IMG/VR virus record: IMGVR_UViG_3300031857_000005
Coordinates: 240,366-304,365 of that record
Length of the DNA: 64,000 nt
Strand: one strand, 5' to 3'
Part shown: piece after piece, positions 1 to 64,000 of the stretch
Layout: each line of letters opens with the position of its first letter
Position numbering within the stretch: the stretch's first letter is position 1
Notes under the pieces: model-generated
Told to the model about the DNA's origin: nothing
What the model saw: the letters and a program-made list of their open reading frames with translations, nothing else
Database searches by the model: none
Program-made: the position numbers and the translations under genes

Positions 1-780
1 AAATTCTTTGAAGGATCGCCAATGTCACAAGGTATATTCCAATTTGATATGTGGGGATTGAATGAAAGTGATTTATCAGGATACTGGGATTGGAACCAAC
101 TTAAAGAAGATGTAAAAGAATTTGGGGTATGTAATTCATTATTCACGGCACAAATGCCTGTAGCATCTTCAGCGAAAATTACAGGTTCATTTGAAATGAC
201 AGAACCCGCACATTCAGCATTGTTTAACAGAAGAGTGGTAGGTGGTGAAATTATGATTGTGAATAAATACCTCATTAATGACTTTGAAAAAATGGGTATT
301 TGGTCTGAGGATTTGAAGAATGAAATTATTATCAATGAGGGATCGATTCAAAACATTAACTTTAACAATTATTTAGATACTGAAGATAAACACTACAATA
401 AGAAAGTTAAACGAATTGAGCATTTGATTCCAAAGTATAAAACAATTTGGGAGATTTCACAAAGAGAATTGATTGATATGGCGGCAGACAGAGCACCATT
501 TATTGATCAATCACAATCAATGAATATCTATATGGCGAACCCAACATTGTCAAAGATTACATCATCACATTTCCACTCGTGGGAAAAAGGTTTGAAAACT
601 CTTTGTTATTATGTTAGAACCAAGGCAATTTCCACAGGGGCAAAACACTTGGCGGTTGATATGTCAAAAGTAGAAAAACCAAAAGCAACACCATTTGTTC
701 CCAAAGTGGACTATTCAAACATGAATCTACCACCAAAACCTGAAAATAGTGAATTTGATTGTTTTGGATGTTCATCCTAA
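1..780 (+). CDS. nrdA: Ribonucleotide reductase class Ia alpha subunit, C-terminal part (5' truncated by window)
   Basis: Frame is open from base 1. Motifs AQMPVASS, FIDQSQSMN, KGLKTLCYYVRT (radical-transfer YY) and C-terminal redox CFGC. Confidence 0.95.
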   Translation, partial: KFFEGSPMSQGIFQFDMWGLNESDLSGYWDWNQLKEDVKEFGVCNSLFTAQMPVASSAKITGSFEMTEPAHSALFNRRVVGGEIMIVNKYLINDFEKMGIWSEDLKNEIIINEGSIQNINFNNYLDTEDKHYNKKVKRIEHLIPKYKTIWEISQRELIDMAADRAPFIDQSQSMNIYMANPTLSKITSSHFHSWEKGLKTLCYYVRTKAISTGAKHLAVDMSKVEKPKATPFVPKVDYSNMNLPPKPENSEFDCFGCSS

Positions 781-785
781 AATAT

Positions 786-811
786 AATCCCGACTTATGT
801 TGGGATTTTTT
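786..811 (+). terminator. Intrinsic terminator after nrdA
   Basis: AATCCCGAC-ttat-GTTGGGATT hairpin followed by a T run. Confidence 0.8.
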
Positions 812-836
812 ATTTATATAAAACTTCCCAACATTA

Positions 837-844
837 TATTTATT
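837..844 (+). promoter_or_regulatory. Putative late promoter TATTTAT(A/T) before the baseplate operon (second copy at 811-818)
   Basis: The same motif precedes nearly every structural transcription unit in the window. Confidence 0.6.
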
Positions 845-848
845 AGAT

Positions 849-1307
849 ATGGCAAATGGAGTAACATATGGAATAAATTTCCCCTTTCAAAATTCGTATG
901 TGGGAAAGTATTTAGATTGTTCTGATACAACAGATGAAGAAGTGAGGAGTAATCTTATTCATTTACTTTTAACAAGAAAAGGTACTAGGTATTTTTTACC
1001 TGATTTTGGTACTAGACTATATGAATATATTTTTGAACCATTGGATGGACCTACATTTTCGGAAATAGAATCAGAGATTAGAGATTCGGTATCAACTTAT
1101 ATGCCAGGTTTAACTGTTACTAATGTTAAAATAACAGATGCCTCAATGGAAGAAGAAAATAAAGGAACATACATAAATGGTGAGGATAAAAGAGAATATA
1201 CTGTCTCAAATATATCACAATTAGAACACACGGCAAAAATTAGAATTGATTATAAAACGACTAATACCGCTTTTGAATCAAGTGATTTTGTTATTATTAA
1301 TATTTAA
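849..1307 (+). CDS. Baseplate wedge protein, gp25/GPW-like
   Basis: VRSNLIHLLLTRKGTRYFLPDFGTRLYEYIFEP is the typical gp25 motif; first gene of the baseplate cluster. Confidence 0.9.
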   Translation: MANGVTYGINFPFQNSYVGKYLDCSDTTDEEVRSNLIHLLLTRKGTRYFLPDFGTRLYEYIFEPLDGPTFSEIESEIRDSVSTYMPGLTVTNVKITDASMEEENKGTYINGEDKREYTVSNISQLEHTAKIRIDYKTTNTAFESSDFVIINI

Positions 1308-1313
1308 TAGTAT

Positions 1314-3152
1314 ATGGCAAATAAAAAAATATCGTACACAACGAGAGATTTTCAGGGGATAAGAACTGAGTTAATAAATTTTACAAGAACTTATTATCCT
1401 GATTTAGTTCAGAATTTTAATGATGCTGGAATATTTTCGGTAATGTTAGACTTAAATGCCGCAGTAACCGACAACCTACATTTTAATATTGATAGAAGTA
1501 TCCAAGAAACCGTATTACAATACGCACAACAAAAATCATCAATCTATAATATTGCAAGAACTTATGGTTTAAAAATACCTGGGTTGAGACCTTCAGTTGC
1601 ATTGGTTGACTTCTCAATTACAGTTCCTGCGTTTGGGGATAGAGAAGATTTAAGATATTGTGGTATTTTGAGAAGAGGTTCACAAGTTAATGGTGCTGGA
1701 CAACCTTTTGAAACTGTATATGATATTGATTTTGCATCGGCAATTAATGCTGAAGGATCACCAAATAGATTAAAAATACCTAATTTTGATGGTAGTGGTA
1801 AATTAGTTAACTATACAATTGTAAAAAGAGAAGTGGTAGTTAATGGAGTAACAAAAGTATTTAGAAGAGTTGTAACTCCAAATGATGTTAAACCATTCTT
1901 TGAACTTTTCTTACCTGAAAAAAATGTATTGGGAATCACAAGTGTATTATTAAAAGATGGTACACAATATTCTACGGTACCAAGTCCACAGGAGTTTTTA
2001 GGTTTAGAAAATAGATGGTATGAAGTACCTGCTTTAGTTGAGAATAGAGTGTTTATTGAAGACCCTACAAAGGTATCTGATCAACCAGGAGTTAAAGTCG
2101 GTAAATACATAACCACAGATAATAAATTAATTACTGAATATACACCTGAAGGGTTTATGAAATTAACTTTTGGTGGTGGTAATGTTTCTGCAGACGAACA
2201 ATTAAGAGATTTTGCAAGAAATGGATATCAATTAGATTTAAGTAAATATATTAATAATTTAGCTTTGGGTGCGGCTTTAAAATCTAACTCAACACTATTC
2301 ATACAATATAGAGTCGGTGGTGGACAAGGAACGAATTTAGGTGTTAATATTATAAATCAAATAGGTACCGTTTCATTTTATGTGAATGGACCGTCACAAT
2401 CCGTAAATACTACTGTTATTAATTCATTATCATGTAATAATGTTACTGCGGCAATTGGAGGGGCAAATGCTCCATCAACAGAAGAAGTTAGACAATATGT
2501 GACATATAATTTTGCCGCACAAAATAGAGCGGTAACTATAAATGATTATGAATCCATTTTAAGAAATATGCCGTCACAATTTGGGGCACCTGGTAAAGTT
2601 GCAATTACGGAAGAAAACAACAAAATTAAAATTAAAATGTTATCTTACGACGCTGAAGGTAAATTAACTGAAGTAATATCAAATACATTAAAAAATAATG
2701 TCGCCAATTACCTTTCTAATTATAGAATGATAAATGACTATATCTCAATTGAAACTGCAAATGTTATTGACTTAAGTGTTAATGTTGATGTAGTATTAGA
2801 TGCGAGTCAAAATCAAGGTGCGGTAGTTACTAAAATAATTGATATTATATCAAACTATTTTAGTCCATTACAAAGACAGATGGGTGAGAATGTTTATGTA
2901 TCCGAAATAAGACGATTAATTCAAAATGAAAATGGGGTTATTAGTATTTCCGATATAAGTTTTATTAATAATGTTGGAGGACAATATTCATCATCACAAA
3001 CATCACAACCTTACTCTGATTCGGCAACTAAAGAGATTGGATTAATTACTGACACTATATTTGCAGAACCAACTCAAATTTACCAAATTAGATATCCAAA
3101 TAAAGATATTAATGTTAGAGTTCTTAATTTAAAAACGGTGAATTTCTCTTGA
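1314..3152 (+). CDS. Baseplate wedge subunit, T4 gp6 / baseplate J-like
   Basis: N-terminal YTTRDFQGIRTELINF, then YRVGGG, GGANAPSTEEVR and AQNRAVTINDYE; follows the gp25-like gene. Confidence 0.88.
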   Translation: MANKKISYTTRDFQGIRTELINFTRTYYPDLVQNFNDAGIFSVMLDLNAAVTDNLHFNIDRSIQETVLQYAQQKSSIYNIARTYGLKIPGLRPSVALVDFSITVPAFGDREDLRYCGILRRGSQVNGAGQPFETVYDIDFASAINAEGSPNRLKIPNFDGSGKLVNYTIVKREVVVNGVTKVFRRVVTPNDVKPFFELFLPEKNVLGITSVLLKDGTQYSTVPSPQEFLGLENRWYEVPALVENRVFIEDPTKVSDQPGVKVGKYITTDNKLITEYTPEGFMKLTFGGGNVSADEQLRDFARNGYQLDLSKYINNLALGAALKSNSTLFIQYRVGGGQGTNLGVNIINQIGTVSFYVNGPSQSVNTTVINSLSCNNVTAAIGGANAPSTEEVRQYVTYNFAAQNRAVTINDYESILRNMPSQFGAPGKVAITEENNKIKIKMLSYDAEGKLTEVISNTLKNNVANYLSNYRMINDYISIETANVIDLSVNVDVVLDASQNQGAVVTKIIDIISNYFSPLQRQMGENVYVSEIRRLIQNENGVISISDISFINNVGGQYSSSQTSQPYSDSATKEIGLITDTIFAEPTQIYQIRYPNKDINVRVLNLKTVNFS

Positions 3153-3202
3153 TGATTTATTTTTAGAATAAAAGAATTATTTTTTGAAAATAGGAAATAA
3201 AC

Positions 3203-3210
3203 TATTTATC
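3203..3210 (+). promoter_or_regulatory. Putative late promoter (TATTTATC)
   Basis: Recurrent motif, 14 nt upstream of ATG 3225. Confidence 0.55.
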
Positions 3211-3224
3211 AAAAAAAGAATTTA

Positions 3225-6200
3225 ATGCCAAAATCATATAGAATTAGAACCGAGCCAGGTGTAGATAAATCCATAAAAATACAATTAGATCAGGATTTTG
3301 AATACTTGGAGATTTTATCTTTGAAGATATTTCAAAATGATATATACACTCGTATGTGTTCTGATTACGGTGTTGTTGTAGGTAGAGTATTAGTTAACGG
3401 AGGTTTTGGGGTACCAAACGCTAAAGTATCGGTGTTCATCCCAATAACTGACGAAGATGAACAAAACCCAATTATTTCTCAATTATATCCATATAAAAAC
3501 ATTGATGATTTAAATGACGATGGTTATAGATATAATTTATTACCTTATGAACCTTCATATCAAGGACATTCAGCAACAGGTACATTTCCAAGTAGAGAGG
3601 ATGTTTTAACCGATGCAGCATTAGTTGAGGTATACGACAAATATTATAAGTTTACTGTAAAAACAAATGAAAGTGGTGACTATATGATATTTGGGGTACC
3701 AACTGGAGAACAAACAATATTTATGGATGTTGATTTATCCGATATTGGGTGTTTCTCATTATCACCACAAGATTTAATTAACTCAGGATTAGCAACAGAA
3801 ACTCAAGTTGATGGGAACAAGTTCAAAACTTCAACCAACTTACGAGAATTACCACAAGTTAAAACATTAAATAAAATAGTTCAAGTACAACCATTATGGG
3901 GTGAACCTGAAATTTGTTTATTGGGTATCACAAGAGTTGATTTTGATTTAACGGCATCTGCTAATGTAAACATACAACCGACTTCTGTGTTTATGGGTTC
4001 AATGTTCTCAACAACAAATGAGGATGCGGTTAAGAAAAGTTGTAAACCAAAGATTAACACAGGAAATATGTGTGAACTAATTGCGGGTCCTGGACAAATA
4101 TTGGCAATTAGACAAACAATTAATACTGATGATAATGGATATCCTGTTCTTGAACAATATAGATTAGAACAGGATGGTAAGATAATTGATGGTGAGGGTA
4201 CTTGGTTGGTTAATTTACCAATGAATTTGGATTATGTAACAACAAATGAATTTGGTGAACAGGTATTATCTAACGATCCAAAAGTGGGAATACCAACCAC
4301 TTCAAAGTACAGATTTAAAATTAAGTGGCAAAACGAAGAGGGTTTGCAAAATAACTTTATGAGAGGTAACTATTTGGTACCTAATATTAAAGAACACGGA
4401 TGGAATAGTACTGATGAGAATAATGATCCATTTAAAAATTCTGATACATATACAAGTGAATATCAAGCGTCAATACCTGTTGGATCAACATCATTGTCTG
4501 TTGGACCAATACCTAGAGGGGGGTTCTTTCTTAATAGTGTGGTAAATACACAACAATTAACAATTGAAGTAAACGGAGTTCCATATTATGGTAGTTTGGA
4601 TAGTGTACCATTACCCAATGTCAACAATATAATTACATTTAATGCAATACCAATAGATAATACACAACCTATTGATATTGTGTTCACAATATATGACGAA
4701 CCACTATTTAACCTATTAAGATCTTACGCATTCAGTTTAGATTGGGATGATTATTATGATACTCAAGCGGCAATTGATTGTGAGGATAGTTTTTATAAAT
4801 TTCATTACAATAAAGTTTATACCGTAAGTTCATTTATTGATAGGTATAAAAATGGTAGCAATAGAGCCAGACATCTTGGGATTAAAGAAATTACAAATAG
4901 AACTTGTCAGAGTGAAAATAACAAATTACCTGTTAATGATTTAGTTAGGAATTTTGACTTCATATTCTTCTTATTCACTTTGTTACTTGCAATAGTATCA
5001 CCAATGATTGTTATTATAATAGTTGTAAATCACGTATTGGCATTAATATATCCAATAATAGTTGCAATAGCTAACTTTGTTATAAAATTAGTTAATGGTA
5101 TTGTTTATAACATATGTAAAATTGTTAAAAATTTAGGAGGTAATGTTGAATGTAAAAAAGAAACATTAGAACCAATGAGTGAAGATAACCCATTCAAAAG
5201 GTTATCATTACCAATGATGACATATCCTGATTGTGAGGCTTGTTCTTGTCCTGATGAGAGTTTGGTAACATCAAGTTCTGTTGCGGGTTCTTGGAATGCC
5301 GCGGCGTTAGGTATTAATATATCAATATTAAGTGATTTAGGTACTTTAGGTAGTTATAGTACTTGGACATTGAATCCCACAAACAATCCTTGCGGATTAA
5401 CCTTTTCCTCAACTCCGGACCAAACGGCTTGGGATCAAGGTTCTCAACAATTATTTGCTGGGGCAGTTAATCCCGCTAGAGTTTATTATAAAGTACCAAT
5501 ATGGGAGGAATTAGGTCCTGATGGTGCTAGTGCTAATTCGGGACAATTGTTTAAAAGATTTGGTGATGGTATGACATTGGCTCAATCAATGAACATGGCT
5601 AATCTTAGATCGAGATACTTTGATATTACCGCTAGAAACAGAATCACAGTAACACCAAACCCAACATTGGTTGGTACAACAACTTTAGGTGTTGGTGGTA
5701 ATTCATATCAAGATTTATCAATGATAATGTTAGCGGATCAGGGCACAATTAGTCAGTTAGTGGGTAAAGTAATTTCTTTTACTAATCCGGTGAATACTAA
5801 TGACTTTAATGTTACAGGTGGTACCGAAAATCAATTTGGGGGAAATGCAATAACAGGGACTACATTAGGGGTTGGCACATATACAGTACCTTTAACTTAT
5901 ATGAATGACTTAGGTGTTAATATAACATCAGATATAACTGTTGTTGGTACTGAAAGTGAAAAGGAATATTTATATAAATCAGGTATAGAGTATTTCCAAG
6001 TAGTTGCCGGATATACATGGGATGAACTTGTATCCACAGGTCCATTACAACCACAAGGTACCTATGTTGGATCAACAGTAACTAATTCAGGAGTGTTGTG
6101 GAAGTACTTCTTTCAAAATAAAATAAGCTATTTAAATCCAACGGCAAGTTCTCACACACCACCTTGGTTTTGGTTTAATGATTATCAACAACAAGAAATT

Positions 6201-8489
6201 TTAATATTAGTTAGAGGTGTTGATCCATATACTGAAAAACAAGAAATAAAATACGATTTATCTGAATTATTTGGACAACCATTGGGTACCACAACAGTTA
6301 CGGGAGAATATTTTTTAAATATTCCGATACAACAAAATTCTGGTAACCCGACATATTATTATGATCAACAAACACCTGAATCACATAGTTTAGCAACATC
6401 AAACTCAAATACATTTTTATTTCATCAACCAATAGGATTTACGGTAGATACCTCGGCGTTTACTGCATTCACAACCGATTCACCACGATATTACATATCA
6501 ACAGATAAATCAACAATATCTTATATTCACGGTTCGTATGATGCGGGGTATCCTATGTCAAACTGGATAGAGGCAAATGGTAGAGTTGAGAATGGTAATG
6601 GACTACCTCAAATTTTTAGATGGAAAAGTACTATTGGTGCAACAACAATATTAAGTGATTTTATAGGTAGAGTTGATGGTGGCTCATTTACGGTTACAAA
6701 TGCAATTAACTATATTTGTTATGATGGAGGACTTGGACTTATTGGTCCACCGGTATTCTCAACAACCAGCCCATTAGCAAGATGTTACGCACCTGCATAT
6801 CATGTGAGTGCAAATGGTAATATACCATTAACAACAAATATAACCCCAAGTCAAAATTTAATATTTAGATCAGATAGGTTACCTACATCTGACTCAACAG
6901 ATACTGTTGGATATAACTCATTCCCATTACATCAAAATAATAACTTTACATTCTACGCAATTGATGAACAAGGACAGGTAACTAACTTTAACGCTTCAGG
7001 TGATGGAGTACAAGGATTAAATGATTTAGATGCGTTTAGTGAATTAGGAACAGGATCTACGTCAACAATTGTGGAAACATTTAGTTGTGAAGGAATGGTT
7101 CCATTAAAATGTTATTCAGGTGCGGGAATTAATTTTGGTGTTTCAGATCCTTGTACTTTTAATCAAACAGGAGAAAATGGTGTAAATAAAAGAGTTAATG
7201 GTGGATGTTATTATTTTGTTGATGACAAATTAGTGAAAACTATTAAAGATGACATTAAGTATTTAGCGGAATGGAGAACAAGATTTAGAATCATATTTGG
7301 AGCTTGTAGAGGAGTGTTTGGGCATATGTTCCAAAACAATTGGATTAACGGTACATTATATATGCCAACATTCAATAAACAAACAACGTATAATATAATA
7401 GGACAACCTAATTATAATTTCTGTGAAGATATTGTAATGTTTAATGATATTAGTAATAACTTCTATTATAGAAGTACTCCATATGCGGATAATATAGGTG
7501 AATTTATTGGTGGACCTCAACCAACCATAAGTAACTTCTTCACTAATTTGACAGGATATCAACCACAAGATGATTCACAAAATACAAGACAAATTCTATT
7601 CCCAACTACAATTATGGATTTAGGAAAAAGAGACGAATTTATATCAGAGATTTGTGGGGATCCGGACTTCAGTGGTAAATATTTAGCGAATACAATAAAA
7701 AGTACTTCATATCAAGATAGTTCAGATGTATTACAGTTAGCAATAATCTCAAGAATAGTAAACTCAACATTCTTAGAACAAGTACTATCTATCCAAAATG
7801 GTGGTATTGAACAATTCTTTAATCGACCTGGAGATAGAATTGATGGAGATATTGCACAATCCTTCTCAATAAATTCGGAATATCAAGTCAATCCGTTTAT
7901 CGGTGGTAACTATCCTGATGATTATATATGGGTTGCACAAAATACAAATGGGGAACCTGTTTTTGGGATATTCTATAATACAAGTGAAAACGAATATAGA
8001 AATAGGAGAGCATTGTCACCTGGGTATAATATTTACAGTTTCCAAACCAATCCTCCATTACAAACATATATAGGATACCCTGATACACAAGAAGTTCCAT
8101 TATATAAATGGAAAATTGACACAAGTAACGCCAATAGTATTTTTGGAAATCAAGACAATACATGGTATACCGATAGTAGTGGTGGTGGTTTTTATAAAAG
8201 AGGATATCAAGATTTAGACGCAGTATCGGACGATTATTTTAAGACTTCTGATATGTCTCAGACATTCCCTAACATTTATTATGGGTTTATTACAAATTTT
8301 GCGGTACCGCCAGCACCACCCGCAATACCACCCGCAGTACCACCCGCACAACCTAACCCATCTACCGTATTACCATCGGCTAATGGAGTTTTAGTTGGTT
8401 CACCAAACCATTTCTATTTTGGATTAAAAAACGGAAAAACCGCATTAAATAGATTTATAAAAATATATATAGATACAGAATTAGACTAA
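3225..8489 (+). CDS. Large (1754 aa) baseplate/tail structural protein with an internal hydrophobic segment
   Basis: Lies in the baseplate cluster. N-terminal carboxypeptidase-regulatory-like beta domain (GRVLVNGGFGVPNAKVSVF...TNESGDYMIFGVP), a long TM-like stretch near aa 578-625, and a Pro-rich C-terminal patch. Confidence 0.7.
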   Translation: MPKSYRIRTEPGVDKSIKIQLDQDFEYLEILSLKIFQNDIYTRMCSDYGVVVGRVLVNGGFGVPNAKVSVFIPITDEDEQNPIISQLYPYKNIDDLNDDGYRYNLLPYEPSYQGHSATGTFPSREDVLTDAALVEVYDKYYKFTVKTNESGDYMIFGVPTGEQTIFMDVDLSDIGCFSLSPQDLINSGLATETQVDGNKFKTSTNLRELPQVKTLNKIVQVQPLWGEPEICLLGITRVDFDLTASANVNIQPTSVFMGSMFSTTNEDAVKKSCKPKINTGNMCELIAGPGQILAIRQTINTDDNGYPVLEQYRLEQDGKIIDGEGTWLVNLPMNLDYVTTNEFGEQVLSNDPKVGIPTTSKYRFKIKWQNEEGLQNNFMRGNYLVPNIKEHGWNSTDENNDPFKNSDTYTSEYQASIPVGSTSLSVGPIPRGGFFLNSVVNTQQLTIEVNGVPYYGSLDSVPLPNVNNIITFNAIPIDNTQPIDIVFTIYDEPLFNLLRSYAFSLDWDDYYDTQAAIDCEDSFYKFHYNKVYTVSSFIDRYKNGSNRARHLGIKEITNRTCQSENNKLPVNDLVRNFDFIFFLFTLLLAIVSPMIVIIIVVNHVLALIYPIIVAIANFVIKLVNGIVYNICKIVKNLGGNVECKKETLEPMSEDNPFKRLSLPMMTYPDCEACSCPDESLVTSSSVAGSWNAAALGINISILSDLGTLGSYSTWTLNPTNNPCGLTFSSTPDQTAWDQGSQQLFAGAVNPARVYYKVPIWEELGPDGASANSGQLFKRFGDGMTLAQSMNMANLRSRYFDITARNRITVTPNPTLVGTTTLGVGGNSYQDLSMIMLADQGTISQLVGKVISFTNPVNTNDFNVTGGTENQFGGNAITGTTLGVGTYTVPLTYMNDLGVNITSDITVVGTESEKEYLYKSGIEYFQVVAGYTWDELVSTGPLQPQGTYVGSTVTNSGVLWKYFFQNKISYLNPTASSHTPPWFWFNDYQQQEILILVRGVDPYTEKQEIKYDLSELFGQPLGTTTVTGEYFLNIPIQQNSGNPTYYYDQQTPESHSLATSNSNTFLFHQPIGFTVDTSAFTAFTTDSPRYYISTDKSTISYIHGSYDAGYPMSNWIEANGRVENGNGLPQIFRWKSTIGATTILSDFIGRVDGGSFTVTNAINYICYDGGLGLIGPPVFSTTSPLARCYAPAYHVSANGNIPLTTNITPSQNLIFRSDRLPTSDSTDTVGYNSFPLHQNNNFTFYAIDEQGQVTNFNASGDGVQGLNDLDAFSELGTGSTSTIVETFSCEGMVPLKCYSGAGINFGVSDPCTFNQTGENGVNKRVNGGCYYFVDDKLVKTIKDDIKYLAEWRTRFRIIFGACRGVFGHMFQNNWINGTLYMPTFNKQTTYNIIGQPNYNFCEDIVMFNDISNNFYYRSTPYADNIGEFIGGPQPTISNFFTNLTGYQPQDDSQNTRQILFPTTIMDLGKRDEFISEICGDPDFSGKYLANTIKSTSYQDSSDVLQLAIISRIVNSTFLEQVLSIQNGGIEQFFNRPGDRIDGDIAQSFSINSEYQVNPFIGGNYPDDYIWVAQNTNGEPVFGIFYNTSENEYRNRRALSPGYNIYSFQTNPPLQTYIGYPDTQEVPLYKWKIDTSNANSIFGNQDNTWYTDSSGGGFYKRGYQDLDAVSDDYFKTSDMSQTFPNIYYGFITNFAVPPAPPAIPPAVPPAQPNPSTVLPSANGVLVGSPNHFYFGLKNGKTALNRFIKIYIDTELD

Positions 8490-10237
8490 TGGGTATTGAT
8501 AACGAAACAAGAATTATTTTAGGATCTCTGAGAAATAAAGTTTCTCCTAATGTTGATATGCTATCTAATATAACATTAGAACAGACACAAAGAGAAAATA
8601 TTGAATTTGATAGAACTGCGGATGTAAATTTACAACAACTTTATATTAATGAAAGGGAAGCGTCTCAAATTTTTAGACCTACTTGTAAATTTTCATTCAT
8701 ATTTAAAAATAATTATGTTGGATCTACAAACTATACTCCGTTTAAAAATAATATGTTTTATGCAAACGCAATACAAAATGCGGTTACCGCAACTGTAAAC
8801 CCAAATTTACCTTGGGATGGTTATCCTCAGTATTTTGAATTTGATTTTATTAGAACGGATAATAATAATCCTGGATACACACAACCCCCAAATAATCATT
8901 TGACTTTTGTTAATAAAAGTGCGACTACATATAATTGGACTCATTACATGAGTTATGCTTATGATAATAACCCAAACAAACAATTAGAAGCGGTTGATCA
9001 ACAAACAACAACATCTTGGTCGTGGGTGGCATCTGATGGTATCCCATTTATTATTGTTGTTGGAAGTAATGACAATACAAGAGTTATATCTTTTAGATGT
9101 GTTATGCCACATGGGTTAAATATAGGGGATTATGTTTATTTATCTTTTGATTATTTTGGAGATCAGTTGTTTTTAGTATCTAGTTTAGGTGATACGGGGT
9201 TTGGTAGTGAAGAGTACATTTTCAACATAGACAACATAGGTTATATCGGTACAACATTTAATCAGGGAGTTACTGGTACTTTTAAAAAAGTATTGGATGA
9301 TGCGAATTCAGGGGAAACAATGTCAACTTATTATGTGAGAAGACATAAAATACTCACAAGTTCTGATAACGCAGTGTTGGTTAAAGCCGGATTTGAACAA
9401 AATATATTTACATCAAAAAGTAAGTTAGAACCTGCAGTTTTAACCCCAAATAATCTTGTAAGAACATCTGTTAAGGAAGGTAATCAATCTTACACATTAA
9501 CATTTAATTCTGACATTGATATAACAGGATTAATTGATAATCAAAAACGACCTTTAAGTGAATTATACTTCACTACTATATGGAAAGGTTATTTTGGGTG
9601 GACAAACCCATTAAAGGAAGGATTTACATTCAACCTACCATTAGTTAATAATGAACCTTCACCTTGGTGGGATATAAATAATGTATCGTCAGATGCTAAT
9701 TTACCAATAGGTATTTATTTTAGTCAAACTACACCACCTGTTGGACCTTTTGTTTATAATGAAAATTTACAAATAGGTGATATAGTTGACGGAGATTACT
9801 GTGAATTTAATGCATACAACCAAGAAGAAAGAGTAATATCAAATATTCTACACAAATTTACATTTAACCCAACATATTTTAATTTAACTGGTAATACTAC
9901 ATCTAATAATACAAATCAATTAGGATACTATTATCAACCACATAAAACTGTAGTAATCAGAAGATTTTCTGATTATATTGAAGAAGGTGATGCTCAATTA
10001 ATCGTTGGGGTACCCGATTATTCGTTCTATTCAAATTTATCAAATAGTTTTAGATGGAGAGATTTATATCCTTTTGGATATATTGATGCAAGTGGTATTG
10101 GTGTTGACTTCCCATTTATTAATGGAAAACATTATCCGTTTGTTGAAAACATATTTAGATTAATACCTGAAGGTAGTCAAATTGGTAACCAATTCATAAA
10201 CGAAATTGCAGAACCTACAATAGATGAGTGTGAATAA
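8489..10237 (+). CDS. Putative tail/baseplate structural protein
   Basis: 582 aa; TAATG-coupled to the upstream gene; beta-rich Asn/Thr/aromatic composition. Confidence 0.6.
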   Translation: MGIDNETRIILGSLRNKVSPNVDMLSNITLEQTQRENIEFDRTADVNLQQLYINEREASQIFRPTCKFSFIFKNNYVGSTNYTPFKNNMFYANAIQNAVTATVNPNLPWDGYPQYFEFDFIRTDNNNPGYTQPPNNHLTFVNKSATTYNWTHYMSYAYDNNPNKQLEAVDQQTTTSWSWVASDGIPFIIVVGSNDNTRVISFRCVMPHGLNIGDYVYLSFDYFGDQLFLVSSLGDTGFGSEEYIFNIDNIGYIGTTFNQGVTGTFKKVLDDANSGETMSTYYVRRHKILTSSDNAVLVKAGFEQNIFTSKSKLEPAVLTPNNLVRTSVKEGNQSYTLTFNSDIDITGLIDNQKRPLSELYFTTIWKGYFGWTNPLKEGFTFNLPLVNNEPSPWWDINNVSSDANLPIGIYFSQTTPPVGPFVYNENLQIGDIVDGDYCEFNAYNQEERVISNILHKFTFNPTYFNLTGNTTSNNTNQLGYYYQPHKTVVIRRFSDYIEEGDAQLIVGVPDYSFYSNLSNSFRWRDLYPFGYIDASGIGVDFPFINGKHYPFVENIFRLIPEGSQIGNQFINEIAEPTIDECE

Positions 10238-11042
10238 ATATAAGATAGTAATCCCCGCAAATGACAAACAAATTGACATTCCAATTGAACTTAAGTGGGA
10301 CTTTGGAGGAAGAGATGGTGGTATTGAAGATTATGAAAAAACCATTTTAGGTGAGATAGTTGGAATACCAAATGATTTTGAAGTTGATAGATTTTCACAT
10401 GATAATTACGATATATTAAATGTTTTAAAAACTTCGTTAAATTATGAGTTTTATTTTTATAACGGGCTACCTCAAAATATACCATCGGCAAATATTTCTA
10501 ACTATGTGAGTAGTTATACTACAGTTGGGTTTACTGAGAAAGAAATATACTATTATAGTAATCCGTTCACTAAATCATTTTTTAAATTAGATTTTTATGA
10601 CACTGCGGATCCAATAAGTCAAAAAATATATTTTACCATAATTTTACCTGTACAACAAGGGTTTACAGAGTCGGTTTCAATATCTACATTATTACCAAAT
10701 GTTGATGTTAAAAAACCAACAATGAGATTGGATTTTATTGGTGATAAGGAAGGGTTTTTTATATATTGGTTAAGAAAGAGAGACTTTATAGATTTAACAG
10801 AATTTTATATGTCGGCAAAGTTCTTTAATGGAAGAACAGGGACTTACGCAACTATGGTTAATCAACCACAGTTCCAAATACCAAATCCGTACACATTTAA
10901 TGGTGATAATTATTTTTATTATAAAGTTAATTTAAATTATAACAATAAAACTTATCAGGTTTACCGACCTGATAATAATGTACAAAGAGTGGGGTTGGAA
11001 AATAACCCAATTATTTGGTTTGAATATGTAAATCCTGTATAA
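10224..11042 (+). CDS. Putative structural protein
   Basis: 272 aa; overlaps the upstream stop; within the structural operon. Confidence 0.6.
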   Translation: MSVNKYKIVIPANDKQIDIPIELKWDFGGRDGGIEDYEKTILGEIVGIPNDFEVDRFSHDNYDILNVLKTSLNYEFYFYNGLPQNIPSANISNYVSSYTTVGFTEKEIYYYSNPFTKSFFKLDFYDTADPISQKIYFTIILPVQQGFTESVSISTLLPNVDVKKPTMRLDFIGDKEGFFIYWLRKRDFIDLTEFYMSAKFFNGRTGTYATMVNQPQFQIPNPYTFNGDNYFYYKVNLNYNNKTYQVYRPDNNVQRVGLENNPIIWFEYVNPV

Positions 11043-11043
11043 A

Positions 11044-12216
11044 ATGGTTGAGCAAAAGTATTATTTTAAAATATCACCCGAAAATATAAAAGGGGATTTA
11101 ATTACGGTAAATTATACTGGTGGTACTGATTATATTTATGATGTTGATCCTTGTTGCCCAATAACTGCAATAACTGAGAATACATTAACAGGATCAACAG
11201 GTGTTTATACGGGAATGACATATGTTCTGTCAGGAGCGTCTGGAGGAACATCAATTTTAACAGGATTAACTATACCGATTCTCTTAACTCAAACAGGAGT
11301 GGATTACGGTTATTATTCTGTTTTTGATGGTGCGATATTACAAAAAGAAGTTATCACCAACTTTATGTTCTCTGCAACGACAGGTAGTCCATACACCTAT
11401 TACTTTTATAATACTTCAGATTTAGAGTTAAAAAAGTTTTTAGAATTAACAACATTTAAGGTAGATTGGGGTGATGGGTCAACAGTTCAGACAATAACAG
11501 GAACGGCACCATTATCACATAGTTACCCAATAGGTAATGGTCAGTACACAATAACGATGACTGCGACATCACCTTGGGGAATATCCCAAGTATCAAAAAC
11601 AATAACTGTACCGTTTGTTTTTGTACCTAATTTAGATCCGTTTGGTGTCGCAACATTTACACCTGCGGGTGGTAATTGGTCGGCAACTTCATTTAATTAT
11701 GATTATATATTTAGTGGTGATTCTAATACAAATATAGATGATTTCTATAGTTATAATTACACCACAGTACCATTCACAATCACAGGATATACCCAATCAT
11801 CTATAAATGACTTAGCTCAGTATGGACCTAAATATTTATTAGCTGAAGGGAAGTTTAAACCTGGCATTCAAGTGACAGGAACATCAAATAGTGTTGGTAC
11901 ATATTGGGGTCCTGACCCAAGTGGAACTTATGTTTCATATACGATAGATGGTGTTGATTATTATGACTATCCTGATGGTACAACATTATATGTAATACAG
12001 TCTTCAGGTTTCACTCAAGATGATTTGGTATTGTCGGCATTAACAAAAAATGAGGCATTAATTAATGTCATTGATCAACCCGAAATACAGTCCAATATAT
12101 TCATAGAAAGAGGTAAAATGTCTGCATTAGAATATATTGAAAGACTTGGTGAAGTTGATAATGTTGGTGACTTAACCAAATATGGATATGGGTTTTTTAA
12201 TGTGGAAAAACAATGA
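11044..12216 (+). CDS. Structural protein with a PKD-like Ig domain
   Basis: VDWGDGS...SHSY...GQYTITMTA PKD signature. Confidence 0.65.
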   Translation: MVEQKYYFKISPENIKGDLITVNYTGGTDYIYDVDPCCPITAITENTLTGSTGVYTGMTYVLSGASGGTSILTGLTIPILLTQTGVDYGYYSVFDGAILQKEVITNFMFSATTGSPYTYYFYNTSDLELKKFLELTTFKVDWGDGSTVQTITGTAPLSHSYPIGNGQYTITMTATSPWGISQVSKTITVPFVFVPNLDPFGVATFTPAGGNWSATSFNYDYIFSGDSNTNIDDFYSYNYTTVPFTITGYTQSSINDLAQYGPKYLLAEGKFKPGIQVTGTSNSVGTYWGPDPSGTYVSYTIDGVDYYDYPDGTTLYVIQSSGFTQDDLVLSALTKNEALINVIDQPEIQSNIFIERGKMSALEYIERLGEVDNVGDLTKYGYGFFNVEKQ

Positions 12217-12223
12217 TTTTAAG

Positions 12224-12231
12224 TATTTATA
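12224..12231 (+). promoter_or_regulatory. Putative late promoter (TATTTATA)
   Basis: Recurrent motif in a short intergenic gap. Confidence 0.55.
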
Positions 12232-12265
12232 TTTAAAACGATAAACAATATAAAAGATATTAATA

Positions 12266-13174
12266 GTGGCAACAGGTAGTTACGGAACAATTAGACCGGC
12301 AGATGTTAGTCCTGATGATGTAGACATCATTTTGAATTACACTCCAAGTAGAGACGATACTGATAATTTCGTTTTAACAAAATTGGATGCAAAAACAATA
12401 TTACGACCTTATTTTAATAATAACAATACTGGTGGTAATGCGGATGTTGAGATTTTAGGTGGATTATACAACTTAAAACTTCCTGCGGATGTATTCAATA
12501 AATTAGGGATATATACATTATATATTAGACCGGCAGAGATAAGAACTAGAATTACAGATTGTGGTATTTTATCGGCATTACCAAATGTTAAAGGGATTGT
12601 TATTGATGTTAATAATGTCCCAACACAATTTAGGAATAATTTTATTAATCAAGGTTTAATTGGATTTAGAGTTGAATATTTAAATTCTGATGGAACAAAG
12701 ATACCGAACTTTTTTAGGATGATAACCTCATCTTTTTATTGTGAGCCAGTAATACAAAATCTTACAAATACATCACAAAAATCAATTAGATATAGATATA
12801 CTGAAGGAACAACTAATTTAATTTTTTGTACGCTTTCACCATCATCATCACCAACTAATAAACCAAACGCAACACCATTCATTGGACAACCAAATCAAGA
12901 TATTGTTATTAGTAATACATATTTTAATCCGGTAACCACTGAAATTGAGATTGTTGAGCACGATATATCAACATTGGCACTTGCTCTTTATGGGAATCAA
13001 ACTAAGTCAATTGATGATGGTATTTACACTATTTACGACAGTGAAAATAATATATACAAACAATACAACTTATACGAAATTAGAGATCAGTTTAATGAAC
13101 TTCTTTATGAAGTTAGACAAGACAGAGGTAATAATATTGATTTTACTAAAAACTTTACAAATATAACAGGATAA
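12266..13174 (+). CDS. Putative structural protein (GTG start)
   Basis: 302-aa ORF in the structural cluster, coupled to the next gene. Confidence 0.6.
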   Translation: MATGSYGTIRPADVSPDDVDIILNYTPSRDDTDNFVLTKLDAKTILRPYFNNNNTGGNADVEILGGLYNLKLPADVFNKLGIYTLYIRPAEIRTRITDCGILSALPNVKGIVIDVNNVPTQFRNNFINQGLIGFRVEYLNSDGTKIPNFFRMITSSFYCEPVIQNLTNTSQKSIRYRYTEGTTNLIFCTLSPSSSPTNKPNATPFIGQPNQDIVISNTYFNPVTTEIEIVEHDISTLALALYGNQTKSIDDGIYTIYDSENNIYKQYNLYEIRDQFNELLYEVRQDRGNNIDFTKNFTNITG

Positions 13175-16100
13175 TGGCAATTATTAAGTATACTTGCCCA
13201 CCACAGGCTAGCGGAGAAGGAAGTTTTTCTGACAATCTTGTCGGATTTCAATTAGTTGACGGTGGAGGTTTTACTCAAGCAAATTTTGAGTTCACTACCA
13301 ATGTGACCGAAAAAGTTAATAGAAATTTCTCAATTGGATCATTTTCCGATCCAATTTCTTTGGAATCAATGAATATTACCGATATTGAACAATCAAAATT
13401 ATTGGTAAATAAAAATTTTCAAGTATACCCAAATTATGATTTAAGTGAAATTACTAATTTTACAATTTATGGTTCTTTGGCTAAAAGATTTTCAGTATCC
13501 ATAACTAAAATTATTAATTACTTTCCTGCGGCGTTAGAGATATTTTCATCAACAACAAGATTTGTAACAGGACAAACAGTTACAACCTCATCGTATGATG
13601 TTATTGAAAATGAGACATATTTTGAAATTCCATTATATCTTATTCGTAATCCGTTTGACATTGATTTTAGTATTAATGCAACAAGAAACTTACAATTAAG
13701 AGAGATTACAGTATCTCCATTGAGAAATTTAACGGTGGAATACTCAAAATATACGGTTATTATTGATGGGGTAAATTACCCAATTAATACAGTAGTACCA
13801 ACAACAGACACAGATACAACATTAAAATTGTATATTGAAGGAAACCCGTTTAATGGACAATCCGAGATTTTTAAAACAATAATAATAAGACCAACAGACT
13901 TCTATGTTAACAAAGTCTTCAATGAGGAGTTTGATCAAGTTGAAAACTTTTTATTAAATAGAGAAATTTCACCAAAATATAGTGCTTATTTTAATAAACC
14001 AATTGAAAATGATGATGGTACTTATACTATCACTCAAGAAGTTGTAATTTTCCCATTAAGTGGTATTTGGAATTTAAGTATTAGTGGTAATGATTTTAAT
14101 AGTTATCTATTAAAATTAAGTAGTGTTGCGGAAAATTTAGATGAATATAGAACAAATTTAATTTCTAGATTTTTAACTACAGGTGCGATAAAAGAATTTG
14201 ATACATCGGATCAAAAAGTAGAAAAAATATTACAAATATATGGTAGAAGTTTTGATGAAACAAAAAAATTCATAGGTGCTTTAGCGTATATGAATTCAGT
14301 TCATTATACCGTTAAAAATGATATCCCATCACAACTTTTAAAAAATTTAGCACAAACTTTAGGGTGGAAAGATAATATTTCACCAATCACTAACGAACAA
14401 TTATTAGATTCTGTATTCTCAAGTGGGGAAAATACATTTACAGGACTTTCTAAAGGACAAACTCCTGAAGAAATTAATTATCAATATTATAGAAATTTAA
14501 TATTAAATTCCGCATATCTATTTAAGTCAAAAGGAACAAGAAAATCAATTGAAATGTTGTTGAGATTGATTGGTGCTCCTGATGCCATTACCGAATTTAA
14601 TGAATATGTGTATGTTGCTGATCAGAGAATAAATTTAACTCAATTTGGGGAACAATATACTCAAATATCGGGAGGTACATATGTACAGGATATACCTGTA
14701 TTGGATACTACCGACATATATTCAATTATGGGTGTTCAGTATACGGGATTCACAACAAATACTGTAACTCAAGATATTACAGTAACCAAAGTTGATTACC
14801 CTATAGATAGTTTTGGTTATCCAAGTATGCCTGTAGACAGTGATAATTTCTTCTTCCAAATTGGGGGAGGATGGATAGAATCTACACCACAACATAGAAT
14901 GCCGGCACAAGTTGATTTGACGACTAGTGTATTTACAGGTGCAAACCCAAATTATCAAACAACTTTACAACCATTCAATTACGGGGAAGAATATTTACAG
15001 AGATTTAAACAATTTCCATATATGGATTTAGGTTTTAAATTACGAAAAACTGCGGATAATAAAAAAAGTTGGGTGGTAAATAATGAAATTATTAGGAGAA
15101 GTACTGATGGTGGATTTACAGCTTATTACCCTACTGATGATGATAGATTAGTGTTGAATGTTAAAAATATTGACATTTTTATGAATCCAGCTCAGGGACT
15201 TGTTTACGATGTTTGGAATATGTCACGACAATATAATTACCCAATACCTGAAGAAGGATTGAATTATATTGCACCAACATACTGTAACCCAAATCCTAAC
15301 ACACCATACCCACAAAGAGGGGGAATAGATTGGACTGAAATTATACCAAAACCAAAACAAAAAACATTTTTTGAATTTGCTCAAAGTTTTTGGCATAACA
15401 CAATTAATGTTAGAAATAGACAATTTATTACTGATGGAAAGACGGGAGGTTATCCGACACTTCAGTCAATTTATTGGAAATATCTTGAATCACTAGAATT
15501 GGCGGGAATTAAAAACGACAATTTTACTTATCAGACAATGATAGATTATGTAAATGGTATTGGGGATTATTGGATTAGATTAATTGAACAAATGGTTCCG
15601 GCAACAACAATATGGAATGCCGGTACAAAGTACGAAAATTCAATATTCCACAGGCAAAAATATGTGTGGAGAAGACAGATGGGTTGTCAATTAGTACTTG
15701 TACCTTGTAACCCATGTACATTAGTGGGGCAATTATTTACCTACGATTGTCCAATCCAAACGGTAAGTTGTTCAGTGTATCCTTGGGATACAAATCCTTA
15801 TATTAATTCATTTGGTAATGTTCTTGGTGATATGTTAAATGGTTATCTATCATCAAACGGTTTAACATTTGGTGATTGTGATATGAATACGTTACAAACT
15901 ACTTGGTATGTGAATGTTAAATTTAATGGAAATGATATTATTAACTACCCATTCTTCAATGGGGTTGGATATAATAACCCATTATCTGTACCAAGCGGAC
16001 AAACTTGGGTTGATGCAATACAAACAAGTTTTGTTGATTTACAAACATATGGGTTAAGTTATTATTTAAATGATGATGAAACAAGTTTTACTGTATTTAA

Positions 16101-16179
16101 TAGTACTTGTATCCCATTAAGCGTAGTTCAAAGTTTTGAACTTAATGTTGGAATAAATTTTAATTTACTATGTAACTAA
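13174..16179 (+). CDS. Baseplate wedge / tail protein, P2 gpI / T4 gp7-like
   Basis: IPSQLLKNLAQTLGW and LFKSKGTRKSIEMLLRLIG match the tail protein I-type motif; Cys-containing C-terminus. Confidence 0.7.
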   Translation: MAIIKYTCPPQASGEGSFSDNLVGFQLVDGGGFTQANFEFTTNVTEKVNRNFSIGSFSDPISLESMNITDIEQSKLLVNKNFQVYPNYDLSEITNFTIYGSLAKRFSVSITKIINYFPAALEIFSSTTRFVTGQTVTTSSYDVIENETYFEIPLYLIRNPFDIDFSINATRNLQLREITVSPLRNLTVEYSKYTVIIDGVNYPINTVVPTTDTDTTLKLYIEGNPFNGQSEIFKTIIIRPTDFYVNKVFNEEFDQVENFLLNREISPKYSAYFNKPIENDDGTYTITQEVVIFPLSGIWNLSISGNDFNSYLLKLSSVAENLDEYRTNLISRFLTTGAIKEFDTSDQKVEKILQIYGRSFDETKKFIGALAYMNSVHYTVKNDIPSQLLKNLAQTLGWKDNISPITNEQLLDSVFSSGENTFTGLSKGQTPEEINYQYYRNLILNSAYLFKSKGTRKSIEMLLRLIGAPDAITEFNEYVYVADQRINLTQFGEQYTQISGGTYVQDIPVLDTTDIYSIMGVQYTGFTTNTVTQDITVTKVDYPIDSFGYPSMPVDSDNFFFQIGGGWIESTPQHRMPAQVDLTTSVFTGANPNYQTTLQPFNYGEEYLQRFKQFPYMDLGFKLRKTADNKKSWVVNNEIIRRSTDGGFTAYYPTDDDRLVLNVKNIDIFMNPAQGLVYDVWNMSRQYNYPIPEEGLNYIAPTYCNPNPNTPYPQRGGIDWTEIIPKPKQKTFFEFAQSFWHNTINVRNRQFITDGKTGGYPTLQSIYWKYLESLELAGIKNDNFTYQTMIDYVNGIGDYWIRLIEQMVPATTIWNAGTKYENSIFHRQKYVWRRQMGCQLVLVPCNPCTLVGQLFTYDCPIQTVSCSVYPWDTNPYINSFGNVLGDMLNGYLSSNGLTFGDCDMNTLQTTWYVNVKFNGNDIINYPFFNGVGYNNPLSVPSGQTWVDAIQTSFVDLQTYGLSYYLNDDETSFTVFNSTCIPLSVVQSFELNVGINFNLLCN

Positions 16180-18440
16180 TGAGTTGTGGTTTACCATATG
16201 TGTATAATTATTTTGTAAGCGGAGATTGCTCTAATATAGGTGCTGGAGTAGTATCATTTGATATTACAGGAAGTACCGCTCCTCCATATTCTGTAATGGA
16301 ATTAACCACATCAGGTTTGTTACCGACTTCTGCGTCTACTACTTCATATTATTTTAGTGGTTTAACTGGTGGTTCATATAGTTTGGAAATTACGGATTCT
16401 TGTTTAAGTCCAGGACCTTCATCCGCAATAATAAATTTTAATATATCTACAGGTAGTTGTTTATCAATATCGTCAACAACAAATACAACTTGTGGTAATA
16501 ATAACGGATCTTTAACCTCAACATTCTCAGTTGATTATGGGGGTGGAGAAGTTTTTCTATATGAAACAACAAATGGGTATCAATCAAGTGGTGCAACAAC
16601 CCTTGGTAGTTATACTTTTAATTCATTATCAGGTGGTACATATTATGTTATCGGAAATGATGGAGGTGGATGTACTGGGAAAAGTGAAAGTTGTATTGTA
16701 AAATCCTCAACAACGGTTGATTTTGGTGTTTATGTTATAAATGATGGTAGTTGTGTTGCACTTGATGGAAGTGGGAAGATAATTGTTACAGGACAGACGG
16801 GAACATCACCATATACATATAGTTGGAGTAGTAATGCGAATGGACAAACAGGTTCTACAGTTACAGGATTAACGAGCGGTGTTTATAGTGTGACTATGAC
16901 GGATTCGTTAGGATGTTCAAAAACACTAACAAATATTACGGTGAACCAAGTGTTACCTGTTGGTATTGTTAATTTTACTATTGTGTCACCAAGTTGTTTC
17001 TCAAATGACGGGGAGGTTACAGTCCAACTTACAGGAGGGACATCACCTTTCTATTATTCAGGATCAAATGGTAGTGTCGCAATTTCATTCTCAGATAGTT
17101 ATACATTTACGGGGTTATCTTCAGGTGATTTTACTGTTAATGTTACCGATGCTGGATTATGTACTAGCTCACAAACAACAACATTATTAACACCTAACGG
17201 ATTCTCAATTCTTAATCTTAGTACGGTTAATTCAAATTGTAATAATAGTGACGGACAAATTTTTATTGAATTAAATGGTGGTTCTAATGTTGGTACATAT
17301 GTTTACACTTTAATAAATTCTTTAGGTAATACTGTATCTACATCAACTGAAGGTAATAATTATCATTCGCCACCATTATCATCGGATACATATACTATTT
17401 TGATTAGTGGAGGTTCTTGTGTATTTACCGCAACAACAATAATAAATAATACTAATTTATATACAATTACCGCAAATACCACAGGTACAACTTGTGGTTT
17501 TAATAATGGGACAATACAGATTTTAGCGTCAAGTGGGGGTACACTACCATATACCTATCAAATCACCGGATTTCCACCTGGACCCGTATCAACATTTAGT
17601 AATTTATCTCCAGGATTTTATGATGTAACTGTAACGGATTCAGGAGGTTGTCAACAAATTGAAACGGTATATATTACAGGATCGTCTCCAGTGTATTTTG
17701 ATTTTTTTGCTACACAACCTATAAGTGGGAATGATGGAGAACTTGATGTATTAATAACAAGTGGGGAGCCACCGTTTATTTTAAATTGGAGTTCTAATGT
17801 TAATGGACAAACAGGAACTACCGTGACTGGTTTAACTGCGGGAACATATTCATTAGAGGTAATTGATGATAATGGATGTGCATTAATTAAAACGATTGAA
17901 TTATTTGGAACAGTACTATATAGTAGTTATCAAACATATAGAGTATGTTCTAATAATTTCCAAAATAGTGGTACTCTTGGTAGAAGAGGTATACAACAAA
18001 TGTTAAATGAAGGTTTCTTTGATTTAACATCGGGAGATACTAATTGTATATTAAATTCTGCTATTTTTACGCTTGATGTGACAGTAAATGGTGTTAATTC
18101 TCAAACCGTATTTTATACATCAACAGGACTTGATGATTACCCAACAGATGAGGAATGGGTTAATGAAATTAAAACTTCTTTATATGGTTTTTCGGGAATT
18201 ACTTCGGTTGAAACCAATATTGAAACTAATAAAATAATAATTAAGAGTGGTTGTTTAACTGGAGGCACAACTTGTCAACCTACGGTAACAACACAATTGG
18301 ATGACACAAGAGTAATAATTAATTTGTTAATAGATTATGACATATCTTGTGTGGAATGTGGAGTATATCAAAAAGTTTTCCAAGACGACTTTGAGTTTGT
18401 ATTCCAAGATGATAATAGTTATATATTCCAAGGACAGTAA
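16179..18440 (+). CDS. SprB-repeat, Cys-rich virion adhesin/fibre protein
   Basis: Repeated TCGxNxG...GGTxPYxY...GLxxGxYxVTVTDxxGC units (SprB repeat); C-terminal FQDD..F.FQD...Y.FQ motif. Confidence 0.75.
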   Translation: MSCGLPYVYNYFVSGDCSNIGAGVVSFDITGSTAPPYSVMELTTSGLLPTSASTTSYYFSGLTGGSYSLEITDSCLSPGPSSAIINFNISTGSCLSISSTTNTTCGNNNGSLTSTFSVDYGGGEVFLYETTNGYQSSGATTLGSYTFNSLSGGTYYVIGNDGGGCTGKSESCIVKSSTTVDFGVYVINDGSCVALDGSGKIIVTGQTGTSPYTYSWSSNANGQTGSTVTGLTSGVYSVTMTDSLGCSKTLTNITVNQVLPVGIVNFTIVSPSCFSNDGEVTVQLTGGTSPFYYSGSNGSVAISFSDSYTFTGLSSGDFTVNVTDAGLCTSSQTTTLLTPNGFSILNLSTVNSNCNNSDGQIFIELNGGSNVGTYVYTLINSLGNTVSTSTEGNNYHSPPLSSDTYTILISGGSCVFTATTIINNTNLYTITANTTGTTCGFNNGTIQILASSGGTLPYTYQITGFPPGPVSTFSNLSPGFYDVTVTDSGGCQQIETVYITGSSPVYFDFFATQPISGNDGELDVLITSGEPPFILNWSSNVNGQTGTTVTGLTAGTYSLEVIDDNGCALIKTIELFGTVLYSSYQTYRVCSNNFQNSGTLGRRGIQQMLNEGFFDLTSGDTNCILNSAIFTLDVTVNGVNSQTVFYTSTGLDDYPTDEEWVNEIKTSLYGFSGITSVETNIETNKIIIKSGCLTGGTTCQPTVTTQLDDTRVIINLLIDYDISCVECGVYQKVFQDDFEFVFQDDNSYIFQGQ

Positions 18441-18742
18441 TGACACAATTGGTGATAAGTAATGTTACAGGATTAACAATACCATATCAAATATATGTTT
18501 GTGATGTTTATGGTAATAATTGTACAATAGTTGCAACTGTAAATACTGTAATTCCACCAATGGTTACAATTACATTACCATCACAATTTAATATGTCACC
18601 AGCAATAGGAGTATTAGTAAAAGATTTATATTGTGAAAGATTTATTGTTTTAAATTGCGTTAATTTACCACCTGTAGGAAAACAATTCCAAGACGGAGAT
18701 TACTTCTTCTTTATGGATTATAGCATTTATCAGTTCCAATAA
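18440..18742 (+). CDS. Small structural/adaptor protein, paralogue of 30550-30771
   Basis: Shares P(Y/F)x(I/V)YVCDxxxxxC with 30550-30771 and a C-terminal FQD motif with 16179-18440. Confidence 0.65.
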   Translation: MTQLVISNVTGLTIPYQIYVCDVYGNNCTIVATVNTVIPPMVTITLPSQFNMSPAIGVLVKDLYCERFIVLNCVNLPPVGKQFQDGDYFFFMDYSIYQFQ

Positions 18743-18754
18743 TGAATTAAAGTG

Positions 18755-18762
18755 TATTTATA
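18755..18762 (+). promoter_or_regulatory. Putative late promoter (TATTTATA)
   Basis: Recurrent motif, 14 nt upstream of ATG 18777. Confidence 0.6.
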
Positions 18763-18776
18763 TATAAAAAAGAATA

Positions 18777-21700
18777 ATGGCATTTTTAACGGATCAAATA
18801 CCAGCAACCGGGGTTAATTTAACTGATTTATTTCACATAGTGGATCCTAATGATTTATCACAAGGTAATCCTGCTGGATCATCATATAAAGCGTGTTTTC
18901 AGCAAGTACTTGGAGCATTAACGGGTGGAACATCTGTTATGATAGTTGGTTCTGGAATTGGTTCGGTTGAAAGATGTGGTAATAATAATGATGCAAGTGG
19001 GAACTACTCCACTGTAAGTGGTGGTAGAGTAAATACATCAAGTTGTAATTGGTCAACTGTAAGTGGGGGGTATTGTAACACATCAAGTGGGTGTTATTCG
19101 ACAGTAGGTGGCGGACAACAAAATGGTTCAACATCTAATAATTCAACTGTAAGTGGCGGGTATTGTAATACAATCTTAACAGGAGCAACAAACTCAACTA
19201 TAGGTGGAGGGAACTCCAATACAATACTAATAGGATCAACTTTAACAACGATTGGTGGTGGTGGTTTGAATACATCAAGCGGTTCTAGATCAACCGTAAG
19301 TGGTGGTGTTGGTAACACATCAAGTGGTGGTGGATCAACAGTTGGTGGTGGTCAAAGTAACGAATCAAATGGGGCTAACTCAACCGTAAGTGGAGGTTAT
19401 TATAATACATCAAGTGGTGACTGGTCAACAATTGGCGGTGGTAGTGGGAATACATCAAGTAATTATTTTTCAACAATTGGCGGTGGTAGAAGTAACACAT
19501 CAAGTGGGTGTTACTCAACCGTTGGTGGTGGTAAATGTAACACATCATCAGGTACTTATTACTCAACTATAAGTGGAGGATATCGTAATACATCAATTGG
19601 TAGTGAATCAACCATAGGTGGGGGGCGTTTTAATACCTCAAGCGGTTACTATTCAACTATAAGTGGAGGACGTTGTAACTCATCAATTGGTGCGGATTCA
19701 ACCATAAGTGGTGGTCTTAGTAACAAAACAAATAGTGACACATCAACCATAGGTGGTGGGTGTAATAATACAATATTAACTGGTTCAACAAGTTCATCAA
19801 TTGGTGGTGGTGAATGTAATACAATCTTAACAGGATCAACAAGTTCATCAATTGGTGGTGGTGAATGTAATACAATCTTAACAGGATCAACACATTCAAC
19901 AATTGGAGGGGGTGTGAGTAATACTTCAAGCGATTATTATTCAACCGTAGGTGGTGGTGCAAACAACACTTCAAGTGGAGGTAGATCAACCATAAGTGGG
20001 GGAGCAAGTAGTACATCAAGTGGATATTATTCAACCGTAGGTGGTGGTAGATGTAATAGATCGTTAGGGGATTCTACAACCGTAGGTGGTGGTCAATTTA
20101 ATAGGGCGTGTGGTCAAATATCAACAATAAGTGGGGGGCGAGCAAATATTTCGTGTGGAACATATAGTTCAGTCGGTGGTGGAAACGCTAATACGTCAAG
20201 TAGTTATGCATCAACTGTTGGAGGTGGATTCAGTAACACATCTTATGGTGTGTGTTCAACAGTAAGTGGTGGTCGTCAAAATACATCGGTTGGTGATACC
20301 TCAACGGTAAGTGGGGGTATAGGTAATACATCATTAGGAGCGTGCTCAGTAATTGGTGGGGGTGTTTGTAATACAAATATGTCTACGGGTGGTTTTATAG
20401 GATCAGGTTGTGGAAATACTTCGTGTGATGTTTATAGTTTAGTAGTTGGAGGTTATTTTAATAAAGTTAACGGTAAAGCTTCAACAGTTAGTGGAGGTTA
20501 TTGTAATACAATATTAGCTGGAGCAACAAGTTCAACCATTGGTGGTGGACAACAAAATACAATATTAGCATCAGCAGCAAACTCAACCATTGGTGGAGGT
20601 AGTGGTAACACAATAAGTAGTTTTTCATCAGTCGTAGTAGGTGGATGTTTAAACACGTCAAGTGGGGGATACTCATTTATCGGTGGTGGTAGAAGAAATG
20701 TGTCAATCGGTTTTATATCAACCGTAAGTGGAGGTTATTGTAACACATCAATCGGAGATTGCTCAACCGTAGGTGGTGGTAGAGGTAACACATCAAGTGG
20801 GTGTTATTCAACCGTTGGTGGGGGAACGCAAAATAAAAGTAATGGTGTAGTATCAACAATAAGTGGGGGTAGAACTAATACCGCATCAAATTATTTTACA
20901 TTTATTGGTGGAGGTAGAGGTAACACATCAAGTGGGTGTTATTCGACAATAGGTGGTGGATGTTTGAATCGATCTTTAGGTGTTGGATCAACAATAGGTG
21001 GTGGATTGCAAAATATAACAAGTGGTAATTGTTCGTCAATATTAGGAGGAATTAGTAATACATCAAATTGTAATGGATCAACCGTAGGTGGTGGTTGTCG
21101 TAATACTGCATCAAATTATTTTTCGTTTGTTGGTGGAGGACTACAAAATACAAATAATGGTGTTTGGGGTACCTTATCTGGAGGTATATGTAATAGACTT
21201 ATAGGTAACGGAGCATCAATTGGTGGTGGTTCTAACAATACTGCTTGTGGAGATTATTCGGTAATAAGTGGTGGAATATCGGGAACTACAACGGCAAGTA
21301 ATAATTTCATTGGTGGAGGAAGTAATAACACAACAACAGGAAACTACTCCTCAATTTTAGGTGGAGTATTTAACACCTCAATAGGAAATTATTCTTCAAT
21401 TTTAGGAGGTTCAGGAAATACCGTAACACATAATTGTTCATCGGCTTTTGGTGTTGGTATTACATCGGTTTCAGCGTGTACATTCCATACAAATTATTTA
21501 ACATTACAAAATACACCAGATACTGATCCGTCAAATACAAATTTCTTGGTGAGAGATACATCAACAGGTGTCGTTAAATCAAGAGATATTTCATTACCGT
21601 TGAATTATGCGACCTCCGCAATAACATCATCACAAACATTAACTTGGGATAAAAGTTATTGGGGGGTTAGTGGTTCATCAAATGTTGATTTAACATTACC

Positions 21701-21884
21701 GACAACAACATCGAAAGATGGTTATTATTTATTGATAAAAGATGAAGCAGGAACTTCTGGTTCATACAGAATAAGATTAACGCCAGCATCAGGATTGATT
21801 GATGGTAATTCATATGTTGATATGAATATAAACTATATGTCTCTTACTGTTATGGTGAGAAACGGAAATTGGTATATAATATGA
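18777..21884 (+). CDS. Gly/Ser-rich repeat tail fibre (beta-helix / YadA-head-like 15-aa repeats)
   Basis: About 50 tandem ST(V/I)(S/G)GGxxNTSSGxx repeats; C-terminal TLP...IKD..G...IDG fibre domain. Confidence 0.75.
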   Translation: MAFLTDQIPATGVNLTDLFHIVDPNDLSQGNPAGSSYKACFQQVLGALTGGTSVMIVGSGIGSVERCGNNNDASGNYSTVSGGRVNTSSCNWSTVSGGYCNTSSGCYSTVGGGQQNGSTSNNSTVSGGYCNTILTGATNSTIGGGNSNTILIGSTLTTIGGGGLNTSSGSRSTVSGGVGNTSSGGGSTVGGGQSNESNGANSTVSGGYYNTSSGDWSTIGGGSGNTSSNYFSTIGGGRSNTSSGCYSTVGGGKCNTSSGTYYSTISGGYRNTSIGSESTIGGGRFNTSSGYYSTISGGRCNSSIGADSTISGGLSNKTNSDTSTIGGGCNNTILTGSTSSSIGGGECNTILTGSTSSSIGGGECNTILTGSTHSTIGGGVSNTSSDYYSTVGGGANNTSSGGRSTISGGASSTSSGYYSTVGGGRCNRSLGDSTTVGGGQFNRACGQISTISGGRANISCGTYSSVGGGNANTSSSYASTVGGGFSNTSYGVCSTVSGGRQNTSVGDTSTVSGGIGNTSLGACSVIGGGVCNTNMSTGGFIGSGCGNTSCDVYSLVVGGYFNKVNGKASTVSGGYCNTILAGATSSTIGGGQQNTILASAANSTIGGGSGNTISSFSSVVVGGCLNTSSGGYSFIGGGRRNVSIGFISTVSGGYCNTSIGDCSTVGGGRGNTSSGCYSTVGGGTQNKSNGVVSTISGGRTNTASNYFTFIGGGRGNTSSGCYSTIGGGCLNRSLGVGSTIGGGLQNITSGNCSSILGGISNTSNCNGSTVGGGCRNTASNYFSFVGGGLQNTNNGVWGTLSGGICNRLIGNGASIGGGSNNTACGDYSVISGGISGTTTASNNFIGGGSNNTTTGNYSSILGGVFNTSIGNYSSILGGSGNTVTHNCSSAFGVGITSVSACTFHTNYLTLQNTPDTDPSNTNFLVRDTSTGVVKSRDISLPLNYATSAITSSQTLTWDKSYWGVSGSSNVDLTLPTTTSKDGYYLLIKDEAGTSGSYRIRLTPASGLIDGNSYVDMNINYMSLTVMVRNGNWYII
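18990..21430 (+). repeat. Coding tandem repeat array (about 45-nt period, some 51-nt units), including an exact 51-nt duplication at 19785-19886
   Basis: Recurrent AACACATCAAGTGG and TCAACCGTAGGTGGTGG; TCAACAAGTTCATCAATTGGTGGTGGTGAATGTAATACAATCTTAACAGGA occurs twice in tandem. Confidence 0.9.
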
Positions 21885-23101
21885 GTTTTATTTTTAATAA
21901 TCAAGTATCTTATAGTGACAGTGCAAATTTAGATGCATTTGGTAGGTTAAGAACTGCCGCAGTCCAAAATTTATTGGACATTAAACACGTATACGATAAA
22001 AATCCATTACAAGTAAATGAGGTTACCGCAGGAACTGCAACGTCAATTTTTAATCAACAATTTGCGAGAGTTAGAATGTCAACTGCGGCAAATAATGATT
22101 TAGTTATAAGACAATCAAAAACACACCCTATTTACCAACCAGGAAAAAGTCAATTATTCCAAGCAAGTTTCTCAAATTTTCAGTTAGAAACAAATGTCAT
22201 AAAAAGGGTGGGAGGATTCACCTCAACAACGGCATCTACATATAATTCGGTTTTTGATGGGTTCTTTTTAGAAAGTAATGGGGTAACAAACGAAATAAGT
22301 TTTCAAATATGGAGATCGGGAACTACGGTTTATAGTGCGGCAACAACCGTATGGAACACTAATGAATTTAACCCAATAGGTTTAGATTGGTCTAACACTA
22401 ATTTAATGTCAGTTGATTATCAATGGTTAGGTGTTGGTAGAATGAGATTTGGTTTGGATTTAGATGGAATATTAATTTATTTTACCGAACATAATTGTGC
22501 TAATAACGAACCAAATGTTTATATGTCATCACCAAATCAACCAATAAGGTATGAAATAAGACAAGTTGGTGTTGGTTCAGGAAGTTTTGATATGATATGT
22601 TCACAAGTATCAACCGAAGGAGCATTAAACGGACTATATTCCACTGTAGGAGTTATAAACTCAACCACTGCAGATTTAAATTCGTCAGGTACAAAATATC
22701 CATATATTGGTTATAGACTTAAACCAAGTTATAAATCAGTGACATCGCAATATAGTAGTTTGAGTATTTTAAATACCTCAAATGATAATTACTTAGTGAC
22801 TATTGAATTTAATCCTACATTATCTGCAACTCCAAGTTGGACAGATATACCAAATTCACCATTTCAATATTCAATATATAATGGGACTGTTACAACAACG
22901 ATAACATCACCAGGTCACATTATGTCGTCTTTAATTGGTGAATCAGGATCATCAGCACTTTCAACAATTAAAGTGGATGATAATCAAATTAGAGTTGGTT
23001 CTAATGTTGATGGAACACTTGATGAAATGTGGGTATGTATAACACCATTAAGTGCAAGTGCAACATTTTTGGGAACCGCAGAAGTATTATATTATTTATA
23101 A
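21881..23101 (+). CDS. Virion-associated beta-sandwich/lectin-like protein
   Basis: ATGA overlap puts the start at 21881. DAFGRLR, YQPGKSQ, DYQWLGVGRMRFG and PIRYEI motifs resemble a phage structural family. Confidence 0.6.
   Translation: MSFIFNNQVSYSDSANLDAFGRLRTAAVQNLLDIKHVYDKNPLQVNEVTAGTATSIFNQQFARVRMSTAANNDLVIRQSKTHPIYQPGKSQLFQASFSNFQLETNVIKRVGGFTSTTASTYNSVFDGFFLESNGVTNEISFQIWRSGTTVYSAATTVWNTNEFNPIGLDWSNTNLMSVDYQWLGVGRMRFGLDLDGILIYFTEHNCANNEPNVYMSSPNQPIRYEIRQVGVGSGSFDMICSQVSTEGALNGLYSTVGVINSTTADLNSSGTKYPYIGYRLKPSYKSVTSQYSSLSILNTSNDNYLVTIEFNPTLSATPSWTDIPNSPFQYSIYNGTVTTTITSPGHIMSSLIGESGSSALSTIKVDDNQIRVGSNVDGTLDEMWVCITPLSASATFLGTAEVLYYL
23093..23100 (+). promoter_or_regulatory. Putative late promoter (TATTTATA)
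   Basis: Recurrent motif upstream of ATG 23121. Confidence 0.5.
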
Positions 23102-23120
23102 AATAAAAATAGATTAAAAA

Positions 23121-24572
23121 ATGGCAAATCAAAAACTTACAGACAGAGTATTGGCAACGGGAGTCACATTAAATGATTTAATTCATATTGTAATTCCGAC
23201 AGATATAACTGACGATCCTGCGGGTTCATCATATAAAGCAACCGTTAGTCAGATGATGGACACTATAAGTGGTTCCACAATTATGGTTTTGGATGCAGGA
23301 ATTGGATCAACAATGAGATGTGATAATAATAATGAAGCGTCGGGAAGTTATTCAACAGTTAGTGGAGGTTATTGTAATACCTCAAGTGGAAATAAATCAA
23401 CTGTAAGTGGTGGATACCTTAATACATCGAGTAGTTATTACTCAACAGTTGGTGGTGGAGCGGCTAACACATCTAGTTGTGTTTATTCGACGGTAAGTGG
23501 TGGTCGTAACAACACATCAAGCGGTATTTATTCATTTATTGGTGGAGGATCCTTCAATAATAATAGTTCTTGTGGAAGTGTTATATCGGGTGGTGCAAAT
23601 AATTTAACAGGACCAACAGGTGTTATCTCAACTCTAAGTTCATATACTCCAAGTGCTGGATTAGGTCTTGCAGATGCGACTTACGGACCTTATTCTCAAA
23701 CAACAACAAGTGGTTATGGTGTTGGTGCGGATTTTACATTTGATGTTAGTGGTAATACAATAACTGGAGTTACAATCACAAATGGAGGTTTTGGATATAG
23801 TAATGGTGACACTATTTTTATTACAGGAACAACTTTTCCTGGTGGTACATCATCAAATGATGTTACATTAACTATTAATAATGTTTTAAGTAGTTATTAT
23901 TCAACCGTAAGTGGAGGACTAAATAATACATCAAGTGGAGATTGCTCAACCATAGGTGGAGGTAGAGGTAACACATCAAGTGGTAATGGTTCATTTGTTG
24001 GTGGCGGATCATTTAACAAATCAACTAATAATTTTTCAACAGTTGTAGGAGGTGCGGGTAACACATCAAGTTCTTATTATGTGACAATTGGTGGGGGAAA
24101 ATACAACACATCAAGTGCTTGTTACTCAACCGTAAGTGGTGGATATAGAAATACAACATTAACGGGGTCAACATATTCAATAATAGGTGGTGGTCGTAGT
24201 AACACATCAAGTGCTTCGTATTCAACAATAAGTGGTGGGTATTGTAATACAATTTTAACAGGATCAACAAGTACAACAATTGGTGGTGGTTATCAAAATA
24301 CAATATTAACAGGATCTACATATTCAACAATAAGTGGTGGTATATGTAACACATCAATTGGAATATCTTCGTCAATATTAGGTGGTTCTGGAAATACGGT
24401 TATACACGATTGTTCATTTATTGTTGGTAATGGAATAGCAACTTCTTGTCCTAATACGACATATATGAATTGTTTATCAATTATGGATTTACCAAATGAA
24501 TCGTCATTACCATTACCTTCAGGTTCTGTTTATTATTGTACGACAGGTTGTGGTATTTACTATGTTCCATAA
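23121..24572 (+). CDS. Second Gly-rich repeat tail fibre, paralogue of 18777-21884
   Basis: Homologous N-terminus (LTD..ATGV...DL.HIV.P.D....PAGSSYKA), the same 15-aa repeats, and an inserted GGFGYSNGDTIFITG domain. Confidence 0.75.
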   Translation: MANQKLTDRVLATGVTLNDLIHIVIPTDITDDPAGSSYKATVSQMMDTISGSTIMVLDAGIGSTMRCDNNNEASGSYSTVSGGYCNTSSGNKSTVSGGYLNTSSSYYSTVGGGAANTSSCVYSTVSGGRNNTSSGIYSFIGGGSFNNNSSCGSVISGGANNLTGPTGVISTLSSYTPSAGLGLADATYGPYSQTTTSGYGVGADFTFDVSGNTITGVTITNGGFGYSNGDTIFITGTTFPGGTSSNDVTLTINNVLSSYYSTVSGGLNNTSSGDCSTIGGGRGNTSSGNGSFVGGGSFNKSTNNFSTVVGGAGNTSSSYYVTIGGGKYNTSSACYSTVSGGYRNTTLTGSTYSIIGGGRSNTSSASYSTISGGYCNTILTGSTSTTIGGGYQNTILTGSTYSTISGGICNTSIGISSSILGGSGNTVIHDCSFIVGNGIATSCPNTTYMNCLSIMDLPNESSLPLPSGSVYYCTTGCGIYYVP

Positions 24573-24637
24573 TTCACTTTTTACAATACTATAATATCTT
24601 TATTTATAATTAATTTACTAAAAAATGGTAAGTTGAT

Positions 24638-24645
24638 TATTTATA
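24638..24645 (+). promoter_or_regulatory. Putative late promoter (TATTTATA; second copy 24601-24608)
   Basis: Recurrent motif upstream of ATG 24662. Confidence 0.55.
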
Positions 24646-24661
24646 GTAAAAGAGAATATAA

Positions 24662-26248
24662 ATGTCCAATTGTTATTGTTTAGAATTTAGTTTTGCAAAG
24701 GTTAATCAGTATGATTTAACCTATCAAGATTGTAGTGGAAACACTGTAACAGAAACATTCCAAAGTGGTACAACATACAATATATGTAGTGAAAATTTTG
24801 ATCCAATAACAAATTGTTTAGATATTGATTTTGAAGTTAAAGGACTCTGTGTTAATGGAGTTTGCCCTGGTGGATTATTTAAATATCAAAATGAATGCGA
24901 TGTAATAACAATATTCCCATTGGGAGTACAATGTTTAACTGAAAATCCAACAACAAGTAATAGTTTTGACGGTGTGGCATCTTTGTATATTACAGGAGGT
25001 ACACCACCATATTTTATATCATGGGAAAATGGTAATTATTCTCAAACATTAACAAATTTGGGTTCAGGAGAATATGATGCGGTTGTTACCGATTTTTATG
25101 GTGACTTTACCGCAAGAACAACTTGTTATTTAACCGCACCAAGTCCGACACCAACACCAACTCCTACACCAACTCCTACACCGATACCGGCATTTAGTGG
25201 TTTATGTTTAATTGTTGAAGGTAGAATAGGTAAAGATCCTTATCTTGAATTAATTGATTTTGGTTATAATGGGTATTATAATGGAAAACCAACTTGGACA
25301 TCAACACCTTCAGGTTATGATGTGGTATGGATGAGTGGTACAAGTCAGTGGGAAGTGTCAGGATGGACATACGGTAGTTTAGTTAATTTAAATCCAGCTA
25401 CACCACCTATTGCTGGATGGCAATCTATTGGTTCAGTACCACCAAATCCGTCAATATTATCGGTACAAATGAGTGAAGGAACTTGTGCAAGTCAAGACAT
25501 ATTGAGATATGAATTAACAGTTAACCAACCTACTTGTGTTCGTAAAGATGGTTTAGGTGGATGTATTAGTGACGGAAGTATAATATTTAATATTATTGAT
25601 GGAGTTCCACCATATGAGTATAGTATAGATGGATTCAACTTCTTCCCTAACCAACCTATCTTCCAAAGTCTATGTCCTGGGTTATACACAACAATTGTTA
25701 CAGACTCTTCAGGACAAACATTTAGTCAAATTGTGAATTTAATACAACCGGCAGCACCTCAAATATATGCACTAACATTATCACTAAACGCCACGTCAAC
25801 CGCATTTAATGTTACGGTTTCACCACAATTACCTGTAGGTACTACTCTTTCATTTGATTTAGTACATGAGAAATATTTTACAGAACAACCTCAATTTAAT
25901 GCGTACACTTGGAATAATGTGGTTACAGTAAATAAAAATATGATTCCTGTTCCATATAGTACAACCACTAATAGTGGGTCATCAAATGCTTTACCTGATA
26001 AAGTGTGTATTGGAGGTGTTGTTGTTGAGTCACTTACAACATTTACTTGGGATAATATAACTATGGTACAGGGAGACACTGTTAGTGGTACAATTAGTAA
26101 TCCAACACCAATATTGAATCTACCTTTAGAAACTCACTGTTTATCTGAAAAACATTCATATAATTTATATTTAAATGATGTAAAGTTAACTAACTGTCCT
26201 TGTTGTTCGGTAACCGTAATAAATAAACCGATAGGAAAAGTAGGGTAA
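24662..26248 (+). CDS. Cys-rich SprB-repeat virion protein with a Pro-Thr linker
   Basis: GGTPPY...LGSGEYDAVVTD and GVPPYEYSIDG...LCPGLYTTIVTDSSG SprB-like units; PTPTPTPTPTP linker. Confidence 0.65.
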   Translation: MSNCYCLEFSFAKVNQYDLTYQDCSGNTVTETFQSGTTYNICSENFDPITNCLDIDFEVKGLCVNGVCPGGLFKYQNECDVITIFPLGVQCLTENPTTSNSFDGVASLYITGGTPPYFISWENGNYSQTLTNLGSGEYDAVVTDFYGDFTARTTCYLTAPSPTPTPTPTPTPTPIPAFSGLCLIVEGRIGKDPYLELIDFGYNGYYNGKPTWTSTPSGYDVVWMSGTSQWEVSGWTYGSLVNLNPATPPIAGWQSIGSVPPNPSILSVQMSEGTCASQDILRYELTVNQPTCVRKDGLGGCISDGSIIFNIIDGVPPYEYSIDGFNFFPNQPIFQSLCPGLYTTIVTDSSGQTFSQIVNLIQPAAPQIYALTLSLNATSTAFNVTVSPQLPVGTTLSFDLVHEKYFTEQPQFNAYTWNNVVTVNKNMIPVPYSTTTNSGSSNALPDKVCIGGVVVESLTTFTWDNITMVQGDTVSGTISNPTPILNLPLETHCLSEKHSYNLYLNDVKLTNCPCCSVTVINKPIGKVG

Positions 26249-26267
26249 AATAAAATATCAAACATAG

Positions 26268-26275
26268 TATTTATA
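26268..26275 (+). promoter_or_regulatory. Putative late promoter (TATTTATA)
   Basis: 6 nt upstream of ATG 26282. Confidence 0.6.
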
Positions 26276-26281
26276 TAACAA

Positions 26282-28720
26282 ATGGCATATATACTCAAAA
26301 ATACATCTGGTTTAATCAATACAAGAGTTACTGATACAGGTAGACAAAAATTATCTGAAGGTAACTTTAACATTGCGTATTTCCAAGTTGGGGATAGTGA
26401 AGTATCGTACAATGCATTATCGTCAACATATAATCAACCATATAGTATGGTATTGGAACCACCATTTAATAGTCAAAATAGTGCTGGTTCACCACAATCA
26501 AATAGACAAAATGTTAAATACCCTTATTATGTAGATGGTTCTGCCGGTAATACATATGGAATTCCTTATATGGATTCGGTTATTGAACCTGTATTTAATA
26601 GAGCTCCTTTAAGAGGATTTTTTTCAGGAAATACTAGTGCAACCACAATTAGTTGGAGTGCTTTAACTAACAATAATTATGTAGTTAGCTCAAACTATGT
26701 TGTAAATATGTGTTCTTTAAGTGGAACAAACCAAGTTGAATTAATATATTCTGGTTCTAATTTAATTAATGAGGGAATACCTTCAGTTGGTGATTTTATT
26801 ACAATATATTATGACGGTAAATGGGATATAAATAACACTTGTTATAATTTACCAACCCCAACACCATCAGCGTCCGTCGCATCAACACCGACACCAACCC
26901 CAACACCAAGTTCAACGTATACATTTGTGTGTTCGGCAACACCAACGCCAACACCAACTAAGACACCTTGTTTAACACCATCAAACACACCTGCGTGTCC
27001 TCCACCACCTATGGCGGATTGTTATATGTCAATTAATAGTTGTTATCCAATGATGACATATAGAATTATTGCGTACTGTAACAATGTTATTACTGTTGAT
27101 AGGAATTTACCTGACTTTTCATCATTTTCTGGGTCATGTTATTCAAGAACATTAATCTATCCACCAAATATGACAACACTTTATGATAGTATAACACCGG
27201 CACCTCATTGGAGTAGTGATGTTATTAATTTTGAAACTGTTTGTGATATTGATGAGTTTGATGTTAAAATATGGAACATGAATATTCCTTGGAGTGAAAA
27301 TCCTGCAGGTTTATATCCTGCAACATATGAGGGATATGAATATTTTGGATCAATAGATTATCTTGGGACAAAAGAATATTTTGGATACGCATCAAGTTTG
27401 GGACAAAAAGACACTAGTTCGGTATATTACTACAATTCATTTGATGAAAAGATTACGGTACAACCTGAAGAACAAAAAGCAATTGCAATAATACATTATA
27501 CAAATCAAACCATTGACTTCTTCTATGGAGAGAAATTTGCGCTAGAACCATATGATTCCGCAAATCCTGATGATACAACAGGACAAGCAAGAAACTTTAA
27601 ATTACATCTACCTTGGTTGATGTGGCATAAAAATCCTGCGTGTTGTTCGGGAGAAACATTTTGGGTTGATCCTGCGGGGTTTGAAGATAAAAATCTATTT
27701 GATGTCCAATACATACAATCAAATAAAAATTCAGGGATGAATCAACCTGGTATTAGATATTATCATCTTTGGGATACTCACGCAAATGCTGATGGATACC
27801 CAAGTAGAATTGGTAAAGTATTCCCTGATAGTAAGATAGTTATTATTGATGATGAGGAAATAATTGCGGCGATGTCATATAAGTCAAATAGAAACTGGAC
27901 TTTACCAGCACCTCAAGTTTCCTTAGTAACCCCAAATACTTGTGGAACACCAACAACAACGGTAGATGGTATCTTAACAGGAAATAACGAAACTATGTAT
28001 GTGACTTATAGATTCACAAATCAAACTGGTTTTACAGATTCACTACATTGTAATTATTACTCAAAAGTAATCGGTAATAATAATGATTGTAATCCTGACA
28101 CATCTAAAAATGTTGCATTAAGATTTGGTGCGGAATTCGGATGTATGGTACAACCTTCATACAGTGCTGGAACACCTTGTATTACTTCTTGTAACTACTT
28201 ACCTCAAGGATATTTTGGTACTAATTTTGAAATTCTGTGTCAAAAAGTTATAACAGGAAATAGACCTGACTCAACTCAATGGAGAATAATTGATTATACC
28301 GATGTTATTAGTGCGTCAACAATTAATGGATATTTAACTCAAGATGGTATTACAGGCACGACATTCGTAATTACACCTGAATTATACAACGCAGCACCAT
28401 ATTATAATTTAAATAATTACATATCCTTAACTACATTAGGATCCACAGGTGAAACATTAAATTTTGGTGATGAATTTTATTTTTATGGTGGTTTGGAAAC
28501 AGATATCCAAGCAACAATATATGAAATGAAATATAAGATTAATTTGAGTAATGCTGAATTCTTAAACACATCAAATCCTACTTGGACTCAAGGAACTAAA
28601 TCATATATTACTGAGATTGCATTATTGGATAGAAATAAAGATATATTAGTAATGTCCAAACTACAATCACCAGTTCTAAGACAAGGTATCCAACAGTTCG
28701 TAGTTAAGTTAGATTTCTAA
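26282..28720 (+). CDS. Tail-collar / fibre attachment protein (split P2 gpH N-terminal-like domain)
   Basis: N-terminal TRVTDTGRQKL...FQVGD and C-terminal YITEIALLD....LVMSKLQSP resemble the two halves of the tail-collar fibre domain; Pro-Thr linker inside. Confidence 0.6.
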   Translation: MAYILKNTSGLINTRVTDTGRQKLSEGNFNIAYFQVGDSEVSYNALSSTYNQPYSMVLEPPFNSQNSAGSPQSNRQNVKYPYYVDGSAGNTYGIPYMDSVIEPVFNRAPLRGFFSGNTSATTISWSALTNNNYVVSSNYVVNMCSLSGTNQVELIYSGSNLINEGIPSVGDFITIYYDGKWDINNTCYNLPTPTPSASVASTPTPTPTPSSTYTFVCSATPTPTPTKTPCLTPSNTPACPPPPMADCYMSINSCYPMMTYRIIAYCNNVITVDRNLPDFSSFSGSCYSRTLIYPPNMTTLYDSITPAPHWSSDVINFETVCDIDEFDVKIWNMNIPWSENPAGLYPATYEGYEYFGSIDYLGTKEYFGYASSLGQKDTSSVYYYNSFDEKITVQPEEQKAIAIIHYTNQTIDFFYGEKFALEPYDSANPDDTTGQARNFKLHLPWLMWHKNPACCSGETFWVDPAGFEDKNLFDVQYIQSNKNSGMNQPGIRYYHLWDTHANADGYPSRIGKVFPDSKIVIIDDEEIIAAMSYKSNRNWTLPAPQVSLVTPNTCGTPTTTVDGILTGNNETMYVTYRFTNQTGFTDSLHCNYYSKVIGNNNDCNPDTSKNVALRFGAEFGCMVQPSYSAGTPCITSCNYLPQGYFGTNFEILCQKVITGNRPDSTQWRIIDYTDVISASTINGYLTQDGITGTTFVITPELYNAAPYYNLNNYISLTTLGSTGETLNFGDEFYFYGGLETDIQATIYEMKYKINLSNAEFLNTSNPTWTQGTKSYITEIALLDRNKDILVMSKLQSPVLRQGIQQFVVKLDF

Positions 28721-28770
28721 AAACTTTAATTTTAATTAATAGTTGTTATATTATTAATAAATCATTTTTT

Positions 28771-29379
28771 ATGACTAAAACTATTAAAAATTCACCAAAA
28801 GTCCTTGGACTAGATGTCTCAACAAGAACCATTGGGTGGGCATTATTTGATATTAAAGAACAAGAATTATTAGAATTAACTCACATCTCACCAAGACCAA
28901 AAGCAAAAGACTTTGGAGATAATAAAATGATGGAGTTGTTACTTAAATCTGAAATATTCAGAACAAAATTATCCGAATATAAAAATTTAGGGATTGTTAA
29001 TGTAGTTATTGAGGAACCGTTGTTGAACTCAAATAATGTCTATACAATTCAAACTCTTTTAAGATTTAACACATTAATATGTAAAGAAATTTATGATGCG
29101 TTAGGTATAGTTCCCGAATTTATATCAACATATAACTCAAGAAAATTTGCATTCCCTGAATTAGTACAACCTAATGATAAAGGTAAGCATGTTTTATTTG
29201 GGGGACTTCCAAAAGACATAGATAAGAAACAAATTATTTGGGATTTAGTGGCAAAAAAAGAACCTCAAATCCAATGGTTGTACACTAAAAATAACACCTT
29301 AAAGAAAGAAAATTTTGATCAAACCGATGCTTATACCTGTGTATTAGGATATATGAACTCAAAAGAAATTTGGAAATAA
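28771..29379 (+). CDS. RuvC-like Holliday junction resolvase
   Basis: RNase H-fold acidic triad: LGLDVSTRTIGW, VVIEEP, DQTDA. Confidence 0.8.
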   Translation: MTKTIKNSPKVLGLDVSTRTIGWALFDIKEQELLELTHISPRPKAKDFGDNKMMELLLKSEIFRTKLSEYKNLGIVNVVIEEPLLNSNNVYTIQTLLRFNTLICKEIYDALGIVPEFISTYNSRKFAFPELVQPNDKGKHVLFGGLPKDIDKKQIIWDLVAKKEPQIQWLYTKNNTLKKENFDQTDAYTCVLGYMNSKEIWK

Positions 29380-29404
29380 TATCGGTTAGATAAAGGATAA
29401 TTTG

Positions 29405-29436
29405 AAATATCGTCTTTTTAGACGATATTTTTTTTT
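29405..29436. terminator. Terminator between convergent genes
   Basis: AAATATCGTCT-tttt-AGACGATATTT perfect inverted repeat plus a T run. Confidence 0.8.
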
Positions 29437-30547
29437 ATGGTGAACTCGGAGTTGGTGTTGGTGTTTGAGTCAATGTCGGAGTTGGTGTCGGAGTTAATGT
29501 AACACAAGGACAATCAATAAAAACTATATTAATGTTATTACCTACAGGTATCTTATATGATTTTACAGTAATTGTTGAACCACCATTTATGTTTATTACT
29601 TGAGTCTCGTTATTACTACAGTTTTTAATATTAAAAGTATTTGCAGTATATAGTAAATTAGTTACTTTATACTCACAACAAACATCAGGAGTTTGAGTTG
29701 GTGTTAATGTAGGTGTAGGTGTTGGTGTAGGTGTTGGAGTTGAACTAACAGGTGGAATACAAACAAGACATCCTCCTTCAGAAACTAAACCATTCTCAGT
29801 GTTCAAGACTATAATATCAACACCACTAATATTATCCGCAGTACCAATGTACTCAATACAAACATCTATCTCATTCACTTCCGCCTCATATACCATACCA
29901 ATTACTGGAGTACCACCTGTCGGGTTTAATATAACATCAGTGGTTGAATAAATAAATCCATTTAAACAATCTTTGAATTGTTTGCTATTTGGACATTTAA
30001 TATAATCATCAAGAGTGTTAAATGTTACTAAACCTGTATAATTACATGGTCTGGTAATTTCAGGTGAAGGTGTTGGAGTTAATGTTGGAGTTGGTGTTGG
30101 AGTTGGTGTATATGTAATACCCGAAACATTAATACCGATCCCACCACAAGGGTTTGTTGAGGTTGGTGTCATTGTTGGGGTTAATGTCGGAGTTGGTGTC
30201 GGAGTTGGAGTTTGTGTTGTGGGTACATCACAATCAAAAATCGCATCAAAATCTATTGAACAAGCAGCACTTGGTGATGGAGTTGGTGTAGGGCAAATAC
30301 CCGAACTAAAAAGTTCATCACATAAATCAGGACAAGAACTTACACAAGGTGATTTACCAAATAATAAACAATTTGGATCCCCTAAAGTTAATGCTAAACA
30401 CCATTGAGTTTGTCCTGTTGAATAATAAATAGTATATGTATCTCCTGTGAAATAATCATAACCCGCATCGTAAGTACCTGCGGAAAAATATGTACCATCA
30501 AAAGATGATGAAGTACCACTTACACAATATTGACCAAAACAAGACAT
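29435..30547 (-). CDS. Cys-rich, Pro-Thr-repeat putative virion protein
   Basis: About 22 Cys in 370 aa, several PTPTPT linkers, and TGxT motifs like the tail proteins. Confidence 0.65.
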   Translation of the reverse strand: MSCFGQYCVSGTSSSFDGTYFSAGTYDAGYDYFTGDTYTIYYSTGQTQWCLALTLGDPNCLLFGKSPCVSSCPDLCDELFSSGICPTPTPSPSAACSIDFDAIFDCDVPTTQTPTPTPTPTLTPTMTPTSTNPCGGIGINVSGITYTPTPTPTPTLTPTPSPEITRPCNYTGLVTFNTLDDYIKCPNSKQFKDCLNGFIYSTTDVILNPTGGTPVIGMVYEAEVNEIDVCIEYIGTADNISGVDIIVLNTENGLVSEGGCLVCIPPVSSTPTPTPTPTPTLTPTQTPDVCCEYKVTNLLYTANTFNIKNCSNNETQVININGGSTITVKSYKIPVGNNINIVFIDCPCVTLTPTPTPTLTQTPTPTPSSP

Positions 30548-30549
30548 AC

Positions 30550-30771
30550 TTAAACGGTTACGGTGTCAGTTACAACACAATTATTATCATCCACAATTTT
30601 AACTATAAAATCAGTTAAAGATGAGTACACTGGTGGAATCTCAAAGGTATATGGTAAGTCACCACTTACGATTGTTGATACATAAATACAACTTGTGTAT
30701 CCTGTATCACATACATAAACATCAAATGGTGTTGAACCTGAAATATTATTTATTGTTATATCTGTTGGCAT
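30550..30771 (-). CDS. Small structural protein, paralogue of 18440-18742
   Basis: PFDVYVCDTGYTSC versus PYQIYVCDVYGNNC; late motif upstream on the minus strand (30789-30796). Confidence 0.65.
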   Translation of the reverse strand: MPTDITINNISGSTPFDVYVCDTGYTSCIYVSTIVSGDLPYTFEIPPVYSSLTDFIVKIVDDNNCVVTDTVTV

Positions 30772-30822
30772 TTACTATTGTTATCTTAGATAAATATAAA
30801 GGAATGTAAAAACTTGTGAAGT

Positions 30823-30851
30823 TTGATTATTCCATAATTTATGTTTATATT
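30823..30851 (+). promoter_or_regulatory. Sigma70-consensus (putative middle) promoter for primase
   Basis: TTGATT-N17-TATATT. Confidence 0.5.
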
Positions 30852-30858
30852 ATAATTT

Positions 30859-31758
30859 ATGGATGAAAATGAATCTTTGGTTGAATTATTGGAGGATGTT
30901 TTGGGGGATCACGGATTACACTACCCAAATAGAGGACAAATATCCTTCAATTGCCCCGTATGTGACGACGATAGAAACAAATCCAACCTTGAGGTAAATT
31001 ATTTTACAAATGTTTATAAATGTTGGTCTTGTTCTGAAAGTGAGGGTACGCACGGATCTTTGGGTAAACTTTTTGATAAATACGGGAATAAAAAACATAA
31101 AAAATTATATAACATCCTTAAACCTGAAACTGTTCAGGTGAAAGAAAAGAAAAAACCTAAAGTCCAACTACCAAAAGAGTATAAGTTATTTAAGGATGTT
31201 AATCCAAGATATCCAATTAGACAACAAGCAATAAATTACCTATATAATCGGGGAATTTCCGATTATATGATTGAAAAATACCAAATTGGGTTCTGTGATA
31301 ATGGTAGTCATTCTGGTAGGATAATTATTCCATCTTATAGTGCAAAAGGAGAACTTAACTATTACATAGGTAGAAGTTGGGATCCGTATACTAAAGCTAA
31401 ATACCGAAATCCCGAAGCCGAGAAAGAAAAAATTATTTTTTGGGAAAATTTAATTGATTGGAACAAAGATATATACCTTGTTGAAGGTGCTTTTGACGGG
31501 ATTTTCTTAGAAAACTCAATACCAATGCTCGGAAAACATATGTCAGAATTATTGTTTGAATCAATATATAATAAAGCTAAAGGTGATATTATTATTTGTT
31601 TGGATGCTGATGCGTGGGTTAACGCAGTTAAACTTTATCACGAATTAAATGGTGGAGTTCTATGGGGTAGAATAAAAATTATCAAATTACCTGATGATAA
31701 GGATGTTTGTGATTTGAAGGGAGAAATAAATGATTATTATATTGAAATACGAGATTAA
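30859..31758 (+). CDS. DNA primase (zinc finger + TOPRIM)
   Basis: CPVC...CWSC zinc finger, RIIIP, YIGR, LVEGAFD and CLDADA motifs. Confidence 0.9.
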   Translation: MDENESLVELLEDVLGDHGLHYPNRGQISFNCPVCDDDRNKSNLEVNYFTNVYKCWSCSESEGTHGSLGKLFDKYGNKKHKKLYNILKPETVQVKEKKKPKVQLPKEYKLFKDVNPRYPIRQQAINYLYNRGISDYMIEKYQIGFCDNGSHSGRIIIPSYSAKGELNYYIGRSWDPYTKAKYRNPEAEKEKIIFWENLIDWNKDIYLVEGAFDGIFLENSIPMLGKHMSELLFESIYNKAKGDIIICLDADAWVNAVKLYHELNGGVLWGRIKIIKLPDDKDVCDLKGEINDYYIEIRD

Positions 31759-32615
31759 TGGATTTAAAAGAAATTGCAAAGGAGATAAGAGAGATTATTG
31801 AAAACAAACAAAAGGAACTACAATTAACTTTTGAGGAAGATAGTCACACATACACAATGATTGATTCATCGGGTAACTTGAGAAGTGATTGGCCGTCAGT
31901 ATCAAAAGTGATGAAGTTATTTTATACCGAATTTGACTCGGATGGAATTGCTGAAAAGAAGGCTAAAGGTGACCCTGAAGAAAAGGCTCGTTTATTGAAA
32001 GAATGGTCAGATGCGGGAACCTATTCTACAAATATGGGTTCTAGAGTCCACTTCTTTCTTGAACAAAAATCCTTAGAAATGTTTGGAATTGAAAAGGAGG
32101 TTAGACAACCAATATTTGATTGTGATTTCACACAAATATTAAAGGGAGATTCTATGATTCATGCGGGTACTGATTTTTTGGAATTGATGAAAGAAAGGGG
32201 AGCTGTATTATTGGATACTGAAATAGTATTAGGGTGTAATGAGATTGGATATGTTGGACAACCAGATAAATTTTGGTTAATAATGAATAGAGAAGGTACT
32301 GAATTTGGTTTAATTATTACCGATTGGAAGACAAACAAAAAGAAAAATTTTGAGGATAACATCTTTACCAAAAAAATGAAACCACCATTTCAAAGTTTGA
32401 GTGATAACGCCTTAGGGCACTACTTTACACAGTTACCGTTCTATTCAAAGTTAATATTGAAAATGTTAAAAGGTTCTAAGTATGAAAATACCAAATTATA
32501 TGGTGGTATTATTGTTCATTTGAGTGATGAAGGTAAGTTTGAAGAATTTAGAGTACCTAAAGAAGTTATCAATACTATTTTGAATATGGATATGTCAAAA
32601 TACTTGAAAAAATAA
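31758..32615 (+). CDS. PD-(D/E)XK exonuclease
   Basis: GSRVH, TE, GQPD, ITDWKT and QLPFY motifs. Confidence 0.8.
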   Translation: MDLKEIAKEIREIIENKQKELQLTFEEDSHTYTMIDSSGNLRSDWPSVSKVMKLFYTEFDSDGIAEKKAKGDPEEKARLLKEWSDAGTYSTNMGSRVHFFLEQKSLEMFGIEKEVRQPIFDCDFTQILKGDSMIHAGTDFLELMKERGAVLLDTEIVLGCNEIGYVGQPDKFWLIMNREGTEFGLIITDWKTNKKKNFEDNIFTKKMKPPFQSLSDNALGHYFTQLPFYSKLILKMLKGSKYENTKLYGGIIVHLSDEGKFEEFRVPKEVINTILNMDMSKYLKK

Positions 32616-32632
32616 ATTAATTTAATTATAAT
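32604..32632 (+). promoter_or_regulatory. Sigma70-consensus (putative middle) promoter
   Basis: TTGAAA-N17-TATAAT, 5 nt before ATG 32638. Confidence 0.55.
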
Positions 32633-32637
32633 TAAAT

Positions 32638-32730
32638 ATGGAAAATTCAGTGGAATTAATATGGGTATATACAACATCGTGGGATCACGAGTTACCATAT
32701 AAAATAAAAATTAATTATATTATAAAATGA
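32638..32730 (+). CDS. Small 30-aa protein (not in ORF track): MENSVELIWVYTTSWDHELPYKIKINYIIK
   Basis: Directly after a promoter; ATGA overlap with the 32727 gene. Confidence 0.55.
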   Translation: MENSVELIWVYTTSWDHELPYKIKINYIIK

Positions 32731-32978
32731 AAATTAGAATGACAAGATCATATGAAATGTGGGAATCATATGAACCAATTGAAATTAACCCAGAAGATTA
32801 TCCTGAATTGGAAGGAATGACAAATGAAGAAATCATTGATTATTTGAATGAAAATATGTATGAATTTGAAATTAAAGATGGTTCAGAAGGAAGTTTAGTT
32901 GATGAAATTCAGTTTGGACAAGAAATTATTAAAGATAAAATGGGTGATGAAACATTCACATTATATTTAGAAGATTAA
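32727..32978 (+). CDS. Hypothetical acidic protein
   Basis: 83-aa ORF in operon. Confidence 0.6.
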   Translation: MKIRMTRSYEMWESYEPIEINPEDYPELEGMTNEEIIDYLNENMYEFEIKDGSEGSLVDEIQFGQEIIKDKMGDETFTLYLED

Positions 32979-32982
32979 AACT

Positions 32983-33198
32983 ATGGAAGATAATATTATT
33001 AGACCTAAAATTGATTTAAAACAACAAGAAACCGTTGAGTGTGAAAAATGTAAATGTAAATTCTTTAAGGAGGTTGTTTTAATTAAAAAAGTGCCTAAAT
33101 TAATGACAGGAAGTTCGGAAGATACATTAGTACCATTCCCAACATATATGTGTAATGATTGTGGTCATGTGAATATTGATTTTAAATTGTTTGATTAA
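32983..33198 (+). CDS. Zinc-ribbon protein
   Basis: CEKC...CNDCGH. Confidence 0.7.
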   Translation: MEDNIIRPKIDLKQQETVECEKCKCKFFKEVVLIKKVPKLMTGSSEDTLVPFPTYMCNDCGHVNIDFKLFD

Positions 33199-33199
33199 A

Positions 33200-33430
33200 A
33201 TGACACATAGAGAATTTTATATTTGGTTAGAAGGTTATCTTGCTGGTAAACTTGAAAATAAACATATAGATATTACACCTATTGTTGAAAAAATGGGTGA
33301 AGTTATTAGTGATGAACAAAAGTGGATTGATGACTTCAAAAGATATAGAGATATTAATCCATTACCAATAAAACCGAATCCGTATAACCCACCGTATGAA
33401 ATTTATTGCGGTACAAAAGACACAGAATGA
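33200..33430 (+). CDS. Hypothetical protein
   Basis: ATG at 33200 (MTHREFYIWLEGY); ATGA-coupled to the next gene. Confidence 0.65.
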   Translation: MTHREFYIWLEGYLAGKLENKHIDITPIVEKMGEVISDEQKWIDDFKRYRDINPLPIKPNPYNPPYEIYCGTKDTE

Positions 33431-34206
33431 TAAAAAAAATAATACACTTTTCTGATTTACACATTCGTCTTTATAAAGATCATGATTTGTATAAGTCAAT
33501 AATGGAAGATGCGATTAACCAATGGAGAGAAATCAATCCTGATAGAATTGTATTCACTGGTGATTTGGTTCACTCTAAAAATCAAATGACTCCCGAACTT
33601 ATTGAAATGGTTCGGTGGTTGCTTTTGGAATGTTCATTTATTGCACCAACAATCATTATACCTGGTAATCACGATTTCCTTGTAAACAATGTTGAAAGAT
33701 TAGACGCACTTACACCAATCATTAATTCGTTAAATAATAAAAACATTTTCTATTATAGAGATAGAGGTGTGTATGAAGATGAGAATATTAGTTGGTGTGT
33801 GTACTCGCAATATCAAGGGAATATTCCTCCTGATTTGAATGTTGCAACAGGAATAAAAGTGGGATTGTTTCACGGACCAATTCAAGGAATGAAAACCGAT
33901 TTGGGATTTGACTTTGGAGAGGAGGCGTATGATGTTGAAAAGTTCAATGGACTTGATGTTGTATTATGTGGTGATATCCATAAAAGACAAGAATTTAACT
34001 TTAAAACGGGTAAAGGTTATATGATAGGTAGCCCAATACAACAAAATATTGGTGAAAGTATTGGTAGACATGGATATGGAGTTTATAATTTAGAAACAAA
34101 AGAATATAACTATACGGACTTATTCAACCCCAAGCCATTTTTAAAGTTTGAAATTAAATCATTTGAGGATATTGAAAATGGAACCGAATTACTCAAAAAT
34201 CTTTAA
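33427..34206 (+). CDS. Mre11/SbcD/gp47-like metallophosphoesterase nuclease
   Basis: SDLH, TGDLVH, PGNHD, FHG and GDIH motifs; start set by ATGA overlap. Confidence 0.9.
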   Translation: MIKKIIHFSDLHIRLYKDHDLYKSIMEDAINQWREINPDRIVFTGDLVHSKNQMTPELIEMVRWLLLECSFIAPTIIIPGNHDFLVNNVERLDALTPIINSLNNKNIFYYRDRGVYEDENISWCVYSQYQGNIPPDLNVATGIKVGLFHGPIQGMKTDLGFDFGEEAYDVEKFNGLDVVLCGDIHKRQEFNFKTGKGYMIGSPIQQNIGESIGRHGYGVYNLETKEYNYTDLFNPKPFLKFEIKSFEDIENGTELLKNL

Positions 34207-34945
34207 TAAAAAAACAATGCAGACAGTGTCTGCATTTTGTGAATTAAACAAAATTGACGATATAGATAAATTCATCAAAAAATGTTTTACTGATGGATTT
34301 AATATTGAAAAATACGGACTTTTGGGAGAAACACTTAATGAAGGTGAAAAAGACTTAAAAACGGATGTTGTTGAGGAAAAACAATTAATAAAAGAAGTGA
34401 TTGTTGAAAAACGGGTGGAAGTTCCTATTGAGGTTATCAAAGAGGTGGAGAAAATAGTTGAGGTGGTTAGAGAAGTACCCATTGAAATTATTAAGGAAGT
34501 CCCTGTTGAAAAAGTTGTCACAAAAATAGAATATATTAGTGACAAGTCTAGTGAGAACGAATTAACGGAAAAAATTTTCCACTTAAATGAGGAATTAGAA
34601 AAAGAAAGACAAAAATTTTCCACTAAAACCGAAGAAATGGAAAATTTTTTCCAAAATGAAATGTCTAAAAAGGATGAAGAATTAGACGAACTTAGACATA
34701 ATTTAGACGAACTTTTAGACAAACCTCCTGTTGAAATTATCAAGGAGGTAGAGGTAATTAAAGAAGTTGAAAATAATGAAAAGTTAAAAATGATGGGAGA
34801 AACTTTACAGAAACTTAGAAAAGAACTATCATTAAAAGACAAAAAAATTGAAGAATTAGAAGAAATAAATAAACAATTAGAATCTATGAAGGTAAGCCAA
34901 GGTGCTGTATACCTCAAAGGTTCAAACTTAACACGAAGATTATGA
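34178..34945 (+). CDS. Coiled-coil protein with VEVPIEVIKEV repeats
   Basis: Repeated E(V/I)IKEV / VPVEKVV units followed by a coiled coil. Confidence 0.7.
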   Translation: MEPNYSKIFNKKTMQTVSAFCELNKIDDIDKFIKKCFTDGFNIEKYGLLGETLNEGEKDLKTDVVEEKQLIKEVIVEKRVEVPIEVIKEVEKIVEVVREVPIEIIKEVPVEKVVTKIEYISDKSSENELTEKIFHLNEELEKERQKFSTKTEEMENFFQNEMSKKDEELDELRHNLDELLDKPPVEIIKEVEVIKEVENNEKLKMMGETLQKLRKELSLKDKKIEELEEINKQLESMKVSQGAVYLKGSNLTRRL

Positions 34946-35295
34946 TGATATTAATTTGGTTATTAGCGGCATATGGAATGTCAAATATATTGGTTTACGG
35001 ATCAATATTTCAAGGAATAAGAGATTGGTTTAAAAACACAGGTAATAGTGGAATACCAGTAATAAGTGACTTCTTTAAGTTCATATCTGATTTAGTGTCC
35101 TGCATGATGTGTACATCAACTTGGGTAGGATTTTTTATGTCATTGGTTGCGTATTCACCTTGGCATGAAATTATAGGATTAAATCAGTACGCATCTATAT
35201 TTTTTGATGGTATGTTAGCATCAGGATTTGTATGGGCGTTTAATGGTATAGTAGAATGGTTTGAAGAAAATCGACCTAATAATAATGTTTTATAA
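34942..35295 (+). CDS. Membrane protein with CxxC (DUF1360-like)
   Basis: Hydrophobic helices; IFQGIRDW and LVSCMMCTSTWVG. Confidence 0.65.
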   Translation: MMILIWLLAAYGMSNILVYGSIFQGIRDWFKNTGNSGIPVISDFFKFISDLVSCMMCTSTWVGFFMSLVAYSPWHEIIGLNQYASIFFDGMLASGFVWAFNGIVEWFEENRPNNNVL

Positions 35296-35305
35296 ATAAG
35301 TAAAA

Positions 35306-35584
35306 ATGGGAAAAGCAAAGAAAGAACACAGAGCGAAAGTGGTAAAAAGAAATCAGAGAATTGCCGAAGAGAAAGGTAAAATGCAAAGAGCATTTAATAA
35401 ACTTCTTCAAGAACAAATGGAAAAATTCCAAGAAAACGAGGAGTTGAATGTTCAAGTGGGTGATCAACCTGTTCAGTTTAGTGTGGTTGATCCTAATGAG
35501 GTAGAAAACACCATAGACATTGAAACTGTTGGTGAAGGAACCCTTATTAAAGAAACTACCACATTTGAAGACGAAGAACAATAA
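35306..35584 (+). CDS. Hypothetical protein (basic N-terminus, acidic C-terminus)
   Basis: 92-aa ORF in operon. Confidence 0.65.
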   Translation: MGKAKKEHRAKVVKRNQRIAEEKGKMQRAFNKLLQEQMEKFQENEELNVQVGDQPVQFSVVDPNEVENTIDIETVGEGTLIKETTTFEDEEQ

Positions 35585-35587
35585 TAA

Positions 35588-37963
35588 ATGGATCTGTTTA
35601 ATCCACCAAAAACATTTAATTATAAAATTATGATAAAAGATTTAGAGTTTTCTAAATTTGAAAACCCACCTATTCAAGTAGTATGGGAAGACATTTCAGA
35701 GAATTTCACACAAGATAAGATTAAGAGTGTTAAACATTACTTCCAAAAGAAGTACGGTTCCACTAATGTGAATGTTATCACAAAAGTTAAAAACATTCAG
35801 GAAGATACTATGCAAAGTGTTGATGTGTCTGTAAACATTATGGACACAAATTATCAAACTGATTTGTTGAAACAATTTCTTAAGTCTAAGGGGTATGAAA
35901 ATCGTATTGATGAGGTTATGTCAATCAATAGAATGGTTGAGAATAAAATGTCTGAATCAGAAGATGAAACCTCATCATTTAAGAAATGGTATATCAAAAA
36001 TATTGAATTCTCTAATTTCTTATCATATGGTGATAATCAGCGTATTGATTTTGATAAATGTAATGGTATTACAGTAGTTGAATCTAATCCACCTAACTTT
36101 GGTGGTAAGACAGTATTATCGGTGGATTTATTAATGTTCCTATTCTTTAATGAGACAACAAAAACATCAAAGGCGGAAGAAATCTTTAATCGATTTACCG
36201 ATAAAAACTCGGTAGTTGTAAAGGGTGAAATTATTATTGATGGTGAAGAATATATTATTGTTAGAAACATCGAAAGAAAAATGTCTAAGAAAGGTGAATG
36301 GAATGTTAAAACCGAATTAGACTTCTTCAAAAAACTTTCCGACGGTAGTTTACAAAACTTTACTGGTGAACAAAGACGAGAAACCGAACAATTCATTAAA
36401 ACATCAATCGGTTCTAAAGATGATTTCTTAATGACAATTTTAACCACCGCAACAAATCTTGAGGACCTTTTGGAATCAAAACCAACGGCAAGAGGACAGG
36501 TACTCTCAAGGTTTATGGGGTTGGAGTTTTTAAAGAAAAAAGAAGAATCTGCAAAACAAATTTATTCTGATTTTTCTAAATCAATGTTATCTAATGTTTA
36601 TAATACTGAGCAATTAAAAAGTGATAATGAACAATATGAAACTGATATTGAAAATTTTAAAACTAGTATTGATACATTGAAAGACGAACTTAATCAAGTT
36701 GAAGTAAACTTAACAAAGGGTAAGGATTATCGTGACGATATGTTAAAAAAGAAACATACTGATATAGATAATGATATTGCTCAAACAAACCCTGATAAGG
36801 TACAAGATGAGATTAACTCATTTGAGTATCAAAAAGGTGACATCATTAAGAAGTCAAATGAATTACAGGTAGTTGAACCATCTTCTTTTTATTATGAGGA
36901 TCAACACGATAAGGTTAAAGAAGAATATAACGAAGTATTCAAGGAAAAAATCCAAGTTGAGAGTAAGATTAAATCAATTGAGGAATTAAAGAGTTCCGTT
37001 GATGGTGGAATTAAATGCGAACACTGTGGTATTGATTTAATGATGGCATCAATCACCCAATCTAAAATTGCCGAACTTGATGGTTATAATAGGCAAAAAG
37101 AGGAAAAAGAGGGGTTAATGACGGTTTTATCAGGCAAAGAACAGGCATTTGTACAACTTAAAAAAGAGTTTGATGAGTATGAGAAAAACAAACTTATTAA
37201 AGAAAAATATGATTTGAGTATTGAGAGTTATAATCTTAAAATTGAAAATTTAAAACAAAAATTAGGAAGGTATAACGAATTGATTGAAAAAATTAAGGAA
37301 AATGAGAAGATTGAGGGTATGTTGTTAAAAGCAGGTATTAGAATTGAGGAACTTGAAAGAGAAAAGACTCAAAAACAAACACTAATCAATAATAATACTT
37401 ACCAAATCACCTCGTTGGAAGATAAGATTAAAAATAATTTAAATACAATAATCAAAATTCAGGAGGAATCTGAAAAAGAAAAATTATATAAAATATATTT
37501 GGAGGCGTTCGGTAAAAATGGGATATCTAAAATCATAATGAAAACTATGATGCCGATAATAAACTCAGAACTTCAAAGACTAATGGAGGATAGTTCATAC
37601 TTCAAACTTGAAGTTAGAATTAACGATAAGAATGAAGTTGAGTTTATGATGATTGACAACGGTACTGGTGTTGAGAAATTAATGACATCAGGTTCAGGTT
37701 ATGAAAAAACAATTGCATCATTGGCATTGAGATCAGTATTAAGTAAGATTTGTTCGTTACCAAAACCAAATATAATTGTCTTTGATGAGGTGTTCGGAAA
37801 AATATCTAACGACAATTTGGAAATGGTTTCAGAATTCTTTATTAAAATTAAAGAATATTTTGAGAAAATATTTGTCATTACACACAACCCAATGGTTAAT
37901 CAGTGGGCGGACACCATCGTTAAGATTAGAAAAGAAGATAATATTTCAAAGGTATATCAATAA
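35588..37963 (+). CDS. Rad50/SbcC/gp46-like ATPase with an N-terminal extension
   Basis: Walker A NFGGKT, zinc hook CEHC, signature SGYEK, Walker B IVFDE, H-loop ITH. Confidence 0.92.
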   Translation: MDLFNPPKTFNYKIMIKDLEFSKFENPPIQVVWEDISENFTQDKIKSVKHYFQKKYGSTNVNVITKVKNIQEDTMQSVDVSVNIMDTNYQTDLLKQFLKSKGYENRIDEVMSINRMVENKMSESEDETSSFKKWYIKNIEFSNFLSYGDNQRIDFDKCNGITVVESNPPNFGGKTVLSVDLLMFLFFNETTKTSKAEEIFNRFTDKNSVVVKGEIIIDGEEYIIVRNIERKMSKKGEWNVKTELDFFKKLSDGSLQNFTGEQRRETEQFIKTSIGSKDDFLMTILTTATNLEDLLESKPTARGQVLSRFMGLEFLKKKEESAKQIYSDFSKSMLSNVYNTEQLKSDNEQYETDIENFKTSIDTLKDELNQVEVNLTKGKDYRDDMLKKKHTDIDNDIAQTNPDKVQDEINSFEYQKGDIIKKSNELQVVEPSSFYYEDQHDKVKEEYNEVFKEKIQVESKIKSIEELKSSVDGGIKCEHCGIDLMMASITQSKIAELDGYNRQKEEKEGLMTVLSGKEQAFVQLKKEFDEYEKNKLIKEKYDLSIESYNLKIENLKQKLGRYNELIEKIKENEKIEGMLLKAGIRIEELEREKTQKQTLINNNTYQITSLEDKIKNNLNTIIKIQEESEKEKLYKIYLEAFGKNGISKIIMKTMMPIINSELQRLMEDSSYFKLEVRINDKNEVEFMMIDNGTGVEKLMTSGSGYEKTIASLALRSVLSKICSLPKPNIIVFDEVFGKISNDNLEMVSEFFIKIKEYFEKIFVITHNPMVNQWADTIVKIRKEDNISKVYQ

Positions 37964-37968
37964 GATAG

Positions 37969-37997
37969 ATGACTAAGTGGATTTTTATTCTTATATT
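37969..37997 (+). promoter_or_regulatory. Sigma70-consensus promoter for the candidate R-M pair
   Basis: ATGACT-N17-TATATT. Confidence 0.45.
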
Positions 37998-38015
37998 TAG
38001 GTAAATAAGTTTAAA

Positions 38016-38705
38016 ATGAGAGATAAGAAAATTTTGGTTAGGGATTTAGTTATTCATTTAAAAAAATTAAAGTTTGCAAAATATTTAGTTGAGTATATTG
38101 ATAACGAAATTCCTTTAACCATATTCCCTATTGCGAATAGGGAGGGGTTGACAATTAATGAATGGGTGAAAGATGTTGAAGATGATGTAAGACAACACAC
38201 AGTTTTGACTACAACCAGATTATCATATGATGGTGTTAAATCATTTTTAGTTTACAAATTAAATACAATTCTCTCAACCTATAACGACGCAAATATTAAA
38301 GTACTTAAAATTACTGAGATTGTTAATACTGAAGAAATTGAGGGTAAATCTTTTGACGCTATATTTGAGTTTAACGGTGAAATTATTATAATTGAAATTA
38401 AAGTAACCCAAAGCGATACCGCATTTACAGGTGCAACACATACAACATCAAAAGCGGATATTTTTTTATTAATATCATTATCAATTAATCGTGATAAAAA
38501 AGTTAAGGAAAGTGAAAAATATGTTGATGGTATTTTCGGTATGTTAATTAACTTGGATAAAGATTTTTGGAAAGGTGAGGCTAAAAATAATAGTAGTTTT
38601 ACTACACTTAAATTTTTATCAAATATTGACTATAGTGAAAATATTTTTTGTGGTAGTCTTAAAAACAATAAAGTATACCAAAAACTAATTTTTGAAAAAA
38701 TATGA
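38016..38705 (+). CDS. Putative PD-(D/E)XK restriction-type endonuclease
   Basis: SFDAIFEFNGEIIIIEIKVT (D...ExK); ATGA-coupled to a DNA MTase. Confidence 0.55.
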   Translation: MRDKKILVRDLVIHLKKLKFAKYLVEYIDNEIPLTIFPIANREGLTINEWVKDVEDDVRQHTVLTTTRLSYDGVKSFLVYKLNTILSTYNDANIKVLKITEIVNTEEIEGKSFDAIFEFNGEIIIIEIKVTQSDTAFTGATHTTSKADIFLLISLSINRDKKVKESEKYVDGIFGMLINLDKDFWKGEAKNNSSFTTLKFLSNIDYSENIFCGSLKNNKVYQKLIFEKI

Positions 38706-39613
38706 ATGAAGTAATTTTAGGTAATGCGATTGAAGTATTACAAAGATATGAGGATAATACATTTGATTTAACTGTAACATCACCACCGTATGATAACTTA
38801 AGAACTTATAATGGAAAAATTAAGGATGAGGTTGTCTTTGAAGATGGATTTAGTTTCCCATTTGTGGAAATGGCTCGTGAGTTATATAGAGTAACCAAGA
38901 AGGGTGGTGTTGTTATTTGGGTGGTAAATGATCAAGTAAAAAATGGTGGAGAAACTGGTAGTTCATTCAGACAAGCACTTAAATTTAAGGAGATTGGATT
39001 TACATTGTACGATACGATGATTTATCATAAGAATGGAGCCCCATTTCCTGAAACAGGTAGATACTCACAAGTATTTGAATATATGTTCGTCCTTTCAAAA
39101 GGGAAACCAAAAACGGTTAATCTATTAAAAGATAAACCAAATAGATGGGCGGGACATAGTAATTTTGGTGATCCATCAAAAAGAGAAAAAGACGGAAACC
39201 TTAAAAAGGTTGACAAGTTTGTTGTATCTGAATTCGGTACAAGGTATAATGTATGGTATGTTAATAATGGTAAAGGGTTCTCATCCAAAGACGACATTGC
39301 ATTCCAACATCCTGCAATATTTCCGGAATCATTGGCTGAGGATCATATTCTATCTTGGAGTAATGAAGGTGATATAGTATTAGATCCTATGTGTGGTAGT
39401 GGAACGACATTGAAGATGGCGAAACTTAATAACAGGAATTATTTGGGTATTGACATCAATGAAGAATATGTCGATTTATCAAATCTAAGAATACAAAATA
39501 TTGAACCATACACTAATGAAACACCTAATCCAAAGGTTAAATTCCTTTTATCTAAAGAAGATGCTTTATTGAAAAGAAAAAATAATAAAGAATCTAAAAA
39601 TTTGTTGGATTAA
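38702..39613 (+). CDS. DNA methyltransferase, N4/N6 family beta class (SPPY, probably N4-cytosine)
   Basis: TSPPY, then HPAIFP and VLDPMCGSGTT. Confidence 0.92.
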   Translation: MNEVILGNAIEVLQRYEDNTFDLTVTSPPYDNLRTYNGKIKDEVVFEDGFSFPFVEMARELYRVTKKGGVVIWVVNDQVKNGGETGSSFRQALKFKEIGFTLYDTMIYHKNGAPFPETGRYSQVFEYMFVLSKGKPKTVNLLKDKPNRWAGHSNFGDPSKREKDGNLKKVDKFVVSEFGTRYNVWYVNNGKGFSSKDDIAFQHPAIFPESLAEDHILSWSNEGDIVLDPMCGSGTTLKMAKLNNRNYLGIDINEEYVDLSNLRIQNIEPYTNETPNPKVKFLLSKEDALLKRKNNKESKNLLD

Positions 39614-39631
39614 TAATTATTTGTATATTTG
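39601..39631 (+). promoter_or_regulatory. Bacteroidota-type (host sigma, early) promoter
   Basis: TTTG-N19-TATATTTG upstream of 39645 and the sigma gene. Confidence 0.7.
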
Positions 39632-39644
39632 TAAAAAAAACAAT

Positions 39645-40181
39645 ATGAGATATCTAATGTTTGTGTACGGTGAAAGTGAAACTATGGATAGTGAAGCCTT
39701 AACCACTAAAATTGGTAAAGAAATCCAACCCATTGTAATTTCAGAACAGATAAAATACATTTATGGTGATGGTAACGCAATTTTTCATTTTGAATCTGAG
39801 TTAAAATATGAAGAAATGTCTATGTATGTTGAGATGGTTTTTGAAGAATTAGAAGACATTATGTTTACCTTAATACCATTTAATGGTAAGATGGCAACAA
39901 ATATGGGTAAGGATAGAAAAAATCACCTATTGTCTATTGATGAGGAGGATAAGATTGAGATTAATACTTTCACTGTTAGTTCTGAAGATATTAGTAATGA
40001 TGGTGCGATTTTTGATATGTTTATGGATATGATTAATCAAGGTAGTCCATTTATTATCAATAAAACAAATGAAGATGTGTGTAATATGTCATTGGACGAA
40101 CTTTTAGATAAAATCAATGACAAGGGAATAAATTCACTCACAAAGGCGGAGAAATTAAAATTGGAACAATACTCAAAATAA
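39645..40181 (+). CDS. Hypothetical protein with a C-terminal DUF6576-like motif
   Basis: LDELLDKINDKGINSLTKAEK; ATG start at 39645. Confidence 0.6.
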   Translation: MRYLMFVYGESETMDSEALTTKIGKEIQPIVISEQIKYIYGDGNAIFHFESELKYEEMSMYVEMVFEELEDIMFTLIPFNGKMATNMGKDRKNHLLSIDEEDKIEINTFTVSSEDISNDGAIFDMFMDMINQGSPFIINKTNEDVCNMSLDELLDKINDKGINSLTKAEKLKLEQYSK

Positions 40182-40186
40182 AATAT

Positions 40187-40987
40187 ATGAAGGAAAAAGG
40201 AACAGGAATGCCCATTAATCAGGATGAAATCTCTCACTACCTAAAGGATATTAGGAAGATTAAAGTTATGACACCTGAAAGGGAAAAAGAATTATCTAAA
40301 CTTATGATGTCGGATACTTTAACTGACAAACAACGAAAACAAGTTGAACAGGAGTTGTTAACAGGTAATTTACGATTTGTTATTACCGTTGCAAAACAAT
40401 ATCAAAATCAAGGTTTGGATTTTCCTGATTTGGTTGCTGAGGGTAACTTAGGGTTATTGAAAGCAATTAAAAACTTTGATTGGAGTAAAAATTTGAGATT
40501 TATTTCATATGCCGTTTGGTGGGTTAAACAATCTATTATTCAGTCTTTAAATGACAATGCGAGAACAATTAGACTTCCTGTAAATGTTGTTCAGGAACTT
40601 CATAAAGCTAAAAAAGAAATTGAGAATAATGGAGGAAAACTATCGGATAAATTCTCATCTTTACCATCAATGATTGACTTAGATATGAATATCAATGATG
40701 AGGGAGATACATTCCTTGATATGATACCAAATATGGATGCAGACGCTCCTGATGCGGCTTTTAATACTGCGGACATTCTTAAAGAAAAATTAATCAATAC
40801 ACTTAGTGTTTTAGATGAAAGAGAACGAGTAATTATTGAGGATTATTTTGGACTTAGTGGAACACCAAGAACTTTGGAAGATATTGGAGGTGATTTTGGT
40901 TTAACTAAAGAACGAGTAAGACAGATTAAAGAAAGAGCTTTGAGAAGGTTACGAAATGAGAGTTCTGAATTATTTGATTATATCTAA
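40187..40987 (+). CDS. RNA polymerase sigma70 factor, Bacteroidota primary-sigma-like (no region 1.1)
   Basis: NLRFVITVAKQYQNQGL, EGNLGL, FISYAVWW, RTIRLP, TLEDIG...TKERVRQIKE. Confidence 0.93.
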   Translation: MKEKGTGMPINQDEISHYLKDIRKIKVMTPEREKELSKLMMSDTLTDKQRKQVEQELLTGNLRFVITVAKQYQNQGLDFPDLVAEGNLGLLKAIKNFDWSKNLRFISYAVWWVKQSIIQSLNDNARTIRLPVNVVQELHKAKKEIENNGGKLSDKFSSLPSMIDLDMNINDEGDTFLDMIPNMDADAPDAAFNTADILKEKLINTLSVLDERERVIIEDYFGLSGTPRTLEDIGGDFGLTKERVRQIKERALRRLRNESSELFDYI

Positions 40988-41007
40988 ATAATTTTCTATA
41001 CTTTTTG

Positions 41008-41038
41008 TTTGGTGGTTTAAAAAAGATCATTACATTTG
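41008..41038 (+). promoter_or_regulatory. Bacteroidota-type (early) promoter
   Basis: TTTG-N19-TACATTTG. Confidence 0.75.
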
Positions 41039-41061
41039 TAATGTATCTAAAACGAAATATT

Positions 41062-41508
41062 ATGACAAACGACATCATCAAAGTAAACGAAGGAACATTA
41101 TCAGGAGACGTATTCTACGGATCATTCAACACCACAGTAAAAGGTAAAAGAATTTCAGTTTCGGTTTCAAACCACCTTAAAGATGCGGACAAAGAATACG
41201 AATTCCGTATCGCAAATAAATGTCAGGCAGGATTCATCAATATCCACGACACTAAAGGAACTGCGGCGAGTGTTATTCGTGGATACCAAAAAAACTCATT
41301 GGTTAATATCCAAGCAAAAAATGAGTACGGACAGTGGATGAATGTTTACACAATTAAAGGTGGTAAGTGGTACTCAATCGACAAAGGGTTCTTGGATGTG
41401 TTAACTGTTGGGACAATGAGAGAGTCATTCCCTGATATGTGTGACATGGAACTTTGGGGTAGAATGGGAGCAAAAACTTGGGCAGACAAATCATTTAAAC
41501 AAAACTAA
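41062..41508 (+). CDS. Hypothetical early protein
   Basis: ATG 41062 lies downstream of a host-type promoter; C-ending codon bias. Confidence 0.7.
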   Translation: MTNDIIKVNEGTLSGDVFYGSFNTTVKGKRISVSVSNHLKDADKEYEFRIANKCQAGFINIHDTKGTAASVIRGYQKNSLVNIQAKNEYGQWMNVYTIKGGKWYSIDKGFLDVLTVGTMRESFPDMCDMELWGRMGAKTWADKSFKQN

Positions 41509-41536
41509 AAAAATGGGGGGGTATAACCCCCCACAT
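41507..41536. terminator. G/C hairpin; U-tract only on the minus strand
   Basis: A7-TGGGGGGG-TATAA-CCCCCCA. Confidence 0.5.
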
Positions 41537-41573
41537 ACACAAAAACAACCTTATTGGGAAATTAAAAAATAAT

Positions 41574-42020
41574 ATGGGAAGCGTAATTGATTATATTGAA
41601 TGTACAAATTGTAAACACGAAGCGTTTAGTGACTTCTATTACAAAACAGGGGAACAATATGTAAGTTGTAATAACTGTGGGTATCACTACTCACAAACAT
41701 TCCAAAGGGACGGTACCGGAAGGTTCATCACCAAAGACGGAAGTGATGATTATCATTTTGAAAATCTGATTATGAATGTTTCGGAACTTAAAAATCCTTA
41801 TGGTGCGTACAGAATAAAGACATATCATTCACCAGCAACACAGTGTGGTTCTTTTGAGAATGAAGAACAGTGTAACGAGTTTAAGAAAAGTATTATGGAT
41901 GATGTTGAAATTGAATTTGCGTCGGTATCCAGGTTTATTAACGAGGAAATTGTTGTTGAGACAATAATTGATAATGGACCTGAAGTTGATTCTTCTGGAT
42001 TTACAATTGAGGATCGTTAA
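41574..42020 (+). CDS. Zinc-ribbon-containing hypothetical protein
   Basis: CTNC...CNNCGY. Confidence 0.7.
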   Translation: MGSVIDYIECTNCKHEAFSDFYYKTGEQYVSCNNCGYHYSQTFQRDGTGRFITKDGSDDYHFENLIMNVSELKNPYGAYRIKTYHSPATQCGSFENEEQCNEFKKSIMDDVEIEFASVSRFINEEIVVETIIDNGPEVDSSGFTIEDR

Positions 42021-42047
42021 TTTAAAATAACAGCCCTATCATATATG

Positions 42048-42073
42048 AACCCCCACCTAAAATGGGGGTTTTT
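42048..42073 (+). terminator. Intrinsic terminator
   Basis: AACCCCCA-cctaaaa-TGGGGGTT followed by TTT. Confidence 0.8.
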
Positions 42074-42085
42074 CTTTATCTTTTA

Positions 42086-42093
42086 TATTTATT
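42086..42093 (+). promoter_or_regulatory. Putative late promoter (TATTTATT) for the membrane/lysis cluster
   Basis: Recurrent motif immediately after a terminator. Confidence 0.55.
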
Positions 42094-42110
42094 AGGTATA
42101 GTTTAATAAT

Positions 42111-43199
42111 ATGAAAGAAAAATTTTTACCTTGGTTTTTATTATTTTGTGCGATAGGTTTATCGGGAACTGCTGCCTATTATAGTGTTGTTGGATTATCA
42201 ATTGTTTTTATTGGCGTTGCAATACCAGTAATAATAATGGGTTCATTTTTGGAGATATCAAAAATTGCTATTGCAACATATCTTCATGACAAATGGAAGG
42301 AAACATATGGCGCGTTGAAGATATACATGACGATTGCATTGGTGACTTTATCAATTATAACCTCTTTAGGGATTTATGGATTATTGAGTACAGGGTTTCA
42401 GGGAAACATTGCAAAACTTGAAATAAATGAGAAAAAAGTCAAAAATGTTGAAGTTAAAAAGAAACGATTTGAAGAAATAAAAGACGAACTCTCTAAAGAA
42501 AAAACAATTCTTAATGGGGATATAACAAAGTTGAGAGACGGACTTTCAAATAACACCACCACACAATCTGTGGACGGTAGAACTGGACAAGTAGTTACAA
42601 GAGCAAATAATGCGAATAGACGATCATTTGAGACACAACTATCACAAGCACAAGTTAGAAGAGACACTATCGCAAAACGAATTGATTCAATGAATGATAG
42701 TATTACTAAACTTGACATTGAAATTTTAGATATGGAATCTCAAGAAATATCTGGTAGTGAACTTGGGGCTATTAAGTATGTAAGTGAACTTCTTGATTGG
42801 GAAATTAAAAGGACTGCAAATTTATTTATTTTAATTTTAATATTTGTATTCGATCCTTTAGCAATCACATTGGTTATTGCAACAAACCAAGCATTTAAGT
42901 CAAGAAGAAAAGAAGAAGACACCCCCCAAGTACCCATTAACTACCCTCCAAGTACCCCCCAAGTTAATGATACCGATGAACTACCGATGAACTACCGATC
43001 AACTACCGATCAAGTCAATGAGTATAGTTTTATTGATTATGATATATCCAAGGAGTTATCAGATGATATTGAAAATGATACGCCAAAACCATCATCCCCT
43101 GATTTAGTTGTTGATGAATTGTTTGATACAATTGATAAATATGAATTAGATATTAATGAAGTAAAAAATAAAAAAAGATTAGTATATAAAAAAGAATGA
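42111..43199 (+). CDS. Multi-pass membrane protein with a long coiled coil
   Basis: Three N-terminal TMs (AAYYSVVGL, GIYGLLS), coiled coil, ELGAIKY, then TM FVFDPLAITL. Confidence 0.75.
   Translation: MKEKFLPWFLLFCAIGLSGTAAYYSVVGLSIVFIGVAIPVIIMGSFLEISKIAIATYLHDKWKETYGALKIYMTIALVTLSIITSLGIYGLLSTGFQGNIAKLEINEKKVKNVEVKKKRFEEIKDELSKEKTILNGDITKLRDGLSNNTTTQSVDGRTGQVVTRANNANRRSFETQLSQAQVRRDTIAKRIDSMNDSITKLDIEILDMESQEISGSELGAIKYVSELLDWEIKRTANLFILILIFVFDPLAITLVIATNQAFKSRRKEEDTPQVPINYPPSTPQVNDTDELPMNYRSTTDQVNEYSFIDYDISKELSDDIENDTPKPSSPDLVVDELFDTIDKYELDINEVKNKKRLVYKKE
42921..43015 (+). repeat. Two blocks of four 11-bp direct repeats, consensus ACCnnnnAA(G/C)T
   Basis: ACCCCCCAAGT ACCCATTAACT ACCCTCCAAGT ACCCCCCAAGT taatgat ACCGATGAACT ACCGATGAACT ACCGATCAACT ACCGATCAAGT. 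Confidence 0.9.
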
Positions 43200-43792
43200 T
43201 TGATGTTGTAAAATACGGAGAATTTAAACCGACGGGAAAACAAAAGAAGAAAAAACAAATAATTTTATCTCATACATCTAGAGATGTTAAAAACTATTTA
43301 ATGTCTTTAAAGTACCGATATAACGGAAAATACGACAAAGTTCCAAATTATATTGTTAACCGAGAAGGTAAAATTTTAAAACTTCTAAATGATAATGAAC
43401 ACTCTAATTATTTTTCAGAACCCAATATAAATAGGAACTCAATCATAGTATGTTTAGAGAATTTAGGATGGATGGAAAAAGAACCATTAAAAAATTCACA
43501 CATTAATTGGATTGGTAATATTTATAAGGAGAAGATATATGAAAAAAAGTGGAGAGATTACTTTTTTTGGCAACCATATACTGAAATTCAGATAGAAAAA
43601 ACTGCCGAATTATGTAATCATTTAATGAAAGAACTCTCTATAACAAAAGAATGTATCGGACATAATACTAAAATAAATGGTGTTGAAAGATATGAAGGTA
43701 TTGTGACTAAAAGTAATTTTGATAGTGAATTTACTGATGTTAGTCCGGCTTTTAATTTTGAACAATTTATAAAGCTAATTGAAAATGAATAA
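43196..43792 (+). CDS. Amidase_2 (N-acetylmuramoyl-L-alanine amidase)-like protein with a degenerate Zn site
   Basis: QIILSHT, NYIVNREGKI, NRNSIIVCLENLG, YTEIQI, TDVSPAF. Confidence 0.7.
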   Translation: MIDVVKYGEFKPTGKQKKKKQIILSHTSRDVKNYLMSLKYRYNGKYDKVPNYIVNREGKILKLLNDNEHSNYFSEPNINRNSIIVCLENLGWMEKEPLKNSHINWIGNIYKEKIYEKKWRDYFFWQPYTEIQIEKTAELCNHLMKELSITKECIGHNTKINGVERYEGIVTKSNFDSEFTDVSPAFNFEQFIKLIENE

Positions 43793-44399
43793 TTACGAGG
43801 AACTAAAAAAATTATTAGAATCATCAAGAAGATTACTTGGGGGGGATTTATTAAACGAAGAGTCTAATAGAATTAGAAAAAGTTATGGTATGATAACTGA
43901 ACAGTCTAACCCAACAACTGATATAACAAAAAAAATTAATCCATTAGGGGACTCAGAAGAAGAAATTGAATATGAGACTGCTGATAGCGGTGAAGAAGAA
44001 ACAGAGAGTAAACCTGAAAAGAAAAAAGCATATAGAATTTCGGGCGGAATTTTAGTTCTTCATGGAACAGATAGTACTGATATACAATTAACAACCGATG
44101 ATAAAATCGCATTCCAAGAAAGTATGGATGAGTTTGTTGCGGAAGTGGCGGAAATTGTGGACTTCAATAAACTAAATGTTTATGAAAATAATGTAGAATG
44201 GTCAGGTAAAATTACAGAATTGGATCTTGAGTTCTTCTTCTCAATTGGTGAAACTAAAGGGGTATACATAAATGGTACTATGATTAAGTTGGATGATGAA
44301 TTCTTAGAATTTGTTAATAAACTACAAACATACTACGAGAAATTTAAATCTAAGTGGTCTAAAGTGATTGCATCAAAAAAGAAAACACCTGAAAAATGA
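43785..44399 (+). CDS. Hypothetical protein, possibly head-associated
   Basis: ATG 43785; LLE, LLNE and ITE sites near the N-terminus. Confidence 0.6.
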   Translation: MNNYEELKKLLESSRRLLGGDLLNEESNRIRKSYGMITEQSNPTTDITKKINPLGDSEEEIEYETADSGEEETESKPEKKKAYRISGGILVLHGTDSTDIQLTTDDKIAFQESMDEFVAEVAEIVDFNKLNVYENNVEWSGKITELDLEFFFSIGETKGVYINGTMIKLDDEFLEFVNKLQTYYEKFKSKWSKVIASKKKTPEK

Positions 44400-44749
44400 A
44401 ACAATTCTTAAATACCAATTTTAAATACATCCTATTTGTTGGGGTTGGATTATTTGTTATGTACTTTATGGTTTATTTATTTACACCAAAACCTGAAATG
44501 TCAGAATTAGATAAATATAAATTAGAACAATTAGATAAAGACATTGACTCAATTTTAAAAAAACAACAACTGCTTGATAAAAGAATCTTAGAATATAAGA
44601 CAGAACTAAGTAAGATTGACTCAACAATTGCACAAGTCAGAAACCAAAAAACTATAATAAAAGAATATTATAAAGAAAAAGGTGAAGAAATAACAGGAAT
44701 GAAACCATCTCAAATTGACAGTTTATTCCATAAAAGATATAAGTATTAA
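44396..44749 (+). CDS. N-terminal TM + coiled coil protein (i-spanin-like)
   Basis: YILFVGVGLFVMYFMVYLF TM followed by heptads; near the amidase. Confidence 0.55.
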   Translation: MKQFLNTNFKYILFVGVGLFVMYFMVYLFTPKPEMSELDKYKLEQLDKDIDSILKKQQLLDKRILEYKTELSKIDSTIAQVRNQKTIIKEYYKEKGEEITGMKPSQIDSLFHKRYKY

Positions 44750-44750
44750 G

Positions 44751-45158
44751 ATGAAAAATTTATTAATTACATTATTGTTATTCGTTCCATTGTTATCATT
44801 TGGACAAGTTAAAAAGGACACAACACAGATTTGTTTCCCATATAGTGTTGGAAAACAAATTGCGTTAGATTTAAATAAATTAGATCAGTTAACTGAAGTA
44901 CTTAAATTAACTGAAACAGAACTTAAAGAAACTCAAAACAAAGTAAGTGTTCAAAACGATATTATCACTACAATGGAACTTAAAGAAGATAATTATGAGT
45001 TACAAATTCAAAAGGAACAAGAAAAATTTGGAATTGTTGAAGAACAAAATGAAGGATTAAGAAAAGATATTAAAAAAATTAAAACCAAAAATACAGTTAT
45101 TGAAATTGTTGGAGGGGCGATAATTGGTGCATTAACCTATATACTTATTTTTAAATAA
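44751..45158 (+). CDS. Secreted coiled-coil protein with a C-terminal hydrophobic anchor (spanin-like partner)
   Basis: MKNLLITLLLFVPLLSFG|Q signal peptide; C-terminal VGGAIIGALTYILIFK. Confidence 0.55.
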   Translation: MKNLLITLLLFVPLLSFGQVKKDTTQICFPYSVGKQIALDLNKLDQLTEVLKLTETELKETQNKVSVQNDIITTMELKEDNYELQIQKEQEKFGIVEEQNEGLRKDIKKIKTKNTVIEIVGGAIIGALTYILIFK

Positions 45159-45403
45159 TGGCACTATCACAAACAGATAAAAGAGAAATTGAAACATTGG
45201 TTAGAAAAGAGATTAAAGATTTCTTAGGATCAACTACTGTGAAACAGTTTGAAGATAAACTGTTAGATAGAATTTCCAAAGAAATGAAGAGAGGTAAACT
45301 AGAAAAAGATGTAAAAGACTTAATAATAAAATCATTCAGAGAATTCTATACGATAATGTATCAACAAAGAAGTTTCTGGGAATCAAAATTCAGAAGTGCG
45401 TAA
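45158..45403 (+). CDS. Hypothetical protein
   Basis: 81 aa; TAATG-coupled. Confidence 0.65.
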   Translation: MALSQTDKREIETLVRKEIKDFLGSTTVKQFEDKLLDRISKEMKRGKLEKDVKDLIIKSFREFYTIMYQQRSFWESKFRSA

Positions 45404-46104
45404 TGGAAAACCTAACCGACTTATTTAAAAAACAATTCAACCAAGAAGCCAATATGATTGGATTGACAGGTATTGATCAAGCAAAAGCGAGAAAAGAATT
45501 TACTGAAAATAAAAAGTCGGAAGATGATGATATTAGAAATAAATCAAAAGATTATCTTAAAGATGGTGTTGATTTATCCGACATTATGAAATTAGTTAAA
45601 AATAAAAAATTAACTAATAATAAAATCAAAGGTGAAATAAGAAAATTATTAAAGAAACCTGAAGAACTTAAAGATTTCTTAAAATCTTTAATTAGTAAAG
45701 ATAAGACTGAAACTAAAGAGGCAACAGGAACTGGAAGTTCGGGATCTGATATAACAACACCATTGTTTTCAGGTGAAGAACCCAAAAAAGTTGAAGCCAC
45801 AGAAACCGCGTCTTCAGGTTATGGAGTTGGTGCGTATGAAGGACCTAGTATTTGGGCAAAAACCACAAGTAAGAAGAATTGGAAACCATCAAGGAAGACA
45901 CAGATACCAGGAGGAAAATTCGTTCAGGTTAAAAAAAAATGTAAACGATTTCCCTATTGTAATCAGGGAGATATTAAGGCTCTTAATATATTTGAAAACG
46001 AAACTGTTAAAAATGTTATTGAGAAAGTAAGTAACACCTATAACTTACACGAGGAACATATAAAAGACATTATTTTATATGAGTTAAGAAAAACAAACAA
46101 ATAA
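45403..46104 (+). CDS. Putative head-internal / prohead core protein
   Basis: KEATGTGSSG, TETASSG..GAYEGP and CKRFPYC motifs. Confidence 0.5.
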   Translation: MENLTDLFKKQFNQEANMIGLTGIDQAKARKEFTENKKSEDDDIRNKSKDYLKDGVDLSDIMKLVKNKKLTNNKIKGEIRKLLKKPEELKDFLKSLISKDKTETKEATGTGSSGSDITTPLFSGEEPKKVEATETASSGYGVGAYEGPSIWAKTTSKKNWKPSRKTQIPGGKFVQVKKKCKRFPYCNQGDIKALNIFENETVKNVIEKVSNTYNLHEEHIKDIILYELRKTNK

Positions 46105-46129
46105 CGATATTTATTATAAAAACACAATT

Positions 46130-47479
46130 ATGAAAAGTAACACTTATTACGATAATTTATTTAGAAAAGTTCTAACCGAAACTTTAGAAGGAAAGGCTGA
46201 TGAGATAATGGAAAAATTAAAATTTAATCCTCCAGGGAAATCGTTTGACTATGTCCAAGAAGGAGAAACTTGTGAATGTGGAGGTGAAATGAAAGAAGGT
46301 GAATGTATGGAATGTGGATACATGAATGAAGAGATGAAAGAAAGTAGGTATGTTACATCCAAAGGAGGTAAATTCCCTAACGAAAAAAAGGAATTATCAA
46401 GACAAGATTCTGAATGGACTATGCCAGGATTTGATATGGAAGAATACTGTGCTCAATATTACGATATGGATCCTGAAAGATGTCAATCATATTATGATCA
46501 AAAAGAATATAATGATAATAGAGGTGAAATCGATGAAAGACTTCATGGTAAACAATCTCGTTTGGATAAAAACAAAAATGGAAGAATAGATTCGGAAGAT
46601 TTTAGATTACTTAGAAAAAAAGGAAAAAATACGGAAATGGAAGAAGGCAACGCATTTTCAGGAGCTCTTGCCAATGCTAAAAAAGAAGGTAAATCTCATT
46701 TTTCTGTTGATGGTAAAAAATATACTGTTAAAGAAAGTAAAAGACAAAATGATAATGGTGTTTTATATAAATTAGAATACATTAATGAAACCGCATTGTT
46801 TACTGAAGATGAAATAATAGATATTATTGAGGGTATTATTAAAGAAGAAAGTAAAACAAAAAATACGATTAAAACAGGTAAAACACCTGCAGGGTATATG
46901 GCATATGAAAAGTCACATAAAGGTTCGGGAAAAGAAGAAGATGACTATATGAAAAGTTTTGAGAAGAAAATGAAAGATTATCTTAAAGACGGATCTAAAG
47001 GTAAGTATGAAATGAATCCTAAACATTTTCCTATGGGTAATGGTGAAATTGAAAAAATGGAAAAAATGGCTTATGTACCATCAAATGCTGTACAGGATTA
47101 TGTAGATAACTTTACCGCCGCAGCATTAGAAAACTTAGACTTCAATGATGGGATAGCTCCAAATGAGGATTGGATGACAGATAACATTGAAGGTTCATCT
47201 AGAACGGGTAATAACCCTGAATGGGCAAATGCGGTTGAAACACCAACAAACAAGAAAAGAAACAAAATAAGAAAAGATAATTTACTTGGTAAACTAAAAA
47301 GAAAGGCATATAATAAATCTGTACAACCAGTAGTTTCAGATAAAACAGGTAATGAAACAGATAAAGCAAGTAAAGTTATGATGAAACTTGAATCAGTTGA
47401 AAACAAAAAAATTGAAAAACTTAATGAGGAGTTCGATAGAATGAAGTCGTTGATTGGTTATCAAGATAAGACACAATAA
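46130..47479 (+). CDS. Putative head-internal / scaffold-like protein
   Basis: Late motif at 46108; RKVLTE leader; CECGG..CMECG; EF-hand-like LDKNKNGRIDSEDF; MEEGNAF; C-terminal LNEEFDRMKSLIGY. Confidence 0.55.
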   Translation: MKSNTYYDNLFRKVLTETLEGKADEIMEKLKFNPPGKSFDYVQEGETCECGGEMKEGECMECGYMNEEMKESRYVTSKGGKFPNEKKELSRQDSEWTMPGFDMEEYCAQYYDMDPERCQSYYDQKEYNDNRGEIDERLHGKQSRLDKNKNGRIDSEDFRLLRKKGKNTEMEEGNAFSGALANAKKEGKSHFSVDGKKYTVKESKRQNDNGVLYKLEYINETALFTEDEIIDIIEGIIKEESKTKNTIKTGKTPAGYMAYEKSHKGSGKEEDDYMKSFEKKMKDYLKDGSKGKYEMNPKHFPMGNGEIEKMEKMAYVPSNAVQDYVDNFTAAALENLDFNDGIAPNEDWMTDNIEGSSRTGNNPEWANAVETPTNKKRNKIRKDNLLGKLKRKAYNKSVQPVVSDKTGNETDKASKVMMKLESVENKKIEKLNEEFDRMKSLIGYQDKTQ

Positions 47480-47526
47480 TTTACATAAAAAATATCTTTG
47501 TTATTATTCTCCATAGATACTTGTCT

Positions 47527-47991
47527 ATGGAGAATTTTTTTAATTATATAGCAAAACCAATGGATCCCGATGATGTGGACATATGGTTTAGAGTTAATAA
47601 TATAATACCTGAAAAAATGGATTTATATTATGACTTTAGTTTTTCATTATACTATTTGATTTTAGACACATATTTGGGTGACGACAAAAATAGTGAAACC
47701 AAAATAGTATTATCTGATGAAGATAATTTAAAACATTTTGAATGGTGTTGGAATAAAACAATTGAGAACTTTCAAAAAGAAGAAATTACTTTTAATAAAA
47801 AAGGGGATCATTATGAGTATTTCTTATCATTCTTCACTGACATATTCTATAATCAAAAGGAGAACAAAATAAAAAGTTCAATAGGAACATTCTTTAACGA
47901 CTTATTCGACAGGAAAAAACCTTTTACAAAATCTGATTTGGATATGATATCAAGTATATATAAATCATTAGATAAAAATATGTCAGTATAA
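47527..47991 (+). CDS. Hypothetical protein
   Basis: Aromatic-rich 154-aa ORF from ATG 47527. Confidence 0.65.
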   Translation: MENFFNYIAKPMDPDDVDIWFRVNNIIPEKMDLYYDFSFSLYYLILDTYLGDDKNSETKIVLSDEDNLKHFEWCWNKTIENFQKEEITFNKKGDHYEYFLSFFTDIFYNQKENKIKSSIGTFFNDLFDRKKPFTKSDLDMISSIYKSLDKNMSV

Positions 47992-48057
47992 TATTGACAT
48001 TAGAGTTAACTAATTTAGATTTATGATAATATAAATAAACTTTTTTTAATTAACAAA

Positions 48058-48231
48058 ATGGAAACATTAGAAAAAATTAAAGCACTTACAGAGGAACTTA
48101 GTGTTGATGTAACGAAGTTCAACAGTGGTAATAAAAGTGCGGGAACTAGAGCAAGAAAGACTTCCCAAGAATTAAAATCTTTATTACAACAATTAAGAGG
48201 TGAAATTCTAGAATCTAAAAAAGCTGCGTAA
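48058..48231 (+). CDS. Histone H1-like (Hc1-family) DNA-binding protein, 57 aa (not in ORF track)
   Basis: METLEKIKALTEELSVDVTKFNSGNKSAGTRARKTSQELKSLLQQLRGEILESKKAA; GNKxAGTRARK motif; TTGACA at 47994 upstream. Confidence 0.85.
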   Translation: METLEKIKALTEELSVDVTKFNSGNKSAGTRARKTSQELKSLLQQLRGEILESKKAA

Positions 48232-48232
48232 T

Positions 48233-48424
48233 ATGACTAACATAAATACTATATATCTTTTTGTATTTGTGTTCTCACTAATTGCAGTATTTAGAATTGT
48301 TTTTAGATTTACTGTTTCCCTACTACAATCTGAACCGAAAAAATTTGTGATGAGTAGTAGGGAAACTATTTATTTAGGTTTATTCATATCTTACATCATA
48401 ACATATTTAATACAATCAAATTAA
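48233..48424 (+). CDS. Small two-TM membrane protein
   Basis: Two hydrophobic segments in 63 aa. Confidence 0.6.
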   Translation: MTNINTIYLFVFVFSLIAVFRIVFRFTVSLLQSEPKKFVMSSRETIYLGLFISYIITYLIQSN

Positions 48425-48870
48425 TGGGATTATTTGAAGAATTCAGTATACTATTTCCTTACTTACAATCAGTTAGGAAAATTAAAAATTATTTATCTTT
48501 TGACATTGAATTTCCTGAAACATGGAAGTTACCTAAAAAATATGTTAATGAGAAATCTGTAATGGAGAATGAAAAAACAACAACAGGTTATAGGTTCTTC
48601 TCATTTGTTGCTGAGTTTAATGAAACCTCAACAAACCAATTAATTGATAGTATTAAAAATGTCATCTCTTACAATAAAGAAAGAGAAGAAAAAGACAGGT
48701 TATTCCAACACAAGGTAAATGAGTTGAAAGCGATTTTTGAAAAACAAAATTTAAATAGTCTACAAGCTTTGAAATTTGACATAAATGATCCTAAAATTGA
48801 ATTAGAAGATGACGAAGAAACCACTGAGCCAACTGGAAGGGATGCAGGATTGGTTGAAGAACGAGATTAA
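48424..48870 (+). CDS. Hypothetical protein
   Basis: 148 aa; coupled to the upstream gene. Confidence 0.65.
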   Translation: MGLFEEFSILFPYLQSVRKIKNYLSFDIEFPETWKLPKKYVNEKSVMENEKTTTGYRFFSFVAEFNETSTNQLIDSIKNVISYNKEREEKDRLFQHKVNELKAIFEKQNLNSLQALKFDINDPKIELEDDEETTEPTGRDAGLVEERD

Positions 48871-49015
48871 TAAAGATAAGAAAGAACTTGAACTTGAAAA
48901 AATAAAATTTCTAAATGAGATTAAAAATTTTAAAAAAGAAGACATAGTTCAAAAAAATACGAATAAAGTTAAACTAACAATATGGCAGAAACTGAAAAAA
49001 ATGTTAATGGGATAA
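48809..49015 (+). CDS. Hypothetical coiled-coil protein
   Basis: 68 aa; amphipathic C-terminus IWQKLKKML. Confidence 0.55.
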   Translation: MTKKPLSQLEGMQDWLKNEINKDKKELELEKIKFLNEIKNFKKEDIVQKNTNKVKLTIWQKLKKMLMG

Positions 49016-49296
49016 TGGAAAAATTAGCATTAATAACTGATGCCACTCAATCAATGTTCCCAAAAGGTAAATCCGTAATAGTTTTTGAATTGAATGAGGG
49101 AGACTTCAAAGAAGTATTAGGAAATTTTAGACAACTCGATCAAGGACATAAAAAATTTAAAATTGATATATCAGGAGTTGAGGTTGTTTTTATTTTGGAG
49201 GGTCAATACGACGACTCAAAAATAAATGTAGCACCTGTAAAAAGGAGTTTTATTGGGAGACTATTCCCTTTTATAAGTCGTAAATCGTCTATATAA
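48982..49296 (+). CDS. Hypothetical protein
   Basis: 104-aa ORF in operon. Confidence 0.6.
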   Translation: MAETEKNVNGIMEKLALITDATQSMFPKGKSVIVFELNEGDFKEVLGNFRQLDQGHKKFKIDISGVEVVFILEGQYDDSKINVAPVKRSFIGRLFPFISRKSSI

Positions 49297-49899
49297 AACC
49301 GATTTAGGAATACCATTACTGGATAATAAATCATAAAGGTATTTCTTTTGTTGTGGTGATGAATCTTTAACAATAATAGTATCAATTCTACCTTTATTAA
49401 TCATATAATTAGACACACCATCAACAAATCTATCACAATCATCTTCACTCTTTAATGAAAATAGATTTATATCACTGTCATGTTGGATAACAATTTTGTT
49501 ATTAATTTTCGATAAAAGTTTAACCCCAATTTTAGGTAGATGTTTCCTCATAAACTTATCAACACCTATCTTAGTTTTATTTTTAATATCGTATAGTTGT
49601 TCCTCTTTTCTATATGGAGTAATTTCAACTATAGTATAGTTTGGATCTTCAAGTTCAATTTTTATTGTTCTACCAAAATCATCTCTAACAAAATATGGTG
49701 ATGACTCATCCATCTTTGAAACTAATGCAAGTTCGTAGACGCATTTTTTACCATTCTCAGTCTCAACACCAAAAAATACATTTTTATTTTCTTCTATTAA
49801 GTTTTTATAATATTTTGTAGCATTAACTTTAGTTTTAAACTTCTTTATAATTTTCTTTTTTACCTTATTTTTGAATAATACAATTGTGAAATTGTCCAT
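49261..49899 (-). CDS. Hypothetical basic protein
   Basis: 212-aa ORF divergent from dnaJ. Confidence 0.65.
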   Translation of the reverse strand: MDNFTIVLFKNKVKKKIIKKFKTKVNATKYYKNLIEENKNVFFGVETENGKKCVYELALVSKMDESSPYFVRDDFGRTIKIELEDPNYTIVEITPYRKEEQLYDIKNKTKIGVDKFMRKHLPKIGVKLLSKINNKIVIQHDSDINLFSLKSEDDCDRFVDGVSNYMINKGRIDTIIVKDSSPQQKKYLYDLLSSNGIPKSVLYRRFTTYKRE

Positions 49900-49943
49900 T
49901 TTTTCATATCTTTGTAATTAAATATAATTAAAATACTATATAA

Positions 49944-50873
49944 ATGAATATTCCGAATTATTACGACATATTAGGTGTTCCTGAAACTGCAACCCAAGAT
50001 GAGATAAAAAAAGTATATCGTAAACTGGCAAAAGAAAATCACCCTGATGCTGGTGGTGATGAGGAAAAGTTTAAGCAAATTGCTGAAGCATATGATACTA
50101 TTGGTGACGATAACAAACGACAAGAGTATGATATGAGAAGAAAGAACCCATTTGCAGGAATGGGAGGAGGTGACGATATATTCCAACAGATGTTTAATCA
50201 GGCATTTGGTAATCGTAGACAAAAAAATGTGGTACATGATTTAGTTATTGATACTGAATTAAAAGTTACTGAATCATATTTGGGTGCGAATAAAGAAATC
50301 ACATATCGTAGGAAATTAAAATGTGATCCATGTAATGGTAGTGGGGGTGAGAAGAAAATTTGTCCCGAATGTAATGGACAAGGTTCTGTAGTGAGACAGA
50401 TGGGGTCTGGTATGTTTATACAAATGGTACAAGTTGCTTGTAACACTTGTTCAGGACATGGACGAGTTATTACAAATCCTTGTCATATTTGTAATGGTAG
50501 TGGGACTAAAGATGAGATGAAAACTGTTGAAGTTAAATTACCTAATGGTATTGATGATGGACAATTCATCCGATTACAAGGTGTTGGGGATTTTAGAAAC
50601 GGTGTTTATGGTAACTTAGTTGTTAGAGTTAAATTGGTTTCTGATAATAATTTTGAAAAGTACGGACCTCACTTAATTTATAATGCTTATTTCACATTGG
50701 ATGATTTGAAGAAGAGTGATTTTGAAATACCTCATCCTGACGGTACGGTAAGGTTAAGATTCCCAAAGACATTTGATACAACAAAACCCTTAAGAGTTAA
50801 ATCAAAAGGGTTTAAAGGTGAAGTGATAGGTGACTTGTTGGTTAACCAGCATGTCCGATTTGAAAGGGATTAA
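49944..50873 (+). CDS. dnaJ: DnaJ chaperone (J domain, zinc finger, C-terminal domain)
   Basis: YYDILGV...HPD; four CxxCxGxG repeats; TATCTTTG element at 49907-49914 upstream. Confidence 0.93.
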   Translation: MNIPNYYDILGVPETATQDEIKKVYRKLAKENHPDAGGDEEKFKQIAEAYDTIGDDNKRQEYDMRRKNPFAGMGGGDDIFQQMFNQAFGNRRQKNVVHDLVIDTELKVTESYLGANKEITYRRKLKCDPCNGSGGEKKICPECNGQGSVVRQMGSGMFIQMVQVACNTCSGHGRVITNPCHICNGSGTKDEMKTVEVKLPNGIDDGQFIRLQGVGDFRNGVYGNLVVRVKLVSDNNFEKYGPHLIYNAYFTLDDLKKSDFEIPHPDGTVRLRFPKTFDTTKPLRVKSKGFKGEVIGDLLVNQHVRFERD

Positions 50874-51046
50874 AATAAAGAAATTACATCTTTAATTATT
50901 TGGATGGTACCGTAAATTCCGGCACCAAACATATATAATGAGAATATTAATAATCCCCATTGTGTTTTACTCATACCTTTTTTACATTGACTACATCCTG
51001 TAACTTGTGTTGCTTCTTTTTTTGATTGTTCTACTTCTTGTTTCAT
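50870..51046 (-). CDS. Small CxxC + TM protein, 58 aa (not in ORF track)
   Basis: MKQEVEQSKKEATQVTGCSQCKKGMSKTQWGLLIFSLYMFGAGIYGTIQIIKDVISLF; starts 4 nt after the upstream gene's stop. Confidence 0.65.
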   Translation of the reverse strand: MKQEVEQSKKEATQVTGCSQCKKGMSKTQWGLLIFSLYMFGAGIYGTIQIIKDVISLF

Positions 51047-51050
51047 AATG

Positions 51051-51536
51051 TTATTTTTGATAATAAATAATTATATCACCAATTATTTTATAAGTGAATG
51101 ATTGGTTAATAATTGATTCTCTTATCACAATATCATCATTTCTTGTTATTATAATCTCTCTAGTGTTAACATTATTGAATAATTTTTTTGGGTGACGGAT
51201 TGAGGTATTTATTGTTATTTTAAGATTATTATTTTTTATGTTGTAATGAGTAAATAATTGATAATCAAAACCTAAACGGTAATCACGAATCAATAATGCA
51301 CATTTATGTTTACAGGTATTAAATAAAATAAATGATTGATTAATTAAAACATCGTATATGTCCGACATTGAGTCCATGATTTCATCCGTTGGGACTCTAA
51401 TAAATTCACCACTACCGGTAATAGCTCGGAAAGATTCATAAGTTTGAACGATACTCAATGGTTGACCATTAATGGTAACATTTTTAATAGGAACACTCTC
51501 AACAATTATACTCTTAAGTAATGGTAATAAATTCAT
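51051..51536 (-). CDS. Hypothetical late protein with an LLKSIIVE leader
   Basis: ATG 51536 lies 6 nt after TATTTATA (minus strand, 51543-51550). Confidence 0.65.
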   Translation of the reverse strand: MNLLPLLKSIIVESVPIKNVTINGQPLSIVQTYESFRAITGSGEFIRVPTDEIMDSMSDIYDVLINQSFILFNTCKHKCALLIRDYRLGFDYQLFTHYNIKNNNLKITINTSIRHPKKLFNNVNTREIIITRNDDIVIRESIINQSFTYKIIGDIIIYYQK

Positions 51537-51551
51537 ATATAATATAAATAC

Positions 51552-51581
51552 AAGAAACCCCACCTTTTTAGAGATGGGGTT
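51552..51581 (-). terminator. Intrinsic terminator closing the small transcript
   Basis: AACCCCATCT...AGGTGGGGTT followed by TCTT on the minus strand. Confidence 0.75.
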
Positions 51582-51707
51582 ACAATTATTTCATTCCTAA
51601 AATTGAGGTAATCAACCCAGACCGATTCACCCAGTCATTAGCGGTCAGTTTGTTTAATAGGATTCTGACAACCTGTTGATAATATTGATTACTCAACCAC
51701 ATCAACA
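51552..51707 (-). ncRNA. Candidate structured small RNA (about 150 nt); alternatively a near-leaderless 38-aa ORF at 51586-51702
   Basis: Has its own host-type promoter and terminator; GNRA-capped 5' hairpin; long-range helix enclosing two stems. Confidence 0.5.
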
Positions 51708-51710
51708 ATA

Positions 51711-51741
51711 CAAAGATAGTGAAGTTTTTGGTTCTGCCAAA
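51711..51741 (-). promoter_or_regulatory. Bacteroidota-type (early) promoter with an overlapping inverted repeat
   Basis: TTTG-N19-TATCTTTG on the minus strand; AAGTTTTTGG-ttctg-CCAAAACTT at 51722-51745. Confidence 0.75.
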
Positions 51742-51773
51742 ACTTTTGTAATCTTTTTTAAAAAAAATATTCA

Positions 51774-51802
51774 TTGACTGATTATCATAAATATCTTATA
51801 CT
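51774..51802 (+). promoter_or_regulatory. Sigma70-consensus promoter for the Dam-like MTase
   Basis: TTGACT-N17-TATACT, 6 nt before the ATG. Confidence 0.65.
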
Positions 51803-51808
51803 TTACCT

Positions 51809-52648
51809 ATGTTAAGTTATATCGGAGGTAAGAGTAAAATTGGAAAGTGGATAGTCCCTTTCTATGATAATAATATGGAAACATATGTTGAAACATTCGG
51901 AGGGATGTTTTGGTGTTTCTTCAACATGGACTTAAAACAGTTCCCAAACCTAAAGAAAGTTGTTTATAACGACTTTAATCCACTTAATTACAATCTGTTT
52001 AAATGTATTCAGAACCCAACTGAATTATTGAATGCAATTAACGCAATTGATTGTCAGAAATTTGGTGTAGAAGTAACTCCACCAATTTATAAAGAACAGT
52101 TTATCAGGTTTCAGGCTGAAATTTTTAGTGAAGGTTTCAGTGTAGAACCTGGTAATTATGAAGTTGCTGCTAAATACGCTTATGTCCTTACACAGGTTTT
52201 TAGTGGTTCTAAACCTGAGACAAGTTCATTCATTGACTTGAAAGGTAAATACAAATCAAAGTATCTTACATTTAGAGATAAATTATCTAAACCTGATTGG
52301 GTAGAACATTTCTTGAAAATTACGGATGTTGAAAATATGGATTTTGAGGATGTCATTAAAAAGTATGATTCACCAACAACATATTTTTATGTTGATCCAC
52401 CATATTGGAAAACTGAAAATTACTATTCAAATCACGATTTTGACAGAGAAGATCATGAAAGACTTGCAAATATATTAAAAGGAATGGAAGGTAAATTTAG
52501 TTTGTCGTATTATGACTTCCCGTTGTTATCGGAATGGTTCCCTAAAGAACAATATAGTTGGGAGAAAAAAGAATTCGCTAAGGCGGCGGCAGCCAAAAAA
52601 GGTACCAAACAAAATATGGGTGAAGAATTACTTATACTGAATTATTAA
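51809..52648 (+). CDS. DNA adenine methyltransferase, D12/Dam family
   Basis: YIGGKS, YVETFGG, YNDFN, YVDPPY, LSYYD, EELLILNY. Confidence 0.92.
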   Translation: MLSYIGGKSKIGKWIVPFYDNNMETYVETFGGMFWCFFNMDLKQFPNLKKVVYNDFNPLNYNLFKCIQNPTELLNAINAIDCQKFGVEVTPPIYKEQFIRFQAEIFSEGFSVEPGNYEVAAKYAYVLTQVFSGSKPETSSFIDLKGKYKSKYLTFRDKLSKPDWVEHFLKITDVENMDFEDVIKKYDSPTTYFYVDPPYWKTENYYSNHDFDREDHERLANILKGMEGKFSLSYYDFPLLSEWFPKEQYSWEKKEFAKAAAAKKGTKQNMGEELLILNY

Positions 52649-52697
52649 TTAATTTATTCATTTTTATTTATCGTAATATTTATAGTAAAAACATCAA

Positions 52698-54542
52698 ATG
52701 AAATTAGTAAAAATTTTATCATCGGTAATCGTAGAAAATGTTGATCCTAAATTTAGATTAACAGAAATATCAAATAAATTAATGAATCAACTTGTCCTTA
52801 AATTTAGTAACGAAACTAAAGATTCTGAGGATGATATTAAAAGTTATATTGGTGATTTTGATAAATATAAAAACGGATTACCTGCCGACAAACGAGACAT
52901 TACAAAATATACATATGATCAACTTAAGTCTGTGATTTTATCAAAAAGAGTTAAGAAGGAAGAAGGTGATATATTTAAAACCTATATGAAGGGTCCTGGT
53001 AAAGGTTCTGATCAAAGACAAGTTAAGTCTATGATTAAGAAATTCTTAGAGATAAGAAATTATCTACCTGAACCTAATAGGGATATTATGAGATACCCTT
53101 ATTTGAAGTTGGTTGAATTGATACAAAATAAATTTGGTGGAATTATTACCAAGGCGGCATTTGAAAAATATAAGAAAGAAAGAAACGATTTAACAAACGA
53201 GCAAATACTTTCTTACATTGAAAGATATGTTGATTTGTATGATAGATTGGAAGCAAATACGCCACCGATTATGTTAATGTCATTTGATGAGTTGGAGGCG
53301 GCATTGGATCATTTACCTGACGGAGATGATACACCAAAGAAAAAAGGTGACGACTTTAAAGATATTGAAACAATCTACGATAAAGATAATTTGTATATCT
53401 TCAAACCAAACGGTAAAGAACAATGTATTAGATTAGCACATGGAAGACCTTGGTGTACATCAAGAATTGGTGGTGGTAACTTATATTACAACTATCGTTT
53501 GGAAAATAACTTAACACTTTACTATGTTATTGACAGAGATACCCCATTTGATGATTTGAACTTCGCGGTTGTTATCTTGGTTGATGAGTATGGAAGAAAA
53601 AGAATTGCCGATGGTAAAAACATGGCTGGTGGATATTCAGGACACAGAACAGAGACTTGGGATACAATCTCATCTAAAGTTCCGAAGTTAAAAGACAAAG
53701 AATACTTATTTACTCCAGATCCACTTACTGATAGAGAAAAAGGATTATTAAGAAAATACAAACATATTAATGTTCAAGACGATGCAGTTAAAGAACTTGG
53801 TTCGGTTGAAGATGCTGAGTTTTGGTTAGAAATTGCAAGTCCAAACCTAACAAACAAACCAAGAGTTTATATTAATTTACCTTCAGAACTTAAAAAGAAA
53901 TATATTTCTTTGGGTATGGATTTAACAGGTGATATGATTACAAGTTCAGAACCTGATGTTGTTAAATATTATTTGGCAAGAAAGATTGATTCGTTGAGAA
54001 CCAAAACTTTAAATAATCTTACCACCGCGGATATTGCTTTGATTAATATGCCGGGAATGAAAAATCTTAAGGAAGAACTTAAGGTTAAATATGCCGGACA
54101 GTTGGCAACAGAAGGTGACAACATTGTTAAGATTACATACCCGAATGATGCGTCATCAAAATATATTGCATTGTTTGGTTTTGATGAATTATTTGAAAAT
54201 TTACCTGAAAGTATTACATATTTAACAATATCAAATAAATCAAACGATTCTCTTGATTTGGATATACCGGCAAGCATTGGTAAGTTTACAAATATAATAG
54301 CATTGGTACTTGAGAATTGTGTAAAATCACTACCTGAAGAATTAGGAAGAATGGAAGGATTAACATTCCTAACATTACAGAATAATAAAAATCTTCAAAG
54401 TCTACCTGAGTCTTTAGCGGATTTAGAGTATTTGGATCTTATTGCGTTATCGGGATCAAATCCAAGTGTTGTAATACCTGAAAGATTAAAGAATATGATG
54501 GTTGAAGAAGGTGATGGTTTTTACTATATTTCAAGAGACTAA
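52698..54542 (+). CDS. Late protein with a PcfJ-like (WC) domain and C-terminal leucine-rich repeats
   Basis: Late motif at 52677; ILSSVIVE leader; GRPWCTS...LYYVID; IPASIGKFTNI, LPEELGRMEGL and LPESLADLEYL LRRs. Confidence 0.7.
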   Translation: MKLVKILSSVIVENVDPKFRLTEISNKLMNQLVLKFSNETKDSEDDIKSYIGDFDKYKNGLPADKRDITKYTYDQLKSVILSKRVKKEEGDIFKTYMKGPGKGSDQRQVKSMIKKFLEIRNYLPEPNRDIMRYPYLKLVELIQNKFGGIITKAAFEKYKKERNDLTNEQILSYIERYVDLYDRLEANTPPIMLMSFDELEAALDHLPDGDDTPKKKGDDFKDIETIYDKDNLYIFKPNGKEQCIRLAHGRPWCTSRIGGGNLYYNYRLENNLTLYYVIDRDTPFDDLNFAVVILVDEYGRKRIADGKNMAGGYSGHRTETWDTISSKVPKLKDKEYLFTPDPLTDREKGLLRKYKHINVQDDAVKELGSVEDAEFWLEIASPNLTNKPRVYINLPSELKKKYISLGMDLTGDMITSSEPDVVKYYLARKIDSLRTKTLNNLTTADIALINMPGMKNLKEELKVKYAGQLATEGDNIVKITYPNDASSKYIALFGFDELFENLPESITYLTISNKSNDSLDLDIPASIGKFTNIIALVLENCVKSLPEELGRMEGLTFLTLQNNKNLQSLPESLADLEYLDLIALSGSNPSVVIPERLKNMMVEEGDGFYYISRD

Positions 54543-54557
54543 TTTAAATCCGAATAT

Positions 54558-54854
54558 ATGAGTAATGTTGATATTGAAATTTATGTATCACAATTAATTA
54601 ATTTCTTTGAGAGTAATCCAAACGATTTAATTGAATTGATAGGTAATCTTCAGAAAGAAGAGTTCTATCATAAATTGAGAGAGAAGTGTGAAGAGAACTA
54701 TAAGAAAGGTGAAGATATTGTTTTGACAAAAAATCAAATTATTGATATTGTGGTGGAACTTAAAATACCTGAACTATCGGATAAATTAAATCCTAAACAA
54801 GTTGTGGAAGGGTTTATCCAAAAAACAAAGTTTGGGGATATTATTTTAAATTAA
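54558..54854 (+). CDS. Hypothetical protein
   Basis: 98-aa ORF. Confidence 0.65.
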   Translation: MSNVDIEIYVSQLINFFESNPNDLIELIGNLQKEEFYHKLREKCEENYKKGEDIVLTKNQIIDIVVELKIPELSDKLNPKQVVEGFIQKTKFGDIILN

Positions 54855-54866
54855 TTTCATTTCGTA

Positions 54867-54897
54867 TTTGGCAATTACAAATTAATTACTATCTTTG
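54867..54897 (+). promoter_or_regulatory. Bacteroidota-type (early) promoter
   Basis: TTTG-N19-TATCTTTG. Confidence 0.75.
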
Positions 54898-54921
54898 TGA
54901 TGTAATTAAAACCAAAACATT

Positions 54922-55677
54922 ATGATTTATACACCAGAACTTATCAAATCCGTAGCCCCTTCAGTATTCGCAACATCAGCATCAAGCAAGTTGTCTGACA
55001 AGTATGTCTTTGTACCAACCGATCAAGTCATTGAATTTTTCGATCGTGAAGGTTGGGAAATTTCAGATGTTAAACAAACAGGTAAAGGAATTCACGCAAC
55101 CCATCAAATTAGATTCCGTAATGGAGAACTTCCTTCAGTTGGAGACACATTGGTTGAAGCAATTGTTCGTAACTCACACAATGGTATGTCAACATTCTCA
55201 GTCAGTGCTGGACTTCACCGATTGGTATGTTCTAACGGACTTACAGTACCTACATCAGTTGCCGACAAATTTAATGTTAGACACAGTGGGTTTGAACTTG
55301 ACGATGTGAAACGATTGATGGACGGTTTTGCAAAGAAACTACCAACAATCCAAGGATCTGTTGGACGAATGATGGAACGAGAACTTACCATTGACGAACA
55401 AATTCAATATGTTCAGAAAGCGTCAAAAATCCGATGGGCTGAAGGATCAATCCCAACTGACAACCAACTTGTTGACATCCTTACACCAAATCGTGTGGAA
55501 GATAGTAATAACGACTTGTGGACAACCTTCAATGTAGTACAAGAGAAGTTTGTACGAGGAGGGTTTGACTACCGAACTAAAACAGGACGAAAGTCAAAAC
55601 TACGAGATCTTAAAAGTATCTTGGCGGTAAACAACATCAACACAAAACTTTGGGAACTTGCCGAAGAAATGATTTAA
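54922..55677 (+). CDS. DUF932/DUF945-family protein
   Basis: APSVFA, SDKYVFVPT, NSHNG, RLVCSNGL, DLWTTFNVVQE, NTKLWELA. Confidence 0.85.
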   Translation: MIYTPELIKSVAPSVFATSASSKLSDKYVFVPTDQVIEFFDREGWEISDVKQTGKGIHATHQIRFRNGELPSVGDTLVEAIVRNSHNGMSTFSVSAGLHRLVCSNGLTVPTSVADKFNVRHSGFELDDVKRLMDGFAKKLPTIQGSVGRMMERELTIDEQIQYVQKASKIRWAEGSIPTDNQLVDILTPNRVEDSNNDLWTTFNVVQEKFVRGGFDYRTKTGRKSKLRDLKSILAVNNINTKLWELAEEMI

Positions 55678-55684
55678 AAACAAC

Positions 55685-55707
55685 GGAGGGTTAATCACCC
55701 TCCTTTT
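55685..55707 (+). terminator. Intrinsic terminator
   Basis: GGAGGGT-taatc-ACCCTCC followed by TTTT. Confidence 0.8.
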
Positions 55708-55712
55708 CTATT

Positions 55713-56054
55713 ATGGAGAATAGTGAAATAAAATATTTTAAAAAGATTGATGACTTTATTACTTCTTTATTGGAGAAAACGAATAAAGTGTACAGTGTTA
55801 TTGAGTGTATGGATTATATTCCGATTACACCTGAACTTTTATTAACTAAACGATTTACAATTGAGTATCTTGATAGTAAATCTTATGGAGGTTCTTTAAT
55901 CCATACTGAAGGTATTTTTAGAAATAATGCTGGTATCTATTTGTATTTATCTAAAATGGAGGTTGAGACTACTTATAAAATAAAAGTAATATACGACATA
56001 TCACAACTTGATGAAGTTGTGTTATTCATAAAAAATTTAACAAGATTAAAATAA
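55713..56054 (+). CDS. Hypothetical protein
   Basis: 113-aa ORF. Confidence 0.6.
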   Translation: MENSEIKYFKKIDDFITSLLEKTNKVYSVIECMDYIPITPELLLTKRFTIEYLDSKSYGGSLIHTEGIFRNNAGIYLYLSKMEVETTYKIKVIYDISQLDEVVLFIKNLTRLK

Positions 56055-56055
56055 A

Positions 56056-56370
56056 ATGGAAATTACAGGAAATCAATTACAAGAAAAAATAAATAATGGT
56101 GAGAAAGTAATCGTTGAATTATGGGCAACTTGGTGTGGACCCTGCAAAATGATGAAACCAATTTTTGAAAGAGTTGCAACTGAAAATACTACTAATGTAC
56201 AGATGTATACGATGGATGTTGATCAAAACAGAGAAGTTGCAATGGCATTAGGGGTTAGGAGCGTACCGACAATTAAAGTATTTAATGGTGGGAATGTAAC
56301 TAACACAAGAGTTGGGGTTCTCCAAGAAAATGAAATAAAAGGTTTAGTTCAAGAATTAATCAATGGATAA
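56056..56370 (+). CDS. trxA: Thioredoxin
   Basis: WATWCGPCK; VRSVPT. Confidence 0.93.
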   Translation: MEITGNQLQEKINNGEKVIVELWATWCGPCKMMKPIFERVATENTTNVQMYTMDVDQNREVAMALGVRSVPTIKVFNGGNVTNTRVGVLQENEIKGLVQELING

Positions 56371-56647
56371 GGTAGTAGTATTATTCACAATGGAAGGATG
56401 TCCTTTTTGTGTTGAGATGAAAGATATGTTAGTTAAAGAAGGGATTGATTTTGTTGATCGCGACATTGACGAATATGAAGAGGAATATAATATGTTTGTT
56501 GAGATAACAGAGAATGAATTTGTTCCGGCATTTATGTTAATTGAAAATCCTGAGACAGAACCGATTAGTCAATTATTTGCACCTGATAGAGATTATCAAG
56601 ATTTAGAAGACGGTGTCAAGATAATTAGAGAATGGATTGAGAAATAA
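56363..56647 (+). CDS. Glutaredoxin/NrdH-like redoxin
   Basis: GCPFC; FVPAF. Confidence 0.8.
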   Translation: MDKVVVLFTMEGCPFCVEMKDMLVKEGIDFVDRDIDEYEEEYNMFVEITENEFVPAFMLIENPETEPISQLFAPDRDYQDLEDGVKIIREWIEK

Positions 56648-56652
56648 AAAAT

Positions 56653-56681
56653 AAACCCCACCTTTTAGGATGGGGTTTTTT
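56653..56681. terminator. Bidirectional terminator between convergent genes
   Basis: AAACCCCA...TGGGGTTT with flanking A and T runs. Confidence 0.8.
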
Positions 56682-56682
56682 G

Positions 56683-57381
56683 TTAGAATAGAATTATATG
56701 TTCTAATAAATCTTGTTTAAGGTACGGTTTTTCACCATCAGGATTCAGGACATCATCAATTAAATTATAATCCGACAAACGCTCTCTAAATGAGTCCATA
56801 TTAAAATCAAATACATCAAGAATAAGTGACTTAATTGATTTCTTGTCAATTTTTGAGTCGGATATAATTTTAATTTTTAAATCTTCATTATTATCTTCCT
56901 CAGTGGTGAAATAAAATGATACTTCATTGACACCTAATAAATTAAACATATGGTTCATTATGTAATGTGAGTAATATGTGTTTAACCTTCCACAATCTAA
57001 ACTATAACCATATGGGAATTCTGATGAAATTGATATTTCTGAAATATCAGGTTCAGGTTCCTCAACAAAAATATCTTTCTTTACCATAACCCAACCCTTA
57101 TGAATTGTGTTTATATCCTGATTATATCTAACAACATCAATGGTATTAATATCTGACATTTCCAGCTCCTTCAGGGTATCACCAAAAGATTCCTTGAACT
57201 CATTTTTAATTTCGTTTATGTCTAAATACTCATTTGATGTTGTTAAACCATTAACAACCATAAATGCACCACAATCTGTGACTTGGATAATTGATTTTTC
57301 TGTTTTGTTGATTTTTGAGAGAATAAAGTCGGCAAATAAATTTACGATTCCTCTTTTTGAATTTTTGTTAATTAATCTCAT
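56683..57381 (-). CDS. Degenerate S-adenosylmethionine synthetase (MetK)-like protein: N- and C-domains only, catalytic motifs lost
   Basis: By-eye alignment to the MetK N-domain, the DRSAAY helix and the C-terminal FD..PW.K.D motif (see findings). Confidence 0.6.
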   Translation of the reverse strand: MRLINKNSKRGIVNLFADFILSKINKTEKSIIQVTDCGAFMVVNGLTTSNEYLDINEIKNEFKESFGDTLKELEMSDINTIDVVRYNQDINTIHKGWVMVKKDIFVEEPEPDISEISISSEFPYGYSLDCGRLNTYYSHYIMNHMFNLLGVNEVSFYFTTEEDNNEDLKIKIISDSKIDKKSIKSLILDVFDFNMDSFRERLSDYNLIDDVLNPDGEKPYLKQDLLEHIILF

Positions 57382-57433
57382 AACTATTAAATTTTTATAA
57401 TGTGTATGAAATTAAAACAACATTATAAATAGT

Positions 57434-58450
57434 TTAGTAATAAAGACGATCAGGTAACCCGTCATTGATATTCTCAACAACTTTTCTATTATCTGGATAG
57501 TCAGGAACCCTGATTCTTAAAAAATCATCACTATCGCCCATGTAATGGCGTAACATTGATGAGTAATCACCATATTCAAATAAAGTATCCTCATATCCAG
57601 CAAATGAATTTAAAAAATTCTCAATATCACTTTTAATGTTTTTAATTTTAATATAAGGTATATATACGGTTTTTAAACCGTTTTTGTTTTCAACCCAACT
57701 GTGCTTACCCTCAAAGTAAGTTGATAACTCATCAAATACCTCCGAGTACACTTCATCATTATATGCCTGATTGTAAGCCTCATCACCCAACCAACGAAAA
57801 CTATTCATCAAATCATTTAAATCACCTTTAAATAATGAATTCATAGAGTCCTCATCCTCAACAACAGACATCACATTTGATTCAGTAATGATAAATCTAC
57901 CATCGTCATCCGACATATCTCTAAACAATTCACTTTTATAATCATCTAAAGATAATTCTTGATTACCAACCAATTCTAAAACTCTCTCGGCTAATAATTT
58001 CATATTCTTTTCGTTAAGTTCTTCAACAATATCTTTATAAACATCGTAAACGGTATCACTATAAGGTTCCCACCAATCCTCATCTAAAACATTTTTTACA
58101 ATATCTCTATCGTTATATTCTCTTGAATACTGGTTGTCCTTAAAAAAATCGGATAACTCAGATAAGTCACTCAACATTAAATAATAACCATCACCACGAA
58201 TTTCAACATCACTTAAAAAACCCTGAACAATCTCGTTTAGATATGAAGGATCGTTTTGTAGGCGATATAACATCAACTCATTTACAAACCGTTCATCTTC
58301 GTAGTGTATACTATCTAAATCAAAATAATTTAAAAATCCTGCGCGTTTTACATAGGAATAAAATCTTTTTACATCACCTCCGAATACATCAGAGATATCA
58401 TCCCATTCACCATTATTGAATTTATTTACTAAATCTAAAACTTTTGACAT
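57434..58450 (-). CDS. Highly acidic late protein
   Basis: 338 aa, D/E-rich; TATTTATA lies 3 nt before the ATG (58454-58461, minus strand). Confidence 0.7.
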   Translation of the reverse strand: MSKVLDLVNKFNNGEWDDISDVFGGDVKRFYSYVKRAGFLNYFDLDSIHYEDERFVNELMLYRLQNDPSYLNEIVQGFLSDVEIRGDGYYLMLSDLSELSDFFKDNQYSREYNDRDIVKNVLDEDWWEPYSDTVYDVYKDIVEELNEKNMKLLAERVLELVGNQELSLDDYKSELFRDMSDDDGRFIITESNVMSVVEDEDSMNSLFKGDLNDLMNSFRWLGDEAYNQAYNDEVYSEVFDELSTYFEGKHSWVENKNGLKTVYIPYIKIKNIKSDIENFLNSFAGYEDTLFEYGDYSSMLRHYMGDSDDFLRIRVPDYPDNRKVVENINDGLPDRLYY

Positions 58451-58462
58451 ACCTATAAATAT

Positions 58463-58491
58463 AAAAAAAGGTGGAAACTTCCGTAACCACC
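58463..58491 (-). terminator. Intrinsic terminator
   Basis: GGTGG-TT-AC-GGAA-GT-TT-CCACC followed by T7 on the minus strand. Confidence 0.6.
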
Positions 58492-58516
58492 CATTAATTT
58501 CTTTGGTAGAAATAAA

Positions 58517-58663
58517 TTACCTCTTGTTATAATACTTCTCAACGATTTTTTTAACTGACTCTTGAACAGTGGCATTTTTTACTTGCTGTGGCTGTCCTTG
58601 AGCCGGTGCTTGTTGAGTAGCGGGAGTTCCACCATTGTTCTTATTTTTGCATCCACACCCCAT
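58517..58663 (-). CDS. Small 48-aa MGCGC peptide (not in ORF track)
   Basis: MGCGCKNKNNGGTPATQQAPAQGQPQQVKNATVQESVKKIVEKYYNKR; has its own late motif (58694-58701) and terminator. Confidence 0.7.
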   Translation of the reverse strand: MGCGCKNKNNGGTPATQQAPAQGQPQQVKNATVQESVKKIVEKYYNKR

Positions 58664-58693
58664 AGCTGATTGTTTTTATTAGGTTTATTTTCT

Positions 58694-58753
58694 TATAAAT
58701 ATCTTAATAGAATGTATTTTGTAAATAATTTTGGTATATCAATAATATTTATA
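58694..58753. promoter_or_regulatory. Divergent pair of late motifs
   Basis: TATTTATA on the minus strand (58694-58701) and on the plus strand (58746-58753). Confidence 0.6.
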
Positions 58754-58757
58754 AAAT

Positions 58758-60266
58758 ATGAAAAAAGTAATTAGACTTACCGAATCAGATTTAATTAAAA
58801 TAATTAAAACTAAACTCAACGAAGAAGAATCTGAATTTATTGAAATTCCCGCAAATGAATATGAACAGTTATTATCTGTAACTGGATATAATGGTGCGGC
58901 TCTTGAAAAGACAAGAAGGTTTAGAGGTAAGAAAATAAAAGTAAACGGTAGGTTAGATATATCAGGTAAACCAGTTACAAATCTTGGAACAATATATCTA
59001 CAAGGATCATTAGAGGCAACTAGATCAAAGTTAGAAACTTTAAATGGTGTGACAATTACGGGGTCTAAATGGTACTATAATACACCATTGGAGTCTAAAG
59101 AAAAGATAAGGAAACGAAGAAAAGAATTGGATGATGCCCAAGAAAGAAGAGAAAATGGTGTGTGGGACTTAGATTATCCGAACATTGATGATGAGGGATT
59201 AAAAGCAAATGCTGCGTTTCAGTACCTTGTTGAAAATGGTGAGATAGAAGAAATAACATCAGAAGAAAAAAGAGAATTAAAAAATTTAGAACAAAGACAA
59301 CTTAATATTTCTGATAGAATGGAAGCGGAAAATGATGAGGAACTTTTATCTGAATTGCAAAGTGAATACGATGAATTACAAGAAGACATTGATGATTTAT
59401 TAAGAAAGGAAAATAATGATGTTTATGGATTGATACCCAAAAGTTTTGGACATTATAATATGTTATCTTTTATGACAACATATGATGATTTTAATGATGT
59501 GACAATTGCCGTTGGAACCGAATATGAAGCGGATGAATCAAAAAAAGAATGGGTTGAACAATTATTGGATGATGGAGGATATAGACACTTTAATCAATAT
59601 ACGGTTGAAAGACATATTGATGGTGATGAGGTTGCCGACTATTTTGAAGATGTTATTAGAGAATGGATATATGATGATCCTGATAATTATGACGTTGTAA
59701 AAGATTTAAGTAGAAGTCAAAAAGATGAACTTTGGGTTCTTAAAATGGAGAAATGGGTTTATGAAAATGAAGGAGTCAGGTTTCCAATAAAGTACCCAAC
59801 AAAAGAAGAAAATGGAACTGTATTTGATTTTTGGGATGAAGATGAAGAACACGAATTTCAATTAAAATATGAAGGAAATAAGTGGGTATTATATAAAGAC
59901 GGATCGATAGTTCAACCAGGTCAACTATATGATGATGAAGACACTGACGATCACCAAGATGATCGTGAAAGTAGAATTTCTGATATTGAATATGAAATAC
60001 AAGAAATTGAAGAAAATCCTGATGGTGATTTGGATGAAGATTCGGTTGAAGAAAGGGTTGAAGATAAAAAATACGAAATTTCTAATGACCCTATAAGTTG
60101 GTTGAGAAATTACGACATGGATGTTGATAATTTTATTGATGAAAAGGCATTTATTGAAGATGTTGCTGGTGATGAGGATTATGGTATTTTGAATGGTTAC
60201 GACTCAACATATGATATTATTAATTTGGGTAACCAAAGTTATGTTGTAATGATAACCGATAAATAA
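58758..60266 (+). CDS. Highly acidic late protein with an MKKVIRLTESDL leader
   Basis: N-terminal MKKVIRLTESDLIKIIK...LNE; very D/E-rich body. Confidence 0.7.
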   Translation: MKKVIRLTESDLIKIIKTKLNEEESEFIEIPANEYEQLLSVTGYNGAALEKTRRFRGKKIKVNGRLDISGKPVTNLGTIYLQGSLEATRSKLETLNGVTITGSKWYYNTPLESKEKIRKRRKELDDAQERRENGVWDLDYPNIDDEGLKANAAFQYLVENGEIEEITSEEKRELKNLEQRQLNISDRMEAENDEELLSELQSEYDELQEDIDDLLRKENNDVYGLIPKSFGHYNMLSFMTTYDDFNDVTIAVGTEYEADESKKEWVEQLLDDGGYRHFNQYTVERHIDGDEVADYFEDVIREWIYDDPDNYDVVKDLSRSQKDELWVLKMEKWVYENEGVRFPIKYPTKEENGTVFDFWDEDEEHEFQLKYEGNKWVLYKDGSIVQPGQLYDDEDTDDHQDDRESRISDIEYEIQEIEENPDGDLDEDSVEERVEDKKYEISNDPISWLRNYDMDVDNFIDEKAFIEDVAGDEDYGILNGYDSTYDIINLGNQSYVVMITDK

Positions 60267-60295
60267 TTTACAGATGACAAAACCTTTATTATACT
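60267..60295 (+). promoter_or_regulatory. Sigma70-consensus promoter
   Basis: TTTACA-N17-TATACT, 7 nt before ATG 60303. Confidence 0.6.
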
Positions 60296-60302
60296 TGAAT
60301 AA

Positions 60303-61094
60303 ATGGCAAGAAAAAAGAAAAATAAAGGAATTGAATTTATAATGGAAACAGATTGGTTATTTGAAAAACCAATTGATCAAGAACACAAAGAATATAAATT
60401 ATTAAGTTACTTCCAAAAAATGGGAGAGAAACTTGATAATATGGAACTATATCCTGGTTTCATAGAGTTGTCATTGCATTTGGCAAGTATTCAAACCCTA
60501 ATTAAAGATAAAAAATTAATTTATACTGATAAGAAGTTTGATACGATTGATGATGAACTCCTTGTTAAGGATTTGAAAATCAAACAAATTCCTGACATGA
60601 CACAGGAAGAAACTCAAGAGTTTATTAGTATATTAAAATTTTCCGCACCAAGACTAATGGAGTACTTCAATGTTGCAAAGTCCGTGTGGTCAGTCGTGTT
60701 TGAAACAATTGAAGTTAAAATTAAAAAGAACAAAAAAAATCTATCGTTAAACAAAGGATACTTTTACTACAATGAGAATAAAACAAATAGTTTATATGTT
60801 TGGGAGTACAACATAACACCAGCATCAAGAGGTTCCATTGAGAAAAAAACACTTGTAAATTTAATTCATTCCGAACCAAAAGATAAGTTGACTATACCAA
60901 AAATAATTAATACATTTTCTCAATGGAGTTCTGATGAAGAAAAACCATCATTACCTGTGTTTGAAATGAAATGTAGTGATATATTCCCAATCAATGAAAC
61001 ATTACTACCATTATTCAAAAGAAAACTGATTTCATATATTAATCAAGAAATGTATGGGAAAGAAAAAAAAGTGATACAAATTAAAGTTAAGTAA
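60303..61094 (+). CDS. Hypothetical protein
   Basis: 263 aa; PIDQEHKEYKLL.Y and P..ETLLP..KR motifs. Confidence 0.7.
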   Translation: MARKKKNKGIEFIMETDWLFEKPIDQEHKEYKLLSYFQKMGEKLDNMELYPGFIELSLHLASIQTLIKDKKLIYTDKKFDTIDDELLVKDLKIKQIPDMTQEETQEFISILKFSAPRLMEYFNVAKSVWSVVFETIEVKIKKNKKNLSLNKGYFYYNENKTNSLYVWEYNITPASRGSIEKKTLVNLIHSEPKDKLTIPKIINTFSQWSSDEEKPSLPVFEMKCSDIFPINETLLPLFKRKLISYINQEMYGKEKKVIQIKVK

Positions 61095-61095
61095 T

Positions 61096-61236
61096 ATGGA
61101 TATAATAGAAATTTTTGAAAAGTTGGTTAAGGAAAATCCAAACGATAGTGATTTGGGTAAAAAAGTTAGAGAAATGTATCACAAATTAAAGAGTGAAAAT
61201 AATGGGATTCAACAAGAGGATACTCAGAAAAGATAA
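61096..61236 (+). CDS. Small 46-aa protein (not in ORF track)
   Basis: MDIIEIFEKLVKENPNDSDLGKKVREMY...; starts 1 nt after the upstream stop. Confidence 0.6.
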   Translation: MDIIEIFEKLVKENPNDSDLGKKVREMYHKLKSENNGIQQEDTQKR

Positions 61237-61384
61237 TATTATTAATAATCTTGATAACCTATCAAGATATCTATCAGCCGATGCAATTATTATTAGTGAC
61301 GACTTTTCAAATGAAGTGTTCAAAATGTTCTGCGAAGGAAAAACTGAGGATGAAATCATAAAATATATAAATAAAAACAAATGA
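61202..61384 (+). CDS. Hypothetical protein
   Basis: ATG 61202 (MGFNKR); ATGA-coupled to glutamine synthetase. Confidence 0.6.
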   Translation: MGFNKRILRKDNIINNLDNLSRYLSADAIIISDDFSNEVFKMFCEGKTEDEIIKYINKNK

Positions 61385-62580
61385 AGATTAAACTTGAATA
61401 TCTGTGGTTAGACGGATATATGCCGGAACCAAATTTAAGAAGTAAGGTAAAAATTGTTAATTACGATGACATAAAAAATTCATTTATAACGGGTAGATTT
61501 CCTGAATGGAACTTTGACGGATCATCAACAAACCAAGCAGAAACTGGGACTTCAGACTGTATTTTAAAACCTGTAAGACATTATTTGGATGATAAATTTG
61601 GTAGTGTGTATGTTCTTTGTGAGGTTATGAATTCAGACGGAACACCACATCAATCAAATACCAGATCATTACTTGGTAATGAACAAGAGGATTTGTGGTT
61701 TGGTTTTGAACAAGAATACTTTATCTATGATAGAAAAAATAAATGTATTTTAGGCCACGATGAAAACAACTTGGAACCACAAGGTAAATATTATTGTGGT
61801 GTTGGAGAATATGTTGCGGGTAGAGAATTTGTTGAAGAACATATGAATTTATGTTTAAGGTATGGGATTAACATAACAGGAATAAATGCCGAGGTTGCAC
61901 TTGGACAATGGGAGTATCAAGTATTCTCTCAAGGTAAATTGAAATCAGGAGATGATTTATGGATGTCTAGATACCTATTACATAAGTTGTCCGAAAAATA
62001 TAATTATGGGATTGAACTACACCCAAAACCAATCCAAAAAGGTGAATGGAATGGATCTGGACTTCACACAAACTTCTCAAATTATAAAATGAGGGAAGAA
62101 GGTGGTGAAAATCATTTTAAATCAATTTTCTCAAGTTTTGCCACAAGACACCAAGAACATATTGAAAATTATGGTTCATCAAATGAATTAAGATTGACGG
62201 GTAAATTTGAAACCCAATCAATTAATAAGTTTAGTTGGGGTATTTCAGATAGAGGTGCATCAATTAGAGTTCCACAATCAACCGCAAAAGAATGGAAGGG
62301 ATATGTTGAAGATAGACGACCATCATCTAATGCTGATCCATATAAAATCATTTATCAAATATGTGAATCATTAAGAAACGCTGAAGAGATTGACGACATC
62401 AAACATAAAATGAATTATAAACTTGATATGGACAACCTTAAGATGGATTATAAAACAATCCCAACCGATGAACTATTAAAAGAATACTTCAATGATGAAG
62501 AATTTGAATTGGATGGTAAAACAATGGATGGAAGTAATATCCCTACAAAAGAAATTAAATTTGATTTAAATGGAAAATAA
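61381..62580 (+). CDS. Glutamine synthetase, type II
   Basis: EYLWLDG, LRSK, WNFDGSST, FGFEQEY, GINAEV..GQWEYQ, HPKP..WNGSGLHTNFS, RLTG.FET, DRGASIRVP, YVEDRRP.SNADPY. Confidence 0.95.
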   Translation: MKIKLEYLWLDGYMPEPNLRSKVKIVNYDDIKNSFITGRFPEWNFDGSSTNQAETGTSDCILKPVRHYLDDKFGSVYVLCEVMNSDGTPHQSNTRSLLGNEQEDLWFGFEQEYFIYDRKNKCILGHDENNLEPQGKYYCGVGEYVAGREFVEEHMNLCLRYGINITGINAEVALGQWEYQVFSQGKLKSGDDLWMSRYLLHKLSEKYNYGIELHPKPIQKGEWNGSGLHTNFSNYKMREEGGENHFKSIFSSFATRHQEHIENYGSSNELRLTGKFETQSINKFSWGISDRGASIRVPQSTAKEWKGYVEDRRPSSNADPYKIIYQICESLRNAEEIDDIKHKMNYKLDMDNLKMDYKTIPTDELLKEYFNDEEFELDGKTMDGSNIPTKEIKFDLNGK

Positions 62581-63409
62581 TATATTTAACAAATTACCCG
62601 GAATGATGTTTGGTAAGGGTGAGGGTAACATTAGTTGGTACCCAGAAAGGATTCATACCCTACAAGATTTGGTATACCAAATTAAACCAAGAAATATTAT
62701 TGAAATAGGATTCAATGAAGGACATTCAATGGTTTTAATATGTGAGACATTATTGAAAATAATTAATGAAGATCCTGATTTTAATAGGAAACCAATAATT
62801 GTTTTTGTATTTGATGACTGTAAATATGAGAGTACTGTTAACAATCACTCAATACTTGCCAAGCATTACAGGAAGTGGAACATACATTTGAGTTTATTTC
62901 CTGGTAACTCCCTTGAGGTTGTTCCAAGAGTTTTAGACACATCAAAAACAAAATTTGATTTTATTGAGATTGATGGGTGCCACTTTGAGGAATGCGTTAG
63001 AGGTGATATTAATAATGTGATTAATTTTATTAATGATGATGGTATTGTATATTTGGATGATTATAAGTCCTCAAAAGATCCTACTGAAGGTGTTAATAAT
63101 GTAATTGAATCATTTGACTGGCAAGGATTTAATACCTATCATATTGATGGAGTATTTTGGGCTCACAAAAAGAAAAAAGAAATGGAAGAAAAAAAGGAAC
63201 AAGTAAATCACCCTAACCACTATGGGGGAGAGTCAAACCCATATGAAGCAATCAAGGTGATTGATGCTTGGGACTTAGGATTCTCCCTTGGTAATACTGT
63301 GAAGTATATCTCAAGAGCGGGTAAGAAAGAGTTAGATAAAGAATTACAGGATCTTAAAAAAGCATTGTGGTATTTGCAACACCACATTGAAACATTGGAG
63401 AAAAAATGA
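62570..63409 (+). CDS. Class I SAM-dependent methyltransferase (Methyltransf_24-like) fused to a DUF3310-like domain
   Basis: IIEIGFNEGHS, FDFIEIDGCH, GIVYLDDY; C-terminal VNHPNHY...GNTVKYISRAGKK...DLKKALWYL. Confidence 0.75.
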   Translation: MENNIFNKLPGMMFGKGEGNISWYPERIHTLQDLVYQIKPRNIIEIGFNEGHSMVLICETLLKIINEDPDFNRKPIIVFVFDDCKYESTVNNHSILAKHYRKWNIHLSLFPGNSLEVVPRVLDTSKTKFDFIEIDGCHFEECVRGDINNVINFINDDGIVYLDDYKSSKDPTEGVNNVIESFDWQGFNTYHIDGVFWAHKKKKEMEEKKEQVNHPNHYGGESNPYEAIKVIDAWDLGFSLGNTVKYISRAGKKELDKELQDLKKALWYLQHHIETLEKK

Positions 63410-64000
63410 TAGAAACAGGAAAAATAATAACAGGAGATTGTATTGAGGTGATGAAAACATTACCTGAAGGGTCTGTGGATTTAATCGTCACATCACCACC
63501 CTACGGAGTCGGGATTGCGTATGATACCCACGATGATGATGTGGAGTTTGAGGAGTATTTGGTATTTGCCAAAAATTGGTTAACTGAAGCATATAATGTT
63601 TTGAAAGATGATGGACGAATCGCGTTGAATATTCCATATGAAATCAATAGACAAAAGAAAGGGGGAAGAATTTTCTTTGTTTCTGAAATGTATCAATTAA
63701 TGAAACAAATTGGGTTTGGTTTCTTCGGTATCGTGGATTTAGAAGAAGATTCACCTCATCGTAGTAAAACAACTGCTTGGGGATCTTGGATGAGTCCGTC
63801 AAGTCCGTATATTTATAATCCAAAGGAGTGTGTAATACTTGCATACAAAAAACACCACATTAAAAAGGTTAAGGGAGAACCTCAGTGGAAAGGGACACCT
63901 ACTGAAATTGAACAGGAGGATGGAACCATAAAAAAGAAAGTTGTATATGAAGAACAAGATAAGAAGGAGTTTATGGAACTTGTTTTTGGTCAGTGGAATT
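63406..64000 (+). CDS. DNA methyltransferase, N4/N6 beta class (3' truncated; not in ORF track)
   Basis: MIETGKIITGDCIEVMKTLPEGSVDLIVTSPPY...TAWGSWMSPSSPY; ATGA overlap; open to the window end. Confidence 0.9.
   Translation, partial: MIETGKIITGDCIEVMKTLPEGSVDLIVTSPPYGVGIAYDTHDDDVEFEEYLVFAKNWLTEAYNVLKDDGRIALNIPYEINRQKKGGRIFFVSEMYQLMKQIGFGFFGIVDLEEDSPHRSKTTAWGSWMSPSSPYIYNPKECVILAYKKHHIKKVKGEPQWKGTPTEIEQEDGTIKKKVVYEEQDKKEFMELVFGQWN

What the first reader, a model, noticed from the sequence alone, without database searches (positions are those of the whole stretch)
43785..60266. Family of late proteins with N-terminal leaders ending (I/L/V)-x-E: candidate capsid-targeted, injected cargo
Seen: otherwise unrelated proteins begin MKSNTYYDNLFRKVLTE (46130), MNLLPLLKSIIVE (51536, minus), MKLVKILSSVIVE (52698), MKKVIRLTESDLIKIIKTKLNE (58758) and MNNYEELKKLLE...LLNE (43785). 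The first four have their own late motif. Known: T4 internal proteins have a short capsid-targeting leader removed by the gp21 protease after (I/L)-x-E. Inference: an analogous packaging signal that loads effector proteins into the head for delivery at infection.
Basis: partly seen in the sequence, partly recalled or inferred. Interest (0 to 1): 0.6.

Follow-up and report, generated by a model that had tools for sequence, protein, structure and literature searches.

The report
Capsid-address leaders on many phage proteins
A 304-kb uncultured T4-like phage puts short, strongly conserved N-terminal leaders ending in (I/L)-x-Glu on about 60 otherwise unrelated late proteins, which most likely are address-and-cleavage tags that load them into the forming head, as in phage T4 but about ten times more numerous; packaging and cleavage are not shown.

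Summary
The five N-termini are in the sequence as described, and four have a TATTTAT late-type motif upstream. The bare (I/L/V)-x-E motif is at chance level: 157/371 proteins have it in residues 5-25, against 133/345 in an internal control window.

What lies behind it is real and much larger. The window is the end of a 304,365-bp virus record with a T4-type head module, including a Peptidase_S77 prohead protease and a gp23-type capsid protein.
- **Leader families:** 60 of 371 genes start with one of three leaders, here called T1, T2 and T3. Their cargo parts fall into 53 BLAST-unrelated groups.
- **Window proteins:** 58758 is a canonical T1. 46130, 51536 and 52698 fit a looser hydrophobic 8-mer ending in Glu that is enriched 12.5-fold at N-termini. 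43785 is not supported.
- **Invariant positions:** only Met1 and the Φ-x-E positions are invariant. Conservation collapses right after the Glu, and codons vary synonymously.
- **Modularity:** orthologues swap leader types at the same junction. One paralogue lacks both the leader and the late motif.
- **Capsid protein:** its site, placed by homology with T4 gp23, reads L-I-N-E|A.

Best reading (about 0.6): these are analogues of the T4 capsid-targeting sequence, cut by the prohead protease. Packaging, cleavage and injection are untested.

The parts
58758..60266 (+). Protein D (502 aa). It has a canonical T1 leader in residues 1-22 (window 58758-58823) with two candidate cut sites, LTE-9 and LNE-22. 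The cargo is acidic (pI 4.2) and belongs to a virus-only family with LRR-like repeats.
   Evidence: The T1 HMM gives E=5e-12, and the protein is a row of alignment A1. Orthologues in five relatives carry T1-type leaders, or in G005 a T2-type leader, at the same junction. The Atlas neighbours are all viral.
58746..58752 (+). TATTTAT late-type promoter motif of D.
46130..47479 (+). Protein A (449 aa). Its N-terminal leader, residues 1-17 (46130-46180), ends in VLTE-17 and resembles the second half of T1. A zinc-ribbon-like motif and an EF-hand-like loop follow. A conserved C-terminal domain starts at about residue 220.
   Evidence: It matches the 8-mer. Leader-end PSSM score is 13.0, tail probability 4e-5. 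Orthologues in all five relatives keep a leader of the same pattern and a TATTTAT motif. The EF-hand Pfam hits are below cut-off.
46796..46849 (+). Internal T1-like module of protein A (residues 223-240, LFTE...IIKE-239), just before the conserved C-terminal domain. It is a candidate internal processing or docking site.
   Evidence: Weak internal hit of the T1 HMM. The module is conserved in all six orthologues. The PSSM ranks E239 second in the protein.
46108..46114 (+). TATTTAT late-type promoter motif of A.
51051..51536 (-). Protein B (161 aa), an ORFan. Its leader is residues 1-13 (51498-51536), ending in IVE-13.
   Evidence: It matches the 8-mer. PSSM tail probability is 0.003. No homologue was found in the five relatives. 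The ATG at 51536, not the upstream GTG, follows the late motif.
51544..51550 (-). TATTTAT late-type promoter motif of B.
52698..54542 (+). Protein C (614 aa). Its leader is residues 1-13 (52698-52736), ending in IVE-13, and a second candidate site is RLTE-23. The C-terminal part is a leucine-rich repeat region of a large virus-only family.
   Evidence: It matches the 8-mer. PSSM score for E23 is 11.6, tail probability 1.3e-4. Five of the six homologues examined in the relatives begin with a leader of the same pattern. The sixth, paralogue L095 in G004, starts exactly after the leader and has a TAnnTTTG-type promoter instead of TATTTAT.
52665..52683 (+). Two TATTTAT late-type motifs upstream of C (52665-52671 and 52677-52683).
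43785..44399 (+). Protein E (204 aa). A conserved ITE-39 is the only plausible cut site.
   Evidence: No hit by any leader model and no 8-mer match. Glu12 is not conserved. ITE/LTE at about residue 39 is conserved in 5 of 6 orthologues and deleted in the sixth. It has no late motif of its own and overlaps the end of an Amidase_2 endolysin gene. The AF2 model is unusable (pLDDT 44).

Best explanation
The leaders are the counterpart, in this phage lineage, of the T4 capsid-targeting sequence.

Proposed mechanism:
1. A short basic amphipathic N-terminal helix docks a late-made soluble protein onto the scaffolding core of the assembling prohead.
2. Once the shell has closed, the T4-type (Peptidase_S77) prohead protease cuts after the Glu of a hydrophobic-(I/L)-x-E site.
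3. The cut frees the mature protein inside the head.

Three interchangeable leader classes serve about 60 genes in this genome:
- T1, 22 residues, with two such sites at E9 and E22.
- T2, about 11-13 residues.
- T3, 7 residues, resembling the MELITE propeptide of T4 Alt.
- Looser variants of the same pattern.

In the window, protein D is a canonical T1 member, A, B and C carry looser variants, and E is not a member.

Shown here: the families exist; they sit at residue 1; selection acts at the protein level; the leaders are modular; the genome has an S77 protease; the leader ends resemble the capsid protein's homologous cleavage site.

Inferred: binding to the core, cleavage and presence in virions. 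More weakly inferred: that the mature proteins leave with the DNA and act in the next host, perhaps as anti-defence factors given their diversity and turnover.
For: 1. T4-type head module. The gene order is terminase, portal, two small proteins, S77 protease (79.6 bits, over cut-off), a 71-aa protein, a 466-aa acidic scaffold-like protein, and a gp23-type capsid protein.

2. Capsid protein site. Hand alignment with T4 gp23 places the T4 cut FLTE|AEIGG opposite FLINE|ATSEG, after E60. A PSSM built only from leader ends puts 3 of its top 4 hits in the 625-aa capsid protein within those first 60 residues: E23, E44 and E60.

3. Leader families. HMMs find T1 16, T2 21 and T3 23 members, nearly all starting at residue 1. 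Invariant columns are T1 M1, L7, E9, E22 (I20 at 90% or more); T3 M1, E7; T2 E11 (I5, the P7 position, at 90% or more).

4. Conservation cliff. In 106 non-redundant T1 copies from other contigs, L12 and E22 are 100%, P3 is I/L/V in 105 of 106, P2 is variable, and column entropy jumps from 0 at E22 to 2.8-4.0 afterwards.

5. Protein-level selection. Leader codons differ synonymously between copies.

6. Modularity. Cargo parts form 53 unrelated groups, and cargo homology crosses leader classes. D orthologues carry T1 or T2 leaders at one junction. A C-family paralogue lacks the leader and has a host-type promoter.

7. Timing. 29 of 60 leader genes have their own TATTTAT, and 28 of the other 31 lie downstream of a gene that does.

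8. Solubility. 2 of 60 leader proteins have a TM-like segment, against 34 of 311 others.

9. Structure. In the AF2 model of a T1 protein the domain (residues 29-110) has pLDDT 84-91. The most conserved part, the leader, has pLDDT 54-59 and forms a separate helix 9-23.

10. T4 precedent.
   - The CTS MKTYQEFIAE has the same spacing: hydrophobic at P7, P4 and P3, Glu at P1.
   - Residues 4 and 7 target and residues 8 and 10 direct processing (PMC9026906).
   - Alt is cut at ITE-6 and LTE-619 (PMC5694885; N-terminus checked).
   - T-even internal proteins are diverse apart from the CTS (PMC3012670).

11. Distribution. At least 590 T1 stretches occur in IMG/VR, 430 of them confirmed, but only 5 weak hits in 185,579 prokaryote genomes. 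All five near-complete 281-322 kb relatives examined encode S77. The three that were scanned for leaders hold many copies.
Against: - There is no direct evidence for packaging, cleavage or delivery. The clade has no cultured member, and no proteome or paper was found.
- Sixty cargo genes per genome is about ten times the T4 number, so space and copy number in the head are open questions.
- Most cargo parts are acidic (pI 4-5.5), unlike the basic DNA-binding T4 internal proteins. They could equally be cut and expelled.
- T1-like modules also occur at internal positions (protein A residues 223-240; genome protein at L009:16671-17969 residues 295-316). The helix is therefore not strictly an N-terminal signal.
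- A few T1-bearing proteins in databases have TM-like segments (6 of 110).
- The leader-end PSSM is not specific. In T4 it ranks the true sites gp23 E65 and gp24 E10 fifth and fourth, but also scores the uncut portal protein highly.
- Co-occurrence with S77 comes from one clade and is not independent evidence.
- The leaders have no detectable sequence homology to the T4 CTS (no hits in T4).
- The complex prediction of leader with protease could not be run.
Confidence: 0.6

Rival explanations
1. The leader proteins enter the prohead and are cut, but they are core or filler components that are degraded or expelled before or during DNA packaging. They are not cargo delivered to the next host.
For: Most cargo parts are acidic, like the T4 core proteins gp67 and gp68 and the scaffold, which are cut and leave the head (PMC5694885). 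The 238-aa protein in the gp67/68 position has an N-terminus like window proteins B and C and about ten I/L-x-E|S/N sites. Three leader proteins lie inside the head gene module.
Against: Fifty-three unrelated, fast-turning-over families are not what a structural scaffold role predicts. Many have compact folded domains with no further I/L-x-E sites. T4 itself shows that both fates coexist.
Confidence: 0.17
2. The leader is a docking or oligomerisation helix for some other phage-made assembly or partner, such as a hub, chaperone or compartment. It is neither cut by the prohead protease nor packaged.
For: The leader is an amphipathic basic helix. Internal conserved copies exist. A few carriers have TM-like segments. 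Sixty cargo genes is many for one head.
Against: Beyond the hydrophobic face, the strictly invariant residues are the Glu residues and the residue two places before each. That is the protease signature, not a requirement of a generic helix. The conservation cliff falls exactly after the Glu. The 7-residue T3 leader is too short to form a docking helix but matches the T4 Alt propeptide. No candidate receptor was found.
Confidence: 0.13
3. The shared N-termini act at the DNA or RNA level, as a recombination cassette boundary or a translation-initiation element. The peptide itself would have no function.
For: In T4 the two CTS copies of ipII and ipIII are identical at the nucleotide level, and conserved leaders could promote cassette exchange. 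MKK starts (AAA-rich) are common in this genome.
Against: The T1 copies in this genome use different synonymous codons at most positions (Ser TCA/AGT, Arg AGA/CGT/CGA/AGG, Leu CTA/TTA/TTG/CTT, Ile ATA/ATT/ATC) while the peptide stays constant.
Confidence: 0.03
4. Chance or composition: in an AT-rich genome rich in I, L, K, E and N, short I/L/V-x-E matches near N-termini are expected and mean nothing.
For: The bare motif is at chance level. This probably applies to protein E.
Against: The three family models and the 8-mer are concentrated at residue 1 to a degree composition cannot give: E-values down to 3e-17 and 12.5-fold enrichment. The T1 leader recurs nearly unchanged on hundreds of unrelated proteins in other contigs.
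Confidence: 0.03

Closest known systems
Phage T4 capsid-targeting sequence (CTS) of internal proteins IPI, IPII, IPIII and the Alt propeptide, removed by prohead protease gp21 (Mullaney and Black 1996, as reviewed in PMC9026906, PMC3012670 and PMC5694885)
   Same: - Short N-terminal propeptide on otherwise unrelated proteins.
- Same spacing of hydrophobic residues at P7, P4 and P3 with Glu at P1 (T4 CTS verified).
- The T3 leader resembles the Alt propeptide MELITE.
- The phage has the same protease family (S77), a gp23-type capsid protein and the same head gene order.
- Cargo genes are diverse and turn over quickly.
   Different: - No sequence homology to the T4 CTS.
- Three leader classes instead of one.
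- The T1 leader is 22 residues long with two candidate sites.
- About 60 carriers per genome, against about 4-7 in T-even phages.
- Cargo is mostly acidic rather than basic.
- Internal copies of the module exist.
- The lineage is uncultured and about 300 kb, with a promoter motif shared with a Flavobacterium phage.
- Packaging is not shown.
Ejection and inner-body proteins of phiKZ-like giant phages (phiKZ, 201phi2-1, SPN3US), processed by the S80 prohead protease
   Same: A large head with about 50 different proteins, many packaged and ejected. N-terminal propeptides are removed after Glu. The paralogues gp53 and gp54 share identical 15-residue N-termini containing candidate sites (PMC5694885).
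   Different: The motif there is (A/S/G)-x-E and the protease family is S80. Only about eight proteins are known to be processed. No family-wide short leader shared by dozens of unrelated proteins has been described.
Encapsulin cargo-loading peptides (from my own knowledge, not tested here)
   Same: A short conserved terminal peptide addresses diverse cargo proteins to the inside of an HK97-fold shell.
   Different: That peptide is usually C-terminal, binds the shell protein directly and is not removed by a protease. Encapsulins are cellular compartments, not virions.

Membership tests
T4-type capsid-targeting propeptide system (functional class) | The phage encodes a gp21-type (Peptidase_S77) prohead protease within a T4-type head module that includes a scaffold core. 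| tested here: met
   PF03420 scores 79.6 bits, over cut-off. PHROG head maturation protease E=3e-42. The order portal, small proteins, protease, acidic 466-aa protein, gp23-type capsid protein matches T4.
T4-type capsid-targeting propeptide system (functional class) | A short N-terminal propeptide (7-20 residues) ends in (L/I)-x-E, with hydrophobic residues further upstream. | tested here: met
Met for D (T1 model) and for A, B and C (8-mer and PSSM).
T4-type capsid-targeting propeptide system (functional class) | The leader is conserved while the mature parts are unrelated. | tested here: met
   There are 53 BLAST-unrelated cargo groups among 60 carriers. Conservation falls off sharply after E22 in 106 copies. 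Database proteins share only the leader.
T4-type capsid-targeting propeptide system (functional class) | The proteins are made at the time of prohead assembly (late). | tested here: inconclusive
   The promoter-like motif TATTTAT is shared with structural genes, and 57 of 60 carriers have it or lie downstream of it. There are no expression data.
T4-type capsid-targeting propeptide system (functional class) | The protein is present in proheads or virions, and its N-terminus starts after the Glu. | not testable with these tools
   This needs virion or metaproteome mass spectrometry. No cultured member and no paper were found.
T4-type capsid-targeting propeptide system (functional class) | The leader alone is enough to carry a foreign protein into the head. 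| not testable with these tools
   Experiment only. Natural leader swaps and a leaderless paralogue show modularity, not sufficiency.
T4 internal protein CTS (sequence family) | Sequence homology to the T4 CTS MKTYQEFIAE. | tested here: not met
   The T1, T2 and T3 models find nothing in the T4 genome. Only the residue spacing is alike. This is therefore an analogue or very distant relative, not a member.
phiKZ-type S80 processing system | (A/S/G)-x-E motif and an S80 protease. | tested here: not met
   P3 is I, L or V in the T1 leader (105 of 106 IMG/VR copies) and I or L in nearly all T2 and T3 copies. The protease matches S77.

The most novel reading that the evidence does not exclude
A whole clade of roughly 280-320 kb uncultured phages devotes about one gene in six to proteins loaded into the head through three interchangeable leaders and delivered with the DNA. 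That is at least 60 genes per genome in more than 50 unrelated, fast-evolving families. It would be by far the largest virion-borne protein arsenal known in a phage, and probably a pre-made anti-defence or host-takeover kit.
Probability: 0.3. Interest if true: 0.85.

Novelty: new variant of a known kind. Interest (0 to 1): 0.66.

Why it matters
If the reading is right, three things follow.
- **Annotation:** a simple sequence rule (start with a T1, T2 or T3 leader) would label hundreds to thousands of dark-matter proteins in viral metagenomes as head-packaged and probably injected proteins. No Pfam or PHROG family covers any of those tested.
- **Evolution:** the T4 trick of addressing arbitrary proteins to the capsid would prove to be an ancient feature of phages with S77 proteases that can be expanded greatly. 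That would point to a large untapped pool of candidate anti-defence proteins.
- **Engineering:** very short (7-22 residue), strongly conserved tags could serve for loading proteins into capsids.

If the leaders turn out to do something else, they are still one of the most conserved and most widely reused peptide modules in these viruses, and they have no known function.

Tried and rejected
There is no result either way.
- **AF2 of protein E** with six orthologues gave pLDDT 44 and is unusable.
- **Fold searches** of the T1 cargo model against PDB and BFVD gave nothing at E<=0.001.
- **Pfam and PHROGs** on the five window proteins and on ten large leader proteins gave no informative family. Only sub-threshold EF-hand and LRR hits appeared.
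- **Megablast** of the region against 50,697 deposited phages found no match. **tblastn** of the 24-residue T1 leader against the same set also found none.
- **Literature string search** for LTESDL, RLTESD and TESDLTRIV found no paper. All hits came from OCR noise on a fourth, badly chosen term.
- **Cross-check of the leader-end PSSM on T4:** the true sites rank in the top 1%, but the uncut portal protein scores higher. I count this as weak support only.
- **My guess of a T9SS sorting domain** in the genome protein at L009:15247-16392 was not confirmed by NCBIfam. I do not use it for host inference.
- **Co-occurrence of T1 leaders with S77** in five relatives is real but comes from one clade, so I do not count it as independent evidence.
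- **Rejected readings:** a DNA/RNA-level element (synonymous variation) and a plain paralogous family with a conserved N-terminal domain (53 unrelated cargo groups, leaders of 7-22 residues).

The reads tools were not used.

Full report
**What the window is.** The 64-kb window is the right end (240,366-304,365) of a 304,365-bp virus record, about 31% G+C. Nothing close exists among 50,697 deposited phage genomes.

The genome has a T4-type virion module.
- A Peptidase_S77 (gp21-type) prohead protease, over the Pfam cut-off.
- A gp23-type major capsid protein.
- T4-like gene order: large terminase, portal, two small proteins, protease, a 71-aa protein, a 466-aa very acidic scaffold-like protein, then the capsid protein.
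- Baseplate wedge genes and replication genes within the window itself.

The nearest capsid proteins are in an uncultured 484-kb phage, a Microcystis phage and Flavobacterium phage vB_FspM_immuto, at 41-43% identity.

**Checking the observation.**
- A 'late motif' is real. TATTTAT (usually ATATTTATA) lies within 45 nt upstream of 94 of 371 genes that I called with a simple codon-usage caller. The 7-mer count in the 40 nt upstream is 91, against about 6 expected.
- These genes include terminase, protease, scaffold, tail sheath, tail tube and baseplate genes.
- Proteins A (46130), B (51536, minus strand), C (52698) and D (58758) each have it. E (43785) does not.
[ILV]-x-E occurs at 0.0185 per residue. 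It ends within residues 5-25 in 157 of 371 proteins, against 133 of 345 in an internal control window.

**What is really there.** Reading all N-termini of the genome shows three strongly conserved leader families, which I then modelled with HMMs.

| Family | Consensus | Length | Genes |
|---|---|---|---|
| T1 | MKKVIRLTESDLTRIVxRVIxE | 22 residues | 16 |
| T2 | MKELIRHILKEE or MNLQENIRRILREE | 11-13 residues | 21 |
| T3 | MK(I/F/Y)IITE(N/E/S)Q | 7 residues | 23 |

- Together they cover 60 of 371 genes, mostly in arrays between 3 and 120 kb.
- Almost every significant hit starts at residue 1. The clear exceptions still carry their own Met and look like fusions of two leader-bearing units: residues 295-316 of the protein at L009:16671-17969, and a second copy at residues 114-130 of the protein at genome 53,511-54,218.
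- With the leader removed, the 60 proteins fall into 53 BLAST-unrelated groups. The few cargo homologies cross leader classes: one T1 cargo matches a T3 cargo, and one T2 cargo matches a T3 cargo.
- Invariant columns are telling. T1 has M1, L7, E9 and E22, with I20 nearly invariant. T3 has M1 and E7. T2 has E11, with I5 nearly invariant.
- In other words, besides the start codon the fixed residues are the Glu and the hydrophobic residue two places before it. T1 looks like a T3-type box (ending LTE-9) followed by a T2-type box (ending I-x-E-22).

**The five window proteins.**
- **D** is a canonical T1 member (E=5e-12).
- **A, B and C** are not found by the three models. They fit the pattern the T2-type box shares: hydrophobic-hydrophobic-x-x-hydrophobic-[ILV]-x-E. 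This pattern occurs 35 times in the first 25 residues against about 2.8 expected from its internal rate, a 12.5-fold enrichment.
- **Scoring.** A scoring matrix built from the last six residues of 75 leader sites gives A's VLTE-17 a tail probability of 4e-5, C's RLTE-23 1.3e-4 and B's IVE-13 0.003.
- **E** fits nothing. Its Glu12 is R, K or S in four of five orthologues. Only an ITE/LTE at about residue 39 is conserved, and that whole segment is deleted in one orthologue. E overlaps the end of an Amidase_2 endolysin gene and precedes two small proteins that look, by eye, membrane-associated and coiled-coil. I do not count it as a member.

**Evidence from relatives.**
- *Spread of T1.* A word search with one small T1 protein returned 133 proteins. 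About 110 of them share only the leader, nearly letter for letter, on unrelated sequences.
- *Conservation profile.* In 106 non-redundant copies from those loci, positions not fixed by my search pattern show L12 100%, E22 100%, position 20 I/L/V in 105 of 106, position 21 variable, and column entropy rising from 0 at E22 to 2.8 and then 3.4-4.0.
- *Prokaryote genomes.* The same scan over 185,579 prokaryote species gave five weak hits, all in metagenome bins. The leader is a virus feature.
- *Relatives with S77.* Five near-complete relatives of 281-322 kb all encode an S77 protease. The three that were scanned carry 6-14 T1, 5-11 T2 and 11-21 T3 copies. T4 has none.
- *Orthologues of D.* They carry T1-type leaders in three relatives and a T2-type leader in a fourth, and the cargo starts at the same place in each.
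- *The C family.* It has leader-bearing members with TATTTAT upstream. One paralogue (L095) begins exactly where the others continue after the leader Glu, and it has a TAnnTTTG-type motif instead.
- *Orthologues of A.* They keep the N-terminal box and also an internal T1-like module just before the conserved C-terminal domain.

**Why a protease site.**
- T4 gp23 is cut after FLTE (E65). Aligned by hand on the conserved flanks, the capsid protein here reads FLINE followed by ATSEG, at E60.
- The leader-derived matrix, which never saw the capsid protein, puts three of its four best hits in that 625-residue protein inside the first 60 residues: E23, E44 and E60. Taking 60 of about 620 positions, I estimate about 0.003 by chance. 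Multiple cuts in the gp23 propeptide are known in T4 (PMC5694885).
- The scaffold-like protein and the 238-aa protein in the gp67/68 position are dense in I/L-x-E followed by S or N. The protease itself has ILIE-19, which parallels LIE-9 of T4 gp21 (PMC9026906).

Published T4 facts match in detail.
- The 10-residue CTS MKTYQEFIAE (two copies verified in the T4 record) targets through residues 4 and 7 and is processed through residues 8 and 10 (PMC9026906). That is P7, P4, P3 and P1, the same spacing as the nearly invariant I5 and invariant E11 of T2.
- Alt loses MELITE (PMC5694885), which resembles T3.
- gp24 starts MAKINELLRE, which resembles T2.

The matrix is not specific. On T4 it ranks the true gp23 and gp24 sites fifth and fourth, but it also scores two places in the uncut portal protein higher. 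Context must matter, and I treat this line as supporting only.

**Other properties.**
- T1 copies within the genome differ freely at synonymous codon positions. Selection therefore acts on the peptide, not on DNA or RNA.
- 29 of 60 leader genes have their own late motif, and 28 of the remaining 31 follow such a gene on the same strand with gaps of at most 150 nt.
- Leader proteins are depleted in TM-like segments (2 of 60 against 34 of 311). However, 6 of 110 database T1 proteins have one.
- Most cargo parts are acidic.
- An AF2 model of one T1 family (17 sequences) gives a confident alpha/beta domain (residues 29-110, pLDDT 84-91). The leader is a separate, low-confidence helix 9-23 (pLDDT 54-59), as expected for a segment that folds on a partner. 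The domain has no significant structural neighbour.
- C and D belong to large virus-only families with leucine-rich repeats. A has a zinc-ribbon-like motif and a conserved EF-hand-like loop. No function can be named for any cargo.

**Interpretation.** The best-supported mechanism is a lineage-specific analogue of the T4 capsid-targeting sequence. The leader docks a late soluble protein to the prohead core, and the S77 protease then removes it after Glu.
- I put about 0.6 on targeting plus cleavage.
- I put about half of that on the further claim that most of the mature proteins stay in the head and are delivered to the next cell.
- The main rival within the same framework is that many are core components that are cut and expelled. 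Most cargo is acidic, and the gp67/68-slot protein has a similar N-terminus.
- A docking helix for some other partner cannot be excluded, because the module also occurs internally. It does not explain why the Glu and the residue two before it are the invariant positions, nor the 7-residue T3 leader.
- DNA/RNA-level and chance explanations are rejected for the families. Chance remains the likely explanation for protein E and cannot be ruled out for protein B alone.

**Comparison with what is known, and novelty.**
- The principle is established in T-even phages: diverse internal proteins share only a CTS (PMC3012670, PMC9026906).
- New here are the scale (about 60 genes, 16% of the gene set, in 53 unrelated groups), three interchangeable leader classes, a 22-residue double-site leader kept almost unchanged across hundreds of contigs, internal copies, and the lineage itself, an uncultured clade of about 300-kb phages.
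- The late motif is shared with a Flavobacterium phage.
- No paper in the searched library contains the leader strings or describes such an expansion.
- By sequence the leaders are not members of the T4 CTS family. By mechanism they most likely work like it.
- I rate this a new variant of a known kind.

**A cultured handle.** Flavobacterium phage vB_FspM_immuto (160 kb, S77 protease) lacks T1-T3.
- It has small sets of proteins with shared N-termini of the same logic: three start MEN(T)FDLKKFLVE|N and two start MKKQILSE|Q...GIITE|S.
- TATTTAT lies upstream of some of its genes.
- I found no virion proteome for it. It is the obvious place to test the principle.

**Limits.**
- Gene calls and starts come from my own simple caller.
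- The leader counts depend on HMM thresholds (independent E<=0.3, start at or before residue 13).
- The capsid cleavage site is placed by homology only.
- The complex prediction could not be run.

Noticed in passing
window 60733-64000 (genome 301,098-304,365) against genome 1-3,269: The two ends of the record are a direct repeat of about 3.3 kb at only 80.5% identity. It includes a second copy of the glutamine synthetase gene and its neighbours. This could be a diverged terminal repeat, or two strain variants joined by assembly of a circularly permuted genome.
   Followed up: partly
window 61381-62580: A GlnII-type glutamine synthetase (NCBIfam E=2e-99, below the equivalog cut-off), present twice in the genome. 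It is an unusual auxiliary metabolic gene for a phage.
   Followed up: partly
window 40187-40987: A phage-encoded sigma-70 family sigma factor (PHROG E=4.5e-53; RpoD/RpoS-like). It is a candidate for reading the TATTTAT late motif, in place of a T4 gp55-type factor.
   Followed up: partly
window 43196-45158: A likely lysis cassette. An Amidase_2 endolysin (43196-43792) overlaps the start of protein E. Two small proteins that look membrane-associated or coiled-coil by eye follow (44396-44749, weak DUF2730 hit; 44751-45158, signal-peptide-like start).
   Followed up: partly
window 49944-50873, 51809-52648, 54922-55677, 56056-56647: DnaJ (E=6e-73), a Dam-family adenine methyltransferase, a DUF932 protein, and two adjacent small redox proteins with WCGPC and CPFC motifs. 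The thioredoxin and glutaredoxin labels are by eye only. Several of these have a TAnnTTTG-type motif upstream rather than TATTTAT.
   Followed up: partly
whole genome G000: TAnnTTTG, the Bacteroidota-type -7 promoter element, lies within 80 nt upstream of 42 genes against 23 expected. That is only 1.8-fold, so it is a weak host hint. My guess of a T9SS sorting domain in the protein at L009:15247-16392 was not confirmed.
   Followed up: yes
L009:16671-17969 (genome 141,671-142,969), just downstream of the capsid gene: A basic 432-aa protein with a T2 leader, two LAPFTE repeats, a Cys-rich stretch and an internal complete T1 leader with its own Met (residues 295-316). It looks like a fusion of two cargo units or a polyprotein, and is a candidate major internal protein.
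   Followed up: partly
L095 (G004:95,648-97,033): A leaderless paralogue of window protein C. It starts exactly after the leader position and has a TAnnTTTG-type promoter. It is a natural control suggesting that the same cargo can be made early without the address tag.
   Followed up: partly
Flavobacterium phage vB_FspM_immuto MW353176.1: genes starting at 1803, 103762, 118588; and at 25470, 111631: A cultured relative with an S77 protease has two small sets of proteins sharing N-termini that end in hydrophobic-x-E. TATTTAT lies upstream of the genes at 25470 and 59965.
   Followed up: partly
L009:13300-15177 (capsid protein): The gp23-type capsid protein is 625 aa, against 521 in T4. It has a long insertion after the conserved N-terminal arm, seen in the pairwise alignment.
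   Followed up: no
database proteins P0030, P0062, P0054, P0066, P0088, P0090, P0112: A few T1-leader proteins from other metagenomes carry TM-like hydrophobic segments. This fits poorly with packaging inside a capsid.
   Followed up: partly

What the first reader, a model, noticed from the sequence alone, without database searches (positions are those of the whole stretch)
51552..51745. Standalone ~150-nt early transcript with two mutually exclusive RNA folds
Seen (minus strand): an exact Bacteroidota promoter (TTTG-N19-TATCTTTG, 51741-51711), about 125 nt of sequence, then an intrinsic terminator. Fold A is a 5' hairpin UGUUGAUGUGGUUGA-GUAA-UCAAUAUUAUCAACA (51707-51674) with a GNRA loop. In fold B the same UUGAGUAAUCAA (51696-51685) pairs with UUGAUUACCUCAA (51615-51603), closing a junction that holds GUCAG/CUGAC and GACUGG-GUGAA-UCGGUC stems. 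An imperfect inverted repeat (51722-51745) overlaps the promoter and could be an operator. Inference: an early phage sRNA acting as a switch or decoy. The 5' hairpin runs GUUG...CAAC like Bacteroidota type II-C/VI-B CRISPR repeats, so a solitary-repeat RNA anti-CRISPR is one speculative option. Alternatively the folds gate translation of a 38-aa ORF (MWLSNQ..., 51702-51586) whose AUG lies in hairpin A.
Basis: partly seen in the sequence, partly recalled or inferred. Interest (0 to 1): 0.75.

Follow-up and report, generated by a model that had tools for sequence, protein, structure and literature searches.

The report
Phage RNA partnered with a nuclease-like protein
This is a real, previously undescribed structured RNA gene of freshwater jumbo phages that always sits next to one small nuclease-like protein gene, so it most likely keeps that protein in check, as RNA antitoxins do, and is not a two-state switch, an anti-CRISPR decoy or a peptide gene.

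Summary
The promoter, the ~155-nt transcript unit and the terminator are real and conserved in about 21 related phage loci. Rfam has no match. Covariation supports three helices: P2 (GUCAG/CUGAC), P3 (GACUGG/UCGGUC) and a P4 hairpin. A short H-type pseudoknot (AGG with the CCU of the P2 loop) and an invariant UGAAA tail are also conserved.

Fold B is not conserved. The 38-aa ORF, the operator and the CRISPR-repeat idea are not supported.

The RNA co-occurs with one ~160-aa protein family (ORF161) down to 25% protein identity, in three layouts:
- RNA, terminator, then ORF (the window).
- Two tandem RNA units, an inserted ORF, then the ORF161 homologue.
- RNA gene convergent with the ORF.

So it is an independent gene tied to that protein, not merely a leader. 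The ORF161 model (pLDDT 87) weakly resembles RelE/HigB toxins and phage T4 RegB endoribonuclease.

Best reading (about 0.4): a type III-like RNA regulator or antitoxin of a RegB/RelE-like nuclease. No transcript or binding data exist.

The parts
51711..51741 (-). Bacteroidota-type promoter: -33 TTTG (51741-51738) and -7 TATCTTTG (51718-51711)
   Evidence: Exact motif. All 21 homologous RNA genes keep a -7 box and 19 also keep the -33 TTTG. The transcription start at about 51707-51704 is inferred, not mapped.
51674..51707 (-). It is a variable module closed by GUUG/CAAC.
   Evidence: It folds in 14 of 17 variants with different apical sequences and lengths, and is absent in L014, L020 and L021. 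It looks like a palindromic paralogue of P4.
51670..51674 (-). S1 5' strand (AGGUU). It pairs with the CCU-containing part of the P2 loop (51664-51659) to give an H-type pseudoknot.
   Evidence: AGGR/YCCU or a shifted register is possible in 24 of 25 units, including the most distant ones (L055, L056). L024 carries one compensatory A-U to G-C change. The window has only 3-4 bp.
51644..51669 (-). P2 hairpin: GUCAG (51669-51665), an A-rich 16-nt loop containing CCU (51661-51659), and CUGAC (51648-51644)
   Evidence: 99% of cells are paired across 25 units, and 3 of 5 pairs show compensatory changes, for example GUUGGG/CCCAAC and GUUAGG/CCUAAC.
51620..51636 (-). P3 hairpin: GACUGG-GUGAA-UCGGUC
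   Evidence: 4 of 6 pairs show changes on both sides, for example AAUCGG/UCGAUU, AACUGA/UCAGUU and UAUCA/UGAUA.
51606..51618 (-). P4 hairpin: GGGU-UGAUU-ACCU
Evidence: 98% paired. There are G-U to G-C and U-A to A-U changes.
51584..51599 (-). Conserved single-stranded tail UAGGAAUGAAAUAAUU. The UGAAA core (51593-51589) is kept in nearly every unit (L055 and L056 deviate). The UAGGA (51599-51595) could alternatively pair with the P2 loop.
   Evidence: RUGAAAYAA is present in almost every unit, including the first unit of the tandem pairs. The 3' UAGGA/UCCUA pairing is lost in L053, L020, L021, L052, L055, L056 and in unit 1 of L049-L051.
51544..51581 (-). Intrinsic terminator: stem-loop 51581-51556, a U-rich tail, and an invariant GUAUUUAU (51551-51544)
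   Evidence: Terminator scan. At least 8 different stem sequences occur in relatives, and all keep a hairpin followed by a U tract.
51051..51536 (-). ORF161: the partner protein, 161 aa, with a possible RelE/RegB-like endoribonuclease fold
   Evidence: The family has 45 clusters at 50% identity. T111 is invariant, and R47, D85, D91, S112, H115 and P116 are nearly invariant. The AF2 model has pLDDT 86.6. Weak fold matches point to RelE, HigB, ParE, CdiA-CT and T4 RegB. There are no Pfam, PHROG or PADLOC hits.
50870..51046 (-). ORF58: a small CxxC protein with one C-terminal transmembrane helix, the last gene of the unit
   Evidence: It is conserved downstream of ORF161 in L020-L030 and is kept where ORF161 is deleted.

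Best explanation
The locus is a stand-alone gene for a ~155-nt structured RNA of a new family. Its parts, 5' to 3', are:
- a variable 5' hairpin, P1;
- an H-type pseudoknot formed by AGG and the CCU of the P2 loop;
- hairpins P3 and P4;
- a single-stranded UGAAA-containing tail;
- an intrinsic terminator.

The RNA is the dedicated partner of the adjacent ~160-aa protein ORF161, which is probably a RelE/RegB-like endoribonuclease. I propose that it works like a type III (RNA) antitoxin or regulator. In cis, its terminator lets only a fraction of transcripts run on into ORF161-ORF58, so RNA greatly outnumbers protein. In trans, the folded RNA binds the protein and holds it inactive, or acts as its pseudo-substrate, possibly at the UGAAA tail. 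This would set when and how strongly the nuclease acts after infection.

Shown: the gene anatomy, the structure, and the co-inheritance with ORF161. Inferred: transcription, binding, inhibition, and nuclease activity.
For: 1. The RNA is real. It is more conserved than the neighbouring gene: the core is 81-85% identical in nucleotides against 61-68% for ORF161 DNA. 97% of cells are paired, 9 of 15 pairs show compensatory changes, 0 of 500 shuffles reach this, and slid controls fall to 18-52% paired.

2. The RNA and ORF161 co-occur in every locus examined (about 20 distinct), down to 25-26% protein identity, in three layouts. The first is RNA-terminator-ORF. The second is two full tandem 84-nt RNA units with one terminator, an unrelated ORF, then the ORF161 homologue (L049-L051). 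The third is the RNA gene convergent with the ORF, sharing a bidirectional terminator (L053, L054, L056).

3. In the window only about 12-20 nt, with no promoter motif, separate the terminator from the ORF161 ATG. This is the layout described for type III TA loci (PMC5086642) and for the prophage RCd22-AbiF pair (bioRxiv 10.1101/2025.04.15.648962).

4. The RNA unit can be repeated in tandem: 2 units in L049-L051 and 1.5 units in L012.

5. ORF161 was lost twice by independent internal deletions (L013, L014) while the RNA stayed intact. The reverse was never seen.

6. With the confident model, the top structural ranks are dominated by RelE, HigB, YafQ, YoeB, ParE, BrnT and CdiA-CT toxins and by T4 RegB. 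A BFVD 'site-specific RNA endonuclease' also matches with probability 0.95.

7. RegB is early, dispensable and tightly self-regulated, and an anti-RegB partner has been speculated (PMC3014915).

8. RNA antitoxins that are not repeats are known, for example AvcI (PMC10511110).
Against: - There is no direct evidence that the RNA is made, that it binds ORF161, or that ORF161 is a nuclease or toxic.
- The fold matches are weak (Z 3.3-5.3, below the tool's noise guide of about 8) and Foldseek against PDB gives nothing significant.
- ORF161 has no sequence similarity to ToxN, CptN, TenpN or any PADLOC model.
- The window has a single 84-96-nt unit, unlike the arrays of 34-45-nt repeats in classical type III antitoxins.
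- The convergent layout lacks the shared-promoter logic.
- Co-occurrence would equally fit an RNA that activates, guides or scaffolds the protein.
- ORF58 is also always nearby and is unexplained.
Confidence: 0.4

Rival explanations
1. RNA cofactor, guide or scaffold. The RNA and ORF161 form a ribonucleoprotein in which the RNA is needed for the protein's activity or specificity, rather than inhibiting it.
For: The same co-occurrence across three gene layouts fits this reading. A conserved scaffold with a variable 5' module is reminiscent of guide-plus-scaffold RNAs.
Against: The variable module is a self-paired hairpin, it is absent in three lineages, and it looks like a leftover of a previous repeat unit. 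No target complementarity above chance was found in the phage genome for the conserved tail. The RNA is retained after ORF161 deletion, which is odd for a pure cofactor, although those deletions may be recent.
Confidence: 0.2
2. Cis-acting leader. The structured RNA senses a ligand, a protein or temperature, and controls read-through of its terminator into ORF161-ORF58, acting as a riboswitch or attenuator.
For: The window shows the order promoter, conserved aptamer-like core, terminator, then the ORF 12-20 nt later with no promoter in between. The core sequence is highly conserved. The U tract is interrupted, so termination is probably partial.
Against: The RNA gene is convergent with the ORF in L053, L054 and L056. 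In L049-L051 it is separated from the ORF161 homologue by an unrelated ORF. No conserved antiterminator pairing was found, because terminator stems change while the core does not. No Rfam riboswitch matches. The RNA is single copy in the 304-kb genome. A passive cis effect of the terminator is already part of the favoured model.
Confidence: 0.15
3. Trans-acting base-pairing sRNA or decoy. It is aimed at host or phage mRNAs or at a host factor, and its neighbourhood with ORF161 is only synteny.
For: It has a strong promoter, a 5' protective hairpin, a terminator, and an invariant single-stranded tail GGAAUGAAAUAAUU that could serve as a seed.
Against: Linkage to ORF161 survives rearrangement and 25% protein identity, which plain synteny does not explain. 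A search for the tail's complement in the phage genome found 3 sites with 2 mismatches, against about 1 in each control orientation. The host is unknown, so host targets could not be tested.
Confidence: 0.15
4. One reading: a two-state RNA switch (fold A against fold B), a solitary-repeat RNA anti-CRISPR, or folds that gate a 38-aa peptide.
For: Fold B is thermodynamically possible in the window (-14.1 kcal/mol). The hairpin runs GUUG...CAAC.
Against: Fold B is absent in L014, L020, L021 and L029, and is weakened by changes that preserve P4. Hairpin length varies from 15 to 34 nt, and no similar repeat was found by the degenerate pattern in the genome-contig collection of about 185,000 prokaryote species. 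The peptide is not conserved.
Confidence: 0.04

Closest known systems
RCd22 RNA with AbiF toxin (abiF motif, Rfam RF03085) of a Clostridioides difficile prophage (bioRxiv 10.1101/2025.04.15.648962)
   Same: It is phage-borne. One promoter drives a ~100-130-nt structured ncRNA, followed by a Rho-independent terminator and then the protein gene, with no promoter in between. The RNA carries repeated structural modules. It was first taken for a cis-regulatory motif.
   Different: The RNA family is different, with no Rfam hit. The protein is different: Abi_2/Cas13-like there, against a ~160-aa RelE/RegB-like candidate here. Binding and toxicity are shown for RCd22-AbiF and only inferred here. Here the pair also occurs in a convergent layout.
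Classical type III toxin-antitoxin systems (ToxIN, CptIN, TenpIN) (PMC5086642)
   Same: The order is promoter, RNA, terminator, then a ~160-170-aa protein gene. The RNA is pseudoknotted and can be repeated in tandem. The protein can be lost but not the RNA.
   Different: Here there is usually one 84-96-nt unit, not 2-5.5 repeats of 34-45 nt. The protein is not in the ToxN, CptN or TenpN families and does not resemble their MazF/Kid-like fold. Processing was not tested.
Phage T4 RegB endoribonuclease (PDB 2HX6; PMC3014915)
   Same: It is a small phage protein with a RelE/YoeB-like fold, expressed from a host-type early promoter, dispensable and tightly controlled. Structural matches have Z 3.8-4.0, and a BFVD RegB matches with probability 0.95.
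   Different: There is no sequence similarity and the fold match is weak. RegB has no known RNA partner. Its GGAG/Shine-Dalgarno targeting would have no obvious counterpart in Bacteroidota hosts.
AvcI-AvcD (PMC10511110)
   Same: It is a precedent for a single, non-repetitive sRNA that binds and inhibits a protein toxin.
   Different: The toxin there is a dCTP/dCMP deaminase, no intergenic terminator is predicted, and the system is bacterial, not phage-borne.

Membership tests
Any Rfam 15 family | Covariance-model match at or near the gathering score | tested here: not met
   No hits at gathering score over the whole window. The best permissive hits lie far below their thresholds and fall over the promoter or terminator.
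Type III toxin-antitoxin (ToxIN/CptIN/TenpIN) | One promoter, an RNA gene, a Rho-independent terminator, then the toxin ORF | tested here: met
   This holds for the window and most relatives. It does not hold in the convergent loci L053, L054 and L056.
Type III toxin-antitoxin (ToxIN/CptIN/TenpIN) | Antitoxin built of at least 2 tandem direct repeats of about 34-45 nt | tested here: not met
   The window has a single 84-96-nt unit. Two full 84-nt units occur only in L049-L051, and 1.5 units in L012.
Type III toxin-antitoxin (ToxIN/CptIN/TenpIN) | Toxin belongs to ToxN/AbiQ, CptN or TenpN (MazF/Kid-like fold) | tested here: not met
   There are no Pfam, PHROG or PADLOC hits. The fold neighbours are RelE/ParE/RegB-like, not MazF/ToxN-like.
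Type III toxin-antitoxin (ToxIN/CptIN/TenpIN) | The RNA binds and neutralises the toxin, and the toxin processes the RNA | not testable with these tools
   Complex prediction did not fold the protein-RNA job. This needs expression and binding assays.
RelE/ParE/RegB (BECR-type) endoribonuclease fold, for ORF161 | Two helices packed on a 3-4-stranded antiparallel sheet, with a significant structural match | tested here: inconclusive
   The model has pLDDT 86.6. About 20 of the top 35 VIA-align ranks are such toxins and cover nearly their whole chains, but Z is only 3.3-5.3. Foldseek against PDB gives E of at least 0.1. A BFVD RegB matches with probability 0.95 and E 0.045.
Riboswitch / transcription attenuator | Always in the 5' leader of the regulated gene, with a conserved terminator/antiterminator alternative | tested here: not met
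   The layout is convergent in L053, L054 and L056, and an ORF is inserted in L049-L051. No conserved alternative pairing with the terminator's 5' arm was found.
RNA anti-CRISPR (solitary repeat unit) | Close resemblance to a CRISPR repeat of the host, with constant repeat length | tested here: not met
   The hairpin is 15-34 nt long and is absent in three lineages. The degenerate pattern found no match in the genome-contig collection of about 185,000 prokaryote species.
Small-protein gene | Reading frame and peptide conserved in relatives | tested here: not met
   The frame reads 'M-stop' in L018, L008, L013, L016 and L030. L029 has no ATG. The product is 2-7 aa in L014, L020 and L021.
Bacteroidota housekeeping-sigma promoter | -33 TTTG and -7 TAnnTTTG, 17-23 nt apart | tested here: met
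   The motif is exact in the window. 21 of 21 homologous RNA genes keep the -7 box and 19 keep both elements.

The most novel reading that the evidence does not exclude
A new class of RNA-protein module in jumbo phages. An 84-nt pseudoknotted RNA unit, single or in tandem, directly gates a RelE/RegB-fold endoribonuclease. This would be the first RNA (type III-like) antitoxin for that toxin fold, and the 'anti-RegB partner' that T4 biology never found.
Probability: 0.3. Interest if true: 0.8.

Novelty: new variant of a known kind. Interest (0 to 1): 0.62.

Why it matters
If the reading is right, it extends RNA-antitoxin (type III-like) control to a different toxin fold, RelE/RegB-like. It also shows that lytic jumbo phages of Bacteroidota carry such modules themselves, probably to time an mRNA-cutting enzyme during takeover of the host. 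Whatever the mechanism, it adds a covariation-supported RNA family absent from Rfam, together with a defined protein partner. Simple expression, rescue and binding tests can therefore be done without first isolating the phage.

Tried and rejected
- Rfam, at gathering and permissive thresholds: no family.
- blastn and tblastn against 50,697 cultured-phage records: no relative, so no isolate is at hand.
- RNA-seq. The public runs holding this DNA are almost all DNA libraries. Four laid runs gave only scattered low-depth contigs, so transcription is neither shown nor excluded.
- Complex prediction for protein plus RNA: not folded, so it gives no evidence either way.
- Host or other genomic copies. 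Two degenerate patterns found nothing in the genome-contig collection. The own genome holds a single copy.
- Trans targets of the conserved tail in the phage genome: at chance level.
- Conserved antiterminator: none found.
- The 3' pseudoknot (UCCUA with UAGGA), which RNAalifold chose at first, was rejected as a family-wide feature because it is lost in several lineages.
- ORF161 function by Pfam, PHROGs, PADLOC, PDB sequence search and ESM Atlas: nothing.
- The first AF2 model was too poor (pLDDT 66), so the alignment was deepened.
- The ORF inserted in L049 is not a paralogue of ORF161.
- The peptide, operator, anti-CRISPR and fold A/B switch readings were rejected.

Full report
WHERE WE ARE. 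The window is the last 64 kb of a 304,365-bp IMG/VR phage record with about 31% G+C. Its relatives come from lake and other freshwater metagenomes. The finding lies on the minus strand, between a divergent Dam methyltransferase gene (51809-52648, +) and a small minus-strand unit. That unit holds ORF161 (51536-51051) and ORF58 (51046-50870), and it converges on a phage DnaJ gene.

THE OBSERVATION. The following are all present:
- the exact Bacteroidota promoter TTTG-N19-TATCTTTG (51741-51711);
- a 5' hairpin (51707-51674);
- the GUCAG/CUGAC and GACUGG/UCGGUC stems;
- a 10-bp terminator (51581-51556) with a U-rich tail.

The RNA folds better than shuffles (z = -2.9). Rfam has no match.

RELATIVES. 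DNA patterns and searches with the neighbouring protein recovered about 21 distinct homologous loci. The intergenic RNA is better conserved than the adjacent gene. The core is 81-85% identical in nucleotides, against 61-68% for ORF161 DNA and 46-57% at the protein level. The conserved ATG-initiated frame is not kept: it reads 'M-stop' in five variants, has no ATG in L029, and gives 2-7 aa in three others. The element is therefore non-coding.

STRUCTURE. On an alignment of 25 units, P2, P3 and P4 are 97% paired. Nine of 15 pairs show changes on both sides, no shuffle out of 500 reaches this, and slid controls drop to 18-52% paired. The same picture holds on an alignment not fitted to the model.
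- P2 changes from GUCAG/CUGAC to GUUGGG/CCCAAC and GUUAGG/CCUAAC.
- P3 changes from GACUGG/UCGGUC to AAUCGG/UCGAUU, AACUGA/UCAGUU and UAUCA/UGAUA.
- P4 (GGGU-UGAUU-ACCU) shows G-U to G-C and U-A to A-U changes.

The CCU in the A-rich P2 loop can pair with an AGG directly 5' of P2. This gives a classical H-type pseudoknot. It is possible in 24 of 25 units, including the most distant ones, and has one compensatory change. The alternative 3' partner, UAGGA, is lost in several lineages. A single-stranded tail, RUGAAAYAA, is kept in nearly every unit. Terminator hairpins are kept with at least eight different stem sequences.

Fold A is real as a 5'-terminal hairpin, P1. It is closed by GUUG/CAAC, and its apical part varies with compensation. 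Its length ranges from 15 to 34 nt, and it is absent in L014, L020 and L021.

Fold B is not conserved. It cannot form where P1 is short or missing. In L018, the substitutions that strengthen P4 weaken fold B from -14.1 to -7.9 kcal/mol. The complementarity is explained by P1 being a palindromic look-alike of P4, probably a remnant of a preceding repeat unit.

The promoter-overlapping inverted repeat is restricted to close relatives. A degenerate pattern for the hairpin found nothing in the genome-contig collection of about 185,000 prokaryote species, so there is no hint of a CRISPR repeat.

WHAT CHANGES THE INTERPRETATION. The RNA family, modelled as R1, sits next to an ORF161 homologue in every locus examined, down to 25-26% protein identity. 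The arrangement varies:
1. Promoter, RNA, terminator, then ORF161 12-20 nt later, with no promoter in between. This is the window and most relatives.
2. Two full tandem 84-nt RNA units and one terminator, then an unrelated acidic ORF, then the ORF161 homologue (L049-L051).
3. The RNA gene convergent with the ORF161 homologue, sharing a bidirectional terminator (L053, L054 and L056).

Every RNA gene keeps its own TAnnTTTG promoter. The RNA is therefore an independent gene. Its linkage to this protein family is functional and not positional.

ORF161 was lost twice by independent internal deletions, in L013 and L014. In both cases the RNA, ORF58, DnaJ and Dam stayed intact. The reverse, a protein without the RNA, was not seen. 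The RNA is single copy in its genome and absent from the genome-contig collection by pattern.

THE PROTEIN. ORF161 has no Pfam, PHROG, PADLOC or PDB-sequence match. Its family is small, with 45 clusters at 50% identity. Conserved polar residues are R47, D85, D91, T111, S112 and H115, within the motif NTSI[RK]HP.

With a deeper alignment the AF2 model is confident (pLDDT 86.6). Foldseek against PDB finds nothing significant. In an exhaustive structural comparison, the top ranks are filled by toxins of one kind. These are RelE, HigB2, YafQ, YoeB, ParE and BrnT, CdiA-CT RNases, and phage T4 RegB. They cover residues ~25-120 of the model and nearly the whole target chains.

The Z-scores, 3.3-5.3, are below the tool's own noise guide, so this is a lead and not a result. 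In the viral library, a 'site-specific RNA endonuclease' (RegB) of a T4-like phage matches with probability 0.95. Several uncharacterised phage proteins match better, including one from the Bacteroidota phage PTm1.

By the literature, RegB has a RelE/YoeB-like fold. It is made from an early promoter, is dispensable, and is tightly self-limited. An anti-RegB partner has been speculated (PMC3014915).

MOST LIKELY MECHANISM (inference). The module resembles type III toxin-antitoxin loci, with one promoter, an RNA, a terminator and a ~160-170-aa toxin (PMC5086642). It resembles the prophage RCd22-AbiF pair even more closely. There, a ~100-130-nt structured RNA with two motif copies ends at a terminator, no promoter lies before the toxin gene, and the RNA acts both in cis by termination and in trans by binding the toxin. 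AvcI shows that RNA antitoxins need not be repeat arrays.

I therefore propose that the RNA is made in excess from a strong host-type promoter. Its terminator limits read-through into ORF161-ORF58, and the folded unit binds and restrains a RegB/RelE-like nuclease. Tandem units, the pseudoknot and the loss pattern (protein lost, RNA kept) fit this. The single long unit, the unrelated protein fold and the convergent loci mean it is not a member of the ToxIN, CptIN or TenpIN families.

Confidence in the partnership is high, about 0.8. Confidence in inhibition, as opposed to activation or guiding, is about 0.4.

LIMITS.
- No transcript evidence exists. The public RNA runs gave only stray contigs.
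- The protein-RNA complex job was not folded.
- No cultured phage carries the module.
- The host is unknown.
- The alignment used for the main covariation count was fitted to the model's structure, which favours that structure. The earlier MAFFT alignment gives the same helices.

Noticed in passing
window 50870-51046 (-); L020 823-1002; L023 1025-1186; L053 801-944: A small protein (51-59 aa in the loci checked) with an N-terminal CxxC and one C-terminal transmembrane helix follows ORF161 in the canonical loci. In L053 a 47-aa transmembrane ORF lies upstream instead. It may be a third component of the module.
   Followed up: partly
L013 8889-8974 (-); L014 5857-5941 (+): There are two independent internal deletions of ORF161. 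L013 keeps aa 1-3 and 130-163, and L014 keeps aa 1-13 and 145-160. The RNA, ORF58, DnaJ and Dam are intact in both. The L014 RNA has also lost P1 and the 5' AGG.
   Followed up: yes
L012 8884-9104 (+): This RNA is a 1.5-unit chimera. An L009-type P1 and P2 and a degenerate P3 are followed by a complete window-type unit. That suggests recombination between units of different lineages.
   Followed up: partly
window 51544-51551 and 51587-51591 (-): An invariant GUAUUUAU just after the terminator can pair with the AAAUA of the conserved tail. This would extend the terminator helix across an internal loop. Both strands are invariant, so covariation cannot test it.
   Followed up: partly
L020 1-120; L021 560-700: tRNA-like sequences lie directly upstream of the RNA promoter. 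One has a GGTTCGAATCC T-arm and a CCA end. A second has an anticodon-like loop CUCAUGA and a long variable arm. Neither ARAGORN nor Rfam calls them.
   Followed up: partly
window 54867-54897 (+): A second promoter of the same flavour (TTTGGCA...ACTATCTTTG) lies in front of a DUF932 gene (54922-55677). The window holds 8 such motifs against 3.6 expected.
   Followed up: no
window 49944-50873 (+); 51809-52648 (+): The phage encodes a full-length DnaJ, with J domain, CXXCXGXG zinc-finger domain and C-terminal domain, and a Dam-type N6-adenine methyltransferase. They flank the module and are syntenic in most relatives. Relatives also carry an Hc1 histone-like gene nearby.
   Followed up: no
window 51352-51543: One metatranscriptome run (X17) holds a single 192-nt contig whose end lies just downstream of the terminator, at the start of ORF161. 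The depth is 2.3, too thin to interpret.
   Followed up: no

What the first reader, a model, noticed from the sequence alone, without database searches (positions are those of the whole stretch)
56683..57381. Catalytically dead, centre-deleted MetK (SAM synthetase) mimic
Seen: three segments line up by eye with MetK in the correct order. GIVNLFADFILSKI...FMVVNGLTTSNEYLDINEIKNEF aligns with the N-domain (DKIADQISDAVLDAI...MVLVGGEITTSAWVDIEEI). GRLNTYYSHYIMNHM aligns with DRSAAYAARYVAKNI. LDVFDF...KPYLKQD aligns with the C-terminal FDL...PWEKTD. The GHPDK, GAGDQG and GGGAFSGKD catalytic motifs are absent, and the protein is 232 aa versus about 380-420 aa, so the central domain appears deleted. 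Known: MetK active sites form at subunit interfaces; phage T3 SAMase binds and inhibits host MetK; type I R-M and BREX need SAM. Inference: a pseudo-enzyme that co-assembles with host MetK to poison or retune SAM supply would be a new anti-defence or metabolic-control mechanism. A late-type TATTTATA motif lies upstream (57424-57431). The phage also encodes four SAM-using MTases in this window, so timed regulation is as plausible as simple depletion.
Basis: partly seen in the sequence, partly recalled or inferred. Interest (0 to 1): 0.8.

Follow-up and report, generated by a model that had tools for sequence, protein, structure and literature searches.

The report
Two-lobed, motif-less MetK-fold phage protein
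This phage gene encodes a very distant, shortened relative of the enzyme that makes S-adenosylmethionine; it keeps two of the enzyme's three lobes, has lost all its catalytic motifs, belongs to a large unannotated phage family, and its actual job (including the proposed poisoning of the host enzyme) remains untested.

Summary
The ORF at 56683-57381 (-) is real (232 aa). On its own it matches nothing in Pfam, PHROGs, NCBIfam or the PDB. It belongs to a large unannotated phage family of 200-277 aa proteins. An AlphaFold2 model from a 107-sequence alignment (pLDDT 96.5) gives only MetK/MAT structures as its top 50 Foldseek PDB hits (E ~1e-7, TM 0.60-0.67). The alignments skip about 125-145 MetK residues. 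The N-terminal half is supported by fold only. The GHPDK, GAGDQG and GGGAFSGKD motifs occur in 0 of 270 family members. The structural part of the finding is therefore confirmed: a two-lobed MetK derivative that cannot make SAM. The mechanism (poisoning host MetK, anti-restriction) is untested, and three results weaken it. Identity to MetK is about 10% and no MetK signature motif is retained. The gene is a syntenic core gene of one lineage of large freshwater phages. It carries a conserved upstream element shared with tail and baseplate genes, which suggests late expression. My best guess is a repurposed MetK-fold protein with a remodelled conserved site. It is a new variant of a known fold, function open.

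The parts
56683..57381 (-). CDS of the 232-aa MetK-fold protein (stop codon 56683-56685)
   Evidence: ORF list. Family of 799 clusters at 90% identity and 254 representatives at 50% identity. AF2 model pLDDT 96.5. Foldseek top 50 hits all MetK. dN/dS about 0.12.
57079..57381 (-). Lobe 1 (residues 1-101), order alpha-beta-beta-alpha-beta-beta. Corresponds to MetK ~8-106 (Pfam S-AdoMet_synt_N, the structural 'central domain').
   Evidence: Secondary structure of the model. Consistent but individually insignificant phmmer/hhalign placements on MetK 15-106. Foldseek alignments span the MetK N-terminus.
56998..57078 (-). Inter-lobe linker (residues 102-128). It contains the family signature loop S-x-F-P-x-G-Y-S (residues 120-127, 57001-57024).
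   Evidence: S120, P123 and G125 are conserved in at least 93% of a 24%-identity alignment. The signature is found in 211 of 229 long members and 0 of 79 MetKs. hhalign places it on the MetK GAGDQGLMFGYA segment, with G125-Y126 on MetK G125-Y126 (low confidence).
56686..56997 (-). Lobe 2 (residues 129-232). Homologous to MetK ~270-375, the C-terminal lobe from the DRSAAY helix onward.
   Evidence: hhalign. Pfam PF02773 positions 41-114 of 138. TIGR01034 positions 268-342. R132, Y136, Y140 and F191-D192-F193 match MetK R, Y, Y and F-D-L.
57424..57433 (-). Conserved upstream element ACTATTTATA, 42 nt before the ATG; a likely phage promoter element.
   Evidence: Exact in 26 of 53 distinct relatives' upstream regions, at 37-42 nt in 25 of them; 43 of 53 with at most 1 mismatch; none in reverse orientation; shuffles average 2.8. 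The same 8-mer precedes tail and baseplate genes.
57392..57402 (-). Second conserved upstream block, CATTATAAAAA, between the first element and the start codon.
   Evidence: Seen by eye as conserved in upstream regions of diverged relatives (listing). Sequence read.
56653..56678 (.). G+C-rich hairpin with T-runs on both sides. Terminator shared by this gene and the convergent Grx gene.
   Evidence: 10-pair stem, 5 GC pairs. Sequence read.
57434..58450 (-). Co-oriented upstream gene, 338 aa, very acidic (pI 4.2), no recognisable relatives. It is found directly upstream in all 80 close relatives, and an ORF of ~274-283 aa holds that position in the distant members whose upstream region was recovered (L162/L163, L165, L168).
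58517..58663 (-). First gene of the three-gene minus-strand unit, 48 aa, basic, starts MGCGC. It has its own TATTTATA element.
   Evidence: (present in 76 of 80 loci).

Best explanation
The gene encodes a very old, strongly diverged derivative of S-adenosylmethionine synthetase (MetK). One of MetK's three alpha+beta lobes has been excised, together with the triphosphate loop (MetK ~131-269). This leaves a compact two-lobe protein.

Shown: the MetK fold, the missing segment, the loss of all three catalytic motifs, purifying selection, lineage-wide synteny and a conserved upstream element.

Inferred:
- It cannot make SAM.
- It is not simply a mimic of MetK. It looks like a repurposed MetK-fold protein whose most conserved residues are polar or loop-forming (N14, D36, T47, D82, Y86, the S-x-F-P-x-G-Y-S loop, R132, Y136/Y137, D189, D192). 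In my tentative mapping, from the low-confidence alignments, several lie near positions of MetK substrate-binding residues.
- I therefore think it most likely binds a specific ligand or partner at a remodelled site on the sheet face. It probably acts as a homodimer like MetK, and probably late in infection, together with the two co-oriented genes.

Confidence is about 0.9 that it is a two-lobed, non-SAM-synthesising MetK homologue. It is about 0.35 for the 'repurposed binding site, not a host-MetK poison' mechanism. The figure given is for the whole statement.
For: Fold: AF2 model pLDDT 96.5, pTM 0.91, built without templates from a family-only alignment. Foldseek PDB top 50 hits are all MetK/MAT, E 9e-8 to 7e-6, TMq 0.59-0.67 for all but one chain (rank 26, 0.34), with 148 hits at E<=1e-3. 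Alignment lengths of 350-384 columns for all but that one hit imply at least about 120-150 skipped MetK residues.

Homology of lobe 2: PF02773 is the only Pfam family hit by more than 2 members (10 of 107, best E 4.3e-5). TIGR01034 gives E 8.3e-5. hhalign gives E 0.0044 against a reversed control.

Loss of catalysis: 0 of 270 members carry GHPDK, GAGDQG or GGGAFSGKD.

Own conserved site: conservation table and family signature.

Selection and core status: dN/dS 0.12. The same arrangement appears in 80 close loci and 4 distant members.

Timing: the TATTTATA element is upstream of this gene, its two partners and tail/baseplate genes. 12 of 22 copies lie within 60 nt upstream of same-strand starts, against 3.4% expected. 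It is conserved in relatives. A phage sigma factor is encoded in the window.
Against: No ligand, partner or oligomeric state was tested. Coordinates of the model were not available to me, so the statement that conserved residues sit near former MetK active-site positions rests on low-confidence sequence alignments and strand periodicity.

Sequence evidence for lobe 1 is not above chance.

'Late' expression is inferred only from a shared motif. The one metatranscriptome contig on the gene cannot be told from DNA carry-over.

Strong conservation of a polar surface would equally fit a surface that binds the highly conserved host MetK.
Confidence: 0.4

Rival explanations
1. Subunit poison. The two-lobe protein pairs with a host MetK monomer through the flat sheet face that normally forms the MetK dimer. 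Both MetK active sites need two intact subunits, so the heterodimer is inactive and SAM supply falls. This would weaken SAM-dependent defences or retune methylation.
For: MetK fold retained. [quoted passage not shown] There is precedent that a phage profits from inhibiting MetK: T3 SAMase binds MetK and lowers SAM synthesis (bioRxiv 10.1101/2023.02.27.530186). The family has a strongly conserved polar surface. That could be explained by the high conservation of MetK among bacteria, which is my own knowledge.
Against: Identity to MetK is only 8-12%. None of MetK's conserved signature motifs is kept; I take these to line the dimer interface, from my own knowledge, and a mimic of a self-complementary interface should keep some. 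The promoter element is shared with structural genes, suggesting late expression, too late to protect incoming DNA unless the protein is packaged. It is a lineage-wide syntenic core gene, unlike typical counter-defence genes. No interaction was tested.
Confidence: 0.15
2. Structural or assembly role. The protein is a late, non-enzymatic building block or chaperone (virion-associated, ejected or scaffolding). It would work with the co-oriented acidic 338-aa protein and the 48-aa protein, and the MetK fold would serve only as a stable two-lobe scaffold.
For: Each of the three genes has the element also found before tail and baseplate genes. The trio is kept in 76 to 80 of 80 loci, and an ORF of ~274-283 aa sits directly upstream in three distant members. 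The protein is acidic (pI 4.6) and its neighbours are very acidic. It is a core gene.
Against: Many of the most conserved positions are polar (N14, D82, Y86, S120, D189), which is more typical of a binding or catalytic site than of a scaffold. The unit lies outside the tail/baseplate block, among replication and metabolism genes. There are no virion proteomics for this uncultured lineage.
Confidence: 0.2
3. Fold convergence or modelling artefact: the protein is not related to MetK at all, and the resemblance is a generic beta-alpha-beta-beta-alpha-beta arrangement.
For: Profile-profile probabilities are low (hhalign 0.5-7.9%). Lobe 1 has no significant sequence signal. All Pfam and TIGR hits are below the curated cut-offs. 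The structure is predicted, not solved.
Against: The top 50 Foldseek hits are exclusively MetK, with both lobes in MetK order and orientation. Two independent HMM libraries give the same register for lobe 2, and PF02773 recurs in 10 members. Shared R...Y...Y and F-D-(L/F) residues are present. No templates and no MetK sequences were in the alignment.
Confidence: 0.07

Closest known systems
S-adenosylmethionine synthetase MetK/MAT (Pfam PF00438 + PF02772 + PF02773; TIGR01034)
   Same: Same lobe fold and lobe order. Lobe 2 is detectably homologous (DRSAAY-type helix, F-D-L motif). The sheet-face architecture that in MetK forms the large dimer interface is presumably kept.
   Different: 232 aa instead of about 384. 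MetK ~131-269 is missing (the whole middle Pfam domain and the triphosphate loop). GHPDK, GAGDQG and GGGAFSGKD are all absent. Identity is 8-12%. It has its own invariant S-x-F-P-x-G-Y-S loop. It is found only on phage contigs.
Full-length phage-encoded MetK (e.g. Streptococcus prophages, Erysipelothrix phage phi1605, Microcystis phage Mel-JY01)
   Same: Phage-borne members of the MetK superfamily (138 INPHARED records).
   Different: Those are intact proteins, 41-63% identical to E. coli MetK (E down to 1e-161) in the listed phage records and mostly covering over 95% of it, and presumably active. Mel-JY01's gene lies in a replication module and is not syntenic with this locus. The present family is not retrieved by them at sequence level.
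T3 SAMase / SAM lyase (gene 0.3)
   Same: This is the only documented phage protein that binds and inhibits MetK and thereby defeats type I R-M and BREX.
   Different: Unrelated fold (nine-stranded beta barrel). It binds the outside of the MetK N-terminal domain rather than replacing a subunit. It is an enzyme that cleaves SAM, and it is an immediate-early gene (my own knowledge). The present protein shows no similarity to it, and only the MetK chain of 8bb1 was matched.
MAT-beta (MAT2B), the non-catalytic regulatory subunit of human MAT-alpha2
   Same: A non-catalytic protein that regulates a MAT by binding it. Complexes appear among the MetK hits (9qpo, 9qpp).
   Different: From my own knowledge, not tested here: MAT-beta has an unrelated Rossmann-type fold, is eukaryotic, and inserts a tail at the MAT dimer interface rather than mimicking a subunit.

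Membership tests
MetK / methionine adenosyltransferase (enzyme family) | Three-lobe architecture: Pfam S-AdoMet_synt_N + _M + _C, about 380-400 aa | tested here: not met
   232 aa. All 254 family representatives listed or counted are 277 aa or shorter. There is no PF02772 hit in any of 107 members, and PF02773 hits start at profile position 40-44. Foldseek alignments skip at least about 120-150 MetK residues.
MetK / methionine adenosyltransferase (enzyme family) | Signature motifs GHPDK, GAGDQG and GGGAFSGKD (metal, methionine and triphosphate binding) | tested here: not met
   0 of 270 family sequences carry them, against 74-78 of 79 MetKs.
MetK / methionine adenosyltransferase (enzyme family) | Scores above the curated thresholds of Pfam and NCBIfam models | tested here: not met
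   The window protein has no hit at E<=10 or E<=1. The best member, P0133, scores 23.9 bits against the 25-bit cut-off for PF02773 and 21.7 against 309.4 for TIGR01034.
MetK / methionine adenosyltransferase (enzyme family) | SAM synthetase activity; obligate dimer through the large flat interface | not testable with these tools
   No multimer prediction or assay was available. The interface definition comes from PMC9202080.
MetK-like fold (structural superfamily) | Lobes of beta-alpha-beta-beta-alpha-beta topology arranged as in MetK | tested here: met
   Model pLDDT 96.5. Top 50 Foldseek PDB hits are all MetK/MAT, probability 1.00, TMq 0.59-0.67 for all but one chain.
Phage SAM lyase / SAMase counter-defence proteins | Homology or fold similarity to T3 or Svi3-3 SAM lyase | tested here: not met
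   No Pfam, PHROG or PDB sequence hit. No SAM-lyase chain appears among the 50 Foldseek hits listed, and only the MetK chain of 8bb1 is matched.
Phage SAM lyase / SAMase counter-defence proteins | Binds host MetK or lowers SAM | not testable with these tools
   Requires pull-down, an activity assay or multimer modelling.
Phage counter-defence genes in general | Early expression and patchy, accessory distribution | tested here: inconclusive
   The upstream element is shared with tail and baseplate genes, and the gene is syntenic core across the lineage. Both argue against membership, but timing is only inferred.

The most novel reading that the evidence does not exclude
A phage-encoded pseudo-subunit derived from MetK heterodimerises with host MetK across the large interface and inactivates both shared active sites. 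This 'subunit poison' would control SAM supply (counter-defence or timed metabolic control) by a mechanism unlike the T3 SAMase. Alternatively, and equally novel, the MetK fold has been repurposed into a two-lobe enzyme or ligand sensor with a new active site.
Probability: 0.15. Interest if true: 0.85.

Novelty: new variant of a known kind. Interest (0 to 1): 0.6.

Why it matters
As far as these searches show, MetK has only ever been seen as a three-lobe enzyme. Neither Pfam nor the PDB holds a two-lobe, motif-less derivative. Here such a derivative forms a large protein family (799 clusters at 90% identity), under purifying selection, that is a core gene of a widespread lineage of large freshwater phages. 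It is absent from Pfam, PHROGs and NCBIfam.

This gives structural biologists a natural 'minimal MetK' to study. It also gives phage biologists a concrete, testable candidate for interference with SAM metabolism, or for a new function built on the MetK fold. If the host-MetK poison idea held, it would be a new class of metabolic takeover by subunit mimicry. If it does not hold, the family is still a clear case of a central metabolic enzyme being cut down and repurposed by viruses.

Tried and rejected
1. Single-sequence searches (Pfam, PHROGs, PDB phmmer, NCBIfam, BLASTP against E. coli MetK) found nothing.
2. Family profiles (A1, A2) against PDB sequences gave only a chance-level PNPase S1 hit (E 0.31). 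This may explain JGI's 'RPS1 domain' name for some members.
3. The first AF2 run, with a shallow 27-sequence alignment, gave pLDDT 55 and was discarded.
4. Global hhalign, and a scan of 195 artificial MetK deletion constructs to locate the deletion boundaries, gave no usable scores. The boundaries therefore rest on two abutting local alignments and on the Pfam profile coordinates.
5. The ESM Atlas was uninformative for the protein (its own model has pLDDT 0.40) and for the 338-aa neighbour.
6. INPHARED nucleotide and protein searches found no isolate relative of the gene.
7. The upstream 338-aa partner was searched with a 31-sequence profile against the PDB and each member against Pfam, with nothing consistent.
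8. Mel-JY01 MetK as a syntenic ancestor was rejected, because its gene is in a replication module.
9. Public RNA runs gave one 243-nt metatranscriptome contig on the gene, which cannot be told from DNA.
10. There is no true MetK and no paralogue of the family in the window or in four distant loci.
11. The ~40-aa insertion of the long subfamily was examined as a possible remnant of the lost domain, and no MetK features were seen.

Full report
**Observation**

The window carries an ATG-initiated ORF of 232 aa at 56683-57381 on the minus strand, exactly as reported. It ends at a G+C-rich hairpin (56653-56678) shared with the convergent glutaredoxin gene. By itself the protein matches nothing:
- no Pfam family at E<=10, and only chance-level PHROG hits;
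- no PDB sequence and no NCBIfam model;
- no DNA or protein relative among 50,697 sequenced phages;
- BLASTP against E. coli MetK (taken from NC_000913) gives only fragments with E>1.

**Family**

A word-indexed search found 799 clusters at E<=1e-3. All 120 listed hits have no Pfam domain and are unannotated, apart from a spurious JGI name. They are nearly all 231-232 aa, on contigs up to 311 kb. An exhaustive profile search over 1.84 billion representatives found 254 clusters at 50% identity. Every listed one is 277 aa or shorter, so there is no MetK-length intermediate. A 107-sequence alignment (A2, mean column identity 24%) keeps N14, F40, G45, D82, Y86, S120, P123 and G125 in at least 90% of members. 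It also keeps a signature loop S-x-F-P-x-G-Y-S, which is present in 211 of 229 long members and in no MetK. dN/dS against an 78%-identical relative is about 0.12.

**Fold**

With a shallow alignment AlphaFold2 failed (pLDDT 55). With A2 it gave pLDDT 96.5 and pTM 0.91, without templates and without any MetK sequence in the input. Foldseek against the PDB returned 148 hits at E<=1e-3. The 50 listed are all MetK/MAT from bacteria, plants and humans (E 9e-8 to 7e-6, probability 1.00, 7-12% identity; TMq 0.59-0.67 for all but one chain). The alignments are 350-384 columns long for all but one hit. The match therefore runs from near the MetK N-terminus to near its C-terminus and skips at least about 120-150 residues. 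The viral structure library holds a single relative, an uncharacterised protein of an uncultured phage.

**Homology at sequence level**

Scanning every member of A2 against Pfam gave one recurrent family. S-AdoMet_synt_C (PF02773) was hit by 10 of 107 members, best E 4.3e-5, always on profile positions ~41-114. No other family was hit by more than two members. NCBIfam gave the same placement on TIGR01034 metK (E 8.3e-5). The C-half alone scores 23.8 (E 0.0044) against 9.7 for a reversed control.

The N-half aligns where expected (family 8-96 on MetK 15-106) but scores no better than the reversed control. For that lobe the evidence is structural only.

The two local alignments abut at family residue 129 (MetK ~130 and ~270). 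The family therefore corresponds to MetK minus about residues 131-269. That is the whole S-AdoMet_synt_M domain plus the first ~40 positions of S-AdoMet_synt_C, which carry the triphosphate loop. A scan of artificial deletion constructs could not refine this.

GHPDK, GAGDQG and GGGAFSGKD are absent from all 270 family sequences held and present in 74-78 of 79 MetKs. I conclude that the protein is a two-lobed MetK derivative that cannot synthesise SAM.

**Context**

The window is part of a large tailed phage. It encodes the following:
- baseplate J and an SprB-repeat protein;
- DnaJ, DUF932, Trx and Grx, and a glutamine-synthetase-like protein;
- primase-like and SbcC-like proteins and an amidase;
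- a sigma-70-family factor.

Its baseplate protein is only 25-28% identical to those of Flavobacterium and Microcystis phages. The locus recurs in many lake and freshwater metagenomes.

The gene is the last of three co-oriented minus-strand genes (48 aa, 338 aa, 232 aa) set among plus-strand genes. In 80 viral contigs with 54-100% identical copies, the 338-aa gene is always directly upstream, the 48-aa gene is present in 76, and Grx and Trx converge downstream. Grx and Trx also converge downstream of the distant members (24-36% identity) P0133, P0153, P0263 and P0238. An ORF of ~274-283 aa lies directly upstream in the first three of these. The family is thus a syntenic core gene of one broad phage lineage. 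The window holds no real MetK and no paralogue. The 338-aa partner has no recognisable relatives.

**Regulation**

TATTTATA is not over-represented in number (22 copies against 16.3 +/- 3.6), but its placement is specific. 12 of 22 copies lie within 60 nt upstream of a same-strand start codon, against 3.4% expected, with the caveat that intergenic DNA is A+T-rich. These copies lie before:
- tail and baseplate-region genes (849, 18777, 23121, 24662, 26282);
- each of the three genes of this unit and the divergent gene at 58758.

Upstream of this gene the core ACTATTTA(T)A is exact in 26 of 53 distinct relatives, at 37-42 nt from the ATG in 25 of them (43 of 53 with at most one mismatch). It never occurs in reverse orientation, and shuffles average 2.8. 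This is a real regulatory element. Because it is shared with structural genes, and the phage encodes its own sigma factor, late expression is the simplest reading, but that is an inference. Public RNA data could not settle it.

**Mechanism**

MAT monomers pair through a large flat interface that holds both active sites, so the dimer is the obligatory unit (PMC9202080). T3 SAMase shows that a phage can gain from inhibiting MetK (bioRxiv 10.1101/2023.02.27.530186).
- identity to MetK is about 10%, and none of MetK's signature motifs (which I take, from my own knowledge, to line the dimer interface) is retained;
- expression is probably late;
- the gene is a lineage-wide core gene;
- the family has its own invariant loop and polar residues.

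These points fit better a protein that has acquired its own binding site on the old scaffold. My ranking is:
1. repurposed MetK-fold protein with a remodelled ligand or partner site, about 0.35 within an overall 0.9 for the fold assignment;
2. structural or assembly role with its two partners, about 0.2;
3. host-MetK poison, about 0.15;
4. no real relationship to MetK, about 0.07.

**Comparison and novelty**

The protein fails every membership test for the MetK enzyme family except the fold, and it is unrelated to SAM lyases. Intact phage MetKs exist (138 records), but they are ordinary enzymes in other contexts. A full-text literature search found no description of a truncated or MetK-like phage protein. 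I rate it a new variant of a known kind: a new two-lobe architecture of the MetK fold that defines a large unannotated phage family.

Noticed in passing
window 40187-40987 (+): Phage-encoded sigma-70-family factor (Sigma70_r2 E 5e-17, r4 E 2e-15, r1_2 E 2e-5). It is a candidate reader of the TATTTATA-type promoters.
   Followed up: partly
window 811, 18755, 23093, 24601, 24638, 26268, 52677, 58746 (+); 51543, 57424, 58454, 58694 (-): TATTTATA sits 3-53 nt upstream of same-strand start codons in 12 of 22 occurrences. It marks tail and baseplate genes and a small island around 57.4-58.8 kb. It reads as the reverse complement of the T4 late promoter TATAAATA (T4 motif from my own knowledge), but here in the gene direction.
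   Followed up: partly
window 38702-39613, 51809-52648, 62570-63409 (+): Three SAM-dependent methyltransferases are recognised by Pfam: N6_N4_Mtase, D12 Dam, and Methyltransf_24 fused to DUF3310.
   Followed up: partly
window 58517-58663 (-): Conserved 48-aa basic ORF starting MGCGC, with a Gln/Pro/Ala-rich middle. It is the first gene of the three-gene unit, is present in 76 of 80 related loci, and has no known function.
   Followed up: no
window 57434-58450 (-) and 58758-60266 (+): Two very acidic proteins (338 aa, pI 4.2, net -40; 502 aa, pI 4.3, net -68) flank the divergent promoter region. Both are conserved in all 80 related loci and neither has any recognisable relative.
   Followed up: partly
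window 56056-56370 and 56363-56647 (+): Overlapping thioredoxin and glutaredoxin/NrdH-like genes always converge on the MetK-fold gene, even in the most distant family members (L162, L165, L168, L169).
   Followed up: partly
window 61381-62580 (+): Glutamine-synthetase-like gene (Gln-synt_C E 8e-19, Gln-synt_N E 2e-8), an apparent auxiliary metabolic gene. It is present in only 40 of 80 related loci.
   Followed up: no
L165 5204-6028 and 6805-7563: In one distant relative, two extra ORFs (274 and 252 aa) flank the family gene. Neither matches the family HMM, so they are not paralogues. The 274-aa ORF was taken as the counterpart of the 338-aa partner, at 14% identity.
   Followed up: partly
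family members P0126-P0159 (265-277 aa), e.g. L162 8001-8813: A long subfamily has a ~40-residue insertion between the two lobes, with a conserved N-S-x-R-P-x-Y motif. It shows no MetK middle-domain features. These members give the best MetK C-domain scores.
   Followed up: partly
family members P0051-P0064: JGI names some members 'predicted RNA-binding protein with RPS1 domain'. The only trace of this is a chance-level match of the N-lobe to the S1 domain of PNPase (E 0.31), so the name is probably wrong.
   Followed up: yes
window 16179-18440 (+) and 52698-54542 (+): An SprB-repeat protein lies in the tail-fibre region, which hints at a Bacteroidota host. A 614-aa protein has a C-terminal leucine-rich repeat and is preceded by the TATTTATA element.
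   Followed up: no
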